Below, piece after piece: positions 1 to 48,499 of a DNA stretch of 48,499 nt (positions are counted from its first letter, which is position 1; each line of letters starts with the position of its first letter). The notes under the pieces are model-generated. The model had not been told where the DNA came from. It saw only the letters and a list, made by a program, of their open reading frames with translations, and ran no database searches. The stretch is from IMG/VR virus record IMGVR_UViG_2061766007_001600. One strand, written 5' to 3'. The position numbers were made by a program, and so were the translations under genes. The DNA is from an uncultured virus (IMG/VR IMGVR_UViG_2061766007_001600) (taxonomy: Duplodnaviria; Heunggongvirae; Uroviricota; Caudoviricetes).

Positions 1-322
1 CAGAAAAATGCAAACAGGGGGGGTGCATATGGACAAGTTCGAAGCAGTATCACATGACCGGATGGTCGAAGAACATAGCCCAAACATTGACGGCAACGGA
101 CTGGAAAGAAGCACCTATAGTGATTATGCGGCGAGGCGACTGATGCCGATTGAGTGTGCACGATTACAGGGCTTTCCTCCGGACTGGTGCGCTGATGTAC
201 CGCACACCGATGCTGCGGAATATAAGCTGTGGGGCAATGGTATCGCACTCCCCTGTCTACTGCCGATGATGAAATCGATGCATGACATTCTGGAGAAAGA
301 CCTGAGAGGAACGGATCAGTGA
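1..322 (+). CDS. C5-cytosine DNA methyltransferase, C-terminal part
   Basis: RRLMPIECARLQGFPPDW (motif IX) and YKLWGNGI (motif X); 5' part outside the window. Confidence 0.85.
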   Translation, partial: RKMQTGGVHMDKFEAVSHDRMVEEHSPNIDGNGLERSTYSDYAARRLMPIECARLQGFPPDWCADVPHTDAAEYKLWGNGIALPCLLPMMKSMHDILEKDLRGTDQ

Positions 323-1089
323 ACCGATTGATACTTGGGAACTGCCTGAAAGAGATGAAGAAGCTGCCGAGCAAGTCGGTTGACATGGTTCTTGCGGATC
401 TTCCCTACGGCACTCTCAACAAGCAGAATAAAAGTTCATATTGGGATCGCATGCTTCCGCTGGATCAGGTGTGGAAAGAATACAAGCGTATCTGCAAGCC
501 GAATGCAGCGATTGTGATGTTCTCACAGGGCATGTTCACGGCGGATCTGATGTACAGCAACAAAGCATGGTGGAGGTACAACCTGGTCTGGGACAAAGGC
601 AGACCGAGCGGTTTTCTGAACGCAAACAGAATGCCTCTCAGATCGCATGAAGACATATGCGTGTTTTATAAGCATCTCCCGGTATATCACCCTCAGATGG
701 TGAAATGCACAGAACAGGAGCGTGTGCATGCCAACAAGAAGCGGAAGACTGTAACGAACCAGTGTTACGGACAATTCGTTCCTACCGTTGCGAAGGTAAA
801 GGATGAGAAATATCCGAAATCGATCATACAGTTCAAAAAGGAGCATAAAATCGGTCAGTTCTATCATCCGACAATGAAGCCGGTTGAACTGCTGGAGTGG
901 CTGATTAAGACGTACACAGATCCAGGCATGGTGGTTTTGGACCCTACGTGCGGATCAGGAAGCACAGGGGTGGCAGCGACAATGACAGGCAGAGACTTTA
1001 TCGGTATAGAGGTCAATCAAGAATACTACGATGTCGCAAAAGTGCGGATCGCTGGGGCAGAGATAGTGATGGAGTCTAACGAAGAATGA
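319..1089 (+). CDS. N4-cytosine/N6-adenine DNA methyltransferase (beta class)
   Basis: DLPYG motif IV near N-terminus, HPTMKP, VLDPTCGSGSTG motif I, FIGIE. Confidence 0.92.
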   Translation: MNRLILGNCLKEMKKLPSKSVDMVLADLPYGTLNKQNKSSYWDRMLPLDQVWKEYKRICKPNAAIVMFSQGMFTADLMYSNKAWWRYNLVWDKGRPSGFLNANRMPLRSHEDICVFYKHLPVYHPQMVKCTEQERVHANKKRKTVTNQCYGQFVPTVAKVKDEKYPKSIIQFKKEHKIGQFYHPTMKPVELLEWLIKTYTDPGMVVLDPTCGSGSTGVAATMTGRDFIGIEVNQEYYDVAKVRIAGAEIVMESNEE

Positions 1090-1709
1090 TTGTGGCAGAC
1101 AGAGGAAGNNNNNNNNNNNNNNNNNNNNNNNNNGATGGTAAGCGTTACGGAACGATCTACGCAGACCCACCGTGGAGGTTTCAGAACCGAACAGGGAAAG
1201 TTGCACCAGAGCATAAAAGACTGAGCAGATATCAGACGATGACGCTTTCGGAGATTATGGCTCTGCCGATTGCCGATATAGCGTCTGAAAAGTCGCATCT
1301 GTACCTATGGATACCGAATGCAATGCTTCCTGATGGTTTAAAAGTAATGGAAGCCTGGGGCTTTGAGTACAAAGGCAACATCGTGTGGGAGAAGATCCGA
1401 AAAGACGGAATGCCTGATGGTAGAGGGGTCGGATTTTACTTCCGGAACGTAACAGAGATCCTGTTGTTTGGGATCAGAAAGAAGTCCGCACCGAACAGGA
1501 CGCTTCAGCCTGCGAGGTCACAGGTGAATCTGGTTCGTGCACAGAAGAGGGAGCACAGCAGAAAGCCTGATGAGATCATTCCGATCATTGAAGCCTGCTC
1601 ACATGGTCCGAGGATCGAGTTGTTCGCCAGAGGCAATCGTGATGGTTGGGACATGTGGGGTGATCAGGCTGATGCATCTTACGAGCCGACATGGAACACA
1701 TATCGGTAG
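1086..1709 (+). CDS. MT-A70 family adenine methyltransferase
   Basis: IYADPPW, LYLW, WGFEYK, REHSRKPDE, RIELFAR, WGDQ. Confidence 0.92.
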   Translation: MIVADRGXXXXXXXXXDGKRYGTIYADPPWRFQNRTGKVAPEHKRLSRYQTMTLSEIMALPIADIASEKSHLYLWIPNAMLPDGLKVMEAWGFEYKGNIVWEKIRKDGMPDGRGVGFYFRNVTEILLFGIRKKSAPNRTLQPARSQVNLVRAQKREHSRKPDEIIPIIEACSHGPRIELFARGNRDGWDMWGDQADASYEPTWNTYR

Positions 1710-1728
1710 ATAGAAAGAGAGGTTTTCA

Positions 1729-2302
1729 ATGCAAACAAAATCAGTGGGTGAGAAGAAACTTATCCTGGTAAAAGATGTGGGTGGCTGCACGAATTTTGGC
1801 GGTGTTGATCTGGTCGGAAGTAAGATGTTTACGATCAAAACGAAATCGACCAATAAACTGTCGTACATATCGGTCTATAAAGACTACAGGAAGACTACCC
1901 GGACAAATCNNNNNNNNNNNNNNNNNNNNNNNNNNNNNNNNNNNNNNNNNNNNNNNNNNNNNNNNNNNNNNNNNNNNNNNNNNNNNNNNNNNNNNNNNNN
2001 NNNNNNNNNNNNNNNNNNNNNNNNNNNNNNNNNNNNNNNNNNNNNNNNNNNNNNNNNNNNNNNNNNNNNNNNNNNNNNNNNNNNNNNNNNNNNNNNNNNN
2101 NNNNNNNNNNNNNNNNNNNNNNNNNNNNNNNNNNNNNNNNNNNNNNNNNNNNNNNNNNNNNNNNNNNNNNNNNNNNNNNNNNNNNNNNNNNNNNNNNNNN
2201 NNNNNNNNNNNNNNNNNNNNNNNNTTTAACAGTGCCGGGAAAGCTATCATATCGATGAACCTGCCGAGTGGAAAAGATGGCACGTACATAGCATCAATTT
2301 AA
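1729..2302 (+). CDS. hypothetical protein(s), mostly in N gap
   Basis: RBS AGAGGT before ATG; 300-nt gap prevents a call. Confidence 0.35.
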
Positions 2303-2334
2303 TAAGGAAGATTGCATGAAAAGGGGGTGCTCAC

Positions 2335-3252
2335 ATGAATTTCTTGGCACATTCAGAGTCGGAATTCTCCGATGTAAGGGTAATCGACAGGGACGGAGAG
2401 CCATGGTTCGTGGGGAAAGATGTCTGTCAGGCATTTGGGGACAAGAATCACAGCAGGTCATTATCGAGGGTAGATGAAGATGACAGAATGATGGCTGAAA
2501 TAGAGGACGCAAAGGGAAGGACACAGAGTGCGATCATCATAAACGAAAGCGGTCTATACGCTTTGCTATTCTCGATGACTCCTCAGAAGACGAACCGGGA
2601 TGGGGTGTCAGATGCGTACCCCATAGCTGTGCATGAGAGAATCGATAAGATCCGGCGATTCAAACGTTGGGTGACCTCAGAGGTACTTCCGTCAATCAGG
2701 AGGAATGGTCTTTATGCAGCTGACGAACTGCTGAACAATCCTGACTTGATGATTTCCGTCCTCACGAAGCTGAAAGAAGAGAGGGCAGCGAAAGAAGCAC
2801 TCCAGGAAGAGAACAAGTACCTGGCTTCCAGGAACACAGAACTAAGCGAAGAGGTAATGGTTAAAGACCAGCAGATAGCTGGCATGCGTCCAAAGGTTTA
2901 CTACTACAATGTTGTGCTTAACTGCAAAGACCTTCTGCCGATATCAGTGATCGCAAAGGACTATGGATGGTCGGCTATCCAGATGAACAATTACCTGAAG
3001 AGCAGAAAGATTCAGTATAAGCAAGGCGACATTTGGCTGCTTTATCAGAAGTATGCAAAGAGCGGTTATACAAGTACAAAGACAACGTATTATGCCGGGA
3101 ACGATGGTAGAAATCACATAACTGTGCATACCTACTGGACGCAGAAGGGGAGAATGTTCCTGTACGATCTGCTGAGAGAAGACAACATCTTTCCCCTGAT
3201 GGAGCAGGAACAGTTCGAGCAAGAAGCATTACGAGCAGTAATGGAATCATAA
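2335..3252 (+). CDS. Phage antirepressor, BRO-N + ANT/KilAC domains
   Basis: GEPWFVGKDVC, INESGLY, FKRWVTSEVLPSIRRNG; C-terminal ISVIAKDYG and WTQKGRMFLY. Confidence 0.92.
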   Translation: MNFLAHSESEFSDVRVIDRDGEPWFVGKDVCQAFGDKNHSRSLSRVDEDDRMMAEIEDAKGRTQSAIIINESGLYALLFSMTPQKTNRDGVSDAYPIAVHERIDKIRRFKRWVTSEVLPSIRRNGLYAADELLNNPDLMISVLTKLKEERAAKEALQEENKYLASRNTELSEEVMVKDQQIAGMRPKVYYYNVVLNCKDLLPISVIAKDYGWSAIQMNNYLKSRKIQYKQGDIWLLYQKYAKSGYTSTKTTYYAGNDGRNHITVHTYWTQKGRMFLYDLLREDNIFPLMEQEQFEQEALRAVMES

Positions 3253-3262
3253 AACTGAATAA

Positions 3263-3398
3263 CCGGAGCGTAGTTCAACGGCAGAACAGGCGGGTTGTGG
3301 GTAATTGATGGTGAAAATATAAATCCGTGCTTTGATAATATCTCCTTTCTATGTGATGATGTGTGTCGCCTATGTGGGTTCGAGTCCCACCGCTCCGG
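3263..3398 (+). ncRNA. tRNA-like RNA 1 with 72-nt insert replacing the anticodon loop
   Basis: CCGGAGCG/CGCTCCGG acceptor, TA, GTTC-AACGGCA-GAAC D arm, GGCGG/TCGCC stem, GTGGG-TTCGAGT-CCCAC T arm; no anticodon loop, no CCA. Confidence 0.8.
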
Positions 3399-3486
3399 AT
3401 TATGGGTTGTTTTGTTGTGGTAGCAACAGCCTATGATGCTGATATCCTTATNNNNNNNNNNNNNNNNNNNNNNNNNNNACCGCAAC

Positions 3487-3533
3487 AGTGTACCGCTCCT
3501 CCAATCGTGACCGATACAACGCAGCGGTACACT
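3487..3533 (+). ncRNA. 11-bp perfect hairpin with 25-nt loop starting CCTCC
   Basis: AGTGTACCGCT/AGCGGTACACT stem. Confidence 0.55.
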
Positions 3534-3535
3534 CA

Positions 3536-3617
3536 CAGGACGTAACTCAATGGGAGAGGTGTGTCGGCTGTAATGGTTGTAAGACACAAGATGCGGGTTC
3601 GAGTCCTGCCGTCCTGA
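3536..3617 (+). ncRNA. tRNA-like RNA 2 with 17-nt anticodon loop
   Basis: CAGGACG/CGTCCTG acceptor, ACTC-AATGGGA-GAGG D arm, GTGTC/GACAC stem, GCGGG-TTCGAGT-CCTGC T arm. Confidence 0.8.
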
Positions 3618-3866
3618 GTAGGGTCAGAGAGCAAATGACCACCGGACCCAGTGCAGAAAACGACTATTTTTCACCACTCAGATACTCTTGATCACAGTGC
3701 CTGATGGTGGATGAATCTTCGTGNNNNNNNNNNNNNNNNNNNCGAGAGTAAGCAGGCCAATACTGGTGGGATGTGCGGTTTGGGGTGAATCCAAAACCCT
3801 GTAAACAATGTTTATTCGCCACGCTTACAAAGCATGGTTGAAGCTTTTCTTACGAGAGTATGGTCT

Positions 3867-4710
3867 ATGTATATAAAGTCACCGTTGAACTACATAGGAG
3901 CGAAATATAAGCTTTTAGATCGAATTATCCCGATTCTCCCACAAGAGAGTAGATGCTTTGTAGATTTGTTCACAGGTGGCATGAACGTGGGAATAAATGT
4001 CAATGCAGATATAATATATGCTAATGATCATATTGATTATCTGATAGAGTTGTATGATTATTTCAAAAGAACTCCAACTGGCGATTTGAGAACAGCAATA
4101 AATGAGGTGATAAGCAATTATTCTCTGAACAAACAAAATGTTGATGGATATAGCCAGTTAAGACAAGACTATAATACGAATAAAAGCCCATTATTTCNNN
4201 NNNNNNNNNNNNNNNNNNNNNNNNNNNNNNNNNNNNNNNNNNNNNNNNNNNNNCTTTATGTTTAATATGCCGTTTGGAAGAAATAGGAGTAGCTACAATG
4301 CAAATATAGAAACAAACCTTATTCGCTTTTCTGCGGCACTCAAAGAAAAGAACGTAATCCTTAGCAGTTGCGATTTCAGATCCTTTGATTTTTCCAAAAT
4401 AGAGGTGGGCAGTGTCGTGTATTGCGATCCTCCTTACCTGATTTCAACCGGTTCGTACAATGATGGTAAAAGAGGGTTTGGTNNNNNNNNNNNNNNNNNN
4501 NNNNNNNNNNNNNNNNNNNNNNNNNNNNNNNNNNNNNNNNNNNNNNNNNNNNNNNNNNNNNNNNNNNNNNNNNNNNNNNCAAATGACGAACTAATTCGAT
4601 GGAGCGAAAAGTATAACGTAACATATGTTGATGCAGACTATTCAAACTGTGCATATAACAAAAAGGATAAAAAGGCAAAAAGCGTAGAAGTCCTTATCAC
4701 GAACTTCGCN
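3867..4710 (+). CDS. Dam/D12-class N6-adenine DNA methyltransferase (3' end in gap)
   Basis: KSPLNYIGAK, FVDLFTGG, FNMPFG, VYCDPPY, EVLITNF; visibly AT-richer than flanks. Confidence 0.88.
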
Positions 4711-4756
4711 NNNNNNNNNNNNNNNNNNNNNNNNNNNNNNNNNNNNNNNNNNNNNN

Positions 4757-4888
4757 CTATTATTCCGCATCTTTTGATCTGGCAAACAGTTCAATCTTCA
4801 TGCGAGTTTCGATGGCTTCCCGGATATAAGTGTTGACGCTAACTCCTGCGGCTGACGCAGCTTCCTGGATCTCAGCCCTCTTCCCTTT
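4757..4888 (-). CDS. Small ribbon-helix-helix-like DNA-binding protein (3' part; start in gap)
   Basis: Own translation: KGKRAEIQEAASAAGVSVNTYIREAIETRMKIELFARSKDAE*; resembles 19061-19297 and 48246-48443. Confidence 0.65.
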
Positions 4889-5098
4889 NNNNNNNNNNNN
4901 NNNNNNNNNNNNNNNNNNNNNNNNNNNNNNNNNNNNNNNNNNNNNNNNNNNNNNNNNNNNNNNNNNNNNNNNNNNNNNNNNNNNNNNNNNNNNNNNNNNN
5001 NNNNNNNNNNNNACTTTTTAGGTTGATATATTAGTGCAAATAGATTAAGATACTATTGTCAGGGAGATAGCAGTGCAGTAGGAAAGGGGGATTGAGCG

Positions 5099-5412
5099 AT
5101 GAGGAATTACAATCTTTCGATCATAATGACGAGAGCGTGGGAGAACTTCCGTAAACTGGGAATCAGCTTCTCTGAGGCACTTCACCGGTCATGGCTGACT
5201 GCTAAGGCATCTGAGGTGAATAGAGCCAGGATCGNNNNNNNNNNNNNNNNNNNNNNNNNNNNNNNNNNNNNNNNNNNNNNNNNNNNNNNNNNNNNNNNNN
5301 NNNNNGTTCAAAAGCCCTGTTCGGAGTGGATCTCATTTGGGGTTCTAAGGGGGATGGTGCTGTGTACAAGGCACGGTTCTTCGGAAGATCTCAGGTAGAA
5401 GCGATTGCCTGA
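5099..5412 (+). CDS. Small protein with ArdC-N-like motif, paralog of 19494
   Basis: MRNYNLSIIMTRAWENFRK...SKALFGVDLIWGSKGDGAVYKARFFGRSQV; near-identical to 19494 ORF. Confidence 0.6.
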
Positions 5413-5433
5413 ATCAGGTGAAAGGGGGATTGA

Positions 5434-5624
5434 AATGTTCGATATTATCTCTACGGTTGACGGCTTCGGAGNNNNNNNNNNNNNNNNNNNNNNNNNNNNN
5501 NNTGGGTGGGTATCTGAGCGGAGCGGAAGTGCTCATGGGAAATCAGGTTGACGCATACCGTGATGGATACAATACAGCAGAAGCGGTTATGTCCGGTCAG
5601 ATCCCTCAGATCCGTTATGAATAA
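5434..5624 (+). CDS. hypothetical protein, weak paralog of 19936-20175
   Basis: GYLSGAEVLMGNQVDAYRDGYNTAEAVMSGQIP vs GFLDGIDLLTGKPVDTYYHGLLAAKEVMTGEKP. Confidence 0.55.
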
Positions 5625-5745
5625 TTGTCAATCCGCACAAATTTACAAGATCATTTATGTGCGCTTTGACAGTTGAACATACATTGTAACAAGAGTATCA
5701 TATGTTTGTAAGTTTCATAAGAAATGTTTTAGGGAGGACATTGCT

Positions 5746-5991
5746 ATGACGAACACACAGATCATTTTAACTGAAATGCAGCTGCATGGTATCACAGAAG
5801 AAGTTCACACCTATGCCGTTTGGAAGAGCAAGGGGTATCAGGTGCAGAGAGGTCAGCATGCTCTGTTCACCACAAAGGTCTGGAAGAAGGTCCGGAAGAC
5901 CTCAAAGGATGGTGAAGAGTATGACAAGATGATCATGACGAATGCTGCGTTTTTTGGAGAGAGTCAGGTCGCCGAAATCGAGGTGGCATAA
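5746..5991 (+). CDS. Minimal ArdC-N-like (ssDNA-binding-type) protein
   Basis: HTYAVWKSKGYQVQRGQHA...FFGESQV matches the TYxxWxxxGxxVxxGxKA pattern; RBS GGAGG. Confidence 0.55.
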   Translation: MTNTQIILTEMQLHGITEEVHTYAVWKSKGYQVQRGQHALFTTKVWKKVRKTSKDGEEYDKMIMTNAAFFGESQVAEIEVA

Positions 5992-6104
5992 TTTTATGCC
6001 AAAAGAGCGCACATAGATGCGCTCTAAACGATCCAAAACGCCTCATATGGAGTTGTATCCGCCAGACAACTAATGATACATCACAGGATTCAAATCGATA
6101 TATG

Positions 6105-6310
6105 AATGTTCGGTGATGGCGGTAAGCCGATGGCGAGGTAGCGGCCAGAACTGCTTTACGGCTCAATTGCAACTGTCTTTATAGCGCATGTAATCAAGCG
6201 GAGTTAAGTCGTGACTCCAGGGAGGTGATGATCATATCCGATGGTAATCTCAGGCAGAGAAACAGGCGAAAAGCCACTCTGCTGGATTCATCGGAGTAGA
6301 GCACCTCAAG
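6105..6310 (+). ncRNA. Structured 5' leader/ncRNA upstream of cell-wall hydrolase
   Basis: Nested stems GAGGTG/CACCTC, TCCGATG/CATCGGA, GGCAGAG/CTCTGCT, GGC-GAAAA-GCC, GGAGT/ACTCC. Confidence 0.5.
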
Positions 6311-6336
6311 TACGGACTATATCAGGAGGAGTATAA

Positions 6337-6890
6337 ATGATAGCTACACCGATAATGATGGCGACATCATTGATTCTCGCACCGACAAGCCTGATGGAAA
6401 CATTTACTGTTGAGAAGCCGGTTTATGTACAGCCAGCTGTTGAAACAGAAGCAGAGATTTATGTACAGGCTGAAACAGAAACAGAGTCGATGGTGTTGGA
6501 AGAAACAGAGCCGGAAACAGAAGAGCCTGGAGTTCAGGATTATTCGATGGTTGAACCAGAGTCAGACCTGTGGCTGCNNNNNNNNNNNATTGCGACCGGA
6601 CCGAGATGGAGTACGTTGCGTCTGTTGTACTCAACCGGGTTGCAGATCCGAGATTCCCAAATACGGTCACAGAGGTCGTATATCAGCCTGGACAATACGG
6701 CTGCTTATCTGATGGTAACTGGTACAAGACACCGACTCAGGACAACTGGGAAGAAGCCGAGTACGTTTTGGACATGTTCAATGAGCATGGGTACACTGTT
6801 CTGCCGTCAGATGTTGTCTGGCAGGCACAATTCCCTCAGGGGCAAGGCACATATCTTGTTTCCTCATGGGGACATTATTACTGCTACTAA
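6337..6890 (+). CDS. Cell wall hydrolase (SleB/Hydrolase_2) with acidic N-terminal linker; frame break at N gap
   Basis: EMEYVASVVLNRVADPRFPNTVTEVVYQPGQY, GHYYC. Confidence 0.85.
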
Positions 6891-7186
6891 GCAACACTAC
6901 AATTAAACATATCTATTAAGGAAGAAAACGCTCAGCAGAAAGCCGTAGTGATCACACAAGTCACTNNNNNNNNNNNNNNNNNNNNNNNNNNNNNNNNNNN
7001 NNNNNNNNNNNNNNNNNNTTTTGGACGGAAGCTTGTTATTGCTCTTGCAGATTCCGGATCAGTCGAAAACGGTGTACAGGCTGTCGATGAGTTCGAGAGG
7101 TTCATTACAACGATGGACCAGCGAGGCTATATCGACCCTCTGTATGACGATGACGATGAAGATGATGATGACTTCGATGATGACAT

Positions 7187-7687
7187 GTGACCGGAGGTGA
7201 GATGATATTTTACAGATTCACCGGTGATAAAGAACTGAGACTGTTTCTGTGGGGCGAGATGGTCAGATGCAGCAGAAACAACGGCATATCATGTAACGAC
7301 TTCCTGTTCTTCGATGACTCAAAGCCAATTGAGAGTAGGATCGCTTACATGGTGGGAAAGGCAGACCTGAGCAATGTCGCAGAGTTCGAGGTGCTTAATC
7401 CGGGGAGGTTCGCTAAGAATGTTGGGGTTTACCAGAATCCGATGACATACGACAGCAATGTGCTGAGAAAAATGGGTATAGCGGAACTGTTCTATCTGAC
7501 AGCGAAAAAGGACAGTCCCACAGTCATGGTAAACGAATATCATGCCAGGATGTACTGCGATAAAGACCTGCGGCTGCTGAGGATAGGAACACCCGGCATG
7601 TTTGCCGGAGTCAGTTCAGGTGAATACATGGTTGTTTGGAAAGGGGTGAATGAGTGGAAAAGATCGAAAGAAAGATGCTTGCGGTGA
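7187..7687 (+). CDS. hypothetical phage protein
   Basis: ORF with GGAGGTG RBS in tightly packed operon. Confidence 0.55.
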   Translation: MTGGEMIFYRFTGDKELRLFLWGEMVRCSRNNGISCNDFLFFDDSKPIESRIAYMVGKADLSNVAEFEVLNPGRFAKNVGVYQNPMTYDSNVLRKMGIAELFYLTAKKDSPTVMVNEYHARMYCDKDLRLLRIGTPGMFAGVSSGEYMVVWKGVNEWKRSKERCLR

Positions 7688-8279
7688 TACTGCTGAGTTG
7701 CTCCGTATGCTTCCTTGTAGTGATTGGCTGGCATATATGGAAGACAACGAACACGGTCCGTGAAGAGCATATCCCGGTTGGGCAGACGATGGTTGTCATG
7801 AGCCGTGGGACGCTGCATCTCAGCGAACAGGAGTGTGCATACACGATAGTGGCTGATACCGATACGGCCAGGCGATACCTGATTATTGAGGACGCTGATA
7901 ACAAGATCCTGATCACAAGTCTTGAACTGCCTTATCACGAACACAATGGTGAGTGACATGAAAGCATTATTGAAGACGGAACTGTTCGGTCTTGTCGTAA
8001 CGCTGTTCGGTTGGGTGATCGAATCAAGAACGGTACAGCTTATAGGGGCATTGATGGTGATTGCCGTCACTGGGTACATCATCTATGAGCTGGATCAATT
8101 GGAACGCAGAAGGAAAAGGAAGGAACGGCATGGACGATATTTTAGGGATTCAGATGATCGCTCAGGACTGCATTAGAAAGGAAAAGGAGATGAGACTACT
8201 GGTTTTTCTTACTGCGGTAATCATGGCTGTAACAACACTGCTTTTTGCGACCGGGCTGGTCGAGATCGAAATAATGTAG
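7654..8279 (+). CDS. Three small membrane-anchored hypothetical proteins
   Basis: Overlapping ORFs 7654-7956, ~7958-8176, ~8190-8279, each with hydrophobic segments. Confidence 0.5.
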
Positions 8280-8292
8280 TCAGGGGGAACGC

Positions 8293-8640
8293 ATGGGCAA
8301 CAGGAAACAAAGACGACAACTGGCTAAGCTGGCTAAAAAGGGTGACAAATACATCGAGCAGCTTGCGGTCAATGCGGTTCAGCAAGAGATCGAAAAGAGC
8401 GCAAATATCCTTACTGATGACAACCTGGCACTGTCCACTGACTATACACTGAGTGCTATGATTCTCGCTATGGACAGGGTTATGGATTCTATCGATCAAC
8501 CGCTGTACGAGTGCATCCTGAACGAATTCCGGAACATCTATACGGATCTGATCACTTCCGGAGATCCGCAGTCTTATCTGTCCATGGCTGAGGAAGTATG
8601 CGGACATGAACTGCACATCGAGTTCGAGCATGAAGATTAG
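8293..8640 (+). CDS. hypothetical phage protein
   Basis: MGNRKQRRQLAK start typical of phage small ORFs; RBS. Confidence 0.6.
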   Translation: MGNRKQRRQLAKLAKKGDKYIEQLAVNAVQQEIEKSANILTDDNLALSTDYTLSAMILAMDRVMDSIDQPLYECILNEFRNIYTDLITSGDPQSYLSMAEEVCGHELHIEFEHED

Positions 8641-8709
8641 AGCGGTTATGTACAGCTGGTCTATTTTGCCCTATGAGCCTGTTGGCGGTAGTAAATGATA
8701 CTTATCTTA

Positions 8710-8738
8710 TTGAAACGCATTAAAGGGCGTAATATGCT
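8710..8738 (+). promoter_or_regulatory. sigma70-type promoter with CGCA-N6 operator in spacer
   Basis: TTGAAA-17-TATGCT; ACGCAttaaagGGCGT. Confidence 0.55.
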
Positions 8739-8956
8739 AAATAGAGCGCACAGGGGGCATGACATTGGTTATTCGTTTACTGATTTTTCTCATACTGGCA
8801 GTTCTCTCTACAGTCCGATGGGGAGCAGTGTACCTGATCGCAAGGTACTGGAAAAGACCGCATGACAGGGACCGGGCATTGTTCATGGGTATTTTCAGTG
8901 ATTGGATCATTCTGATCATTATCACCTACTTCATTTTGTAGTTCAGGAGAGCCGAG

Positions 8957-9279
8957 TTGAGAGAGTTCGTTGTAACGCAGGAGAATTTCCATAAAGAAGT
9001 CGAGAAAGCCAAAAAACCGGTGCTGCTTATCTTTTGGAAGCATGATGATATCCTGTGCCTGAAGCAGAGGATCGTTGCGTCAAGGTTAGCGTCTGTGCAT
9101 GATGAGTTTTCCGTTGGCAGCGTATGNNNNNNNNNNNNNNNNNNNNNNNNNNNNNNNNNNNNNNNNNNNNNNNNNNTCTGCCAGCCATCATTCTGATGAT
9201 GAGAGGGTCAGCGAGATGTGGCAAGTACAGATTCATGAGCGTACGTGAGATTGAGAAGATGATCTCGAAGTACATTTGA
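8957..9279 (+). CDS. Thioredoxin-like protein lacking CxxC
   Basis: VTQENFHKEVEKAKKPVLLIFW matches the Trx N-terminus; WKHDDILC replaces WAxWCGPC. Confidence 0.6.
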
Positions 9280-9557
9280 TGGTTGTTAGAGTTGTCTAAT
9301 CGCCTCGAAAGCAGTGCCTGGGTTCTGGAAACCGCATGGTTGAGGGAATTCCGGGGTATTGGAATTACAAAAGTGTGATATAATCATACGGTATATATAA
9401 AACAAAACTGCACTCACGCAAAACATACGTGATGCTATGTTTATTGAATGAGCGAAAATCTTACATTTGTAACGTCCGTTTCATGGTCGATAAACGCAGC
9501 AGACAAGNNNNNNNNNNNNNNNNNNNNNNNNNNNNNCAGAAAAGTGCGCTATCACTA

Positions 9558-9586
9558 TTGCATAACGCACTATCATGTGTTATCTT
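9558..9586 (+). promoter_or_regulatory. Promoter with operator driving a putative sRNA
   Basis: TTGCAT-17-TATCTT; ACGCActatcaTGTGT in spacer. Confidence 0.55.
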
Positions 9587-9590
9587 TTAA

Positions 9591-9783
9591 CTGATGAGCC
9601 GTTGGCTGATTACCATCCCCCTCCTGTCTCCCTACAGGATACAAGGTGTCGGCCACTCCCAACGGCTTATCGGTCCGGGGTGTTCTCAAACTCACCATAA
9701 CCGTTCGCCACAACGAGTATGGACTCTTTCTTGATACCGGACAAAAAAGCATCTCCGTTCAAGTGTTCGGAGATGCTTTTATT
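9591..9783 (+). ncRNA. Putative ~190-nt structured sRNA convergent with the recombinase gene
   Basis: GATGAGCCGTTGG/CCAACGGCTTATC and GTCCGG/CCGGAC stems between promoter and terminator. Confidence 0.5.
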
Positions 9784-9786
9784 TTA
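9743..9786. terminator. Bidirectional intrinsic terminator
   Basis: AAAAAAGCATCTCCG-loop-CGGAGATGCTTTT. Confidence 0.8.
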
Positions 9787-11693
9787 TGCGTCTGTTACTG
9801 TCATGGTAACAGGCTGCTTTTTTTATAGAGATCCGTCTTGTACACAANNNNNNNNNNNNNNNNNNNNNNNNNNNNNNNNNNNNNNNNNNNNNNNNNNNNN
9901 NNNNNNNNNNNNNNNNNNNNNNNNNNNNNNNNNNNNNNNNNNNNNNNNNNNNNNNNNNNNNNNNNNNNNNNNNNNNNNNNNNNNNNNNNNNNNNNNNNNN
10001 NNNNNNNNNNNNNNNNNNNNNNNNNNNNNNNNNNNNNNNNNNNNNNNNNNNNNNNNNNNNNNNNNNNNNNNNNNNNNNNNNNNNNNNNNNNNNNNNNNNN
10101 NNNNNNNNNNNNNNNNNNNNNNNNNNNNNNNNNNNNNNNNNNNNNNNNNNNNNNNNNNNNNNNNNNNNNNNNNNNNNNNNNNNNNNNNNNNNNNNNNNNN
10201 NNNNNNNNNNNNNNNNNNNNNNNNNNTTCATGGTGTCCAGCTTTTCCTGAAGTTCGGCTTCTCTGTTAATCAGTTCCTGACGCTGAAGAATGAAGTCTTT
10301 CTCGCTGATGGAGTCGTCTATCAGATACAGGGAGCGCAGCCGTTCAAGTGCTTTCTGTGTCTTCTCGATCTCCCGGCGAAGCCTGGTCAGTTCGGAATCA
10401 GGCTTCTTTGATGGTTGAAGCTTCAAAGAAGCACCGTAGATGTTTTCACTGACTTTGCCGGACTTCAGCACTGTGTATAAGTCTTTCAGCCCTGTTTCCT
10501 CAATATGGTCGATATAGTGGAACGTGCTTCCGATCAGCAGTCGATCCTGCAGTTCGAGGGGTGAGCCGATGGTGTCGATGCTGTTTTGGGCATTTATCAT
10601 GTTCAGGATGTAGCTAAAAACAATGTCACCGAGCACTGGGTCGCTTGTACTCTTAGCCTGACAATGGTCATAGCTTTTCAGGCGGGTAGGGCAGATGTAC
10701 CTGGTATATCTGAATCCGTCCTTTTTCTCACCGGAAGAGGAAACCCTGAGCAGATGGCCACAGCTGNNNNNNNNNNNNNNNNNNNNNNNNNNNNNNNNNN
10801 NNNNNNACTTTTCCTGTACTTCTGTCGGTCTATTCTTGTATTCTGATCCATTATCTGTAAGATCCGCTCTTTCTGCGACCGGGAGATGATAGAGGGGTGA
10901 TGGTCCGTAACAGTCACCCACNNNNNNNNNNNNNNNNNNNNNNNNNNNNNNNNNNNNNNNNNNNNNNNNNNNNTGTACTCATAATCGCCTGTATAAAAGC
11001 GGCTTCTGAGAATCAGACTCAGTGATACAGGATTCCACATCACTCCCGATCTTGTCGTCAGACCGTCATGGTTCATGTTCCTGGCGAGGTTAATGAGAGA
11101 TTTTCGATCTTCATACTCATCGTGGATTCTCCGTACGACAGCAGCCTCTTCCTCATTCACCGAGAACGTCATGGTGTCTGCGTCATAATCATATCCGTAC
11201 GGAATCCGGCNNNNNNNNNNNNNNNNNNNNNNNNNNNNNNNNNNNNNGATATCATGGTAGCAGTCACTCTTTCCGAGGTCATGTTCCGCTCCAACTCAGC
11301 GAATACCAGGATGATCTTGAGCATCGCCTCTCCCATGGCGGTAGACGTATCAAACTGCTCAGACCGGGAGACAAAAGTGACTCCCAGCTGCTTTAATTCT
11401 GCGTACATGGTTGCGAAATCAAGGAGATTACGGCTGATCCGGTCGATCTTCCAGACGAGCAAGTGTGTATAAGCACCTGTGCGCAGCATGGTCATCATAC
11501 GCTGAAACTCAGGACGGTCAGTGTTCTTGCCTGAGTATCCGGCATCCTCAAAGACTGTGTATTCCCTGGCATGCAGAATCAGGTCTGCATAGGATATCAG
11601 GTCTTTCCTTTGCATGGGAAGGGAATCTTTGTCGATTTGGTGGACGGTCGAGACCCGGCAGTAGATTGCGACCCTGTTCTCCGTTTGCTGCAT
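9779..11693 (-). CDS. Large serine recombinase (phage integrase); frame breaks at gaps, 3' end approximate
   Basis: AIYCRVST, DAGYSGKNTDRPEFQ, KIDRISRNLLD, FAELER; recombinase domain, Zn ribbon (CGH..YIC..C), coiled coil. Confidence 0.93.
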
Positions 11694-11737
11694 TGCTTTA
11701 TCCTTCTCACTGTGCTTATATCAACGACCGTATTGCG

Positions 11738-12075
11738 TTAGCTTGTCATGGTAGCGGCATATGCGTCTGACAGCCCCTTCACATAGGACAAAGCGGTCGC
11801 CTGGAGTTCAGGCGGAAGAGATCGGAAAGACAAGAGCATGGACAATTCCGAGGTATTCTCTGCTCTACGTTCATCGTTCTTATTGAAGTCTTCACCGGTC
11901 AGGATGTAGTCGATTGAGCGGTTGAAGAATTTGGAAATGACGAGAAGCATCTCACCAGAGGGCATACCACCGTGCTGCCACCTGGAGATGTTGCCTGTGC
12001 TTATCCCCATTTTTTTCATGGCTGTGGTAGGGGTGAGTCCCTTCTCGTTGCNNNNNNNNNNAATTTTGAAGTCAT
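11738..12075 (-). CDS. CI-like XRE repressor
   Basis: HTH GISTGNISRWQHGGMPS...SIDYILTG; GGAGGA RBS before ATG at 12075; divergent from cro. Confidence 0.85.
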
Positions 12076-12097
12076 GGCAATCCTCCCAAAAATAAGT

Positions 12098-12151
12098 GCG
12101 CACTATTGTGCACTTTAAACAGTTGACAGACGCACCTCAGTGAGATACTCT
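12098..12151. promoter_or_regulatory. Lysis/lysogeny switch: rightward promoter with two operators
   Basis: TTGACA-17-TACTCT; GCGCActattgTGCAC and ACGCAcctcagTGAGA. Confidence 0.7.
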
Positions 12152-12231
12152 AATCATATCTTACCTATATACGTTTCAATGATACCCTAATATCCCAGAA
12201 TTGGCAAAACATACCTGAAGGAGGTGAGTGA

Positions 12232-12438
12232 ATGAGAAAATTGTGTCGATGGTCCAAGCAGGTTCGGATAGCAAGGATAGAAAAGGGCATTAGTCTGAAA
12301 GAACTCTCTCAGGCGGTGCATCGTTCGCCACAGTATATGAGTGCTGTCTGCAGCCAGCGTGTCAGGTCGCCGATTACAGAAAAGCTGATATCGGACTACC
12401 TGAACATCGAAGATGATGGTAAAGATGTTTACGATTAA
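12232..12438 (+). CDS. Cro-like HTH protein
   Basis: 68 aa, ISLKELSQAVHRSPQYMSAV; first gene of rightward operon. Confidence 0.75.
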   Translation: MRKLCRWSKQVRIARIEKGISLKELSQAVHRSPQYMSAVCSQRVRSPITEKLISDYLNIEDDGKDVYD

Positions 12439-12961
12439 ATGNNNNNNNNNNNNNNNNNNNNACGACTGCACGAAAGAGAACACAAATGTATATTTCTGTG
12501 CACGAAAAGAAGCGGCAACGCACAACCCGGCACTATATGCCAGGGATCGGGCTGCGGAAATGATCGGTGTATCAATGTCAACACTCGCAGACTATGAGTT
12601 GGGAGTGACAAAGGTCGTGCCGGTTGACAAGGTTGTCCTGATGGCAGATCTGTATGATCACCCTGAACTAAAGACAGGGTACTGCAAGCATGAGTGTCCG
12701 ATAGGGAAGGATTTTCCGGTCAAGACCAAGGTCGGCGGTTTGGAAGGGATCACACTAAGAGTGCTGAAATCACTGGACGAAACCGAAATCACCGAGATGC
12801 GCAACACACTAATTGACATAGCCAGTGATGGTCAGATCGATGAGAGCGAAAAGGAAGAATTGCAAAAGATCCTGGACGGACTCGACCGGATTATTATGGC
12901 AGCAAGCGAACTAAAACTTGCCGGAACGAAGATCCTCAAGCGGATCAGAGGGGAAGAGTGA
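12438..12961 (+). CDS. HTH regulatory protein (CII-like)
   Basis: RAAEMIGVSMSTLADYELG HTH, YCKHECPIG, IASDGQIDESE. Confidence 0.7.
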
Positions 12962-13087
12962 TGAGTGTGGCCGAGATGTGGGAAGTTTTACAGGGTTACG
13001 GCATCACTACGATGGATGAATTTACAGAAGCCCTGAAAAACAGCAAAGGAATCAACATAGGAGTGTTCACAGAAGGGAGGAAGAACT

Positions 13088-13966
13088 ATGACTCAGAGGG
13101 AATATCTAACGAAGCTGAACGAAGGGTTATTGCATGAACTCACGAGGAACGAAAAGGCACTGCCACCCGGATTCAACAGGCAGCGGTTTGCGCTGAATTG
13201 TATCACAGTGATCAGTGACATGCTGAACGATAAGAAGATGGTGGACAAGCTTGCGACTATCCAGATGGATTCGATTATCACGACTTTCTGCAAGGGTGCG
13301 TATCTTGGGTTGGACTTTTTCAATGGTGAGTGCTATGCNNNNNNNNNNNNNNNNNNNNNNNNNNNNNNNNNNNNNNNNNNNNNNNNNNNNNNNNNNNNNN
13401 NNNNNNNNNNNNNNNNNNNNNNNNNNNNNNNNNNNNNNNNNNNNNNNNNNNNNNNNNNNNTCCGGCCAAAGCCGTTTTCCAATGCCGATATAAAAGGTGT
13501 ATTTGCAGTCGTGACGTATACCGATGGATCAATGATGTATGAAACAATGTCTGTAGATGAGGTCAATAAAATCCGGAATACATATTCCAGGGCAAGCAAT
13601 TCGAAAGCCTGGGTGTCATCCTATGGTGAGATGTGCAAGAAGNNNNNNNNNNNNNNNNNGTACATAGATCTGAACTTTGATTCGATTGAGGCGGTGTCCG
13701 CATTCCGTGATGGTGGAGATCTGGACATCAACAAGATCGAGGAAAAGCCAGCATCATCTGAGGTCATTGACGTTAGTGCACAGATCCAGCAGGCGCAGCT
13801 TCCGGACAATGGTCAGAAGAAGACCGTATCTGACGTGATTGAATCTGCCAACATCATGTCGAGAGCACCGGTTCCGCCAGATCCTGAATTGGCAAGACCG
13901 ATGGAAGAGATACCGCCGCAGGACATCTATGCGCAGGCGGAGGAGTTCGATATCATGGCCGGATAA
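13088..13966 (+). CDS. recT: RecT-family single-strand annealing protein
   Basis: ALPPGFNRQRF, LGLDFFNGECY, MSVDEVNKIR, WVSSYGEMCKK. Confidence 0.85.
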   Translation: MTQREYLTKLNEGLLHELTRNEKALPPGFNRQRFALNCITVISDMLNDKKMVDKLATIQMDSIITTFCKGAYLGLDFFNGECYXXXXXXXXXXXXXXXXXXXXXXXXXXXXXXXXXXXXXXXXXXRPKPFSNADIKGVFAVVTYTDGSMMYETMSVDEVNKIRNTYSRASNSKAWVSSYGEMCKKXXXXXXYIDLNFDSIEAVSAFRDGGDLDINKIEEKPASSEVIDVSAQIQQAQLPDNGQKKTVSDVIESANIMSRAPVPPDPELARPMEEIPPQDIYAQAEEFDIMAG

Positions 13967-13979
13967 GGGGGAGGTGGCT

Positions 13980-14813
13980 ATGACACTCAACAGTGAGAAT
14001 TATTACACCCAGGAGTCAAATAAACGCTATATGAGCGTATCACAATATAAGGATTTCGCTGGAACGTGGGGTCATCATGGCTGCGAGTTCNNNNNNNNNN
14101 NNNNNNNNNNNNNNNNNNNNNNNNNNNNNNNNNNNNNNNNNNNNNNNNNNNNNNNNNNNGATGGTCGGATCGTACGTTGACTCGTACGTTGAGGGTACGC
14201 TCGATGAGTTCAAGACGAAGAATCCGGACATCTTTAAGCGTGATGGAAGCCTGAAATCAGAGTACATTAAGGCAAACCAGATTATACAGCGAATGGAGTC
14301 TGACAAGTATTTTATGACTTATCTGTCTGGTGAGAAGCAGACGATCATGGTCGGCAAGCTGTTCGGAACGGAGTGGAAGATCAAGATGGACTCTTATATC
14401 CCGGACGTAGCGATANNNNNNNNNNNNNNNNNNNNNNNNNNNNNNCAATTTCTGAGGTTCACTGGGTCAAAGACTATGGATATATCGATACGCTGAGGTA
14501 CTGGAACTATGACATCCAGGGGGCAGTCTATCAGGAGGTTGTTTATCAGAATACCGGCAAGCGTCTGCCTTTCTATATCGCCGCCACGACCAAGGAGAAC
14601 GAACCAGACATACGGATTGTCCAAATCACTNNNNNNNNNNNNNNNNNNNNNNNNNNNNNNNNNNNNNNTGAGAGCCACATGCCAAGAATCCTCAGAGTGA
14701 AGTCTGGAGAAGAAGAGCCGGATCGTTGTGAAACATGTGACTGCTGCCGTCATTTCAGGGTTTTATCTAAGCCAATATCCCTCGATGATCTGACATCTCA
14801 GATCGCTGTCTGA
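13980..14813 (+). CDS. PD-(D/E)XK exonuclease-like protein (DUF3799/RecE-like)
   Basis: ENYY..YMSVSQYKDF, WKIKMDS, YDIQGAVYQE, C-terminal CETCDCC; adjacent to RecT. Confidence 0.8.
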
Positions 14814-14900
14814 TTTTTATGTGGACAAAACGCATATATGCACGTTATAAAAGACATTGAACGCATTATGATGCGGAGACAGGTCGTTGGGGGATAACTC

Positions 14901-15949
14901 ATGGGTGGAAAAGATAAAAAGTATTACTGGCTCAGGTTGAAGCGTGACTTCTTTAAGAGACACGACATCCAGATCATTGAAGCTATGCCGAATGGCAAGG
15001 ATTATATCCTGTTCTATCTCAAGCTGCTATGTGAGAGCGTGGACCACGAAGGTAATCTGCGTTTTTCAGATGCGATTCCTTATAGTGAGCAGATGCTTGC
15101 GACAATCACGAATACGAATATTGATGTGGTGAGAAGTGCGACTAAGGTCTTCATCGAATTAAAGATGATGGACGTTATGGATGACGGCACTTACTACATG
15201 TGTGAGGTCAACAAGATGATCGGGGTCGCAAGCCAGGACGATCACACCAGGGAATCGACAAGACAGAGAGTCAAAGCGTTCAGAGAGCGCAAGAACAAGA
15301 AAAAACAACTGCTGACTGATGGTCTGACGGAAACGGAAAGAGAGCGTTACAGTAACGGTTCTTGTAACGAAAATGAGCGTTACAGTAACGTTACAGACCG
15401 TTACAGTAACGGTGAGGAGCGTTACAGTAACGTTACGCAAAGTTACGGTAACGTTACATGTAACGGAGAGATAGAGTTAGAGATAGAGAAAGATATAAAT
15501 AATATATATATGNNNNNNNNNNNNNNNNNNNNNNNNNNNNNNNNNNNNNNNNTGGTGAAGTGACGGAAACGAAGAAGCCTGACAAAAAACAGCAGATCCA
15601 AAAAGATGCAAATGCCCTGTTCGAAAGGCTATGGAAGAAATACCCTAACAAGAAAGGCAAAGGACAGGTCAGCGATTCTAAAAAACGTGCTCTACTCGAA
15701 GTGGGTGAAGAGCACATGAGCCGTGCGATCACACGATACATCGAAGAGCATGATAAGCGTGAGCGTCATGGTGAGTTTACTCCGTACTGGCAGAACGGCA
15801 GNNNNNNNNNNNNNNNNNNNNNNNNNNNNNNNNNNNNNNNNNNNNNNCATGGTGAAACAACCGGATTTGTGAATTTCCGGCAGAGTGAAACTAACTGGGA
15901 TGCTATCGCAGATCAGATCATGCAGCTGGAAGACGAAATCCCTCCGTGA
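14901..15949 (+). CDS. Phage replisome organizer/replication initiator (probably one gene across the gap)
   Basis: KKYYWLRLKRDFF, YLKLL, EIELEIEKD; C-terminal FERLWKKYPNKKGK. Confidence 0.85.
15345..15466. repeat. Palindromic iteron array (putative phage origin) inside the initiator gene
   Basis: CGTTAC-A-GTAACG exact at 15345, 15378, 15399, 15420 plus degenerate copies. Confidence 0.8.
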
Positions 15950-15990
15950 TGGTGTTTTGAACAGACATCGAGATCACAGAGGGGAAGGAA

Positions 15991-16334
15991 ATGGCAAGTA
16001 GCATAGTTCAAGACAAAAAGGTGTGCTTCCTGTGCGGTAACGCTTTCAAGTACGGCTGGAATCATCTCGAAGAGCATCATTGCTTCGGAGGTCCTAACAG
16101 GCGATGGTCGGAAGAGTACGGTCTGAAAGTGTGGCTATGTGGAAGCAGCTGCCACCGCAGTGGGAAGCACTCCNNNNNNNNNNNNNNNNNNNNNNNCTGA
16201 TGGTGAAGCGGGCAGCGCAGAAGAAGTTCGAGGAGACGCATTCCAGGGAAGAGTTCATGAGGATATTCGGCAAGAACTATATTTGGGACGAGGAAGAAGA
16301 TGATGGACAGGATTCCGAAACGGCTGACGTTTGA
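15991..16334 (+). CDS. Zn-binding HNH-like phage protein
   Basis: CFLCG, EEHHCFGG, LKVWLC..CH, FMRIFGKNY. Confidence 0.65.
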
Positions 16335-16767
16335 GATTCCGGGTGAGGCGGTAGCGAAAGGGCGACCGAGGGTAGTGACATCTCATGGTCGGAATCTGAC
16401 TTTCACGCCGGAGAAGACAAAGAACTTTGAGAATTTGGTAAAGCTGATGTACGTGAATCAGTGCAAGAATCAGAAACTCGAAGGTTCGATCTCAGCCACA
16501 ATCCATGTGTTTCATTCAATACCGAAGTCAACATCGAAGAAGAACAGAAACTGCTGGCTGATGGGCAGGCATCCAGTCACAAAACGGCCAGATACGGACA
16601 ATATTGCTAAGGCTGTGCTCGATTCCCTCAACGGACTTGCCTACAATGACGATTCACAAGTAGCGGAATTATACGTCACAAAAGAGTATTCAGACCGTCC
16701 GAGAACGATGGTGATTCTGAGAGAGATCGATAACCTGGGGATTGAGAATCTGGAAGGAGAGTGGTAG
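16300..16767 (+). CDS. rusA: RusA-family Holliday junction resolvase
   Basis: KGRPR, RPDTDNIAKAVLDSLNGLAYNDDSQV. Confidence 0.9.
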   Translation: MMDRIPKRLTFEIPGEAVAKGRPRVVTSHGRNLTFTPEKTKNFENLVKLMYVNQCKNQKLEGSISATIHVFHSIPKSTSKKNRNCWLMGRHPVTKRPDTDNIAKAVLDSLNGLAYNDDSQVAELYVTKEYSDRPRTMVILREIDNLGIENLEGEW

Positions 16768-16951
16768 AGAGTGACAACCGTAATTCTGACAATGGTCATG
16801 GTGGCTCTTTTGATAGCACTGTTGTGTTCTAATGACGAAGGGAGCAGGTCAATAGGACTGTCGATTGCGTTCTGCGTCACGCTGGTACTGATGGTTGGAT
16901 ACGAAATCTGGAACACTATGTTACCGATGTTAAAAGTTTAAGGAGGGCGAT

Positions 16952-17846
16952 ATGGAAGAATTGAACTTGGTAATTAGGCAGCCGGAAGAGGGGAAGTTCC
17001 TGACTCACATCACATGGAACAAAGACGAACTCAAAGCGTACATCGAGAAAAAGGTAGCGGACTACCAAANNNNNNNNNNNNNNNNNNNNNNNNAGAAGGA
17101 CCGGGCAGACCTCAACAAGCTGAAGAAGCAGATCTCCGACCGAAGGATCGAGGTCAAGAAAGCGGTCATGGCTCCGTATACCGAATTCGAAACCGATGTG
17201 AAAGAGGTCCTGGAACTGATCGAGCAGCCAATCAATCAGATTGACGCACAGATCAAGGCGTATGAGAGCGACCAAAAAGAGGGCCGGAAACAGGCTCTTT
17301 TCAATCACTACATGACATACAGCGATGAGTTCCAGTCGATGGTGCCTTTCAAGTCGATGCTGAGCGAGAAGATGCTGTTGGCTTCAAAATCTGAGAAGNN
17401 NNNNNNNNNNNNNNNNNNATCGTGCATCAGCAGATCGAAACAGACCTGATGACAATCGACATGGGTCTTGAGGAGAGAGACCGGGAATATGCGAAGCAGA
17501 GATACCTGAGTTGCTTCGATGTGGGTCGTGTTTTCGCAGAGATGCGGCAGATCATGGACAGGCGGAAAGCAGAAGAAGACCGGAAAGCTGCACAGGCCGC
17601 TCAGGAAGCCCANNNNNNNNNNNNNNNNNNNNNNNNNNNNNNNNNNNNNNNNNNNNNNNNNNNNNNNNNNNNNNNNNNNNNNNNNNNNNNNNNNNNNNNN
17701 NNNNNNNNNNNNNNNNNNNNNNNNNNNNNNNNNAAGTCTATGTCACCCACTTCACCTGCTACGGAACGAAAGCCCAGCTTTACGCACTGAGGGATTTCAT
17801 GGTGCAGAACGGCATCCGTTTCGAGCGGATCGCAAATGCATCATAA
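16952..17846 (+). CDS. DUF1351-like coiled-coil phage protein
   Basis: WNKDELK, RADLNKLKKQISDRRIEVKK..PY.EFE; C-terminal QLYALRDFM..NGI. Confidence 0.75.
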
Positions 17847-17859
17847 AGGGGGAGAGGAT

Positions 17860-18325
17860 ATGTGGGTTAAGGCAATACCGCCGAAGTGCATGCGTGACAA
17901 ATTCGGAATGTATAAACGTGACACCTGGCATGGCGAAATGGACAGATGCTGGATAGACAATGATGCGAACATATGCGTCACTTCCAGACTCATACGGACG
18001 AAGTTCGGCAATGTCGAGCACGTTGCGATTACAAGGGGCGGAATGACAGCCGATGGCAGCGGAGNNNNNNNNNNNNNNNNNNNNNNNNNNNNNNNNNAAT
18101 GAACTGTTCGGTGAGAACCGTTTTGCAATCGAGGTGTTCCCGAAGCAGAAGAATCTGGTCGATGTGATGGACGTATACCACCTGTGGGTTTTCGACAAGA
18201 AGCTTGAGATGCCGTTCGGTATCGCACCAAAAGAGATTAAACCGGCTGTAAACCGTGGGTATCAGTTCACGGAAGAAGATATGAAAGTAATGGCCGAAGA
18301 TTACAAGAGGACAGGCAAACTCTGA
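17860..18325 (+). CDS. conserved hypothetical phage protein
   Basis: ELFGENRFAIEVFPKQKNLVD..YHLWV. Confidence 0.6.
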
Positions 18326-18336
18326 ATGGTGGCGAT

Positions 18337-18943
18337 ATGGGGAAGAACATGCAACGAACGGTAACGTTCACGGAACAGCAGCTGAAAGAGTACCAGACAC
18401 AGAGTCTTGCGACAGCGATGGCTGTGTGCCTGGACTATCACGAAAAGCTGAGGCAGAAGGAAATCCGGGAATTCCCAAAGCGGATACTGCATAACACAAA
18501 GCTGCTCCTCCGCAAATACCGAAGCTTCAAGACGATGGCTGATCATGCAATTTATGCTCCTGAAGACACAAAGGACGAGGAGATACGGAAGATCATAGAC
18601 CTGATGGGCAACAAAAGCAGGGAGGATCTGAGGATACGCAGTATTCAGAAGAATGCGATAACGACCAAAACGATCATGGCTCATGTTGACAGGGCATTAT
18701 TTGAGTTCCGGATTGACTGCGAGATCTACGCAAAGACAGGGCAACCTGACTGGCTGAGGAGATACAGGGTGATTGATGGTCTGTATATTCAGTTTCCACC
18801 NNNNNNNNNNNNNNNNNNNNNNAGAGCACGTGAGCGAGAGATCCGTATTCAGGGACAGGGATGCTGCATGTGATAAGTTATCCGGATACCTGTGGGGTGT
18901 GGCAAGCCTGAGGGGATTCCTGATGGCAGAAACATGTCAATAA
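18337..18943 (+). CDS. RinA/ArpU-like late transcription activator
   Basis: NTKLLLRKYR, RRYRVIDGLY; C-terminal HTH HVSERSVFRDRDAACDKLSGYLWG after gap. Confidence 0.7.
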
Positions 18944-18978
18944 ACAATAGGCAAAGCATAATAACAAGACACAGAAAA

Positions 18979-19012
18979 GACCGCTCACGTCACAGTTTGA
19001 GCGGTCATTATT
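18979..19012. terminator. Terminator hairpin between convergent genes
   Basis: GACCGCTCA/TGAGCGGTC. Confidence 0.65.
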
Positions 19013-19060
19013 TACTACTTATTTACAGGATTAACCGTATATAGGCAACACCTTCTATGT

Positions 19061-19282
19061 CTATTCTCTATCGCTGGCAGTCAAGTCATTCTTCATGGTT
19101 TCATTAAACGCACGAATAGCAAACTGGTTGAGACTCTCACCGCAGCTTTTTGCATGGTCTTGATATTTCTTTTTATCCCCTTTCGGAACACGTATGCGAA
19201 GGTCGTCCACCTTTTCTCGCATGTACTTTTGAATAGCCTTTTTCTGCGCATCTGTGTATCTGGTCTTATTTCGCTCTACCAT
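19061..19282 (-). CDS. Ribbon-helix-helix-like DNA-binding protein
   Basis: AQKKAIQKYMREKVDDLRIRVPKG...GESLNQFAIRAFNETM. Confidence 0.75.
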   Translation of the reverse strand: MVERNKTRYTDAQKKAIQKYMREKVDDLRIRVPKGDKKKYQDHAKSCGESLNQFAIRAFNETMKNDLTASDRE

Positions 19283-19493
19283 GACATTCCCTTTCAAGTG
19301 TGCATAAACAATGTAACAGAATATTCAAAACCCTTATACTACAAGGATTTTACCAGTTTGAATTATATGGGTACATAGACAATGTTACCAAAATAAAGTT
19401 GTCAAATATGTGCATATCGTCAATTGTAATCTATGAGAATATAGATTAAGATGTCATTGTCAGGAGACAACAAGAACAGAAAGGAGGAGAACA

Positions 19494-19810
19494 ATGAGGA
19501 GATTCAATCTTTCAGAGATCATGACCAAAGCGTGGGAGAACTTCCGCAAAATGGAAATCAGCTTCCCAGAGGCACTTCACAGATCATGGCTGACAGAAAA
19601 GGCTTCTGACGTGAATAAAGCCAGGATTGAAGCAGCGAAAGCAGCGGCTGGCATCACTGAAGAAACAGCTACGTGGTACGACTGGAAGAAAGCCGGGTAC
19701 GAAGTGGTTCATGGGTCGAAAGCCCTTTTCGGAGCGGATCTGATTTGGGGAGCAAGAGGCGATGGTGCTGTGTACAAGGCAAGATTTTTCNNNNNNNNNN
19801 NNNNNNNNNN
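19494..19810 (+). CDS. Small protein with ArdC-N-like motif (stop in gap)
   Basis: TWYDWKKAGYEVVHGSKALF...YKARFF; AGGAGG RBS. Confidence 0.6.
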
Positions 19811-19935
19811 NNNNNNNNNNNNNNNCTGTCAGAGTGGCACCTCTGACAGGAGCGATCCCTCCACGAGGGACCGAAACTCGGTACGGTCATTATAACACGT
19901 GATCCGTACCCACACAAGAGAAAGGAAGTGTGGAT

Positions 19936-20175
19936 ATGACAAAAAAGAACAGAGCGAGGACAGACCTGTATGATAAGTATCTTGAACAGTACAGCGAACT
20001 GAAAGCAGAGAGCAAGGCAGGATTTGATGAATACTCAAAGGCATCGTATATCAACGGATTTCTTGATGGTATAGATCTTCTGACCGGAAAGCCGGTGGAT
20101 ACATATTATCATGGTCTTCTTGCAGCAAAGGAAGTTATGACCGGAGAAAAACCGACCCTTCATCTCAGATTGTAA
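19936..20175 (+). CDS. hypothetical protein
   Basis: ORF with RBS; paralog of 5434-5624. Confidence 0.55.
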   Translation: MTKKNRARTDLYDKYLEQYSELKAESKAGFDEYSKASYINGFLDGIDLLTGKPVDTYYHGLLAAKEVMTGEKPTLHLRL

Positions 20176-20229
20176 AATGTCAGTCTGTGAGTACACAAAT
20201 GTGCGTGGTTGAGGGATTCCATGGTGTTA

Positions 20230-20395
20230 AAACGTGTCAGAAAACTGTCATTGTGCAGGCAAAAATACCGGGGTATCATTATAGACGTGATCACTCGGCT
20301 GACCGTTGTGGAGGAGCACCACCCGGTTGCAGCTGCTGAGAGCAATTCTTCCTTATTGGAGCGGTAGAGATACCGCTCCTTTTACTGTGCATAAA
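20230..20395 (+). promoter_or_regulatory. Putative late promoter (TGTCA repeats), structured leader and terminator
   Basis: TGTCAgaaaacTGTCA; GGAGCGGTA-GAGA-TACCGCTCC-TTTT hairpin. Confidence 0.5.
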
Positions 20396-20409
20396 AAGCG
20401 GAGGTGGAC

Positions 20410-21622
20410 ATGGAGAAGAAACTGAACCTGGAACTAAACATGCAGAAAATCGAGATATCGAAGCTGAAGCCTGCCGGGTATAACCCACGTAAGAGACTTC
20501 AGCCAGGTGACAAAGACTATGAAGATATCAAAAACAGCTTCTATGAGTTCGGATATATCGATCCGATCATAGTCAACAAGGACATGACAATCATCAGTGG
20601 GCATCANNNNNNNNNNNNNNNNNNNNNNNNNNNNNNNNNNNNNNNNNNNNNNNNNNNNNNNNNNNNNNNNNNNNNNNNNNNNNNNNNNNNNNNNNNNNNN
20701 NNNNNNNNNNNNNNNNNNNNNNNNNNNNNNNNNNNNNNNNNNNNNNNNNNNNNNNNNNNNNNNNNNNNNNNNNNNNNNNNNNNNNNNNNNNNNNNNNNNN
20801 NNNNNNNNNNNNNNNNNNNNNNNNNNNNNNNNNNNNNNNNNNNNNNNNNNNNNNNNNNNNNNNNNNNNNNNNNNNNNNNNNNNNNNNNNNNNNNNNNNNN
20901 NNNNNNNNNNNNNNNNNNNNNNNNNNNNNNNNNNNNNNNNNNNNNNNNNNNNNNNNNNNNNNNNNNNNNNNNNNNNNNNNNNNNNNNNNNNNNNNNNNNN
21001 NNNNNNNNNNNNNNNNNNNNNNNNNNNNNNNNNNNNNNNNNNNNNNNNNNNNNNNNNNNNNNNNNNNNNNNNNNNNNNNNNNNNNNNNNNNNNNNNNNNN
21101 NNNNNNNNNNNNNNNNNNNNNNNNNNNNNNNNNNNNNNNNNNNNNNNNNNNNNNNNNNNNNNNNNNNNNNNNNNNNNNNNNNNNNNNNNNNNNNNNNNNN
21201 NNNNNNNNNNNNNNNNNNNNNNNNNNNNNNNNNNNNNNNNNNNNNNNNNNNNNNNNNNNNNNNNNNNNNNNNNNNNNNNNNNNNNNNNNNNNNNNNNNNN
21301 NNNNNNNNNNNNTCCGTAACTCATCACAGGAGAATGGTATCGTCCTGGACCTGTTCGGAGGGTCCGGAACAACACTGATTGCGTCTGAACAGCTAAACAG
21401 GACAGCAAACGTCATGGAGATCGATCCAGGCTTCGCTTCCACGATTGTCAGACGGTATACCGCATATAAACAGGGAACGAGTGATATCAGGGTGATCCGG
21501 TATGGTAAGACCCTGGACTGCCCGNNNNNNNNNNNNNNNATTTCCAATATAAGGAAGCGTCAGTGGATGATGTTCAGAGCAGCGCATTCGGAGAAGTAGA
21601 TTTCGAAGAGCCTGAACAGTGA
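20410..21622 (+). CDS. ParB-N domain + N4/N6 DNA methyltransferase (middle in gap)
   Basis: LKPAGYNPRK..FGYIDPIIVN..IISGH; C-terminal IVLDLFGGSGTTLIASEQLNR..MEIDP. Confidence 0.85.
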
Positions 21623-21841
21623 TATTTATGTCCGGAGAACGTGCAAAAGTGCGCTAAAATAATCATAAAAGCATATTCTACCTGTGCATATTGAACATAT
21701 AACGCACTATAATGCGTAATTATGCACAAGCGCAGAAGCACATATTTGTGCATTTTTACAGTGTACACTGCGCTTGTTAAAGCGTATAAATAGATGTAGG
21801 GAGAGGTGGCAGTGAGATAAAGCTTTTGGGAGGGCTTAAAA

Positions 21842-22779
21842 ATGAAAAACAGAAACGAATTCATCGAGCGCATGAAAAAGCAGACAATCGGTGTCGAGGT
21901 TGAGATGTACAACATCACTCGTCCTGCGGCGGCAAAGGCAGTTGCTGAGTTCTTCGGAACGTATCAGGGTGAATGGTCAATCGGACATGAGTGTCATCTG
22001 GACACCTACTACTGCAAGGACACTCAGGGCAGGAAGTGGAAGTTCGCAAGTGACTCCTCTATCAGAGCGAGAAGCACCAGAACACAGTGCGAGTTGAACA
22101 CACCGGTTCTTCTGTACGAAGACATTCNNNNNNNNNNNNNNNNNNNNNNNNNNNNNNNNNNNNNNNNNNNNNNNNNNNNNNNATTCATGTGGGTGCGGAT
22201 ATTGGGAAGCCGAATGGACACACAGCGCAGTCCCTCAGGAATCTTGCGAATCTCATGAAAGCGCACGAAGAGATTCTGATCGAGTCCACCGGTCTTGCGT
22301 TCGAGAGGCTGAGATGGTGCAACACCAGTAGCGATGCTNNNNNNNNNNNNNNNNNNNNNCACTGGAAGACCTGAAAAGGATCTGGTATGCGTCTCATGGC
22401 AGTGGTGAGTATGGTTGCCTACATCATTATGATCACTCAAGATACCACATGCTGAATCTGCATGCACTCTTTCAGGAGAATGGTCACGGAACGGTCGAGT
22501 TCAGACTGTTTCAGTTCGACAATCCTGAGGGCGGTCGGAACGGTAAAAAGAACGGAATTCACGCCGGAATGATCAAGGCTTACATGCAGTTGGTTCTGGC
22601 AATGAGTCAGTACGCTAAGGAAATCCGCTACGCAACACCGAATTCAAATGACGACAGCAACCACAAGTACGCAATGCGGTGTTGGCTTCTGAGGCTTGGG
22701 TTCATCGGAGNNNNNNNNNNNNNNNNNNNNNNNNNGTCTGAGCGGTGATGCGGCACGTAGCGGAAGACACGCTGCCTGA
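21842..22779 (+). CDS. Putative amidoligase (COOH-NH2 ligase) family
   Basis: TIGVEVEM, WKFASDSSI, ELNTP, IHVG, LNLH, GTVEFRLF, MRCWLLRLGFIG. Confidence 0.88.
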
Positions 22780-22842
22780 TGTAGTAGAAGAGCACACAGA
22801 GCCGTTTAGGACGGCTCTGTGGCATAGGAAGGGGGGATCAAA

Positions 22843-23109
22843 ATGTATAACAGGGAACTTTACAAGCGAGGGGAAAAGGATTTGATAGAGCAGGTCCTGA
22901 AAAAGACCGGTGAGGTTGCCACTCGATATCTCGACAGTGCGGATAAGCTGATTGACGAAGAGATAGAGGAGATGGCATGGGAAGCGGAAAATGACCCTTA
23001 CTACTGGAGTGGAAGCGAGGCGATGGCTTACTTCTGCCTGTGTGAGGAGCGTGGTGTCGGAACGGCGGAAGAATGGCTGCGCATGTATCGTGAAATGAAA
23101 TCAGCATAA
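22843..23109 (+). CDS. hypothetical protein
   Basis: ORF between amidoligase and GGCT. Confidence 0.6.
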   Translation: MYNRELYKRGEKDLIEQVLKKTGEVATRYLDSADKLIDEEIEEMAWEAENDPYYWSGSEAMAYFCLCEERGVGTAEEWLRMYREMKSA

Positions 23110-23131
23110 GGAATAGGGAGGAAGAATTGCT

Positions 23132-23683
23132 ATGGCGAAGAGAAGAGTAAAAGACACAGATCGGTACTATCTGGCATACGGATCAAACCTGTCCGTTGAT
23201 CAGATGCTCTACAGGTGTCCTGATGCGGTCTATGTAGGGTACACGTACATCAAGGACTATGAGCTGCTGTTCAAGGGTTCGCAGACCGGATCATACCTGA
23301 CGATTGAGAAAAAGGACGGTGCAGTAGTGCCGGTGCTCGTATGGAAGATCAGTAAGGCAGATGAGAAGAATCTGGACAGGTACGAGGGATGCCCGCACTT
23401 CTACTACAAGAAGATGATGAAGGTGAAGGTCTACAACTTCCTGACACACAGACCAGGCAAAGAGGTCGATGCGATGGTGTACATCATGCATGAGGAAAGA
23501 CGACTGGGAGTGCCGAGCGGATCATACTACAGCGTCTGCAAAGAGGGTTATGACCGGTTCGGATTCGATGAATGCCACCTGATAAAGGCACTGGCGAATT
23601 CGGTCGGAGATAAAAGAGCGGATCATCTCAGTGAATACTGGGGCAAAAACTATGGTCTGAACAGGGTATCAGGCTGGCGGTAA
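23132..23683 (+). CDS. Gamma-glutamylcyclotransferase (AIG2-like)
   Basis: YLAYGSNL, QMLYRCP, LDRYEG, GY..FGFD. Confidence 0.9.
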   Translation: MAKRRVKDTDRYYLAYGSNLSVDQMLYRCPDAVYVGYTYIKDYELLFKGSQTGSYLTIEKKDGAVVPVLVWKISKADEKNLDRYEGCPHFYYKKMMKVKVYNFLTHRPGKEVDAMVYIMHEERRLGVPSGSYYSVCKEGYDRFGFDECHLIKALANSVGDKRADHLSEYWGKNYGLNRVSGWR

Positions 23684-23697
23684 AGGAAGGAGGGAAC

Positions 23698-24114
23698 ATG
23701 AGGGAACAGACAGAGATATCAGAAGAGTATACGGAGATTGCGGCAGATGTGATCAAAGAGAATGAGGATCTTTCATGGTTACAGGAAGCCGATGTGACAA
23801 TCGGCTACATNNNNNNNNNNNNNNNNAGCGGAAAGCCGGTGTGTGCGGACTGCCGGAAGATCCCGGACAGGGATAAGAGGTTCATACCATTCGATTTCAT
23901 TATAACGGTCTACGATCCGAATGTATGTGGGTTCTCAGATGAGCAGATGAAGATCCTGCTGTATCACGAATTGCTGCATGTGGGAGTTGATCAGAAAGAC
24001 GATGGTTCGCTGAAACTGTACATCGTTCCGCATGACATTGAGGACTTTTCAGCGGTGATTGATAAGTACGGAGAAACCTGGGCAGAGAATGATGGAGCAG
24101 ATGACGATATTTGA
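23698..24114 (+). CDS. Putative phage metallopeptidase
   Basis: ILLYHELLH, IVPHDIEDF..VIDKYG. Confidence 0.8.
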   Translation: MREQTEISEEYTEIAADVIKENEDLSWLQEADVTIGYXXXXXXSGKPVCADCRKIPDRDKRFIPFDFIITVYDPNVCGFSDEQMKILLYHELLHVGVDQKDDGSLKLYIVPHDIEDFSAVIDKYGETWAENDGADDDI

Positions 24115-25432
24115 TTATATGTCTACGAAGTCAGTGTGTGATGGCTGCGTGTTTCACATAGAGGGAGCATGCAGTCATATCTCCGGTGCTGACTTTGGCT
24201 GTATTAAAGGCAGTTTCAAGATACGGAAGTCTAAGGCGAAGTGTCCGGAATGCGGTTGCATGGTTGAAGTTAGACAGGCCAGGCTGGGCAGTGATTACGC
24301 AATCTGCCGCAGATGCAAGAAACAGATTGAATTCAAGAATAAGGGAAACAGGAAAACAGCTTTTGAAATGTGGAAAGAATCAGCAAGAGTTTAAGGAGGA
24401 TAGCATGGTTGTAACGATTAGCACCGATAACAAGAACAGTTTCAATTTCGATTTGAAGCAGAGCGAGGTGGTGTTCCTCTTGAATTATGCNNNNNNNNNN
24501 NNNNNNNNNNNNNNNNNNNNATCAGAGTTTCAGGCCGGAGAAGACAGCAGAAGAGCAGCCTGATGGTTATGTCTCTGAGAGGCGGAAGTATAAGGGCTTT
24601 ATGTTGATCAAGTGCCAGGAGTGTGGTGAGACAAAGGGATTCTGCGCAAAGAGTCCTATTGATAGCTATATCTGCAATTCATGCGGTGAGAGGACACCGC
24701 TTTCCAACCTGAGGACACTGTATCAGGACTGCGATTTCTGCAATCACCATTCAAAATATCTGACGAATCTGACAGATGAAACCGTTACTCATAAGTGCAT
24801 TAGCTGTGAGCAGGAAACTACGATGGTGCTGAACAGCCGGAGGACCGCATACGNNNNNNNNNNNGTCCGCATCATGCCGTATAGATCGGGATACAGGAGG
24901 AACATCGTATGACGTACAAAGTGACGCTCACTGAGAAGCAGATGAGAGTGACACAGGCCGCACTTGAGGAGTTTTTCAGGCTGAGAATGGGGCAGTCTTT
25001 TGACTTTTGCGATGACATGGCAAAGAGTGACACAGATCTGTCGAATGATAATCCGGAGCATGAAAGACTGTTTGCCAAATTTATTGAACGCAGAGATGCG
25101 CTGCAACAGGTCATGAAAGCCTTTTTTGGTATCGCATTTCCTCTTGGATACCTGAGTGCAAAGACAGATGACATGATGGTTGCAGAGTGCATATGGNNNN
25201 NNNNNNNNNNNNNNNNNNNNGGGTGCAATCACTGGGGATCAGCAATGCAGATAGGCAGTGAACCGTCACCGAAGATAGAGGGAGAAGACTGATGGATGTA
25301 GAGAAGATTGTAAGCGAGATCATTCTGTTTGGACTTGGCATCGTTGTGAGCACCGGAACGATTCTGATTGCACGATGGATCAAAGAAGTTTTCCAGGAAG
25401 ATGCGGAAATAGAAGAGATCTCAGCAGAATAA
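24088..25432 (+). CDS. Run of small hypothetical proteins, two Cys-rich (Zn-ribbon)
   Basis: Packed ORFs with repeated CxxC (CPECG, CQECG, CNSCG, CDFC). Confidence 0.55.
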
Positions 25433-25438
25433 GACAGA

Positions 25439-25558
25439 CCGGACGTAGTTCAATCATGGTAGAACATCAAACCCTAACAAGTTGTCAGACCTATTTTTTC
25501 ACCTCCTGATTCAAAGAAAAATGCTTATGAGATGTGGGTTCGAGTCCCACCGTCCGGG
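25439..25558 (+). ncRNA. tRNA-like RNA 3 with ~55-nt insert replacing the anticodon loop
   Basis: CCGGACG/CGTCCGG acceptor, GTTC-AATCATGGTA-GAAC D arm, TCA/TGA short stem, T arm identical to RNA 1. Confidence 0.8.
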
Positions 25559-27541
25559 TTGTAACCATGGTTAATACGCAAAAAAGGGGGAATTGGCGAA
25601 TGAGAGGATACTGTGATATTTGCGGCCAGAGACTTACAGATGCGTCAGGTCACTGGACATTGATAGGGAGAGACCGGGGATTCTTTGCTGTTCCGGGCTT
25701 GGCAAATGATCAGCATATCGAGTGTTGCTTATGGTGCAAAGACAGTATTGATGAAGCGATAGCAGCGATTTCAGAGCAGCATAGGAAGGAGATGGAAAAA
25801 CTTGAGCGGTGAGAATCCCTGTAACATCTGCAAGAGCAGCGACAATTGTGATGGCTGTATCCTGAATGACCTGTCGTGGCACTCAGGGGAATGCTACAAC
25901 GATGGCTGCATGCTTCAATATGATTGCGGTTGCCTGCTGAACCTGGATAACGTTTGTAAATCGTCTACATGCTTCAAGGCACCGGGAGTGTGGGTGATGG
26001 ATGCGGTTGAGGACGAAGAGGAGACAGATGATGAGATGTGAAAACTGCCCAGCTGGCTGGGNNNNNNNNNNNNNNNNNNGCAACGACTGTGGTTGCCTGA
26101 TTTACGGTCACGGTCTGTTCAACGACAATTGCCACCTGTCGAAGGATCAGATAAGGAAACGGCTTGCCGAGTTAGATGATTACGAGCATGGCCNNNNNNN
26201 NNNNNNNNNNNNNNNNNNNNNNNNNNNNNNNNNNNNNNNNNNNNNNNNNNNNGGATGACACTTGCAGCTTCAATGGTGAACCGAGTTATGTATCTTATCC
26301 ACCGGAGCGGATGCGGAAGGGTGTGTACTATCCGCTATACGGCACAGTAGACATGCATTATCAGAGGATATCCGATTACCGCAGAGGGTATGAGGACGCA
26401 AAAGNNNNNNNNNNNNNNNNNNNNNNNNNNNNNNNNNNNNNNNNNNNNTCGAATACATCTGATGCATCAGAAGAGTCCGGAAGTGTGGTATTTGCTTGAG
26501 GAAGATGTTGATTATATCGGAGCAAGCCACAACGGAAAGCCGTTAATCATGGATGCCGAGTGTGTATATTCCGCTGACAGCCTGTGGGATATGCTTCACC
26601 AGATGCAGAACAACAAGGACTGGAGATTCTATGTGGTGCACAGTTGGATCGATAGCAAGCATCGATGGCGGGATCAGGAATATCCGCATCACAGGCACAT
26701 ATGCTCTATTGCTGGATTCATTCCTGAGGTGTGTGACATAAGACTGGATGATAATCCGTATTTAGCGGACTGGAAAGTAGACTTCTGCCGGGAACTGTGG
26801 GTATGCGAACTTGATGGTGAGCACATGTACAAGGTGAGAGGTTGGAAAAAGAAAGCTGGAAAGGCTGCTTTTGAGTACATTAAGGGGAACAAACTGAAAT
26901 GGGAAGAAGAATATCAGAACTATACCCTATCATAATCGGCATGAACCCACCGACAAAAGAAGTCGTGCTGATTCGGACAATGAAACAGTTTCCAGGTGGT
27001 TATGCATGCGCAATTTATCATGCGGACTTTCCGAAAGGAACGAAGAGAGGAGAGTCATTCGCAATGACAGATCAATCGGTCAAACGGCACAGTTTGGCTG
27101 CATGGTTGCAATTTAAAGATTCTGATGCAATGCGGAGGTTCGGACAGATGCTCGTTGACTTCGCTGATGGTGATTTGAAAGAGGGTGATTAACATGACGA
27201 AAGAAACAGAGCAATTACTCAAGCTGATTAGAGAGAATCCGGATCTTCCGGTCATTCCGATGGTCAACGAGGAAGTTGTTGCTGAAGACTGCTATACCTG
27301 GTGGCGAGGTGAGTGGATACGGTCAGAAATAACTGAGTATTACATCGGACGTGAATACGCTCATTTTAAGGACGATGATGAGGAAGACGTACTGAATGAC
27401 ATGGTTGGCTGCGAGTACAGCCACGATAAGTCAGGGAGAGATATTTACGATCTTTCCGATGAAGAGTGGGCTGCGCTGTATGCATCTATCCCATGGCAAA
27501 AAGCAATCGTTGTGTATATAGGTGTTTAAGGAGGATGAACG

Positions 27542-27751
27542 GTGGAGAAATCATTAGGGAAGAAAATCGAGGAGGCTATCAGAGCAAAGGGATTGACACA
27601 AAGAGAAGTTGCAGCGATGGCTGAGATCACTGAGGTATCACTTAGCAGATATATCCGTGATGACAGAGTACCAAAGGGACCGGTGATCGCTAAACTTGCC
27701 GATATACTGGACGTGNNNNNNNNNNNNNNNNNNNNNNNNNNNCGAGCGTAG
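27542..27751 (+). CDS. XRE-family HTH protein
   Basis: GLTQREVAAMAEITEVSLSRYIRDDRVP. Confidence 0.85.
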   Translation: MEKSLGKKIEEAIRAKGLTQREVAAMAEITEVSLSRYIRDDRVPKGPVIAKLADILDVXXXXXXXXXRA

Positions 27752-28804
27752 GGAAGAACCGGCAAGAAAAAGGGGAATACTCATGGATGAGAGCACGAAA
27801 CTGGAAGAACTGAGGGCAAAAAGGAAGGAAATAGACGAACAGATCAGGGCATTAGTTAAGGGACAGCCGATAACATGCGGCTGCGCAAGACTGGATAAGA
27901 CGCATTATNNNNNNNNNNNNNNNNNNNNNNNNNNNNNNNNNNNNNNNNNNNNNNNNNNNNNNNNNNNNNNNNNNNNNNNNNNNNNTGATAGGGTGTTTGC
28001 CTGGCATGATCAGAGACCTACAGGGTCTGTATGATGTGCTGACAGGAGAAAAACAATGAGCAATGTGATTGTACGAGGCATGGAGATGCCAAGTGAATGC
28101 CGTTCTTGTCCGTTTGAAAGTTATATTTCTGATATCGGTCAGACGTACTGTTCGGCAAATCTAAAGGTGCTTGCAACGGCTTATAAGCCAATACCGTATG
28201 AAGGTAGGTATAAGAATTGTCCGCTGTTCGAATGTAAGGACTGGAGGGAGGCATGATCTTACGAACATTAGCCTTTATCGGCTTNNNNNNNNNNNNNNNN
28301 NNNNNNNNNNNNNNNNNNNNNNNNNNNNNNNNNNNNNNNNNNNNNAAAGGAACTATGAAACTCCGTGGGAAACGTGAAGATATCGCAAGATTTTTTCGTG
28401 AAGGACTTGACGCAAGTGATCATCACAAACTTGAGGATCAGGTAAAGGATGACTCTGGAGAAGATGATCTGTGGTTTCATTTCGTGAACGGCCCTCATAT
28501 TGCCGGAACAAGAAGGGCGTTTATCGATGACGATTACGTAGAGATGTATGATGACATCGGGGTTGCTTGTGTAGACATAAAGCAGGCATGGGCATTTGAT
28601 GCAGGAAGTGAAACAGAAGATTTGAAGAAATGGAAGAACATATCCGAAAAATACAATGTCGATATCCGGCTTTATGGCATTGAGTGTGGCATGCAATTCA
28701 CACAAGAGATCATAATCGTGCGTGGAAGAAAACCTATTGTGAATGAAAAACAATATGAAAACTGGGATTGGGATTGCCCATTCCCCAATATGGGAGGGTG
28801 AGTG

Positions 28805-29080
28805 ATGCCGATGGATCGTAAGCGATATCCGAAAGAATGGAAGCTGATCTCGAAGAGCATAAAAGATGCGGTTGGGTGGAAATGCCAAAAGTGCGGTAAA
28901 CAATGCCGTAGACCGGGAGAGCCGTTTGATACGCACAAAAGATCATTGACGGTCGCACACCTCAACCATACGCCAGAGGACGTTAGACCAGAAAATCTTA
29001 TGGCAATGTGCNNNNNNNNNNNNNNNNNNNGACGCAAAACACCATGCGGAAACGAGATCGAAGCGGAGGAAAGATCATGA
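28805..29080 (+). CDS. HNH endonuclease-like protein, copy 1
   Basis: WKCQKCG, LTVAHLNH, ENLMAMC. Confidence 0.8.
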   Translation: MPMDRKRYPKEWKLISKSIKDAVGWKCQKCGKQCRRPGEPFDTHKRSLTVAHLNHTPEDVRPENLMAMCXXXXXXXRKTPCGNEIEAEERS

Positions 29081-30328
29081 GTTATGACATACGATTCGGA
29101 GTGAAGGTTGAAGGTATGGACGGATATATCGCTACGATAGATGAACCTGCGTATTCATCCCCAACATACAACCTGAGAGACATGTTTGTGGCTTGCATGN
29201 NNNNNNNNNNNNNNNNNNNNNNNNNNNNNNNNNNNNNNNNNNNNNNNNNNNNNNNNNNNNNNNNNNNNNNAGACACGGGAAGGAAGAATTGATGTTTCAT
29301 CCTCAAAAGTACAAAAAATATGACGCTCCAAATGGATGGGGGACAGTTTCTTCCGCAAAAGAGTGTCTTGATTCCTTGGTGGCGAAAATCGGAGAAATTG
29401 TCAGCGGAGATTGGGGTTGGAACGAAATTCCGCTTGAGCATCTTTGGATAAGGTGGTGATGAAGATGAGCGTAGTAGTCAGGGGCATGGAGATGCCTGAG
29501 AACTGCATTAAATGTCCGATGCAATTCGGTGGGATGTGCTATGTACAACCTACATGGGTTGACGAAGCGAGAGTTGCACCGACAGTAGATGATGCTTGGA
29601 AACAGGGAAGACCGAAGTGGTGTCCGTTATTTGNNNNNNNNNNNNNNNNNNNNNNNNNNNNNNNNNNNNNNNNNNNNNNNNNNNNNNNNNATGCGCCGAG
29701 CTGGAACTTGAAGAAACGGATATGTTCTATGGATCTAAATGGGAAGTGCATTGCACCCACGAAGATGCTTGTGAACGCATGGAGAAAAAACAGGAGGGTG
29801 AGCAATGAGCGTAAGAAGTGGGAAGGTCTGCAACGATTGCAATCACTGTATCCGGGAGCGTGACACCTATAACGTTATTGTCTGTCGATGTGAGGTTCAT
29901 CATATGTATCTCAGCTATGAGACTGTCATTGGTGGAATTTGTAAGCATTGGGAGAAGCCGAAAAAAGCGGAGGGAGAGTGATGGTAAGTGACAGGGAACT
30001 TCAGGTCTGGCAGAACAGGAACGCTCTGATAATCCAGTCACGGTACTGTGATGACCCTCCGTTTACTCTGGATCAGGAAAAGGCACTGCATGAGATTGCG
30101 AAGAGTTTTCTGATTGTCAACAGGAAGCGTGAGAGCGATAAGCGAAGGAAGGACAGGGCGAAACGGAAGAAGGAGGGCGAGTGATGACAGGAGAGTATGT
30201 AAAAATGCCAGCGCAACAAAGTTGGCAGTGTCNNNNNNNNNNTGTTGTAACGAAAAAGAATCTATCTCAACCACATACACGATTGATTATGTACATCATG
30301 AAGGGATAACAAAAACGGAGGGCGAGTG

Positions 30329-30619
30329 ATGCCGATGGATCGTAAGCGGTATCCGAAAGAGTGGAAACTGATATCAAAAAGCATAAAAGATGCCGCTGAT
30401 TGGAAGTGCCAGAAATGCGGGAAACAGTGTCGCAGACCGGGCGAACCGTTTGACACTCACAGAAACACTCTGACAGTGGCACATCTGAATCATACTCCAG
30501 AGGATGTCAGACCTGAGAATCTGATGGCGATGTGCGCTCCATGTCATCTGAAATACGATGCAAAGCATCATGCGGAAACGAGAAAGAACAGGAGGGCGAG
30601 TGATGGGAGTTTACATTAA
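30329..30619 (+). CDS. HNH endonuclease-like protein, copy 2
   Basis: WKCQKCG, LTVAHLNH..ENLMAMCAPCHLKYD. Confidence 0.85.
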   Translation: MPMDRKRYPKEWKLISKSIKDAADWKCQKCGKQCRRPGEPFDTHRNTLTVAHLNHTPEDVRPENLMAMCAPCHLKYDAKHHAETRKNRRASDGSLH

Positions 30620-31233
30620 GAGCATGGAGATGCCAAGTGAATGCTGGGAATGTCCATTGATTGAAGNNNNNNNNNNNNNNNNNNNNNNNNNNNNNNNNNN
30701 NNNNNNNNCAGGGTATTGGCAGAAAATTATAGGCCGATACAGTTTGACGGCAGACCGAAATGGTGTCCGCTTGTCGAAGTGCCAGAACCGCACGGTCGGC
30801 TGATTGATTCTGACAAGCTGATTATTGACTTGATGGATAGAGGGTTGGAAGGAATCCAGACTGATGATTATNNNNNNNNNNNNNNNNNNNNNNNNNNNNG
30901 TACAAGATACAGTGATTGAAGCGGAGGGCGAGTGATGATTTGGTGCTACTGTGAGTCATGCAAGAACCATGACGATGACGATACTTGCAAGTTAAACAGC
31001 ATAACAGTCAGTGACAGAGAAATGACGGCAGCAGGATTTTTGCCACAGTGTCAGGAATATGAGGAACAGGAGGGCGAGTGATGNNNNNNNNNNNNNNNNN
31101 NNNNNNAGAATGAATACAACTGCCAAGCGTGTCCAGAGAATCGGGAATTAGGCATTCTGTTCCCAGAAAAACTCCCTTGCGGACAGCAGAACTGTTGGGT
31201 GGTCTGCCACACTAAGTCACAGGAGGGCGAGTG

Positions 31234-31410
31234 ATGGAAGAACTTAAACCGTGTCCGTTTTGCGGAAAATATCCTCAAACGGTAGTGGATGATGAAACCG
31301 AGGAGAAATTCGGTGTTAAATNNNNNNNNNNNNNNNNNNNNNNNNNNNNNNNNNNNNNNNNNNNNNNNNNNNNNNNNNNNNNNNNNNNNNAACAGGAGGA
31401 CGAGTAATGA
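31234..31410 (+). CDS. Lar-family restriction alleviation-like protein (partly in gap)
   Basis: MEELKPCPFCG start; AACAGGAGG (NRR) after the gap. Confidence 0.65.
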
Positions 31411-33273
31411 TACTTAATCAGTTTATGCGAAAAATAGGATATATCAGCGAAAAGAACTTAGTAACTGTAGCTTTTGAAGTATATGACAAAAATTGCACCG
31501 AGAAAGCGACAGATGAAAAGGATTTTTACTTTCGATCAGGCAATGCTAATGCTGTTGGGTATATCTGCGGAAGGCTTGGGATAGATATTACAAAACTGAT
31601 AAAGCAGAGGAACAAGAGGGCGAGTGATGAAGTGTAGAGAATGTACTTTTATGAGCGATTTTGGGGATGGATTATACCGATGCACGAATCACGATAGCAT
31701 CCATTACATGGAATACACAGGTGTGTGTTGTGAAGATGAATGTGATGATGGCGAATATCTTGTGCCACCAGAACAGGAGGAATCATGATGAATAGTCCTG
31801 TACTTGATTCGCTCTGTTTGGCACATCACCCAAGATGGATTGAGATTAGTGATGCGAAAGGATGGATTCGCTTGATTTGTTCTAATTGTGGCGAACCGAA
31901 AACTTGTAGGAAGAAAAACATTCCGAAGGTATGCCCTGGTTGTAAGGAAAAAATGGAGGGTGAATGAGTGAAAAAGGACTTTACAGGAAACTGCAAAAGA
32001 ATTTCTGCATCGGCTGTGATNNNNNNNNNNNNNNNNNNNNNAATGCAAAGAACGCATGCAAACGTTGCCGGAAGGTGAATACGAAAAGAGAAAAGAAAAG
32101 ATGGGAACAGGAGAGTGAGAGATGAACAATCAGGAAGCGATTAAGTGGCTAAGAGAAGCCGAAATCCTTGACCTTGCCAGTGGAAATACAAAGGACAGGG
32201 AAGCGGTTGACTTAGCGGTGGAGACGATGGAGAAGCAGATACCGATGAAGCCTGTTATTGGGTANNNNNNNNNNNNNTGAAGAGAACTGATCCAGAAAAG
32301 GCGCAAACAAAAACTGATTGCTGTCCTGTATGCGGAAGAACATTAGGAGTAAGTAAGTTTGTACAAACAAAATCGGGGTTACGGTTTGGTGATTTGCATT
32401 GTAAGCGGTGCGGTCAGGCTATTGATTGGGAGGGCGAAGGATGACAAGGGAGGATATGTTAGACTGCTTGCACTATGAACTCGAAAATCTCAGGGTGGCA
32501 CGAGGGTCAGACTATAGTGGCGTAGAAGCTATAGAGATGGCAATCAAAATGCTGGAACCGCAGGAACTCTCCAAAAACTCTCCAAAACTCGACAAGGAAA
32601 ATGGAGACTTGCAACCAACTTGCAACCAACTTGCAACTGGCACCATCAGCCGACAGGCGGCGATTGATGCGCTTGCGAAGCAGATGCCACGGTCATATAC
32701 GCCAGATGGTTNNNNNNNNNNNNNNNNNNNNNNNNNNNNNNNNNNNNNNNNNNNNNNNNNTCAAAACTATTGAAATACTGCCATCCGCACAGCCAGAACC
32801 CTGTGTGAATACGATAGATGCGCTTAATGAAAGTATTAAGCATTTTGATGATATGGCAGAAGAATGTCGGAGAAATGCAAACATTGAGCGAAATGATTAT
32901 ATGGATATGAGGGATGATGCCGCANNNNNNNNNNNNNNNNNNNNNNNNNNNNNNNNNNGGTTGAATGAACTGAAGTGGCTTAGGGAACGGTTTCAATCAC
33001 AGCCAGAGATCGTGCGGTGCAAGGACTGCGAATACTGTGTACCCGGCTATATCACAGATAACGATGATTTTATCCCGCCAAGATGTGGGAGGTTGCGTCA
33101 GACGATGCGNNNNNNNNNNNNNNNNNNNNNNNNNNNNNNNNNNNNNNNNNNNNNNNNNNNNNNNNNNNNNNNNNNNNNNNNNNNNNNNNNNNNNNNNNNN
33201 NNNNNNNNNNNNNNNNNNNNNNNNNNNNNNNNNNNNNNNNNNNNNNNNNNNNNNNNNNNNNNNNNNNNNNNNN

Positions 33274-34393
33274 CACTTTATGCGCAATGGAGCCCACAAT
33301 CGGCGCGGAAGACCGTGTTTTCGGAGAATTACAGGTTGCTCCGGATTACAAGGAAGTTATTGCATTTATAAATACCCTGCAATTGAAGCTCGGTCTTAAC
33401 GATGATTATTCTATTGAATGCGGTTACGAGGCTGGCTGTCTCGGATATACCCTATACCACCAGCTTACCAATGCCGGAATCGAGTGCGTGATTCTTGCGC
33501 CGACAACTATGCTTACTCAGCAAGGCCAACGGATCAAAACGGATAAAAGGGATGCACGCCTGATCGCGCAGTGCCTGTGTTATGGAGGGTACCATCCAAT
33601 TTATATCCCTACTGGAGAAGATGATTCTGTAAAAGAATATCTCCGAATGAGAGACGATCATAAACTGGCATTGAAAAAACTGAAACAGCAGATCAACGCA
33701 TATGTCCTTCGGCATGGGCACCAGTATACCGGAACCAAGTGGACCATCAAACATGTCACCTGGTTGAAGAAACTGGATTTCGATCCTGTGTATCGGGAAA
33801 CACTTAACGAATACTTGGCTTCCTATGAAGAGCAGGAAGCAAAGATCGAACGTTTCGATAAAAGGATCGAAGAGATAGCTACCGAAGCACGCTATCAGGA
33901 AAATGCGAAAAAGCTGGGCTGTCTCCTTGGGATCCGTACACACACGGCACTGTCCCTGATTGTGGAGACCGGAGACTTTAAGCGTTTTGCCAAAGGGAAT
34001 ACCTATGCGGCGTTCCTGGGACTGGCACCCGGTGAGCATTCCAGTTCAAAAAATGTAAACAGGCTTGGAATCTCCAAAGCAGGGAATGCACATCTGCGCT
34101 GGCTTCTGATTGAATCAGCAAAAGCCCTTTGCAAAGGAGTTGTCGGTTATAAGTCCAAGGCGCTCCGCGCCAGACAGAGCGGACAGTCAGCTGAAGTCAT
34201 AGCTTATGCTGATAAAGCGAATACCCGGCTGCGCAGCAAGTACTACAGGATGATCCGCCATGGAAAGAAGAATAATGTGGCAGTTGCTGCTGTAGCAAGA
34301 GAACTTGCCTGCTTCATTTGGGGTATGATGACTGGAAACATCTGCCTAACTCCCGGATCAGGTACATCAGCTCCGGCTGCCAGTCAAGGGTAA
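33274..34393 (+). CDS. IS110 DEDD transposase/recombinase
   Basis: GYEAG, KTDKRDA, FLGLAPGEHSS, ISKAGNAHLR, VAVAAVAREL. Confidence 0.93.
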
Positions 34394-34785
34394 AATGAAC
34401 CGCTATGCGGCCTTTGACAGCCAACCGTCCCTGATGAAACCCGCAACCAGGTAGCAATCAGCAGTAAACTGCAGCTTGCTGCCCAACAGAAACTATTGAA
34501 ATAAATATCTGTCAGCATCTGCAAGGAGCTGTGATCACTGTAAGGTTTGAGCTATCTGCGTGCCTGCTATGTTGGCACTTCGGTGATCCACGCACTTAGA
34601 TCGCAGAGCTCTCGGCGGAACCATTAGCCTGTCGGTAACCAATCCACGAATAACAGAGTGGCCACATGCCGGGAACTGTTAAATCAGAGCTCCTTCCAAA
34701 TGCTGACAGAATCACACAAATGTGGCGGTCAGGAAAAGCTTGTTGAGCGTTCGATTTACTCTTGACAAAGGTCACTTCATAACAG
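33274..34785 (+). mobile_element. IS110-family element (left end in gap) with ~390-nt 3' non-coding region
   Basis: Transposase, structured 3' region, outward TTGACA at 34762 near the right end. Confidence 0.85.
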
Positions 34786-35092
34786 CAGACAGGCTGCGAT
34801 ATATTCGCTTTCACTTGGTAAAGAAATACTTAGTCGTGTGCTGGACGATATAGATGTCGTTGGCATGGACAGAGAGAAGTATTCGTGGGGGCTTAGATTG
34901 ATTGAATCACACATCAATTACATCGAGCAATTGCCATCCGCACAGCCAGAACCACTATCCGATGCCTATATGAACGCAGTATGGACATGGTTGCTTGATT
35001 ACCAGATCAAGACGGCAAAACTAAAAGGCAGATATACACCGTATGAAGTGTTGTCGTGGGTAGCAAGTGATTGGAGGAAAGAGCATGAGTGA
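34786..35092 (+). pseudogene. SRQAAI...LPSAQPE-type phage gene disrupted by IS110
   Basis: AGCAGACAGGCTGCGAT abuts the IS end; SLSLGKEILSRVLDD...LPSAQPE continues after a small indel. Confidence 0.55.
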
Positions 35093-35372
35093 TCTGATAA
35101 GCAGACAGGCGGCGATTGATGGTAACCACCTGAAGCGATGGATTTTATCGAGNNNNNNNNNNNNNNNNNNNNNNNNNNNNNNNNNNNNNNNNNNNNNNNN
35201 NNNNNNNNNNNNNNNNNNNNNNNNNNNNNNNNNNNNNNNNNNNNNNNNNNNNNNNNNNNNNNNNNNNNNNNNNNNNNNNNNNNNNNNNNNNNNNNNNNGA
35301 GGAACACCCATTTCGATTTATTGTGGGAGAAGACGGATTTTGCAGTTTTGCAGAAAGGAGTGAAGAGCAGGA

Positions 35373-38028
35373 ATGACCAGAGAAGAAGCGATTGATGAAA
35401 TAACGGAAAGAATCGGTTCCGCATTATTTGTGGATAACAGTTATGCTGACTGTGTTTCTATTGATGCATTAAAAATGGCAATCAAAGCACTGAAACAGGA
35501 ACCGTGCGAGGATGCGGTGAGTCGTGAAGCAGTAACAGATGTAATCAGGCATTCTGGTCCTATGTCAAGATTTAGCGCAAAATAAAATGAGAAATTTCTC
35601 GTTGTGATGGGTTACCTCTTTCGGAGTGNNNNNNNNNNNNNNNNNNNNNNNNNNNNNNNNNNNNNNNNNNNNNNNNNNNNNNNNNNNNNNNNNNNNNNNN
35701 NNNNNNNNNNNNNNNNNNNNNNNNNNNNNNNNNNNNNNNNNNNNNNGCAGCTACTTTCGCATAGAGTCTCTCAAACTGATCCGGTGACATGTAATCACAA
35801 TGACTGTGAATGCGGACGGTGTTGTAGAAAGTCTCAATGTATTCGAAGACAAGCCGGTAGGCATGGTGATGATCTTCGATCCTGAACCGGTCAAGCCACT
35901 CACGTTTGATCAGAGAGTGGAAGGATTCAATGCAGGCATTGTCATAAGGATAACCTTTATGGCTGTAGCTAAGCTGAAACTTCTCTGTGGCTTCGCGGTA
36001 AGCTTGTGAAACATACTGGCTCCCCCGGTCTGAATGAAGAATCAGTGGCTGATCGGTATTACGACGGGCTTTCGCCTTGTTAACGGTGTCAAGTACACAT
36101 GATACCTCCATGTTATCTGAGAGGGTCCAGGCGATGATCTTTCGGGAGAACAGATCCATGATGCTGGTAAGGTAAGCAAAGCCATCGCAAGTCCAGATAT
36201 AGGTAATGTCCGTGCACCAGACGGCGTTTGGACGGTCAGGGTTGAATTGCTCCTTTAACACGTTATGCAGTTCCTTGGAGAAGTCGGAATCCTTTGTGGT
36301 GGCGATCCAGGGTTTGGACCACTGAGCGCGGATGCCCATCTCGCGCATGTACTTGCCAACAGTGCGTTCCGAGATTTTCTCGCCGACCTTGCGAAGCTCG
36401 GCGGTGATTTTGGGAGCCCCGTAGTTCTGCTTGGATTTATCGTAGATCTTTCGGATCTTCTGCTTAATGGCATCCTTCCGCTGCTGGGCGGCAGAAGGCT
36501 TGTGCCTGGTGAAAGCACGGTAGCCGGAGCGGGAAACGCCTAAGTGTTTCAGCATTCCGGAGATGGAGACACGGCGTTTGGATATTTTGGATGTCTCCAC
36601 CTTGGCAGCAACTTCCGTATAGATGGCTNNNNNNNNNNTACGCATGAGACCTCCATGTTGTCTGAGAGAGTCCAGGCGATGATCTTTCGGGAGTATAGAT
36701 CCATGATGCTGGTAAGGTAAGCAAAGCCATCGAAAGTCCAGATATAGGTGATGTCCGTGCACCAGACGGCGTTGGGACGGTCGGGGTTGAATTGTTCTTT
36801 TAACACGTTATGCAGCTGCTTTGAGAAGTCGGAATCCTTTGTAGTGGCGATCCAGGGTTTGGACCACTGGGCTCGGATGGCCATCTCGCGCATGTACTTG
36901 CCAACAGTGCGTTCCGAGATCTTCTCACCGTCCTTACGAAGCTCGGCGGTGATTTTCGGGGCTNNNNNNNNNNNNNNNNNNNNNNNNNNNNNNNNNNNNN
37001 NNNNNNNNNNNNNNNNNNNNNNNNNNNNNNNNNNNNNNNNNNNNNNNNNNNNNNNNNNNNNNNNNNNNNNNNNNNNNNNNNNNNNNNNNNNNCTTTGGAC
37101 GCCTCCACCTTGGCAGCAACCTCGGTATAAATGGCTGTTGTCAGTCTTTTCCCAGAATGCCGATGGCTTTTTTTAGGACATCAAGGGCGTCCTGGGCATC
37201 ACGAAGTTCACGCTTGAGACGAGCTATTTCTTTCTGCTCATCAGAAGCGTAGTTGCCGGAACCACGGACAGGAATATCACCATCGTTCTTCTCGTACTGC
37301 TGTTTCCAGCGGGACAGNNNNNNNNNNTTGGGCATCACGAAGTTCACGCTTGAGACGGGCGATTTCCTTCTGCTCATCAGAAGCGTAGTTACCGGAACCG
37401 CGGACAGGTATATCACCATCGTTTTTCTCGTACTGTTGTTTCCAGCGGGACAGGGTGCTTAGACCGATACCAAGGTTCTTACAGCACTCTTCCTGAGTGA
37501 GATCGGGATGTTCGCGGACATACTTCAGGGCATCAAGCTTAAACTGTTTATCGTGTTGTTTACCTTTACGTGACATGATGGGATCCTCCTTTGAGATCAG
37601 CTAATATCATAACATTGATCACTGGAGAAATCTCATTTTAGCTTGAGCTATTTAGATACTAACACCATTCAGATATCTTTTCAACATGGTACGAGATGGA
37701 CGATACTGACGACATTGTTGCAGAAGTCATTGACGAGGCACGAAAACAACTTGTGGATGATGTGAATGAATTGCCATCCGTCACACCAAAATGTCCTGAA
37801 TGTGATGATGTGGTGAGCCGGAGGGCGGCTATAGATGTGGCAGAAAACGCATTCGTAAGAGGTTTGCTTGCATCACCTGATATACGGAAGTTGCCATCCG
37901 TACATCCAGAACCGAAGTGGATTCCTGTCAGTGAGAGGTTGTCAGATGACCTTGGTGACTATCTTGTATCCATCAAAAGAATCGGGTGGAATATGGAAGA
38001 ATATGTCGAGAATGATATCGCATATTGA
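35373..38028 (+). pseudogene. Phage gene interrupted by IS3
   Basis: Removing 35555-37670 restores in-frame VIRH-S-DIFSTWYE-MDDTDD joining ORFs 35373 and 37696. Confidence 0.8.
35555..37667 (-). mobile_element. IS3-family element with internally repeated orfA/orfB segments (likely assembly artefact)
   Basis: TGGT..TAGC(G/T)CAA..TAAAATGAGA terminal IRs, 3-bp TSD TTC (35552-54, 37668-70), DDE motifs WCTDITY, HSDRGSQY, DNACIESF; A7G slippery site at 37167-37174. Confidence 0.92.
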
Positions 38029-38113
38029 GATGACTTGGAAGGCTTTCACAAGGCTGATGAAGTCCTCGCTTGGATGCCGCTTCCAGAGCCATACAGAGCG
38101 GAAAGGAGAACCG

Positions 38114-38688
38114 ATGCGAGACAGACTTAATTGTCCAAATTGCGGTGCGCCAATCACAAGCACAGAATGTCCTTACTGCGGCTCAGTGTTTTTTGACTTT
38201 GCTACGCTTGATGACAGAAAACAAACGTATACTCAGATCGTTCAGTGCAGGCATTGCGAACACTTGGACGTATCATTGGGACTCTGTATGAAACATGGTT
38301 ACTATATGTACGAAGGTGATTATTGTATTAGTTCAGAAAGGGGACCAGATGCCTGACAACAAACAAATAAATCAGAATCACTACTGTAACACATGTAAAC
38401 ACGCTTTGAAGCCGATGACACAGGCTCCTTGCTCCAAGTGTGTACCAAGAGTATTCGGTGGTATAGACCGCTGGGAAGCAAGGGAGAGTCAAGATGGTTC
38501 TGTGGATAAAGGTATCGAACGATGAATATGAGTTGCCGGAGATAGTTGCAGATACGTCAACCGAGTTATCAAGGATGTGTGGGTTAGACAGAAACTCCGT
38601 GCAATCAGCGATATCAAACGCAAAGAGGCGGAAGAACAAGTGCCAGTACATCAAGGTAGAAATAGATGATGAAGAGGACCAGGAGTGA
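38114..38688 (+). CDS. Three small hypothetical proteins (two Cys-rich)
   Basis: CPNCGAP..CPYCG; CNTCKH; DEYELPEIVADT..EL. Confidence 0.55.
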
Positions 38689-38854
38689 GAGAAGAGCCAC
38701 AGAGTCCTGAAGCATGGTTGAAGTATGCAAAGTATCCTATAAACGTGCGATATAAGATAAAAAGCAAAGTAAAATAATGCACTGATGGTGCGCTGACAGG
38801 AGAGCCGATTACAGAACGGTTCTTTTTTTATGCACAGATAACGGAGGATTGAGA

Positions 38855-39184
38855 ATGAGCGAAGCGAAGACGTACGACCAGACAGCAAAAGCTGATGGTG
38901 GGAAGCTGAGATTTTCACTGGTGCCAAAGCAGATCATTTATGCGGTGGCAAAGATCAGGAAGTACGGAACAGATAAATACCACGACCCAGACAACTGGAA
39001 GAGGGTAGAGCCGGAGCGGTATTGGGAAGCAGCACTCAGGCACATGATGGCTGCCTGGAATGATTATGAAGCGGTAGATGAGGAGAGCGGATTCATGCAC
39101 ATAGAACATGCGGCATGCAATCTTGCGTTCCTGTTAGAGATGATCGAGGAAAGGAGGGAATCTGATGGCTGGAAAACATTATGA
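38855..39184 (+). CDS. dATP/dGTP diphosphohydrolase-like protein (DUF5664)
   Basis: KADGGKLRFSLVP, YGTDKY..DNW, AALRHM, DEESG..H..HAACNLAFL. Confidence 0.8.
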   Translation: MSEAKTYDQTAKADGGKLRFSLVPKQIIYAVAKIRKYGTDKYHDPDNWKRVEPERYWEAALRHMMAAWNDYEAVDEESGFMHIEHAACNLAFLLEMIEERRESDGWKTL

Positions 39185-39666
39185 AGCAGAGCCGTGGGAA
39201 CGGCAAGCAGATGAGTCAGCAAAGGCTTTTGAAGCGTTTATTTTGTATCGAGATATGGGAGCATCGAGGTCGGTAAGNNNNNNNNNNNNNNNNNNNNNNN
39301 NNNNNNNNNNNGTCGAGTGCTTATAACTGGGTTGAGAGATCTTCCGCATGGGATACCGAACAGGACCGGCTCAACAGAGAAAAACAGATTCAGGAAATAG
39401 CGAAAATGCGCACCAGGCACACGAAACTGGCCGAGTCGATGCTGCTGAAAGCGGCAAGAGCACTTCAGAAGCTTGACCCGGAGGACATGAATTCAAACAA
39501 CATCACACGCATGGTGGACGTAGCAACGCAGCTTGAGCGGTTGTCGAGGGGAGATACGACCGATTCGATTGAGATCAGAGATGGTGGCAAATCTGAACCC
39601 GCAGTAACTTTCTATATGCCTGACAATGGGAGGGATACAGAGGATGCCGATAACATTCAAATCTGA
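39165..39666 (+). CDS. Probable terminase small subunit
   Basis: PWERQADESAKAFEAF..YRDMG..RS, YMPDNGRD; upstream of TerL. Confidence 0.65.
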
Positions 39667-39949
39667 AAGAAAGAAGATCTTAAAGAGGATGTATTACGAC
39701 ATGTGTGACGAATGGCTGATGGAGGTGATGAAAAGCAGAACGCTCACAAAGGATCAACAGGAAGAGATGAAAAAAGACGTAATAGAGTGGAAGGTGGAGN
39801 NNNNNNNNNNNNNNNNNNNNNNNNNNNNNNNNNNNNNNACGCACTATAATAAAATACCTGAATAATTGAAATGCACAGATGTGCGTGATTACAATGAGGA
39901 GCAAGGATGGTGTCTGCTCCTTTTTGTATGCAGAGGAGGGGTGGACATA

Positions 39950-41328
39950 ATGCGTGAACTACGACCGCAGAAGGGNNNNNNNNNNNNNNNNNNNNNNNNN
40001 NNNNNNNNNNNNNNNNNNNNNNNNNNNNNNNNNNNNNNNNNNNNNNNNNNNNNNNNNNNNNNNNNNNNNGATTCAACTGTGTCATATTCCGGAGAACGAT
40101 GGCTCAGGTCATGAACTCAGGATCGATTTGGGATGCGTCTTTCGGTATTTACAACCTGTATCCGGGAGCAAGGCCGGTTAAGACACCAAGACCGAACTGG
40201 CGGTTTCCGAGCGGAGCGAATGTGATGTTTGCTCACATGCAGGATGAAAGCACAAAGATGGACTATCAAGGTGCTGAAATCTGCCTGATTGAGTATGACG
40301 AACTGACACACTTCACTGAAGGGCAATTCTGGTATCTGCTTTCGAGAAACAGATCTACATGTGGAGTGAAGCCGTATATCAGGGCTACATGTAACCCAGA
40401 CCCAGACTCATTTGTCGCAAAACTTATCTCATGGTGGTGGGATCCCAAAACCGGATACGCAATACCGGANNNNNNNNNNNNNNNNNNNNNNNNNNNNNNN
40501 NNNNNNNNNNNNNNNNNNNNNNNNNNNNNNNNNNNNNNNNNNAGCGTCCTACACGTTGGACAACTTCATCCTCTCATTTACGTTCATAGCTTCGAGTGTG
40601 TACGACAACCAGGAACTGCTCAGGCAGAACCCTATGTACCTGACAAACCTTCAGGCGATGGGTCTTGTCGAAAGAGAACGTCTGCTGAAAGGGAACTGGC
40701 TGATAAGACCGGCAGCCGGGCTTCTGTTCAAGAGGGTTCAGGCGACAGTGGTAGATGAGATTCCTGATGATGTTGCCCGATGGGTAAGAGGCTGGGACCT
40801 CGCAGCAACGGAGAAGGACGAAAACGGAGAGGCGGCATACACAGCCGGTGTACTGATCGGAAAGCGGAAGAATGGTAAATACNNNNNNNNNNNNNNNNNN
40901 NNNNNNNNNNNNNNNNNAGTGCGAAAGCTGATTCTCAACACTTCGAGAACAGACAAGAAGCAGTATAAGCACAGGGTGAAGGTACGGCTTCCGCAAGACC
41001 CTGGACAAGCTGGAAAAGACCAGGCAGCAAATTTNNNNNNNNNNNNNNNNNNNNNNNNNNNNNNNNNNNNNNNNNNNNNNNNNNNNNNNNNGGTGACAAG
41101 GTGACGAGGGCAGAACCGTTTGCAGCGCAATGGCAAGCCGGAAATGTCGATGTTCTTGCCGGAGAGTGGAATGAGATGTATTTCAACCAGCTTGAGTCAT
41201 TTCCAGACGGTAAGTGGAAAGACATGGTTGATGCCAGCTCATCCGCATTTGCGGAACTGGAGAAAGCGAATACATCTTCCGCACCGCCTCAGGAAGCTGG
41301 AAATACAAAATCAAGTTATTGGAGATAA
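39950..41328 (+). CDS. terL: Terminase large subunit
   Basis: YQGAE..IEYDELTHF, RATCNPDP, RGWDLAA, QDPGQAGK, FPDG..DMVDASS. Confidence 0.92.
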
Positions 41329-41344
41329 GGAGAGTGCTGAAGCA

Positions 41345-43207
41345 TNNNNNNNNNNNNNNNNNNNNNNNNNNNNNNNNNGGCCGGTTAGGTCAGAAAAGGT
41401 TTTATAACGGCATATTCTATGAAGAGTTCGTCCCTGAATTAAATGGAAAAAGGGGCGTAGAAGCGTTCAAGGAAATGTCGAACAACGATGCTATCGTTGG
41501 CGGCATTCTCTATGCCATAGAAATGCTGATAAGGCAGTGTAAGTTTACGGTCGCACCGGGTGGTGACACTGAGATCGACAAAAAGGCTGCTGAATTTGTC
41601 GAGGAATGCATGAATGACATGGAGTACACGTGGCAGGATACGCTTTCCGAGATCCTCAGCTACCTGACGTACGGATGGTCATATCATGAGATAGTCTACA
41701 AGATCCGTAACGGCAAGAAAAAGGACATCGGACNNNNNNNNNNNNNNNNNNNNNCGGTTGGAAGAAGCTGCCGATTCGTTCCCAGGATACGTTCTATGAG
41801 TGGAAATACGAGGAAAACAGTGACAAGCTGTTAGGCATGGTGCAGTGTGCACCACCGAATTACAGCCAGGTTCTGATCCCTATCGAAAAAGCACTGCATT
41901 TCACTACGAAGTCTATCAAAGCAAACCCGGAAGGTAAGTCAATCCTGAGAAGTGCGTACAGGGCATGGTACTTTGTCAAGCGGATCGAGGAGATCGAGGG
42001 TATCGGTATAGAGAGGGATCTTGCCGGATTTCCGACTTTGACCGCACCGGAAGACATGGATCTGTGGGACCCAGACGNNNNNNNNNNNNNNNNNNNNNNN
42101 NNNNNNNNNNNNNNCTGGATTCGATTTGCGAGGTGTTTAATAACCAGGGCATAAGAAGACTTATCGACATCAATGGAAAGGCATTTGAGGGCATTACAGA
42201 CTATCCTACGATGCGCCACAGCGATATTGAGACACCAGATCTTGCAGCATTCTCATCGTTCCTGAAGACGATGATTGATACTGGTGTTATCAAGCCAGAT
42301 GATGAACTTGAAAGATACGTTCGACAGATTGGAAGTCTACCAGAAAAAGTTGTGTCAGAAGAACCGGACGCAGAAGACGATGGCGAAATGTCTCCCGATG
42401 AAGAAAAATCAGAATCTGCAACGATGTATAAAATCCAGTCTGCACTGGATAAATATATCCGGGGGAAATTCCCAAGAGATCTTACAAAGCAGATGCTTCT
42501 TGGAATAGGTATTTCTGATGAAAGAGCAGAGGAATACCTGCGGCTTATAGATGAGAATCACAAACTGACATCTGATGGTCAGACGGNNNNNNNNNNNNNN
42601 NNNNNNNNNNNNNNNNNNNNNNNNNNNNNNNNNNNNNNNNNNNNNNNNNNNNNNNNNNNNNNNNNNNNNNNNNNNNNNNNNNNNNNNNNNNNNNNNNNNN
42701 NNNNNNNNNNGCATCTGACAGAACATAAACGGATCGAGCCTGCGGAGAGAGAAGAACCCACACATGGGAACAGGCGACCGGTTAGAGAAAAAGTTCTTCC
42801 GATCAGGAAGCCGAAACTGAGAGAAGAAAGACTTCATGCACAGCAGGATCAGAAAGAAGAGCCTGAAAGTGATCAGAGATTAGAGAGGAAACTCGATGAA
42901 NNNNNNNNNNNNNNNNNNNNNNNNNNNNNNNNNNNNNNNNNNNNNNNNNNNNAGTGAAAAACCTCAGGATAATAAACGACCACAGAGAGAACAAGAGCAT
43001 AAAGACAGTGGAAACAAACGTCCACAAGCGCAGGAAGAAACCGTACATGAGGAAGGAAACAAAAGACCTGTAGAAGAGGACACCAAGCATCAGGAAAACG
43101 GCAATAGAAGACCACAGATACATCCGAACGGACTCAAAGATCATGTGATGGCTGCGAGAGGACATATGCCAGAGTACGAGCGAAAGAAGGAAGATGAGGA
43201 ATCCTGA
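41345..43207 (+). CDS. Portal protein (DUF935/Mu gp29-like) with a charged repetitive tail that may be a separate ORF
   Basis: YGWSYHEIVYK, NPEGKSILRSAYRAWYF, EGIGIERDLAG; follows TerL. Confidence 0.8.
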
Positions 43208-43460
43208 AAAAGACATCAGAACAGTCTATCAGAGAGGTGAGTTCGCTATCCAGGAAGTGAAGGATGGCTACATCATTTGGAACACTGAAAAGAATTTTCA
43301 GGACGGTCACACGCATATCAGCGACCTGGATACTGCGAAGAGGATCATAAGCCTGTCTGTGCATAAGGAGGTGCCGAAGAAACTGAGCAGATACCTGAGG
43401 GTATCGCTCATTCGGCTGTCCAGTGATTCTGATTATACAGCGAGGATCATGGCTGGNNNN
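43194..43460 (+). CDS. conserved hypothetical phage protein
   Basis: YIIWNTEKNFQDGHTHI...SLIRLS; fusion to next ORF is across an N gap. Confidence 0.6.
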
Positions 43461-43478
43461 NNNNNNNNNNNNNNNNNN

Positions 43479-43733
43479 GTATCCAGGATGCGCAAGGGGA
43501 GCAAACTCACCAGGGAGAAGTGGGTTGATGGAATGTACACTTTTTACATACCGGACAGAGTGTTTCACTATTCCGAACTGGATGAGCAGTTTCAGGAGAA
43601 GCTGAACAACACACATTCTGATGAGGTGATGGTAAAAGGATTCTTCAACATGAGGGATCAGAACGGCACTCTTATTGTCGGCTGGATGGCATCAATGGAA
43701 GACATGCTTGCGGACGACTGGCGGATTGTCAGG
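43479..43733 (+). CDS. DUF2829/Tad2-like protein (ends in gaps)
   Basis: KGSKLTREKW..GM...GWMASMEDMLADDW matches the GxxxxRxxW...WxxSxxDxLAxDW pattern. Confidence 0.75.
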
Positions 43734-43755
43734 NNNNNNNNNNNNNNNNNNNNNG

Positions 43756-44829
43756 ATGGCAAAGACCTTTAAAGAAATCAAAAAATCAAACCCATACCCA
43801 AGGCAGAAAGGTGGACGTTTTGGATTTGCTACAGGGAAGACGGCTAAAGAGGAGCTGGAATCAGGAATAACGTCTTCAAGTTCTTCTGATGCAGAAGAGT
43901 TTGACCCTTTCAAAGTGTTGATGGGTGAAGCTGAACGATATCAAAAACTGACACCAGAACAAAGGGAGACAGAAAGGAAAACTAAAGCAGAAGAAATGCG
44001 GATCTTCGAAGAAAGGAGAAGACGCAGAGAGGAAAAACGCAGGAAAGAAGAGCAACAAAGACTTGACGCAAGCACAGATTTTGAAAGTGTTCCAGACAGT
44101 TTCAAAGCACCAGGTATCAGTAATGATGGTGAAATAACAAAGTGCAAAAGTATAGGCGAATTACGAGCATACATGAAATCCGGCTATGATGTGGAATTAT
44201 ATGACACATTAGATGAGTTGAACTTCGAAGCCGTACGGGATTCTGTAAATGGAACGGTAAGCGTTTTGAGAGATTTTCCGTCCATTCAGGAGTCAAGAAG
44301 CACTCAACTATTCGGTATCGGTGTAATGCCAGAATTCAAAAGAAAAGGGGCTGCATGCTATGAAACTGCAAACATTTCTCTTAATCCAGAAGTGGCCGAA
44401 ACATATAAAAAACCAAATAGTGTGTATGTAGAGCAGGCAAATAGAAAATGGTGGGTTGAAAACGCTTCCCCAAAGACAATCGGCGCACACGAAGCTGGGC
44501 ATCACATGGCTGCTGTACTGACAGAACTTAATCCAGATATTCCATCGTATAGGAAGAAATCGTCATTAAGGAATCATCAGGAAGCACAGAATGTTGTGCG
44601 GACAGCGATAAGGAATTATCAGAAAACGAAAGAAGGAAAAGGAAAGACGGAATCCTCGCTTCGAGAAGAAATAAGTGGTCAGTCAAGCATAAGCTATGGA
44701 GAAACAATGGCTGAAGCGTACAGTGATTGCGTTACAAATGGAACAAAAGCGCATCCATTATCTCAGGAAATACGCAGAGTTGCTACTCATAGAGTTCGCA
44801 GATTCATGAAAGGGAGAAACGATGGCTGA
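43756..44829 (+). CDS. Head-module protein with C-terminal HExxH zincin-like domain
   Basis: MAKTFKEIKKSNPY..GGRF; AHEAGHH; ETMAEAYS. Confidence 0.65.
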   Translation: MAKTFKEIKKSNPYPRQKGGRFGFATGKTAKEELESGITSSSSSDAEEFDPFKVLMGEAERYQKLTPEQRETERKTKAEEMRIFEERRRRREEKRRKEEQQRLDASTDFESVPDSFKAPGISNDGEITKCKSIGELRAYMKSGYDVELYDTLDELNFEAVRDSVNGTVSVLRDFPSIQESRSTQLFGIGVMPEFKRKGAACYETANISLNPEVAETYKKPNSVYVEQANRKWWVENASPKTIGAHEAGHHMAAVLTELNPDIPSYRKKSSLRNHQEAQNVVRTAIRNYQKTKEGKGKTESSLREEISGQSSISYGETMAEAYSDCVTNGTKAHPLSQEIRRVATHRVRRFMKGRNDG

Positions 44830-45106
44830 ACTGTTCAAAGAGATTAAAAAGAAAGCACTGACAACAGCGCAGCGGGACGATTTGCCTGAGAAGACATTCG
44901 GAATACCTGAACTGAGGAAATATCCACTTAATGACGCTAAGCACGTCAGACAGGCGGTCATAATGTTCAACCACGTTTCCCCGGAGTACGAGAGGGAATT
45001 GGCAAGGAACATAAAGAGGGCGATGAAAAAATACGGCATAAAAATGAATGTGTCGGATCAGAACCGTTTCCACAAGTATTACAGGGGAGGTGATGGTAAT
45101 GACTAA
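44822..45106 (+). CDS. DUF6582-like small head-module protein
   Basis: LTTAQRDDLP..FGIPELRKYPLNDAKHVRQA...AMKKYGI. Confidence 0.7.
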   Translation: MAELFKEIKKKALTTAQRDDLPEKTFGIPELRKYPLNDAKHVRQAVIMFNHVSPEYERELARNIKRAMKKYGIKMNVSDQNRFHKYYRGGDGND

Positions 45107-46120
45107 GAATCAGGCGATCAATACAGTCCTTCAGACAGCGCAGAACGAGATCGGATATCTTGAAAAGAAGTCTAATGCACAGCTTGACAGCAAGACTGCA
45201 AATGCCGGATCGAACAATTACACGAAATACTGGCGAGATGTGTACCCGGCTTTTCAGGGGCAGGCATGGTGCGCATGCTTTGTTTCCTGGTGTTTTATGA
45301 AGTCATTCGGAAAGGCATATGCGCAGAAGCTGCTGAAGCACTGGCCGTACACGTACTGTCCTACTCTTGCAAGTATTACAACAAACAAGAAACCAGAGGC
45401 GGGATCGATCATTATTTTCTACCGCAATGGTACTTACACGCACACCGGGCTTGTCGCTGAGGTAAACGGATCAACAATCATAACGATAGAAGGGAACACA
45501 TCAGGAGCATCAGGTGTCATTGCTAATGGTGGCGGTGTCTGCAAGAAGAGTNNNNNNNNNNNNNNGCAACTAAGTTCTTTGTTCCAGACTACAAGATCCT
45601 CTCAGGAATGGATTCCTCTGCAAGTGACTCAGCACCGGCAGACAGCGCACTGGACAGGTCATGGTTGCAGCTGGGAGATGTGGGATCTGCTGTTAAGGAA
45701 ATGCAGCAACTGCTCATTGAAGCCGGGTATTCATGCGGACCCGATGGTGCGGACGGAGATTTTGGGAAGAACACATACAATGCAGTCGTCCAGTTCCAGA
45801 AGGATCACGGACTCACTGTTGATGGTGAGTACGGAAAAGCATCAAAGGCTAAGCTGCTTGAGATCCTGAATAAGCAACAGTCTACTCCAAGCGGAAGCCT
45901 GAATAAGACTGTCAGGTTCAACGGAACGGTTACAACTGAGTTGAATGTCAGATCCTATGCCGGTACAGAGTACGACCTCTGCTCATTCAGTCCACTCAGC
46001 GAAGGGGCGGTGATCGGAATCTGCGATACGCTGAAAGGAACTGATGGTAACGACTGGTACTACATTCTTTACAATGAAAAATACGGATTCGTAAGTGCGA
46101 AGTATGTAAAAAAACAGTGA
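45099..46120 (+). CDS. Endolysin-like: CHAP + PG_binding_1 + SH3b
   Basis: AWCACFVSW, HTGLV, TIEGNT; DGDFGKNT..AVVQFQKDHGLTVDGEYG; LNVRS..WYYI..YGFVSAKY. Confidence 0.9.
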
Positions 46121-46130
46121 GGAGAGTGAA

Positions 46131-46745
46131 ATGGCAGAACTTTTTTTAGACATAGCGAAAAGAAGCGAACAGAGAGATCGTGAANNNNNNNNNNNNNNNN
46201 NNNNNNNNNNNNNNNNNNNNNNNNNNNNNNNNNNNNNNNNNNNNNNNNNNNNNNNNNNNNNNNNNNNNNNNNNNNNNNNNNNNNNNNNNNNNNNNNNNNN
46301 NNNNNNNNNNNNNNNNNNNNNNNNNNNNNNNNNNNNNNNNNNNNNNNNNNNNNNNNNNNNNNNNNNNNNNNNNNNNNNNNNNNNNNNNNNNNNNNNNNNN
46401 NNNNNNNNNNNNNNNNNNNNNNNNNNNNNNNNNNNNNNNNNNNNNNNNNNNNNNNNNNNNNNNNNNNNNNNNNNNNNNNNNNNNNNNNNNNNNNNNNNNN
46501 NNNNNNNNNNNNNNNNNNNNNNNNNNNNNNNNNNNNNNNNNNNNNNNNNNNNNNNNNNNNNNNNNNNNNNNNNNGGCGACCGGTCGATTTCAAACCGTAA
46601 GGGTGGTGAAATCATGGATGACATCGGAACACATAAGGTGAGCACCTCTTCAACTATTTCCGCTTTGAAGCAGGCTGGGTTCAAGCGCNNNNNNNNNNNN
46701 NNNNNNNNNNNNNNNNNNNNNNNNNNNGGTCAAAGAGATCAGTGA
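46131..46745 (+). CDS. hypothetical protein(s), mostly in gap
   Basis: GGAGAG RBS, MAELFLDIAKR start. Confidence 0.4.
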   Translation: MAELFLDIAKRSEQRDREXXXXXXXXXXXXXXXXXXXXXXXXXXXXXXXXXXXXXXXXXXXXXXXXXXXXXXXXXXXXXXXXXXXXXXXXXXXXXXXXXXXXXXXXXXXXXXXXXXXXXXXXXXXXXXXXXXXXXXXXXXXXXXXXXXGDRSISNRKGGEIMDDIGTHKVSTSSTISALKQAGFKRXXXXXXXXXXXXXGQRDQ

Positions 46746-46779
46746 CAATTGGAGCAAGTACAACTGATGGAGATAGATC

Positions 46780-47475
46780 ATGGATGATTTGATTTTCAAA
46801 AGCGACATCCAAATATACGACTGGGATCCTGTGCTTAATTCCGAGGGCTTCGAAGAGATCGAGAAGCGGCTCAAGCTGGCAGACTTTGCACGATGGTTCA
46901 ATCCGATGGGGATCTCAAAGGAGCAAAAGGTCAACCGATCCAGGGATGCATACGGAATTTTCGGTACTGTCAGCGACTTCTTCAAGAAGTTCAAAAAACA
47001 AATCAAGACCGGTGAGTATGACATTCTTAGCCTGTTCCGTGGCTTGTCTGATGGGTACACGAATGTAGCAGCAAACAGACTTGAACCTGATGATCCGTTG
47101 ATTGGGCAGAAAGCATATGAGTTTCCAGAACTGATCTTAGGTTCGACCGAGCGGATGCTGACACGCAGCGGGTATGACACTGATGGTTATACATTCTCAG
47201 AAAAAAGAGCCTGGTTTATCGGAATCGAGGAATCATCTGAACTGAATGCGTATGCAGATGATGGTCGTTCAGCAAGAGAGGGCATGAAGTACAAGATCTG
47301 GAAAACATGCGAAGACGACAAAGTACGAGATGCACACCAGAAAGCTGCCGGTCAGCTGCGAAAAATCGGAGAGTATTTCGAAGTCGGTGGAGAACTGATG
47401 CGTTATCCGTGCGACCCAAGAGCGAGTATGAAGAACAAAGCAGGTTGTAGGTGTTGGGTAGAGTATTCAAAATGA
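46780..47475 (+). CDS. MuF-like minor head protein
   Basis: KIWKT..DDKVRDAH...FEVGGELMRYPCDP...GCRC. Confidence 0.85.
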   Translation: MDDLIFKSDIQIYDWDPVLNSEGFEEIEKRLKLADFARWFNPMGISKEQKVNRSRDAYGIFGTVSDFFKKFKKQIKTGEYDILSLFRGLSDGYTNVAANRLEPDDPLIGQKAYEFPELILGSTERMLTRSGYDTDGYTFSEKRAWFIGIEESSELNAYADDGRSAREGMKYKIWKTCEDDKVRDAHQKAAGQLRKIGEYFEVGGELMRYPCDPRASMKNKAGCRCWVEYSK

Positions 47476-47726
47476 GGAGATATCAAATGGAAAAGAGTGA
47501 AATCCGGGTAGAAAACCCTATCGAATCAGCGAAGAAGATTGAAGCTATGGTAACCGGAAAAGAATCCGAGATCGGTGCACAGGAGCATACTAATGAAGAA
47601 AGACAGCACTACTCCTGGGAGCGTCCGTGGCCAGAAATCAAAGAGTGATGACAGCAAGCACATCGTGTTTAGAAAAACAACGACATGTTGCTCTTTGACA
47701 AAATGAAGAATGGAGAAATGTTCGTA

Positions 47727-48185
47727 ATGGCGCAGGTGTTTGAGGAAATAAAAAAGTATAATCACAATCACGGTGATGATGGAAAGTTCACGAGTGGCAC
47801 TTCCTCTGTTTCTGAAACAGGGAATGATGCTGTTTTAGCCGCCACAAAGAAAGGGTGGAATGGCAGAGAAGCAATAGGGAAACTGCTTTCCGATGCTAAG
47901 AAAGGATCAACCATTTCATATAAAGAAACTGACACAGATTACGTGAACCAGGGAGCGTACATTCAGGAAAAGGATTCTCCAAAGGAAACCAGGTGGACAA
48001 AAACACAAAACGGTATGTGGAGCGGTGTAGAGCAATATAGTGATGGACACACACAGAGGTGCATCAATCAGTCAGATCGGGATCTTGGAATGATCGTTGC
48101 GAGTGTTGCAGATCATTATTATGACAAGCAGGCATGGCCAAGCAAGAGATTCATTGACCCTGAATTCAAGGTAGATATGAAGTAA
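47727..48185 (+). CDS. hypothetical head-module protein
   Basis: MAQVFEEIKKYNHNHGDDGKFTS start. Confidence 0.6.
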   Translation: MAQVFEEIKKYNHNHGDDGKFTSGTSSVSETGNDAVLAATKKGWNGREAIGKLLSDAKKGSTISYKETDTDYVNQGAYIQEKDSPKETRWTKTQNGMWSGVEQYSDGHTQRCINQSDRDLGMIVASVADHYYDKQAWPSKRFIDPEFKVDMK

Positions 48186-48186
48186 A

Positions 48187-48219
48187 ATACTTGTACAAGT
48201 ATAACATAACCGCTATAAT
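48187..48219 (+). promoter_or_regulatory. Promoter with perfect 16-bp palindrome over -35
   Basis: ATACTTGTACAAGTAT; TTGTAC-17-TATAAT. Confidence 0.7.
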
Positions 48220-48245
48220 TGAGAAAAAAGAAAGGCGGTTATCAC

Positions 48246-48443
48246 ATGGCTGATATAAAGACAACAGCATTAAGCAGTACCAAAGCAAAAAACAAGTACA
48301 ACANNNNNNNNNNNNNNNNNNNNNNNNNNNNNNNNNNNNNNNGGGAAAAAGAGAATATCCGGCAGTGGGCTGAAAACAAAGGTGAGTCTTTGAATGGCTA
48401 TATCAATCGGCTCATCAGACAGGACATGCACACTGATAAATGA
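48246..48443 (+). CDS. Ribbon-helix-helix-like DNA-binding protein
   Basis: AKNKYN...GESLNGYINRLIRQDM. Confidence 0.7.
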   Translation: MADIKTTALSSTKAKNKYNXXXXXXXXXXXXXXEKENIRQWAENKGESLNGYINRLIRQDMHTDK

Positions 48444-48499
48444 GCGTACGCTGCCAGGGATTCTCTGAATTATACACAGAAAGGAGAGAAAATGGCAGC

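Follow-up and report, generated by a model that had tools for sequence, protein, structure and literature searches.

A stretch of phage DNA analysed here (the window; 48,499 nucleotides) carries three genes, E1, E2, and E3, in which a tRNA body holds other sequence in place of the anticodon loop, and this raises the question of what kind of RNA they encode. The window is a Bacillota-type contig of a temperate phage that was detected in ruminant gut runs; the sample origin of the virus is cattle gut. We found that all three elements match the Rfam tRNA model RF00005 over its full length (model positions 1-71) and above its gathering score of 29 bits, in agreement with an earlier note that had proposed three tRNA-like elements at these positions (Table 1; the E1 match spans 3264-3398). 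They are the only tRNA matches in the window at E≤5. The matches skip the anticodon region, which amounts to 74 nt in E1, 19 nt in E2, and 61 nt in E3.

Table 1. Coordinates of the tRNA-like elements and of neighboring features in the window
Feature	Position	Strand	Description
Anti-repressor gene (Bro-N + KilAC/ANT)	2335..3252	+	PHROG phrog_130, E 3.6e-75; Pfam ANT, Bro-N; listed ORF
E1 tRNA-like gene	3263..3398	+	8-bp acceptor, D arm, T arm, 72-nt loop; RF00005 38.6 bits
E1 insert	3294..3365	+	72 nt, 36% GC; begins GTTGTGG; contains CTCCTTTCTA at 3342-3351
Hairpin A	3400..3436	+	directly 3' of E1; MFE -13.8 kcal/mol, z -1.85, 11/200 shuffles as good
Hairpin B	3487..3533	+	directly 5' of E2; 11-bp perfect stem, 25-nt loop; inverted repeat
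E2 tRNA-like gene	3536..3617	+	17-nt loop 3566-3582; RF00005 41.8 bits
46-codon ORF upstream of E3	25292..25432	+	one hydrophobic stretch; stop codon 6 nt 5' of E3
E3 tRNA-like gene	25439..25558	+	acceptor, D, T arms intact; no anticodon stem; RF00005 42.0 bits
E3 insert	25467..25533	+	67 nt, 34% GC; contains TCACCTCCT at 25499-25507

The acceptor stem, U8-A9, D arm, and T arm, which the note had described as retained, can be read directly in all three sequences, and its statement that CCA is not encoded holds for each of them (0/3). T8-A9, A14, GG, and the T-loop are common to E1, E2, and E3, and all three begin with C1-G72. The acceptor stems are CCGGAGCG/CGCTCCGG (8 bp) in E1, CAGGACG/CGTCCTG in E2, and CCGGACG/CGTCCGG in E3; they had been called different and fully paired, and while the pairing was confirmed, the stems turned out to be close paralogues. 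The D stem of E1 is GTTC/GAAC and its T arm GTGGG-TTCGAGT-CCCAC; both arms are the same in E3, and E2 carries one A.G mismatch in the D stem and one G.U in the T stem. The MFE fold of E1 retains the acceptor, D, and T arms.

On the anticodon side, the stem GGCGG/TCGCC closes the loop of E1 and the stem GTGTC/GACAC that of E2; the E2 loop is built from a pair of similar units, GGCTGTAAT and GGTTGTAA. E3 is devoid of any anticodon stem, and its D arm is separated from the T arm by 67 nt. Of the insert lengths given earlier (72, 17, and ~55 nt), the first two were therefore correct, whereas that of E3 was not. Canonical bacterial and phage tRNAs (RF00005) have the same acceptor, D, and T arms and tertiary-contact bases but carry a 7-nt anticodon loop on a 5-bp stem, as opposed to the 72-nt loop, 17-nt loop, or missing stem found here. 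Because the anticodon loop is replaced in all three elements, none of them can read a codon. Plain ARAGORN called E2 alone, with an unconvincing assignment as tRNA-Leu(taa). Taken as anatomy, the elements are quite likely selected, non-decoding tRNA mimics.

The evidence for selection comes mainly from relatives of E3, which were found at 12 IMG/VR loci representing 10 distinct variants. To assess covariation, E1 and E3 were aligned with five IMG/VR relatives, a set comprising only three lineages. We found that the acceptor, D, and T helices form standard pairs in 112 of 112 cells and that 7 of 16 helix pairs are changed on both sides, a level reached by 0 of 500 shuffles; pairing in slid controls did not exceed 55%. 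These results indicate that the tRNA body of E1/E3-type elements is kept by selection, which bears out the selection on the fold suggested in the earlier note. Among the 10 E3-like variants, the body of ~53 nt shows 1 substitution (in the T loop) and the 97-nt insert 4 substitutions and 2 indels; the upstream flank (33 nt) has 3 changes and the downstream flank (60 nt) about 9. Beyond the body, E3 and its relatives have in common TTTT-NN-ACCTCC, a CTTAT that precedes the T arm, and TTGTA as a trailer. The C-rich run is present in 10 of 10 E3-type variants, as the claim of an anti-Shine-Dalgarno (anti-SD) run would have it, and in all of them single-sequence MFE folds place ACCUCCC in an apical loop; RNAalifold returned 0 pairs for the E3-type hairpin. 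A 58-nt relative (L091), which shares the T arm, has a comparable C1-G72 acceptor, and lacks an anticodon arm, still reached 47.7 bits; thus, the arm is dispensable for such elements.

For E1 and E2, the comparison was made between strains. Contigs of 4 other runs (from 4 studies) carry both elements colinearly, with inserts included, and contain no joint or insert-less form of E1/E2. Across these runs, E1 shows one listed change, 3395 C>T (G-C to G.U), contrary to the expectation that the inserts would be hypervariable between strains. Recency may account for this conservation, given that all runs are almost identical over 2568-3394. In runs X3 and X4, E2 has an additional T in the D loop, 3559 G>A, two changes in the first loop unit (3570 G>A and 3572 A>G), and two stem changes, 3595 G>A (G.U to A-U) and 3615 T>C (acceptor A.C). 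Its divergence of 5/82, as compared to 13/110 for the spacer between E1 and E2, is about half as fast, a difference that is not significant.

The acquired acceptor A.C would be expected if the elements were decaying pseudo-tRNAs, whose anticodon regions had been hit by duplication, illegitimate recombination, or small insertions and are now drifting, with the C-rich runs as chance or leftover. The missing anticodon stem of E3, the AT-rich and unstructured inserts, the resemblance of the E2 loop to a tandem duplication, and the E1 and E2 pieces that resemble shifted parts of each other (direct repeats of 71-86%) point the same way, as does the fact that searches of the phages collection, IMG/VR, metagenome contigs, and genome contigs revealed nothing closely related to E1 or E2. 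We nevertheless consider decay unlikely. It does not account for helices that stay paired throughout while seven pairs change on both sides, nor for a body that is better kept than its flanks in the 10 E3-type variants. Moreover, a compact phage retains three such elements, and in other phage groups each genome has a single conserved tRNA-like element with an insert, particular to that group.

The genomic context suggests how the RNAs might be released. All three elements lie on the coding strand, with stop codons 6-10 nt upstream; E1 follows the anti-repressor gene after a gap of 10 nt, and the ORF preceding E3 matched no family in PHROG and Pfam searches. Around the elements, no promoter- or terminator-like sites exceeded chance expectation. 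A position behind stop codons without signals of their own fits release by RNase P/Z. The elements would be transcribed together with the upstream genes as part of a polycistronic phage RNA, host RNase P would cut the 5' end and host RNase Z the 3' end, where no CCA is encoded, and the tRNA body would confer stability on the excised RNA. Judged from sequence features, they probably act as carrier or regulatory RNAs after processing.

Cutting of E1 and E2 together would also free the structured 136-nt spacer that they flank, which contains hairpins A and B. Among the changes in hairpin A listed in other runs, 4 of 5 retain the pair and 1 of 5 breaks it. Hairpin B has an MFE of -20.1 (z -4.72; 0/200 shuffles as good), and runs X3, X4, and X5 share a compensatory change in its stem (3496 C>T with 3524 G>A), which turns C-G into U-A. 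Its loop starts with CCTCC (3498-3502) in the present allele, the third CCUCC, which is lost in the X3, X4, X5 allele (3498 C>T and 3502 C>A).

The two long inserts, those of E1 and E3, both hold a CUCC-type anti-SD run, and E2 is without one. The earlier note had located the runs correctly, and CTCCTTTCTA and TCACCTCCT presumably match the 3' tail of 16S rRNA. In the window, CTCCT occurs 18 times on the plus strand, as compared to 80 times for AGGAG. The chance of finding CTCCT in both of two random segments of these lengths is ~5e-4, a post hoc figure, like all motif statistics on the inserts. In E1, E3, and the E3 relatives, CTCC lies 25-28 nt 5' of the T stem. The insert folds were not better than those of shuffles (E1, z +0.92; E3, z +1.32), and thus that of E3 is not stable. 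The run of E3 is predicted to form part of the loop capping a weak A/U hairpin, this loop being 16 nt long in the insert-only fold and 17 nt in the whole-element MFE fold; the E1 run is predicted within a weak stem rather than a loop.

These observations bear on the possibility that the elements serve only for processing or stability, in the manner of t-elements, with the body marking RNase P/Z cuts and protecting upstream 3' ends and the inserts being filler. Their location directly behind stop codons without own promoter or terminator, the absence of the motif from E2, the existence of an arm-less 58-nt relative, and the two-hairpin spacer bracketed by E1 and E2, with the z-score of hairpin B and its one compensatory pair, would all be in line with this. 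However, it leaves unexplained why ACCUCC is retained in 10/10 E3-type variants, why a strand-rare word is present in both long inserts, and why inserts of 55-100 nt persist when an arm-less form would be enough. We therefore regard it as rather improbable for the set of three, while E2 may serve solely as a processing signal.

The earlier note had read the inserts as guides that block specific ribosome-binding sites (RBSs). Duplexes between each insert and 141 start regions in the window were predicted, with shuffled inserts as a control. The best duplexes among the 141 sites were no better than those of shuffles for E1 (-34.4 versus -32.2 ± 2.3), E2 (-17.0 versus -15.2 ± 2.2), or E3 (-32.4 versus -29.0 ± 2.8). 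The 16-mer complements of the inserts matched only generic RBSs. The pairing of E1 with the start region of the anti-repressor gene (ant) reached -33.1 as compared to -24.7 ± 3.7 (4/200 shuffles as good); it fails correction for about 15 tests and is surpassed elsewhere among the 141 sites. With duplexes at the level of shuffles, E2 lacking the run, and inserts that vary little between strains, a gene-specific guide is unsupported. Of the proposed tRNA chassis displaying guides, what stands is the chassis, selected and with its anticodon side replaced, and not the guides for particular genes.

Our preferred reading, which we hold tentatively, is that E1, E2, and E3 are non-decoding phage tRNA mimics released by RNase P/Z, with a run complementary to RBSs exposed in E1 and E3. 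In these two, the insert would be the working part. Because its C-rich run is complementary to the Shine-Dalgarno sequences used by the phage, the RNAs would pair with RBSs generally, blocking or titrating them, rather than with a single chosen gene. Taken separately, this anti-SD mechanism is doubtful.

The elements could also act as decoys or sponges, with the tRNA body being bound by host factors such as anti-phage anticodon nucleases and the anticodon loop being no longer productively cleavable. The elbow and acceptor are intact and the anticodon loop is abolished, and U-G-U-N words are present in all three loops (TTGTGGG, TTGTAAG, and TTGTCAG), like anticodon loops of the His/Tyr/Asp type; with introns allowed, ARAGORN reads E1 as His(gtg) and E2 as Tyr(gta). 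There is precedent as well, in that phage tRNAs neutralizing tRNA-cutting defence are described in the available text of two reports (PMC11464382, PMC13096335). The inserts, previously called unrelated, are not entirely so: GTTGT occurs in all three, and 6 of the 44 GTTGT words in the window lie inside or beside the elements. Such sharing of a 5-mer (~4e-5 x 1024 possible words) is borderline once word choice is allowed for. Furthermore, TTGT is not kept in E3-type relatives, with TTGTA changed to TAGTA in 6/10 variants, and no defence or counter-defence gene is linked to the elements. A role as decoys is thus improbable.

Even less can be said for intron-bearing tRNA genes, whose inserts would be removed by some route to yield working tRNAs, as in Lak megaphages. 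Insert-bearing phage tRNA genes have been reported, with introns termed "enigmatic" in the available part of that paper (Devoto et al. 2019, PMC6784885), and in both E1 and E2 the insert is enclosed by a 5-bp stem, with a G-U-UGU-R-R of canonical appearance at one loop edge. However, the inserts matched no group I intron or other Rfam family (E≤5), and at 17-72 nt they are far below group I length. No consistent splice sites were seen at them, and ARAGORN forced the introns at three non-canonical places (38/39, 29/30, and 33/34), leaving poor stems. Clean excision never gives an anticodon stem in E3 or its relatives, and RNA ligase and splicing endonuclease are absent from the 73 ORFs of this partial, masked genome, so we consider splicing very improbable. 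Least probable of all is that the C-rich runs are RBSs of small opposite-strand genes, with the transcript as a cis-antisense RNA in a type I toxin-antitoxin-like layout: in the E3-type relatives, the complement does read GGGAGGT, 5 nt, ATG and opens a 46-codon ORF with a hydrophobic N-terminus, a kept stop codon, and 3 synonymous third-position polymorphisms, but this ORF also has 2 non-synonymous changes and no PHROG family, its ATG is deleted in 2/10 relatives that retain ACCUCC, and in the window neither complementary run is followed by a canonical start, that of E3 stopping at once.

We found no published description of phage tRNA mimics such as those preferred here, which resemble several known systems in part. 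The t-elements and mascRNA-type signals of organelles, archaea, and mammals are likewise tRNA-shaped, non-decoding modules, which recruit RNase P/Z to cut a longer transcript; processing of the phage elements is predicted, and we know of no description of phage use or of an insert at the anticodon position. The P1 C4 and P4 CI RNAs are phage regulatory antisense RNAs that RNase P processes out of the transcript of an operon. An anti-repressor operon is under the control of C4, and E1/E2 adjoin an anti-repressor gene. C4, however, does not form a complete cloverleaf and acts on defined targets within its own operon, and no element matched C4 in Rfam (E≤5). In Bacillota, small RNAs of the RsaE/RoxS and RNAIII type pair with Shine-Dalgarno sequences through C-rich loops, similar to the unpaired run predicted in the A/U hairpin of E3 and its relatives. 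Those RNAs have their own promoter, terminator, and known targets, whereas the elements sit in a tRNA body without promoter or terminator signals. Engineered tRNA scaffolds are man-made and carry foreign RNA as a closed stem in the anticodon arm, being processed and stabilized like tRNA; the present elements are natural, and their anticodon stem is absent (E3) or 5 bp long (E1, E2). In YrlA the layout is permuted and the ends form a Ro-binding stem, whereas the elements keep the normal tRNA order and gave no Y-RNA match in Rfam (E≤5). According to the available part of the report, YrlA-type Y RNAs are bacterial and phage non-coding RNAs that mimic tRNA (Chen et al. 2014, PMC4201824). As far as the accessible text on Lak megaphages goes (PMC6784885), their tRNA genes have, like the elements, an anticodon region interrupted by short non-group-I inserts. 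Insert removal there leaves a recognizable tRNA and anticodon, which is not the case for E3 and is doubtful for E1/E2, and compared with those megaphages, the phage described here is small and temperate, and its inserts carry an anti-SD-like run.

Each of the three plus-strand tRNA-like elements of the window, which we refer to as E1, E2, and E3, matched the Rfam model RF00005 at full length (model positions 1-71) and above its gathering score of 29. The alignments skipped 74 nt of the anticodon region in E1, 19 nt in E2, and 61 nt in E3. The acceptor stems are fully paired over 8, 7, and 7 bp, respectively, and all three elements carry T8-A9, a D arm with A14 and GG, and the T-arm loop TTCGAGT; CCA is encoded in none of them. 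A canonical anticodon arm, with a 5-bp stem, a 7-nt loop, U33, and a readable anticodon, was likewise found in none: the stem GGCGG/TCGCC of E1 closes 72 nt, GTGTC/GACAC of E2 closes 17 nt, and in E3 the anticodon stem is absent altogether. When run without introns, ARAGORN called E2 alone, as an unconvincing tRNA-Leu(taa) with a poor stem, and when introns were allowed, it forced His(gtg), Tyr(gta), and Arg(cct) calls, again with poor stems. No meaningful non-tRNA Rfam match was detected in the window at E<=5, tmRNA, YrlA, and C4 antisense RNA included, and ARAGORN found no tmRNA there. The earlier note was right in describing elements that keep the acceptor, D, and T arms and have the anticodon loop replaced, and the C-rich, anti-Shine-Dalgarno (anti-SD)–like runs of E1 and E3 lie where it had placed them. 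The 3' trailers of E1 and E3 (3406-3418 and 25558-25564) also carry GGGTTGT words, and 6 of the window's 44 copies of GTTGT are located within or beside the three elements.

Positions of the tRNA-like elements, the spacer hairpins, and the annotated genes
Feature	Position	Strand	Details
Anti-repressor gene (ant), Bro-N and KilAC domains	2335-3252		PHROG/Pfam
E1	3263-3398	+	Insert 3294-3365 (72 nt); C-rich run 3342-3351; RF00005 match 3264-3398, 38.6 bits
Hairpin A, between E1 and E2	3400-3436		z -1.85
Hairpin B, between E1 and E2	3487-3533		11-bp perfect stem, -20.1 kcal/mol, z -4.72, 0/200 shuffles as good
E2	3536-3617	+	Insert 3566-3582 (17 nt); RF00005 match 3536-3617, 41.8 bits
Large serine integrase	9779-11693	-	PHROG/Pfam
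Amidoligase_2, GGACT (gamma-glutamyl cyclotransferase-like), phage metallopeptidase cluster	21842-24114	+	
E3	25439-25558	+	Insert 25467-25533 (67 nt); C-rich run 25499-25507; RF00005 match 25439-25558, 42.0 bits
IS110-family transposase gene	33083-34393	+	
IS3-family (rve) transposase gene	35572-36762	-	
dATP/dGTP diphosphohydrolase N-domain gene	38849-39184		
Several DNA methyltransferases	window		PHROG/Pfam
Replication/recombination: RecT, replisome organiser, RusA	window		PHROG/Pfam
Late genes: terminase, Mu-type portal, Mu-type F protein, CHAP lysin	window		PHROG/Pfam

According to PHROG and Pfam scans, the window is a temperate phage or prophage; its genes form a set typical for Bacillota phages, and nearly all of them are on the plus strand. 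The 24 sequencing runs listed for the 2225-4197 stretch, none of them an RNA run, are labelled as bovine, sheep, or other gut metagenomes. A 53-codon ORF with its own RBS (2316-2477, +) runs in a different frame across the start of the anti-repressor gene and resembles the small leader ORF found upstream of ant in the immunity operon of phage P1. Stop-codon recoding was rejected, as reassignment of TAG or TAA did not clearly lengthen the frames and the gain with TGA reflected its abundance in all frames; code 11 was retained. The sequence is masked by 84 N runs, including one between E1 and E2 (3452-3478), and the terminase and portal regions (39958-44829) are split across overlapping ORFs in different frames, possibly because of N masks or of assembly errors that shift the frame. 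The two transposase genes, of the IS110 and IS3 families, are neighbours inside the phage and precede the packaging genes.

No close relative of either E1 or E2 was found in the sequence collections searched (phage records, IMG/VR, metagenome contigs, and genome contigs), and blastn of E1 and E3 with their flanks, as well as of an E3-type relative, gave no match among 50,697 phage records. Pattern scans for E1/E3-type elements returned three unrelated matches in IMG/VR (including two adjacent tRNAs and one giant-virus intron tRNA), six matches in metagenome contigs with no close relative among them, and in genome contigs none and then two, both cyanobacterial; a scan with the 3'-half pattern gave two, one of which was a normal tRNA-Pro. 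None of 80 loci had a tRNA adjoining the Ant-homologue gene, and the searches for relatives of the E3 neighbour genes yielded 0 and 1, without a tRNA. A possible extra copy of the E3 motif picked out by eye at 3662-3682 was not recovered at up to three mismatches. An RF00005 scan of 50 IMG/VR contigs encoding Ant homologues gave 40 matches, four of which spanned 96-150 nt. The 150-nt element resembles E3 in its acceptor and shares its T arm, the CTTAT that precedes this arm, the TTGTA trailer, and TTTT-NN-ACCTCC within the insert. Ten distinct variants of this E3 type were recovered from 12 loci on phage contigs of ~43-134 kb. Those contigs that are complete measure 100-134 kb, and the element always lies apart from their tRNA cluster. 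In three other loci (L161, L163, and L171), ACCTCC also occurs close to a T arm; these were not tRNA-like by Rfam at E<=0.1, and their number is about that expected by chance by a rough estimate.

The helices of E1, E3, and five E3-type variants were compared in an alignment that left out E2 and amounts to three lineages. Standard pairs occupied 112 of 112 cells, and 7 of the 16 pairs were changed on both sides; none of 500 shuffles reached this result, and slid controls paired at most 55%. These data uphold the earlier proposal that the body is under selection. Among the 10 E3-type variants, the body carried one substitution (in the T loop) and the 97-nt insert four substitutions and two indels, with three changes in 33 nt of the upstream flank and ~9 in 60 nt downstream. 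A 58-nt tRNA-like element (L091:1468-1525, 47.7 bits), which follows two normal tRNAs on a metagenome contig of 187 kb, has the same T arm, a similar C1-G72 acceptor, and a D arm; its anticodon arm is absent. Taken together, the covariation, the E3-type variants, and the 58-nt element indicate that the tRNA body is maintained and that the anticodon arm is dispensable.

Four further runs, which come from four studies, have contigs colinear with the 2225-3800 stretch, with no joints and no insert-less forms, and colinearity stops near 3800; therefore, ant, E1, and E2 travel as one module. In the other runs, 3395 C>T, which turns a G-C pair into G.U, is the sole difference in E1 among the changes listed; the list leaves out 68 less-supported differences. 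E2 shows one D-loop insertion and five substitutions in X3 and X4, two of the other runs carrying this stretch: one substitution improves a T-stem G.U to A-U, one produces an acceptor A.C, and two fall in the first half of the 17-nt loop. The change rate of E2 is about half that of the spacer between E1 and E2 (5/82 versus 13/110), a difference that is not significant. Decay, by which the elements would be drifting pseudo-tRNAs, could accommodate the acceptor A.C of E2; with the paired helices of E1, E3, and their relatives on the other side, we regard it as unlikely.

E1 begins 10 nt past the stop codon of ant and E3 6 nt past that of a 46-codon ORF, and no promoter- or terminator-like sites were found above chance around E1, E2, or E3. 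This arrangement would fit a t-element-like signal, a tRNA-like fold at which RNase P and RNase Z cleave the longer transcript around it. As the spacer between E1 and E2 contains two hairpins, a cut by RNase P at E2 and one by RNase Z at E1 would free it as a structured RNA of 136 nt. In X3-X5, three of the other runs, one pair of hairpin B is changed on both sides (3496 C>T and 3524 G>A). A third CCUCC at the start of the hairpin B loop was discarded as a conserved motif, as it is lost in the same runs. Pure punctuation, with the elements acting solely as processing or stability signals, would draw on this arrangement and leave the C-rich runs without a part; it seems to us decidedly unlikely.

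On the plus strand of the window, CTCCT occurs 18 times as compared to 80 times for AGGAG, and the probability that two random segments of insert size both carry CTCCT is ~5e-4, a post hoc estimate. The inserts matched no Rfam family at E<=5 and folded no better than shuffles (z +0.92 for E1 and z +1.32 for E3). An SD-pairing sRNA of the C-rich-loop kind should expose its run in a loop and pair with specific mRNAs beyond chance. Folding of the insert alone and MFE folding of the whole element both place the run of E3 in a loop, while that of E1 lies within a weak predicted stem. In the single-sequence MFE structures of all 10 E3-type variants, ACCUCCC occupies the 5' side of the apical loop of an A/U hairpin; RNAalifold predicted no pairs for E3 and four variants, and we therefore treat this hairpin as weak evidence. 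The best duplexes of the inserts with 141 start regions in the window were no better than those of shuffled inserts, and 16-mer complements matched generic RBSs only, with two non-self matches each versus 0.6-0.7 expected. The E1 insert paired with the ant start region at -33.1 versus -24.7 +/- 3.7, with 4 of 200 shuffles as good; this pairing was one of ~15 tests, is not the best site overall, and does not go beyond chance after multiple tests. Thus, the duplexes with in-window start sites do not support, as stated, the gene-specific guides envisaged in the earlier note.

Our best-supported account, which we put forward tentatively, is that E1, E2, and E3 are non-decoding tRNA mimics. They would be cotranscribed with phage genes and excised by RNase P and RNase Z, with the tRNA body lending stability, and the RBS-complementary run of E1 and E3 would act as a general, nonspecific SD-binding element. 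A role as decoys for host factors that grip tRNA bodies would also rest on the tRNA body; we consider it improbable.

Introns, whose removal would yield working tRNAs, are very improbable on several counts. A group I intron was taken to need ~200 nt or more with a group I core and an Rfam group I match; the inserts, at 17-72 nt, are far too short, and the Rfam search at E<=5 returned tRNA matches only in these regions. Protein-spliced (bulge-helix-bulge) tRNA introns have a fixed position, usually 37/38, leave a proper anticodon arm, and require an endonuclease and a ligase. ARAGORN -i, which does accept the inserts as introns, placed them at 38/39, 29/30, and 33/34, three different noncanonical places, with weak stems left. 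No excision consistently leaves an anticodon arm in E1, E2, and E3, and none at all does so in E3 and its relatives; neither an RNA ligase nor a splicing endonuclease was detected among the 73 ORFs of this partial, masked genome.

The runs might also be the RBSs of small genes on the opposite strand. In E3-type relatives, the opposite strand offers a strong RBS, behind which an ATG opens a 46-codon ORF with a hydrophobic N terminus (L126:299-439 (-), and at the same place in L159-L177), the polymorphisms of which are three synonymous third-position and two nonsynonymous changes, with the stop kept. This ORF could encode a small membrane peptide whose partner would be an antisense tRNA-like RNA. 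In 2 of the 10 variants, the ATG is deleted and ACCUCC is retained, and the window has no canonical start codon or open frame behind the complement of the E1 or E3 run; therefore, the motif is better conserved than the ORF. A type I toxin-antitoxin–like antisense pair, present solely in the IMG/VR relatives, was rejected for the window, and the antisense reading as a whole has very little probability.

Returning to tRNA mimics with an SD-binding run, a wider proposal can be framed, although we consider it unlikely. Gut Bacillota phages would encode natural tRNA-chassis RNAs in which the anticodon arm is replaced by a copy of the anti-SD tail, with which the ribosome docks mRNA. Stable RNase P/Z-processed mimics would vie with 16S rRNA for SD sites, or for proteins recognising the 16S tail, and would thereby reset message choice in the lysis-lysogeny decision; E1 and E2 adjoin the anti-repressor gene. 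If the RNAs are made and processed in this way, phages would have arrived at the tRNA-scaffold trick by which engineers stabilise RNA, and a scaffold presenting a mimic of the ribosomal tail would be a simple, general handle on host and phage translation. For annotation, standard tRNA finders miss such genes or miscall them as Leu, His, or Arg tRNAs, and several phage groups harbour such elements as conserved single copies, the E3 type at 12 loci and a second type at 8.

The second recurrent insert-bearing element, ~104 nt in each of eight phage contigs of ~42-60 kb (L178-L184 and L129), lies at the end of a tRNA cluster and scores 22.5-28.2 bits, below the Rfam threshold. Its acceptor stem is kept via G.U and compensatory changes, and its insert has the C-rich run CCCC(T)TCC. 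Two further phage tRNA-like genes, L128 (G040 25166-25261) and L132 (G049 27296-27379), combine a 7-bp anticodon stem with an oversized loop, one of 26 nt and C-rich, the other of 15 nt. Small elements in L144 and L153 (near 384-459) consist of an acceptor stem and a T arm with a conserved hairpin region, TCTCCTC...GTAGAAAG, between them. As tRNAs, the two copies score 31.6 bits (L144) and 31.8 bits (L153); the L144 element adjoins normal tRNAs. In two Crocosphaera MAGs (L094:1501-1606 (-) and L095), the anticodon arm of a tRNA-Arg(UCU)-like gene is intact and is set off from the D arm by ~45 additional nt, and a giant-virus MAG fragment (L003:1501-1611) has a tRNA-type gene with an anticodon-region insert, followed by a similar neighbour.

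A full-text literature search returned no description of tRNA bodies with anti-SD inserts. A survey of candidate structured RNAs in viruses treats tRNA-like candidates in general terms only (PMC10690425). The closest printed case found is that of the unexplained introns in Lak megaphage tRNAs (PMC6784885).

What the first reader, a model, noticed from the sequence alone, without database searches (positions are those of the whole stretch)
3294..3365. Insert of tRNA-like RNA 1 reads as the antisense of a whole translation start region
Seen: its reverse complement is AGAAAGGAGATATT-ATC-AAA GCA CGG ATT TAT ATT TTC ACC ATC AAT TAC CCA CAA. That is a strong SD, normal spacing, ATC where ATG is expected (one mismatch), then an open frame (M)KARIYIFTINYPQ. 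I found no matching gene in the readable window. Inference: the target is in trans; FTINYP loosely resembles motif I (FTxNN) of some rolling-circle Rep proteins, which may be chance. The RNA 3 insert similarly gives AGGAGGTGAAAAAATAG.
Basis: partly seen in the sequence, partly recalled or inferred. Interest (0 to 1): 0.7.

Follow-up and report, generated by a model that had tools for sequence, protein, structure and literature searches.

The report
Phage tRNA-like RNAs displaying anti-Shine-Dalgarno loops
A cattle-gut phage carries tRNA-shaped RNA genes whose anticodon loop is replaced by a long floppy loop holding a copy of the ribosome's own mRNA-docking sequence, which suggests an RNA that binds ribosome-binding sites in general, not one particular gene start.

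Summary
The letters are as described: the reverse complement of 3294-3365 reads AGAAAGGAGATATT-ATC-AAA GCA.... Only the Shine-Dalgarno (SD) complement is more than chance.

- **Start codon and frame.** ATC is not a start codon. The frame runs 29 codons into the tRNA 5' half and stops. Pfam finds nothing.
- **Target.** No site with complementarity beyond a generic SD turned up in the readable window, INPHARED, PLSDB or IMG/VR. Flank-shuffled controls did as well in 55 of 340 trials.
- **What is there.** Three paralogous tRNA-like genes pass Rfam's tRNA threshold: 3264-3398, 3536-3617 and 25439-25558. They have intact acceptor, D and T arms, but 72-, 17- and about 68-nt inserts in place of the 7-nt anticodon loop.
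- **The inserts.** The two long ones are unrelated in sequence and unusually unstructured. They hold the only two plus-strand 9-mers in the window identical to the Firmicute 16S rRNA 3' tail.

Best reading (0.4): stable tRNA-scaffolded RNAs displaying an anti-SD sequence. No expression data exist, and no relatives were found beyond near-identical copies in other gut runs.

The parts
3264..3398 (+). tRNA-like RNA 1. It has a 7-bp acceptor stem (C1-G72), a D arm GUUC/GAAC with G18 G19, an anticodon stem GGCG(G)/(U)CGCC and a T arm GUGGG-UUCGAGU-CCCAC. No CCA is encoded.
   Evidence: Rfam RF00005 38.6 bits (threshold 29), model positions 1-71, with 74 nt where the model has 9. Contigs of four other runs cover it; X4 and X8 are identical except 3395 C>T.
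3294..3365 (+). Insert of RNA 1 (the finding): a 72-nt A/U-rich, unstructured loop in place of the 7-nt anticodon loop.
   Evidence: On its own it folds to -4.4 kcal/mol, and 197 of 200 shuffles fold at least as well (z +1.92).
3342..3351 (+). Anti-SD element of RNA 1: CUCCUUUCU(A), identical to the last 9 nt of the Firmicute 16S 3' tail (10 nt with the annotated terminal A).
   Evidence: one of only two + strand 9-mer matches in the window. Tail sequence from PMC5732282. The UUUCUA part has unpaired probability 0.8-0.99 in the full RNA.
3487..3533 (+). Stable hairpin in the spacer. It ends 3 nt before RNA 2, and its loop holds CUCCUCC in this window.
   Evidence: z -4.16, 0 of 200 shuffles fold as well. 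The pair 3496-3524 changes from C-G to U-A in X4 and X5. The loop C's at 3498 and 3502 are not conserved there.
3536..3617 (+). tRNA-like RNA 2: cloverleaf body with anticodon stem GUGUC/GACAC closing a 17-nt loop.
   Evidence: Rfam 41.8 bits, 19 nt where the model has 9. ARAGORN's tRNA-Leu(taa) call needs a shifted D stem, a U.U/G.U-rich anticodon stem and G at position 33.
25439..25558 (+). tRNA-like RNA 3, a paralogue of RNA 1. It shares CGTAGTTCAA, GAACA and the 21-nt ATGTGGGTTCGAGTCCCACCG; its acceptor stem resembles that of RNA 2.
   Evidence: Rfam 42.0 bits, 61 nt where the model has 15. The shared pattern matches only these two places in the window and 0 in 100 shuffles.
25466..25533 (+). 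Insert of RNA 3: a 68-nt unstructured loop, unrelated in sequence to insert 1.
   Evidence: 189 of 200 shuffles fold at least as well (z +1.39). Local alignment against insert 1 gives p 0.71 in the sense orientation and 0.35 antisense.
25499..25507 (+). Anti-SD element of RNA 3: UCACCUCCU, identical to 9 nt in the middle of the 16S 3' tail.
   Evidence: Mean unpaired probability of CUCCU is 0.76.

Best explanation
RNA 1 and RNA 3 are phage-encoded small RNAs built on a tRNA scaffold. RNA 2 is a smaller variant with no anti-SD. The window is a temperate, Firmicute-type phage or prophage from ruminant gut.

Shown:
- The acceptor, D and T arms are kept as in real tRNAs.
- The anticodon loop is replaced by a roughly 70-nt, A/U-rich loop that is unusually free of structure.
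- Each long loop displays a 9-10-nt copy of the 3' tail of 16S rRNA, which is the anti-Shine-Dalgarno sequence.

Inferred:
- The RNAs are co-transcribed with neighbouring genes, since no promoter or terminator of their own stands out.
- RNase P and RNase Z cut them out, they receive CCA, and the L-shaped body makes them stable.
- The exposed anti-SD, plus the A/U-rich bases 5' of it, pairs with SD-plus-spacer regions of mRNAs in competition with the 30S subunit. This damps or times translation.
- RNA 1 would favour AGAAAGGAG-type sites and RNA 3 AGGAGGUGA-type sites.

The resemblance to a 'whole start region' comes from complementarity to a generic strong ribosome-binding site. It does not point to one particular gene.
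For: 1. **Real tRNA-like bodies under selection.** All three pass Rfam's tRNA threshold over the full model. U8, A14, G18 G19 and the T-loop UUCGAGU are present (sequence). Between paralogues the acceptor stems differ by changes on both sides that keep pairing: RNA 1 against RNA 3 at pairs 2, 4 and 5, and RNA 2 against RNA 3 at pair 2. The T stem of RNA 2 has C-G where RNA 1 and 3 have U-A. These are read directly.
2. **Anti-SD content is not chance.** The only two + strand 9-mers matching the 16S tail lie in the two long inserts. + strand CTCCT is depleted, 18 against 80. The third + strand 8-mer locus, 37585, sits just upstream of the start of the - strand ORF 37277-37576, where it is the complement of that ORF's SD.
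3. **The inserts share nothing else**. The motif is therefore what is common to two otherwise diverged loops.
4. **The inserts are less structured than their own shuffles.** 197 of 200 and 189 of 200 shuffles fold at least as well. RNA 3 with its downstream leader gives z +2.03. The anti-SD bases are predicted largely unpaired.
5. **The RNA 1 gene is real DNA in independent samples.** Contigs of four other runs, from four studies, cover it.
6. **No - strand gene explains the SD-like complement.** There is no ATG, GTG or TTG at a usable distance.
Against: - **No expression data.** No RNA run holds the stretch, so the ends, CCA addition and stability are all inferred.
- **No target found.** A generic anti-SD would also hit the phage's own genes. 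Nine loci on the + strand carry 9-mer complements of the 16S tail, which makes a simple repressor model awkward.
- **Weak conservation evidence.** X4 differs from the window at only 1 place between 2575 and 3394, so the identity of the insert there says nothing. For X5 and X6, 11 of 22 and 4 of 10 differences are not listed and cannot be placed.
- **Only two observations.** RNA 1 and RNA 3 are paralogues, and CUCCU could be a relic of a CCU (Arg) anticodon loop.
- **RNA 2 has no anti-SD.** The CUCCUCC in the spacer hairpin loop is lost in X4 and X5.
- **No enrichment among other insert-bearing tRNA-likes.** In 53 from IMG/VR and JGI, CTCCT occurs in 4 against 2.4 expected (p 0.22). The CCTCC excess (9 against 2.5) comes largely from one family, where it forms a stem.
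- **No relatives** in IMG/VR, JGI metagenomes or GTDB genomes by the patterns I used.
- **Unknown host.** The tail sequence used is that of Bacillus subtilis.
Confidence: 0.4

Rival explanations
1. The RNA 1 insert is a specific trans-acting antisense RNA against one translation start region (SD, spacer, start codon and first codons) of a host, plasmid or rival-phage gene, perhaps a rolling-circle Rep. RNA 3 has a target of its own.
For: The letters are as read. The loop is single-stranded and long enough for extended pairing. RNA 1 lies before the integrase in a region of methyltransferase and anti-repressor genes, where a prophage could act on incoming DNA. Host genomes and 11% of the window could not be searched.
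Against: The target start would have to be AUC or AUU, or tolerate a G-G mismatch at AUG. No extended match was found in the readable window, INPHARED, PLSDB or IMG/VR. Flank-shuffled controls do as well in 55 of 340 trials. The IMG/VR seed hits are ordinary MKA-type starts that diverge right after the seed. Pfam gives no Rep or other match to the 29-residue frame.
Confidence: 0.12
2. Decoys. The tRNA-shaped RNAs with enlarged, open, U/A-rich 'anticodon' loops and a copy of the 16S tail soak up host defence RNases that cut tRNA anticodon loops or remove the anti-SD end of 16S rRNA. This would protect the translation apparatus during infection.
For: The tRNA body is intact and the loop is open. 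Each long loop holds a 16S-tail copy. Passages of bioRxiv 10.1101/2021.11.10.468108 report that activated Cas13a leads both to anticodon-loop cleavage of tRNAs and to a cut that removes the anti-SD end of 16S rRNA. That phages carry tRNAs to counter tRNA-cutting defences is stated in the abstract of PMC12409363, seen in a search listing only.
Against: No defence nuclease that recognises the free anti-SD sequence is known to me in Firmicutes (recalled). A decoy for anticodon nucleases needs no anti-SD. The three loops share no nuclease-type motif. Nothing was tested directly.
Confidence: 0.12
3. Degenerate tRNA paralogues. They survive only as RNase P/Z processing or stability signals in polycistronic transcripts, or as pseudogenes. 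The inserts are junk expansions, and CUCCU is a relic of an Arg(CCU) anticodon loop or a coincidence.
For: - The genes are co-oriented with their neighbours and lack a clear promoter or terminator of their own.
- RNA 2 changes at 6 places in X4. One change makes an A-C mismatch at pair 2:71, and two lie in the loop.
- ARAGORN in intron mode reads RNA 3 as Arg(cct).
- Sporadic insert-bearing tRNA-likes of many kinds exist in phage contigs.
Against: - Junk would not be expected to be less structured than its own shuffles in both cases.
- Junk would not be expected to hold the only two 9-mer copies of the 16S tail on the + strand.
- A 5-nt anticodon relic does not explain 9-10 nt of identity to the tail.
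- Compensatory changes show that both bodies are maintained.
Confidence: 0.2
4. Interrupted but functional tRNA genes. The insert is an intron that is removed to give a decoding tRNA.
For: The insert sits in the anticodon-loop region, where bacterial tRNA introns lie. ARAGORN in intron mode proposes His(gtg), Tyr(gta) and Arg(cct).
Against: - 72, 17 and 68 nt are far below the size of a self-splicing group I intron (size is recalled), and Rfam finds no intron family in the window.
- The ARAGORN solutions need G-U- and mismatch-rich anticodon stems and odd variable arms.
- No contig in the four laid DNA runs lacks the insert (no joints).
- No splicing endonuclease or RNA ligase was found among the 107 ORFs scanned, 77 against PHROGs and 30 against Pfam.
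Confidence: 0.05
5. An alanine-accepting, tmRNA-like molecule. The tRNA-like body is charged, and the loop acts on or in the ribosome.
For: In all 4 other runs laid, 3395 is T, which turns pair 3:70 of RNA 1 from G-C into G-U. G3:U70 is the main identity mark for alanyl-tRNA synthetase and is also used by tmRNA (recalled). The topology, a large insert where the anticodon arm is, is that of tmRNA.
Against: - The window's own copy has G-C, and RNA 2 and RNA 3 have G3-C70.
- C to T in a G-C pair is the most likely neutral change.
- The discriminator is G, not A.
- There are no pseudoknots and no tag-like reading frame ending in a stop. ARAGORN finds no tmRNA and Rfam none.
Confidence: 0.05

Closest known systems
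Canonical phage-encoded tRNAs (Rfam RF00005)
   Same: Acceptor, D and T arms and the tertiary-contact bases score above the family threshold. The D arm of RNA 2 is that of common phage tRNA-Gly(UCC) and tRNA-Lys(UUU) genes: 72 IMG/VR loci, ARAGORN Gly and 33 Lys. The T arm of RNA 1 and 3 is common in phage type II tRNAs.
   Different: There is no 7-nt anticodon loop and no credible anticodon. Instead there are 17-, 68- and 72-nt loops, so these RNAs cannot decode.
tmRNA
   Same: A tRNA-like acceptor and T-arm module with a large insertion in place of the anticodon arm. Relatives of RNA 1 carry G3:U70.
   Different: Full D arm, no pseudoknots, no tag reading frame, a third to half the size. Not recognised by ARAGORN or Rfam as tmRNA.
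Engineered 'tRNA scaffold' for expressing foreign RNA inside the anticodon arm (method papers such as PMC3753655 and PMC3401473, seen in a search listing only)
   Same: Same design: a cargo RNA inserted at the anticodon stem of a tRNA body, which gives processing and stability.
   Different: That is a laboratory construct; this would be a natural case. I found none in print in four searches.
Base-pairing small RNAs of Firmicutes that block ribosome-binding sites with exposed C/U-rich motifs (for example RsaE/RoxS; recalled, not from a call)
   Same: An accessible pyrimidine-rich anti-SD element in a single-stranded region.
   Different: Those are terminator-ended hairpin RNAs with short UCCC-type seeds. 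Here there is a tRNA body, no terminator, and 9-10 nt identical to the 16S tail.
Viral tRNA-like elements fused to regulatory RNAs (the tRNA-microRNA genes of murine gammaherpesvirus 68) and bacterial Y-RNA-like YrlA (both recalled)
   Same: A virus or mobile element uses a tRNA-like module to have a non-decoding RNA processed or recognised.
   Different: Different hosts, enzymes and topology: in the herpesvirus genes the cargo lies 3' of the tRNA, and YrlA is circularly permuted. No Rfam Y-RNA hit.

Membership tests
tRNA (RF00005) | Cloverleaf with acceptor, D and T arms, scoring above Rfam's gathering threshold | tested here: met
   38.6, 41.8 and 42.0 bits against a threshold of 29, model positions 1-71.
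tRNA (RF00005) | 5-bp anticodon stem closing a 7-nt loop with U33 and an anticodon | tested here: not met
   74, 19 and 61 nt where the model has 9, 9 and 15. ARAGORN without introns calls only RNA 2, with a strained structure and G at position 33.
tRNA interrupted by a group I intron | Self-splicing intron core in the anticodon loop | tested here: not met
   No intron family reaches threshold anywhere in the window. The inserts are 17-72 nt and fold worse than shuffles.
tRNA with protein-spliced (bulge-helix-bulge) intron | Bulge-helix-bulge motif at the exon-intron borders and a splicing endonuclease | tested here: inconclusive
   ARAGORN's intron mode gives strained solutions. I ran no explicit motif search. 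No endonuclease or ligase was seen in PHROGs or Pfam scans. No insert-free form appears in four DNA runs.
tmRNA | G3:U70 alanine identity pair | tested here: inconclusive
   G-C in the window; G-U in 4 of 4 other runs for RNA 1. RNA 2 and RNA 3 have G-C.
tmRNA | Tag reading frame with a resume codon and stop, flanked by pseudoknots | tested here: not met
   ARAGORN finds no tmRNA and Rfam none. predicts almost no structure in the inserts; it cannot predict pseudoknots.
Trans-acting antisense RNA against a specific start region | Extended complementarity to a target beyond the generic SD, better than shuffled controls | tested here: not met
   Window: 55 of 340 controls are as good. Public phage, plasmid and viral-contig sets: chance-level or seed-only matches. 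Host genomes could not be searched.
SD-blocking small RNA (works like) | Accessible anti-SD sequence in a stable RNA | tested here: met
   9-10 nt identical to the 16S tail, predicted largely unpaired, in loops less structured than shuffles. Stability and binding were not tested.
SD-blocking small RNA (works like) | The RNA is expressed and represses translation of bound mRNAs | not testable with these tools
   No RNA run holds the stretch.

The most novel reading that the evidence does not exclude
A natural 'tRNA scaffold'. The phage has turned tRNA genes into carriers that present a free copy of the 16S rRNA 3' tail in a 70-nt open loop. RNA 1 presents the distal half of the tail and RNA 3 the middle. 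The result is a ribosome-tail mimic that competes with 30S subunits for Shine-Dalgarno sites, or draws off factors that act on that tail. It would give the phage a general handle on translation initiation. In relatives with G3:U70 the RNA might even be alanylated.
Probability: 0.3. Interest if true: 0.8.

Novelty: new variant of a known kind. Interest (0 to 1): 0.55.

Why it matters
If these RNAs are made and bind ribosome-binding sites, they would be the first natural example of a design used in the laboratory: cargo RNA grafted into a tRNA body. They would also be a new way for a phage to interfere with translation initiation, by copying the ribosome's own mRNA-docking sequence. A further point is that tRNA hits with long 'introns' in phage contigs should not be annotated as tRNAs or discarded without inspection, because several unrelated kinds turned up in passing.

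If the loops turn out to be junk, the finding reduces to three odd tRNA pseudogene-like elements.

Tried and rejected
- **Relatives.** Strict and relaxed D-arm/T-arm patterns gave 0 loci in IMG/VR for the strict form. The relaxed forms gave 47 IMG/VR and 25 JGI loci, none alike. The shared 21-nt T arm gave 115 IMG/VR loci, mostly ordinary type II tRNAs and none with a comparable loop. An exact 33-mer of insert 1 gave 0 in GTDB genomes. INPHARED gave no match to the RNA regions or to 8.4 kb of the phage.
- **Synteny.** 80 IMG/VR loci with relatives of the upstream anti-repressor (57% identity at best) contain no tRNA. The one relative of the gamma-glutamyl cyclotransferase near RNA 3 has none either.
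- **Host.** No genome is held for the window. The head-morphogenesis protein has no relative in GTDB genomes. The genome search could not be centred on a Clostridia genome, so no host-genome target search was possible.
- **Expression.** No RNA holder is listed among 24 runs.
- **RNA 1 pairing with RNA 3.** GGUGAAAA against UUUUCACC is not better than shuffles (p 0.35).
- **Cis pairing.** The RNA 3 anti-SD is not predicted to pair with the SD of the next gene.
- **A - strand peptide gene behind the SD-like complement.** There is no canonical start, the frame is 29 codons, and Pfam finds nothing.
- **Promoter inside the insert.** Two weak 9-of-12 matches, not above shuffles.
- **General enrichment of CTCCT** in other insert-bearing tRNA-likes: not found.

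Full report
**Setting.** The window is 48,499 bases at 46.6% G+C, and 5,459 bases (11%) are masked as N in 84 runs. PHROGs annotation of 77 ORFs shows a temperate Firmicute-type phage or prophage:
- DNA methyltransferases and an Ant anti-repressor at 1-4836;
- a serine-recombinase integrase and a repressor on the minus strand at 9779-12103;
- RecT, a DnaD-like replisome organiser and RusA;
- an amidoligase, gamma-glutamyl cyclotransferase and metallopeptidase group at 21842-24114 (Pfam PF18894);
- HNH, two transposases, large terminase, portal and head morphogenesis up to the window's end.

No whole genome is held for the window. It has no match in INPHARED. The stretch 2335-3451 is held by contigs of runs labelled bovine gut or gut metagenome.

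**The objects.** Rfam finds exactly three families' worth of hits in the window, and all are tRNA (RF00005). They lie at 3264-3398 (38.6 bits), 3536-3617 (41.8 bits) and 25439-25558 (42.0 bits); the threshold is 29. Each covers model positions 1-71. Each has a long insertion where the model has the anticodon loop: 74 nt for 9, 19 for 9 and 61 for 15. The finding's coordinates, 3294-3365, are the 72 bases between G31 and U39 of the first one.

All three keep U8, A14, G18 G19 and the T-loop UUCGAGU. All start with C1-G72, and none encodes CCA (sequence). RNA 1 and RNA 3 share CGTAGTTCAA, GAACA and a 21-nt T arm; a pattern built on these matches only those two places and 0 of 100 shuffles. RNA 2 and RNA 3 share the acceptor stem apart from pair 2.

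Between paralogues, helix differences are changes on both sides that keep pairing. The acceptor pairs 2, 4 and 5 differ in this way between RNA 1 and RNA 3, and pair 2 between RNA 2 and RNA 3. One T-stem pair differs in this way in RNA 2 (read). The tRNA bodies are therefore maintained. They are not tRNAs in the decoding sense. ARAGORN without introns calls only RNA 2, as Leu(taa), using a shifted D stem, a U.U/G.U-rich anticodon stem and G33. In intron mode it offers strained His, Tyr and Arg solutions.

**Checking the observation.** The reverse complement reads as stated. The frame from ATC gives IKARIYIFTINYPQPACSAVELRSGYSVL and then a stop. ATC is not a start codon. The frame runs into the antisense of the tRNA 5' half, and Pfam has no match at E up to 10. 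The start codon, the open frame and the Rep likeness therefore add nothing beyond chance.

The SD complement is another matter. On the plus strand, which carries most genes, CTCCT is depleted: 18 against 80 on the minus strand. The mature 3' tail of Bacillus subtilis 16S rRNA is GAUCACCUCCUUUCU (passages of PMC5732282). I looked for every k-mer of that tail. The only two plus-strand 9-mers in the window are CTCCTTTCT at 3342 (insert of RNA 1) and TCACCTCCT at 25499 (insert of RNA 3). The only other plus-strand 8-mer locus, 37585, lies just upstream of the start of the minus-strand ORF 37277-37576 and is the complement of its SD. Two of two hits fall in about 140 of 43,040 readable bases, which is about 1e-5 by my arithmetic. 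This statistic is post hoc.

**The loops.** The two long inserts are unrelated in sequence: local alignment gives p 0.71 in the sense orientation and 0.35 antisense. The antisense result also disposes of an RNA 1-RNA 3 pairing that I had noticed. Both inserts are less structured than their own dinucleotide shuffles. For insert 1 the energy is -4.4 kcal/mol and 197 of 200 shuffles fold at least as well. For insert 3 it is -3.0 kcal/mol and 189 of 200. In the full RNAs the anti-SD bases are largely unpaired. RNA 3 with its downstream leader is also under-structured (z +2.03) and shows no pairing of the anti-SD with the next gene's SD.

**Target searches.**
- Within the readable window the best antisense site for insert 1 is 14 nt with one G-U at 25780-25793, the SD of the ORF at 25802. 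Among 221 SD-bearing start regions it scores -28.4 kcal/mol against a mean of -14.6.
- Controls that keep CTCCT and shuffle the flanks reach that value in 55 of 340 trials.
- Whole-insert duplex energies are matched by 6 of 8 shuffles for insert 1 and 4 of 8 for insert 3.
- Against INPHARED and PLSDB the insert finds only matches at E 0.5 or worse.
- In IMG/VR the seed AAGGAGATATTATNAAAGC hit 15 loci: 10 with ATG, 3 ATA, 2 ATT, none ATC. All diverge right after the seed.
- The RNA 3 seed CAGGAGGTGAAAAAANNG hit 96 loci (95 aligned), with at most 20 contiguous pairs.

Both antisense strands are therefore generic strong ribosome-binding sites. Host genomes could not be searched.

**Natural variants.** Contigs of four other runs from four studies were laid on 2335-3723.
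- X4 spans the whole stretch with 40 differences, all listed. Only one falls in RNA 1 (3395 C>T) and none in the insert. However, X4 has only one difference between 2575 and 3394, so this says little about selection.
- X8 covers 3263-3413 with that same single difference.
- For X5 and X6, 11 of 22 and 4 of 10 differences are unlisted and cannot be placed.
- 3395 is T in all four runs. This makes pair 3:70 G-U, the alanine identity pair (recalled). It may be no more than the commonest neutral change in a helix.
- RNA 2 differs at six places in X4. Two are in the 17-nt loop, one turns a G-U into A-U in the T stem, and one creates an A-C at pair 2:71.
- The hairpin at 3487-3533 is strongly structured (z -4.16, 0 of 200 shuffles). 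In X4 and X5 it shows a C-G to U-A change at 3496-3524, while its loop's CUCCUCC is lost.
- No joint that would remove an insert was seen.

**Distribution.** No relative with a comparable loop turned up in IMG/VR, JGI metagenomes or GTDB genomes with the patterns I could use. The neighbouring protein genes are not linked to tRNAs elsewhere. Insert-bearing tRNA-like genes of other kinds do exist in phage contigs. As a group they are not enriched in CTCCT: 4 of 53 against 2.4 expected, p 0.22. The CCTCC excess comes largely from one family, where it forms a stem. One rumen-type contig (L104) has a tRNA-like gene whose extended anticodon arm is capped by a UUCCUCCUCUCCU loop.

**Interpretation.** The coherent picture is a tRNA body that is kept, carrying a long loop that is open and presents a copy of the ribosome's anti-SD tail. 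The mechanism I think most likely (0.4) has these steps, all inferred:
- RNase P and RNase Z excise the RNA;
- the L-shaped body stabilises it;
- the loop pairs with SD-plus-spacer regions in competition with 30S subunits.

Difficulties remain. The phage's own genes carry such SDs at nine loci. There are no expression data. There are only two, paralogous, examples.

Rivals:
- a specific antisense RNA with an unseen target (0.12);
- a decoy for RNases that hit anticodon loops or the 16S tail (0.12; the lead is);
- degenerate tRNAs kept only as processing signals (0.2);
- introns (0.05);
- an alanine-charged, tmRNA-like RNA (0.05).

**In print.** Four searches of the held library found no natural tRNA-scaffolded anti-SD RNA in phages. 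They used these terms:
- tRNA-like, phage, anticodon loop, insertion, prophage;
- phage-encoded tRNA, intron;
- tRNA scaffold, natural, small RNA;
- tRNA-like, anti-Shine-Dalgarno, phage.

I saw search listings only, except for the passages read. Subscription journals are not covered.

**Verdict.** The underlying objects are real and unusual, and the anti-SD content is the part that stands. They are a new variant of known kinds (phage tRNA-like RNAs; SD-blocking small RNAs). Interest 0.55.

Noticed in passing
window 3395: In contigs of all 4 other runs laid, C3395 is T. This turns pair 3:70 of tRNA-like RNA 1 from G-C into G-U, the alanine identity pair (its meaning is recalled).
   Followed up: partly
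window 3487-3533: A strongly structured hairpin (z -4.16) ends 3 nt before RNA 2. The pair 3496-3524 changes from C-G to U-A in two other runs. Its loop holds CUCCUCC here but not there. It could be released as a spacer RNA by tRNA processing.
   Followed up: partly
L084, L089, L099/L126, L103, L120, L128, L130, L239 (around the match in each locus): Phage and metagenome tRNA genes with a normal anticodon stem-loop but an insert of about 50 nt between the D arm and the anticodon arm. The insert often starts with A-rich TTTC(T/C)CT-like bases and ends in GTTA. This is a different kind of interruption from the one studied here.
   Followed up: no
L086, L090, L091, L094, L102, L106, L107, L110, L114, L116, L121: A conserved tRNA-like gene of about 130 nt on 11 IMG/VR contigs. 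It has a CCUCC-tetraloop-GGAGG hairpin after the D arm, a CAU-anticodon-like hairpin further on, and a long extra region before the T arm.
   Followed up: no
L104:1493-1603 (+): A tRNA-like gene with a reduced D loop and an extended anticodon arm of about 15 bp, capped by a UUCCUCCUCUCCU loop. It is the only other anti-SD-like loop on a tRNA body that I saw.
   Followed up: no
L305 (around 601-672): A tRNA-like gene with the same D arm as RNA 2 and an anticodon stem UGGUG/CACCA closing a 15-nt loop. It is a sporadic parallel to RNA 2.
   Followed up: no
window 21842-24114: Amidoligase fragments, gamma-glutamyl cyclotransferase and a phage metallopeptidase (PF18894) lie together, 1.3-3.6 kb upstream of RNA 3. 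This looks like a peptide-modification module of unknown role.
   Followed up: no
window 40099-41104: The large terminase reads in two frames on either side of the N run 40470-40542. Masked runs therefore need not keep the true length, and ORF calls across N runs are unreliable.
   Followed up: no
window 33083-34393 (+) and 35572-36762 (-): Two transposase genes (PHROGs 2199 and 157) sit between the HNH gene and the terminase. They are likely insertion sequences inside the phage.
   Followed up: no
window 5746-5991: A weak match to the N-terminal domain of the anti-restriction factor ArdC (22.4 bits, just under the 22.6 cut-off). It lies in the methyltransferase-rich region that also holds RNA 1 and RNA 2.
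   Followed up: no
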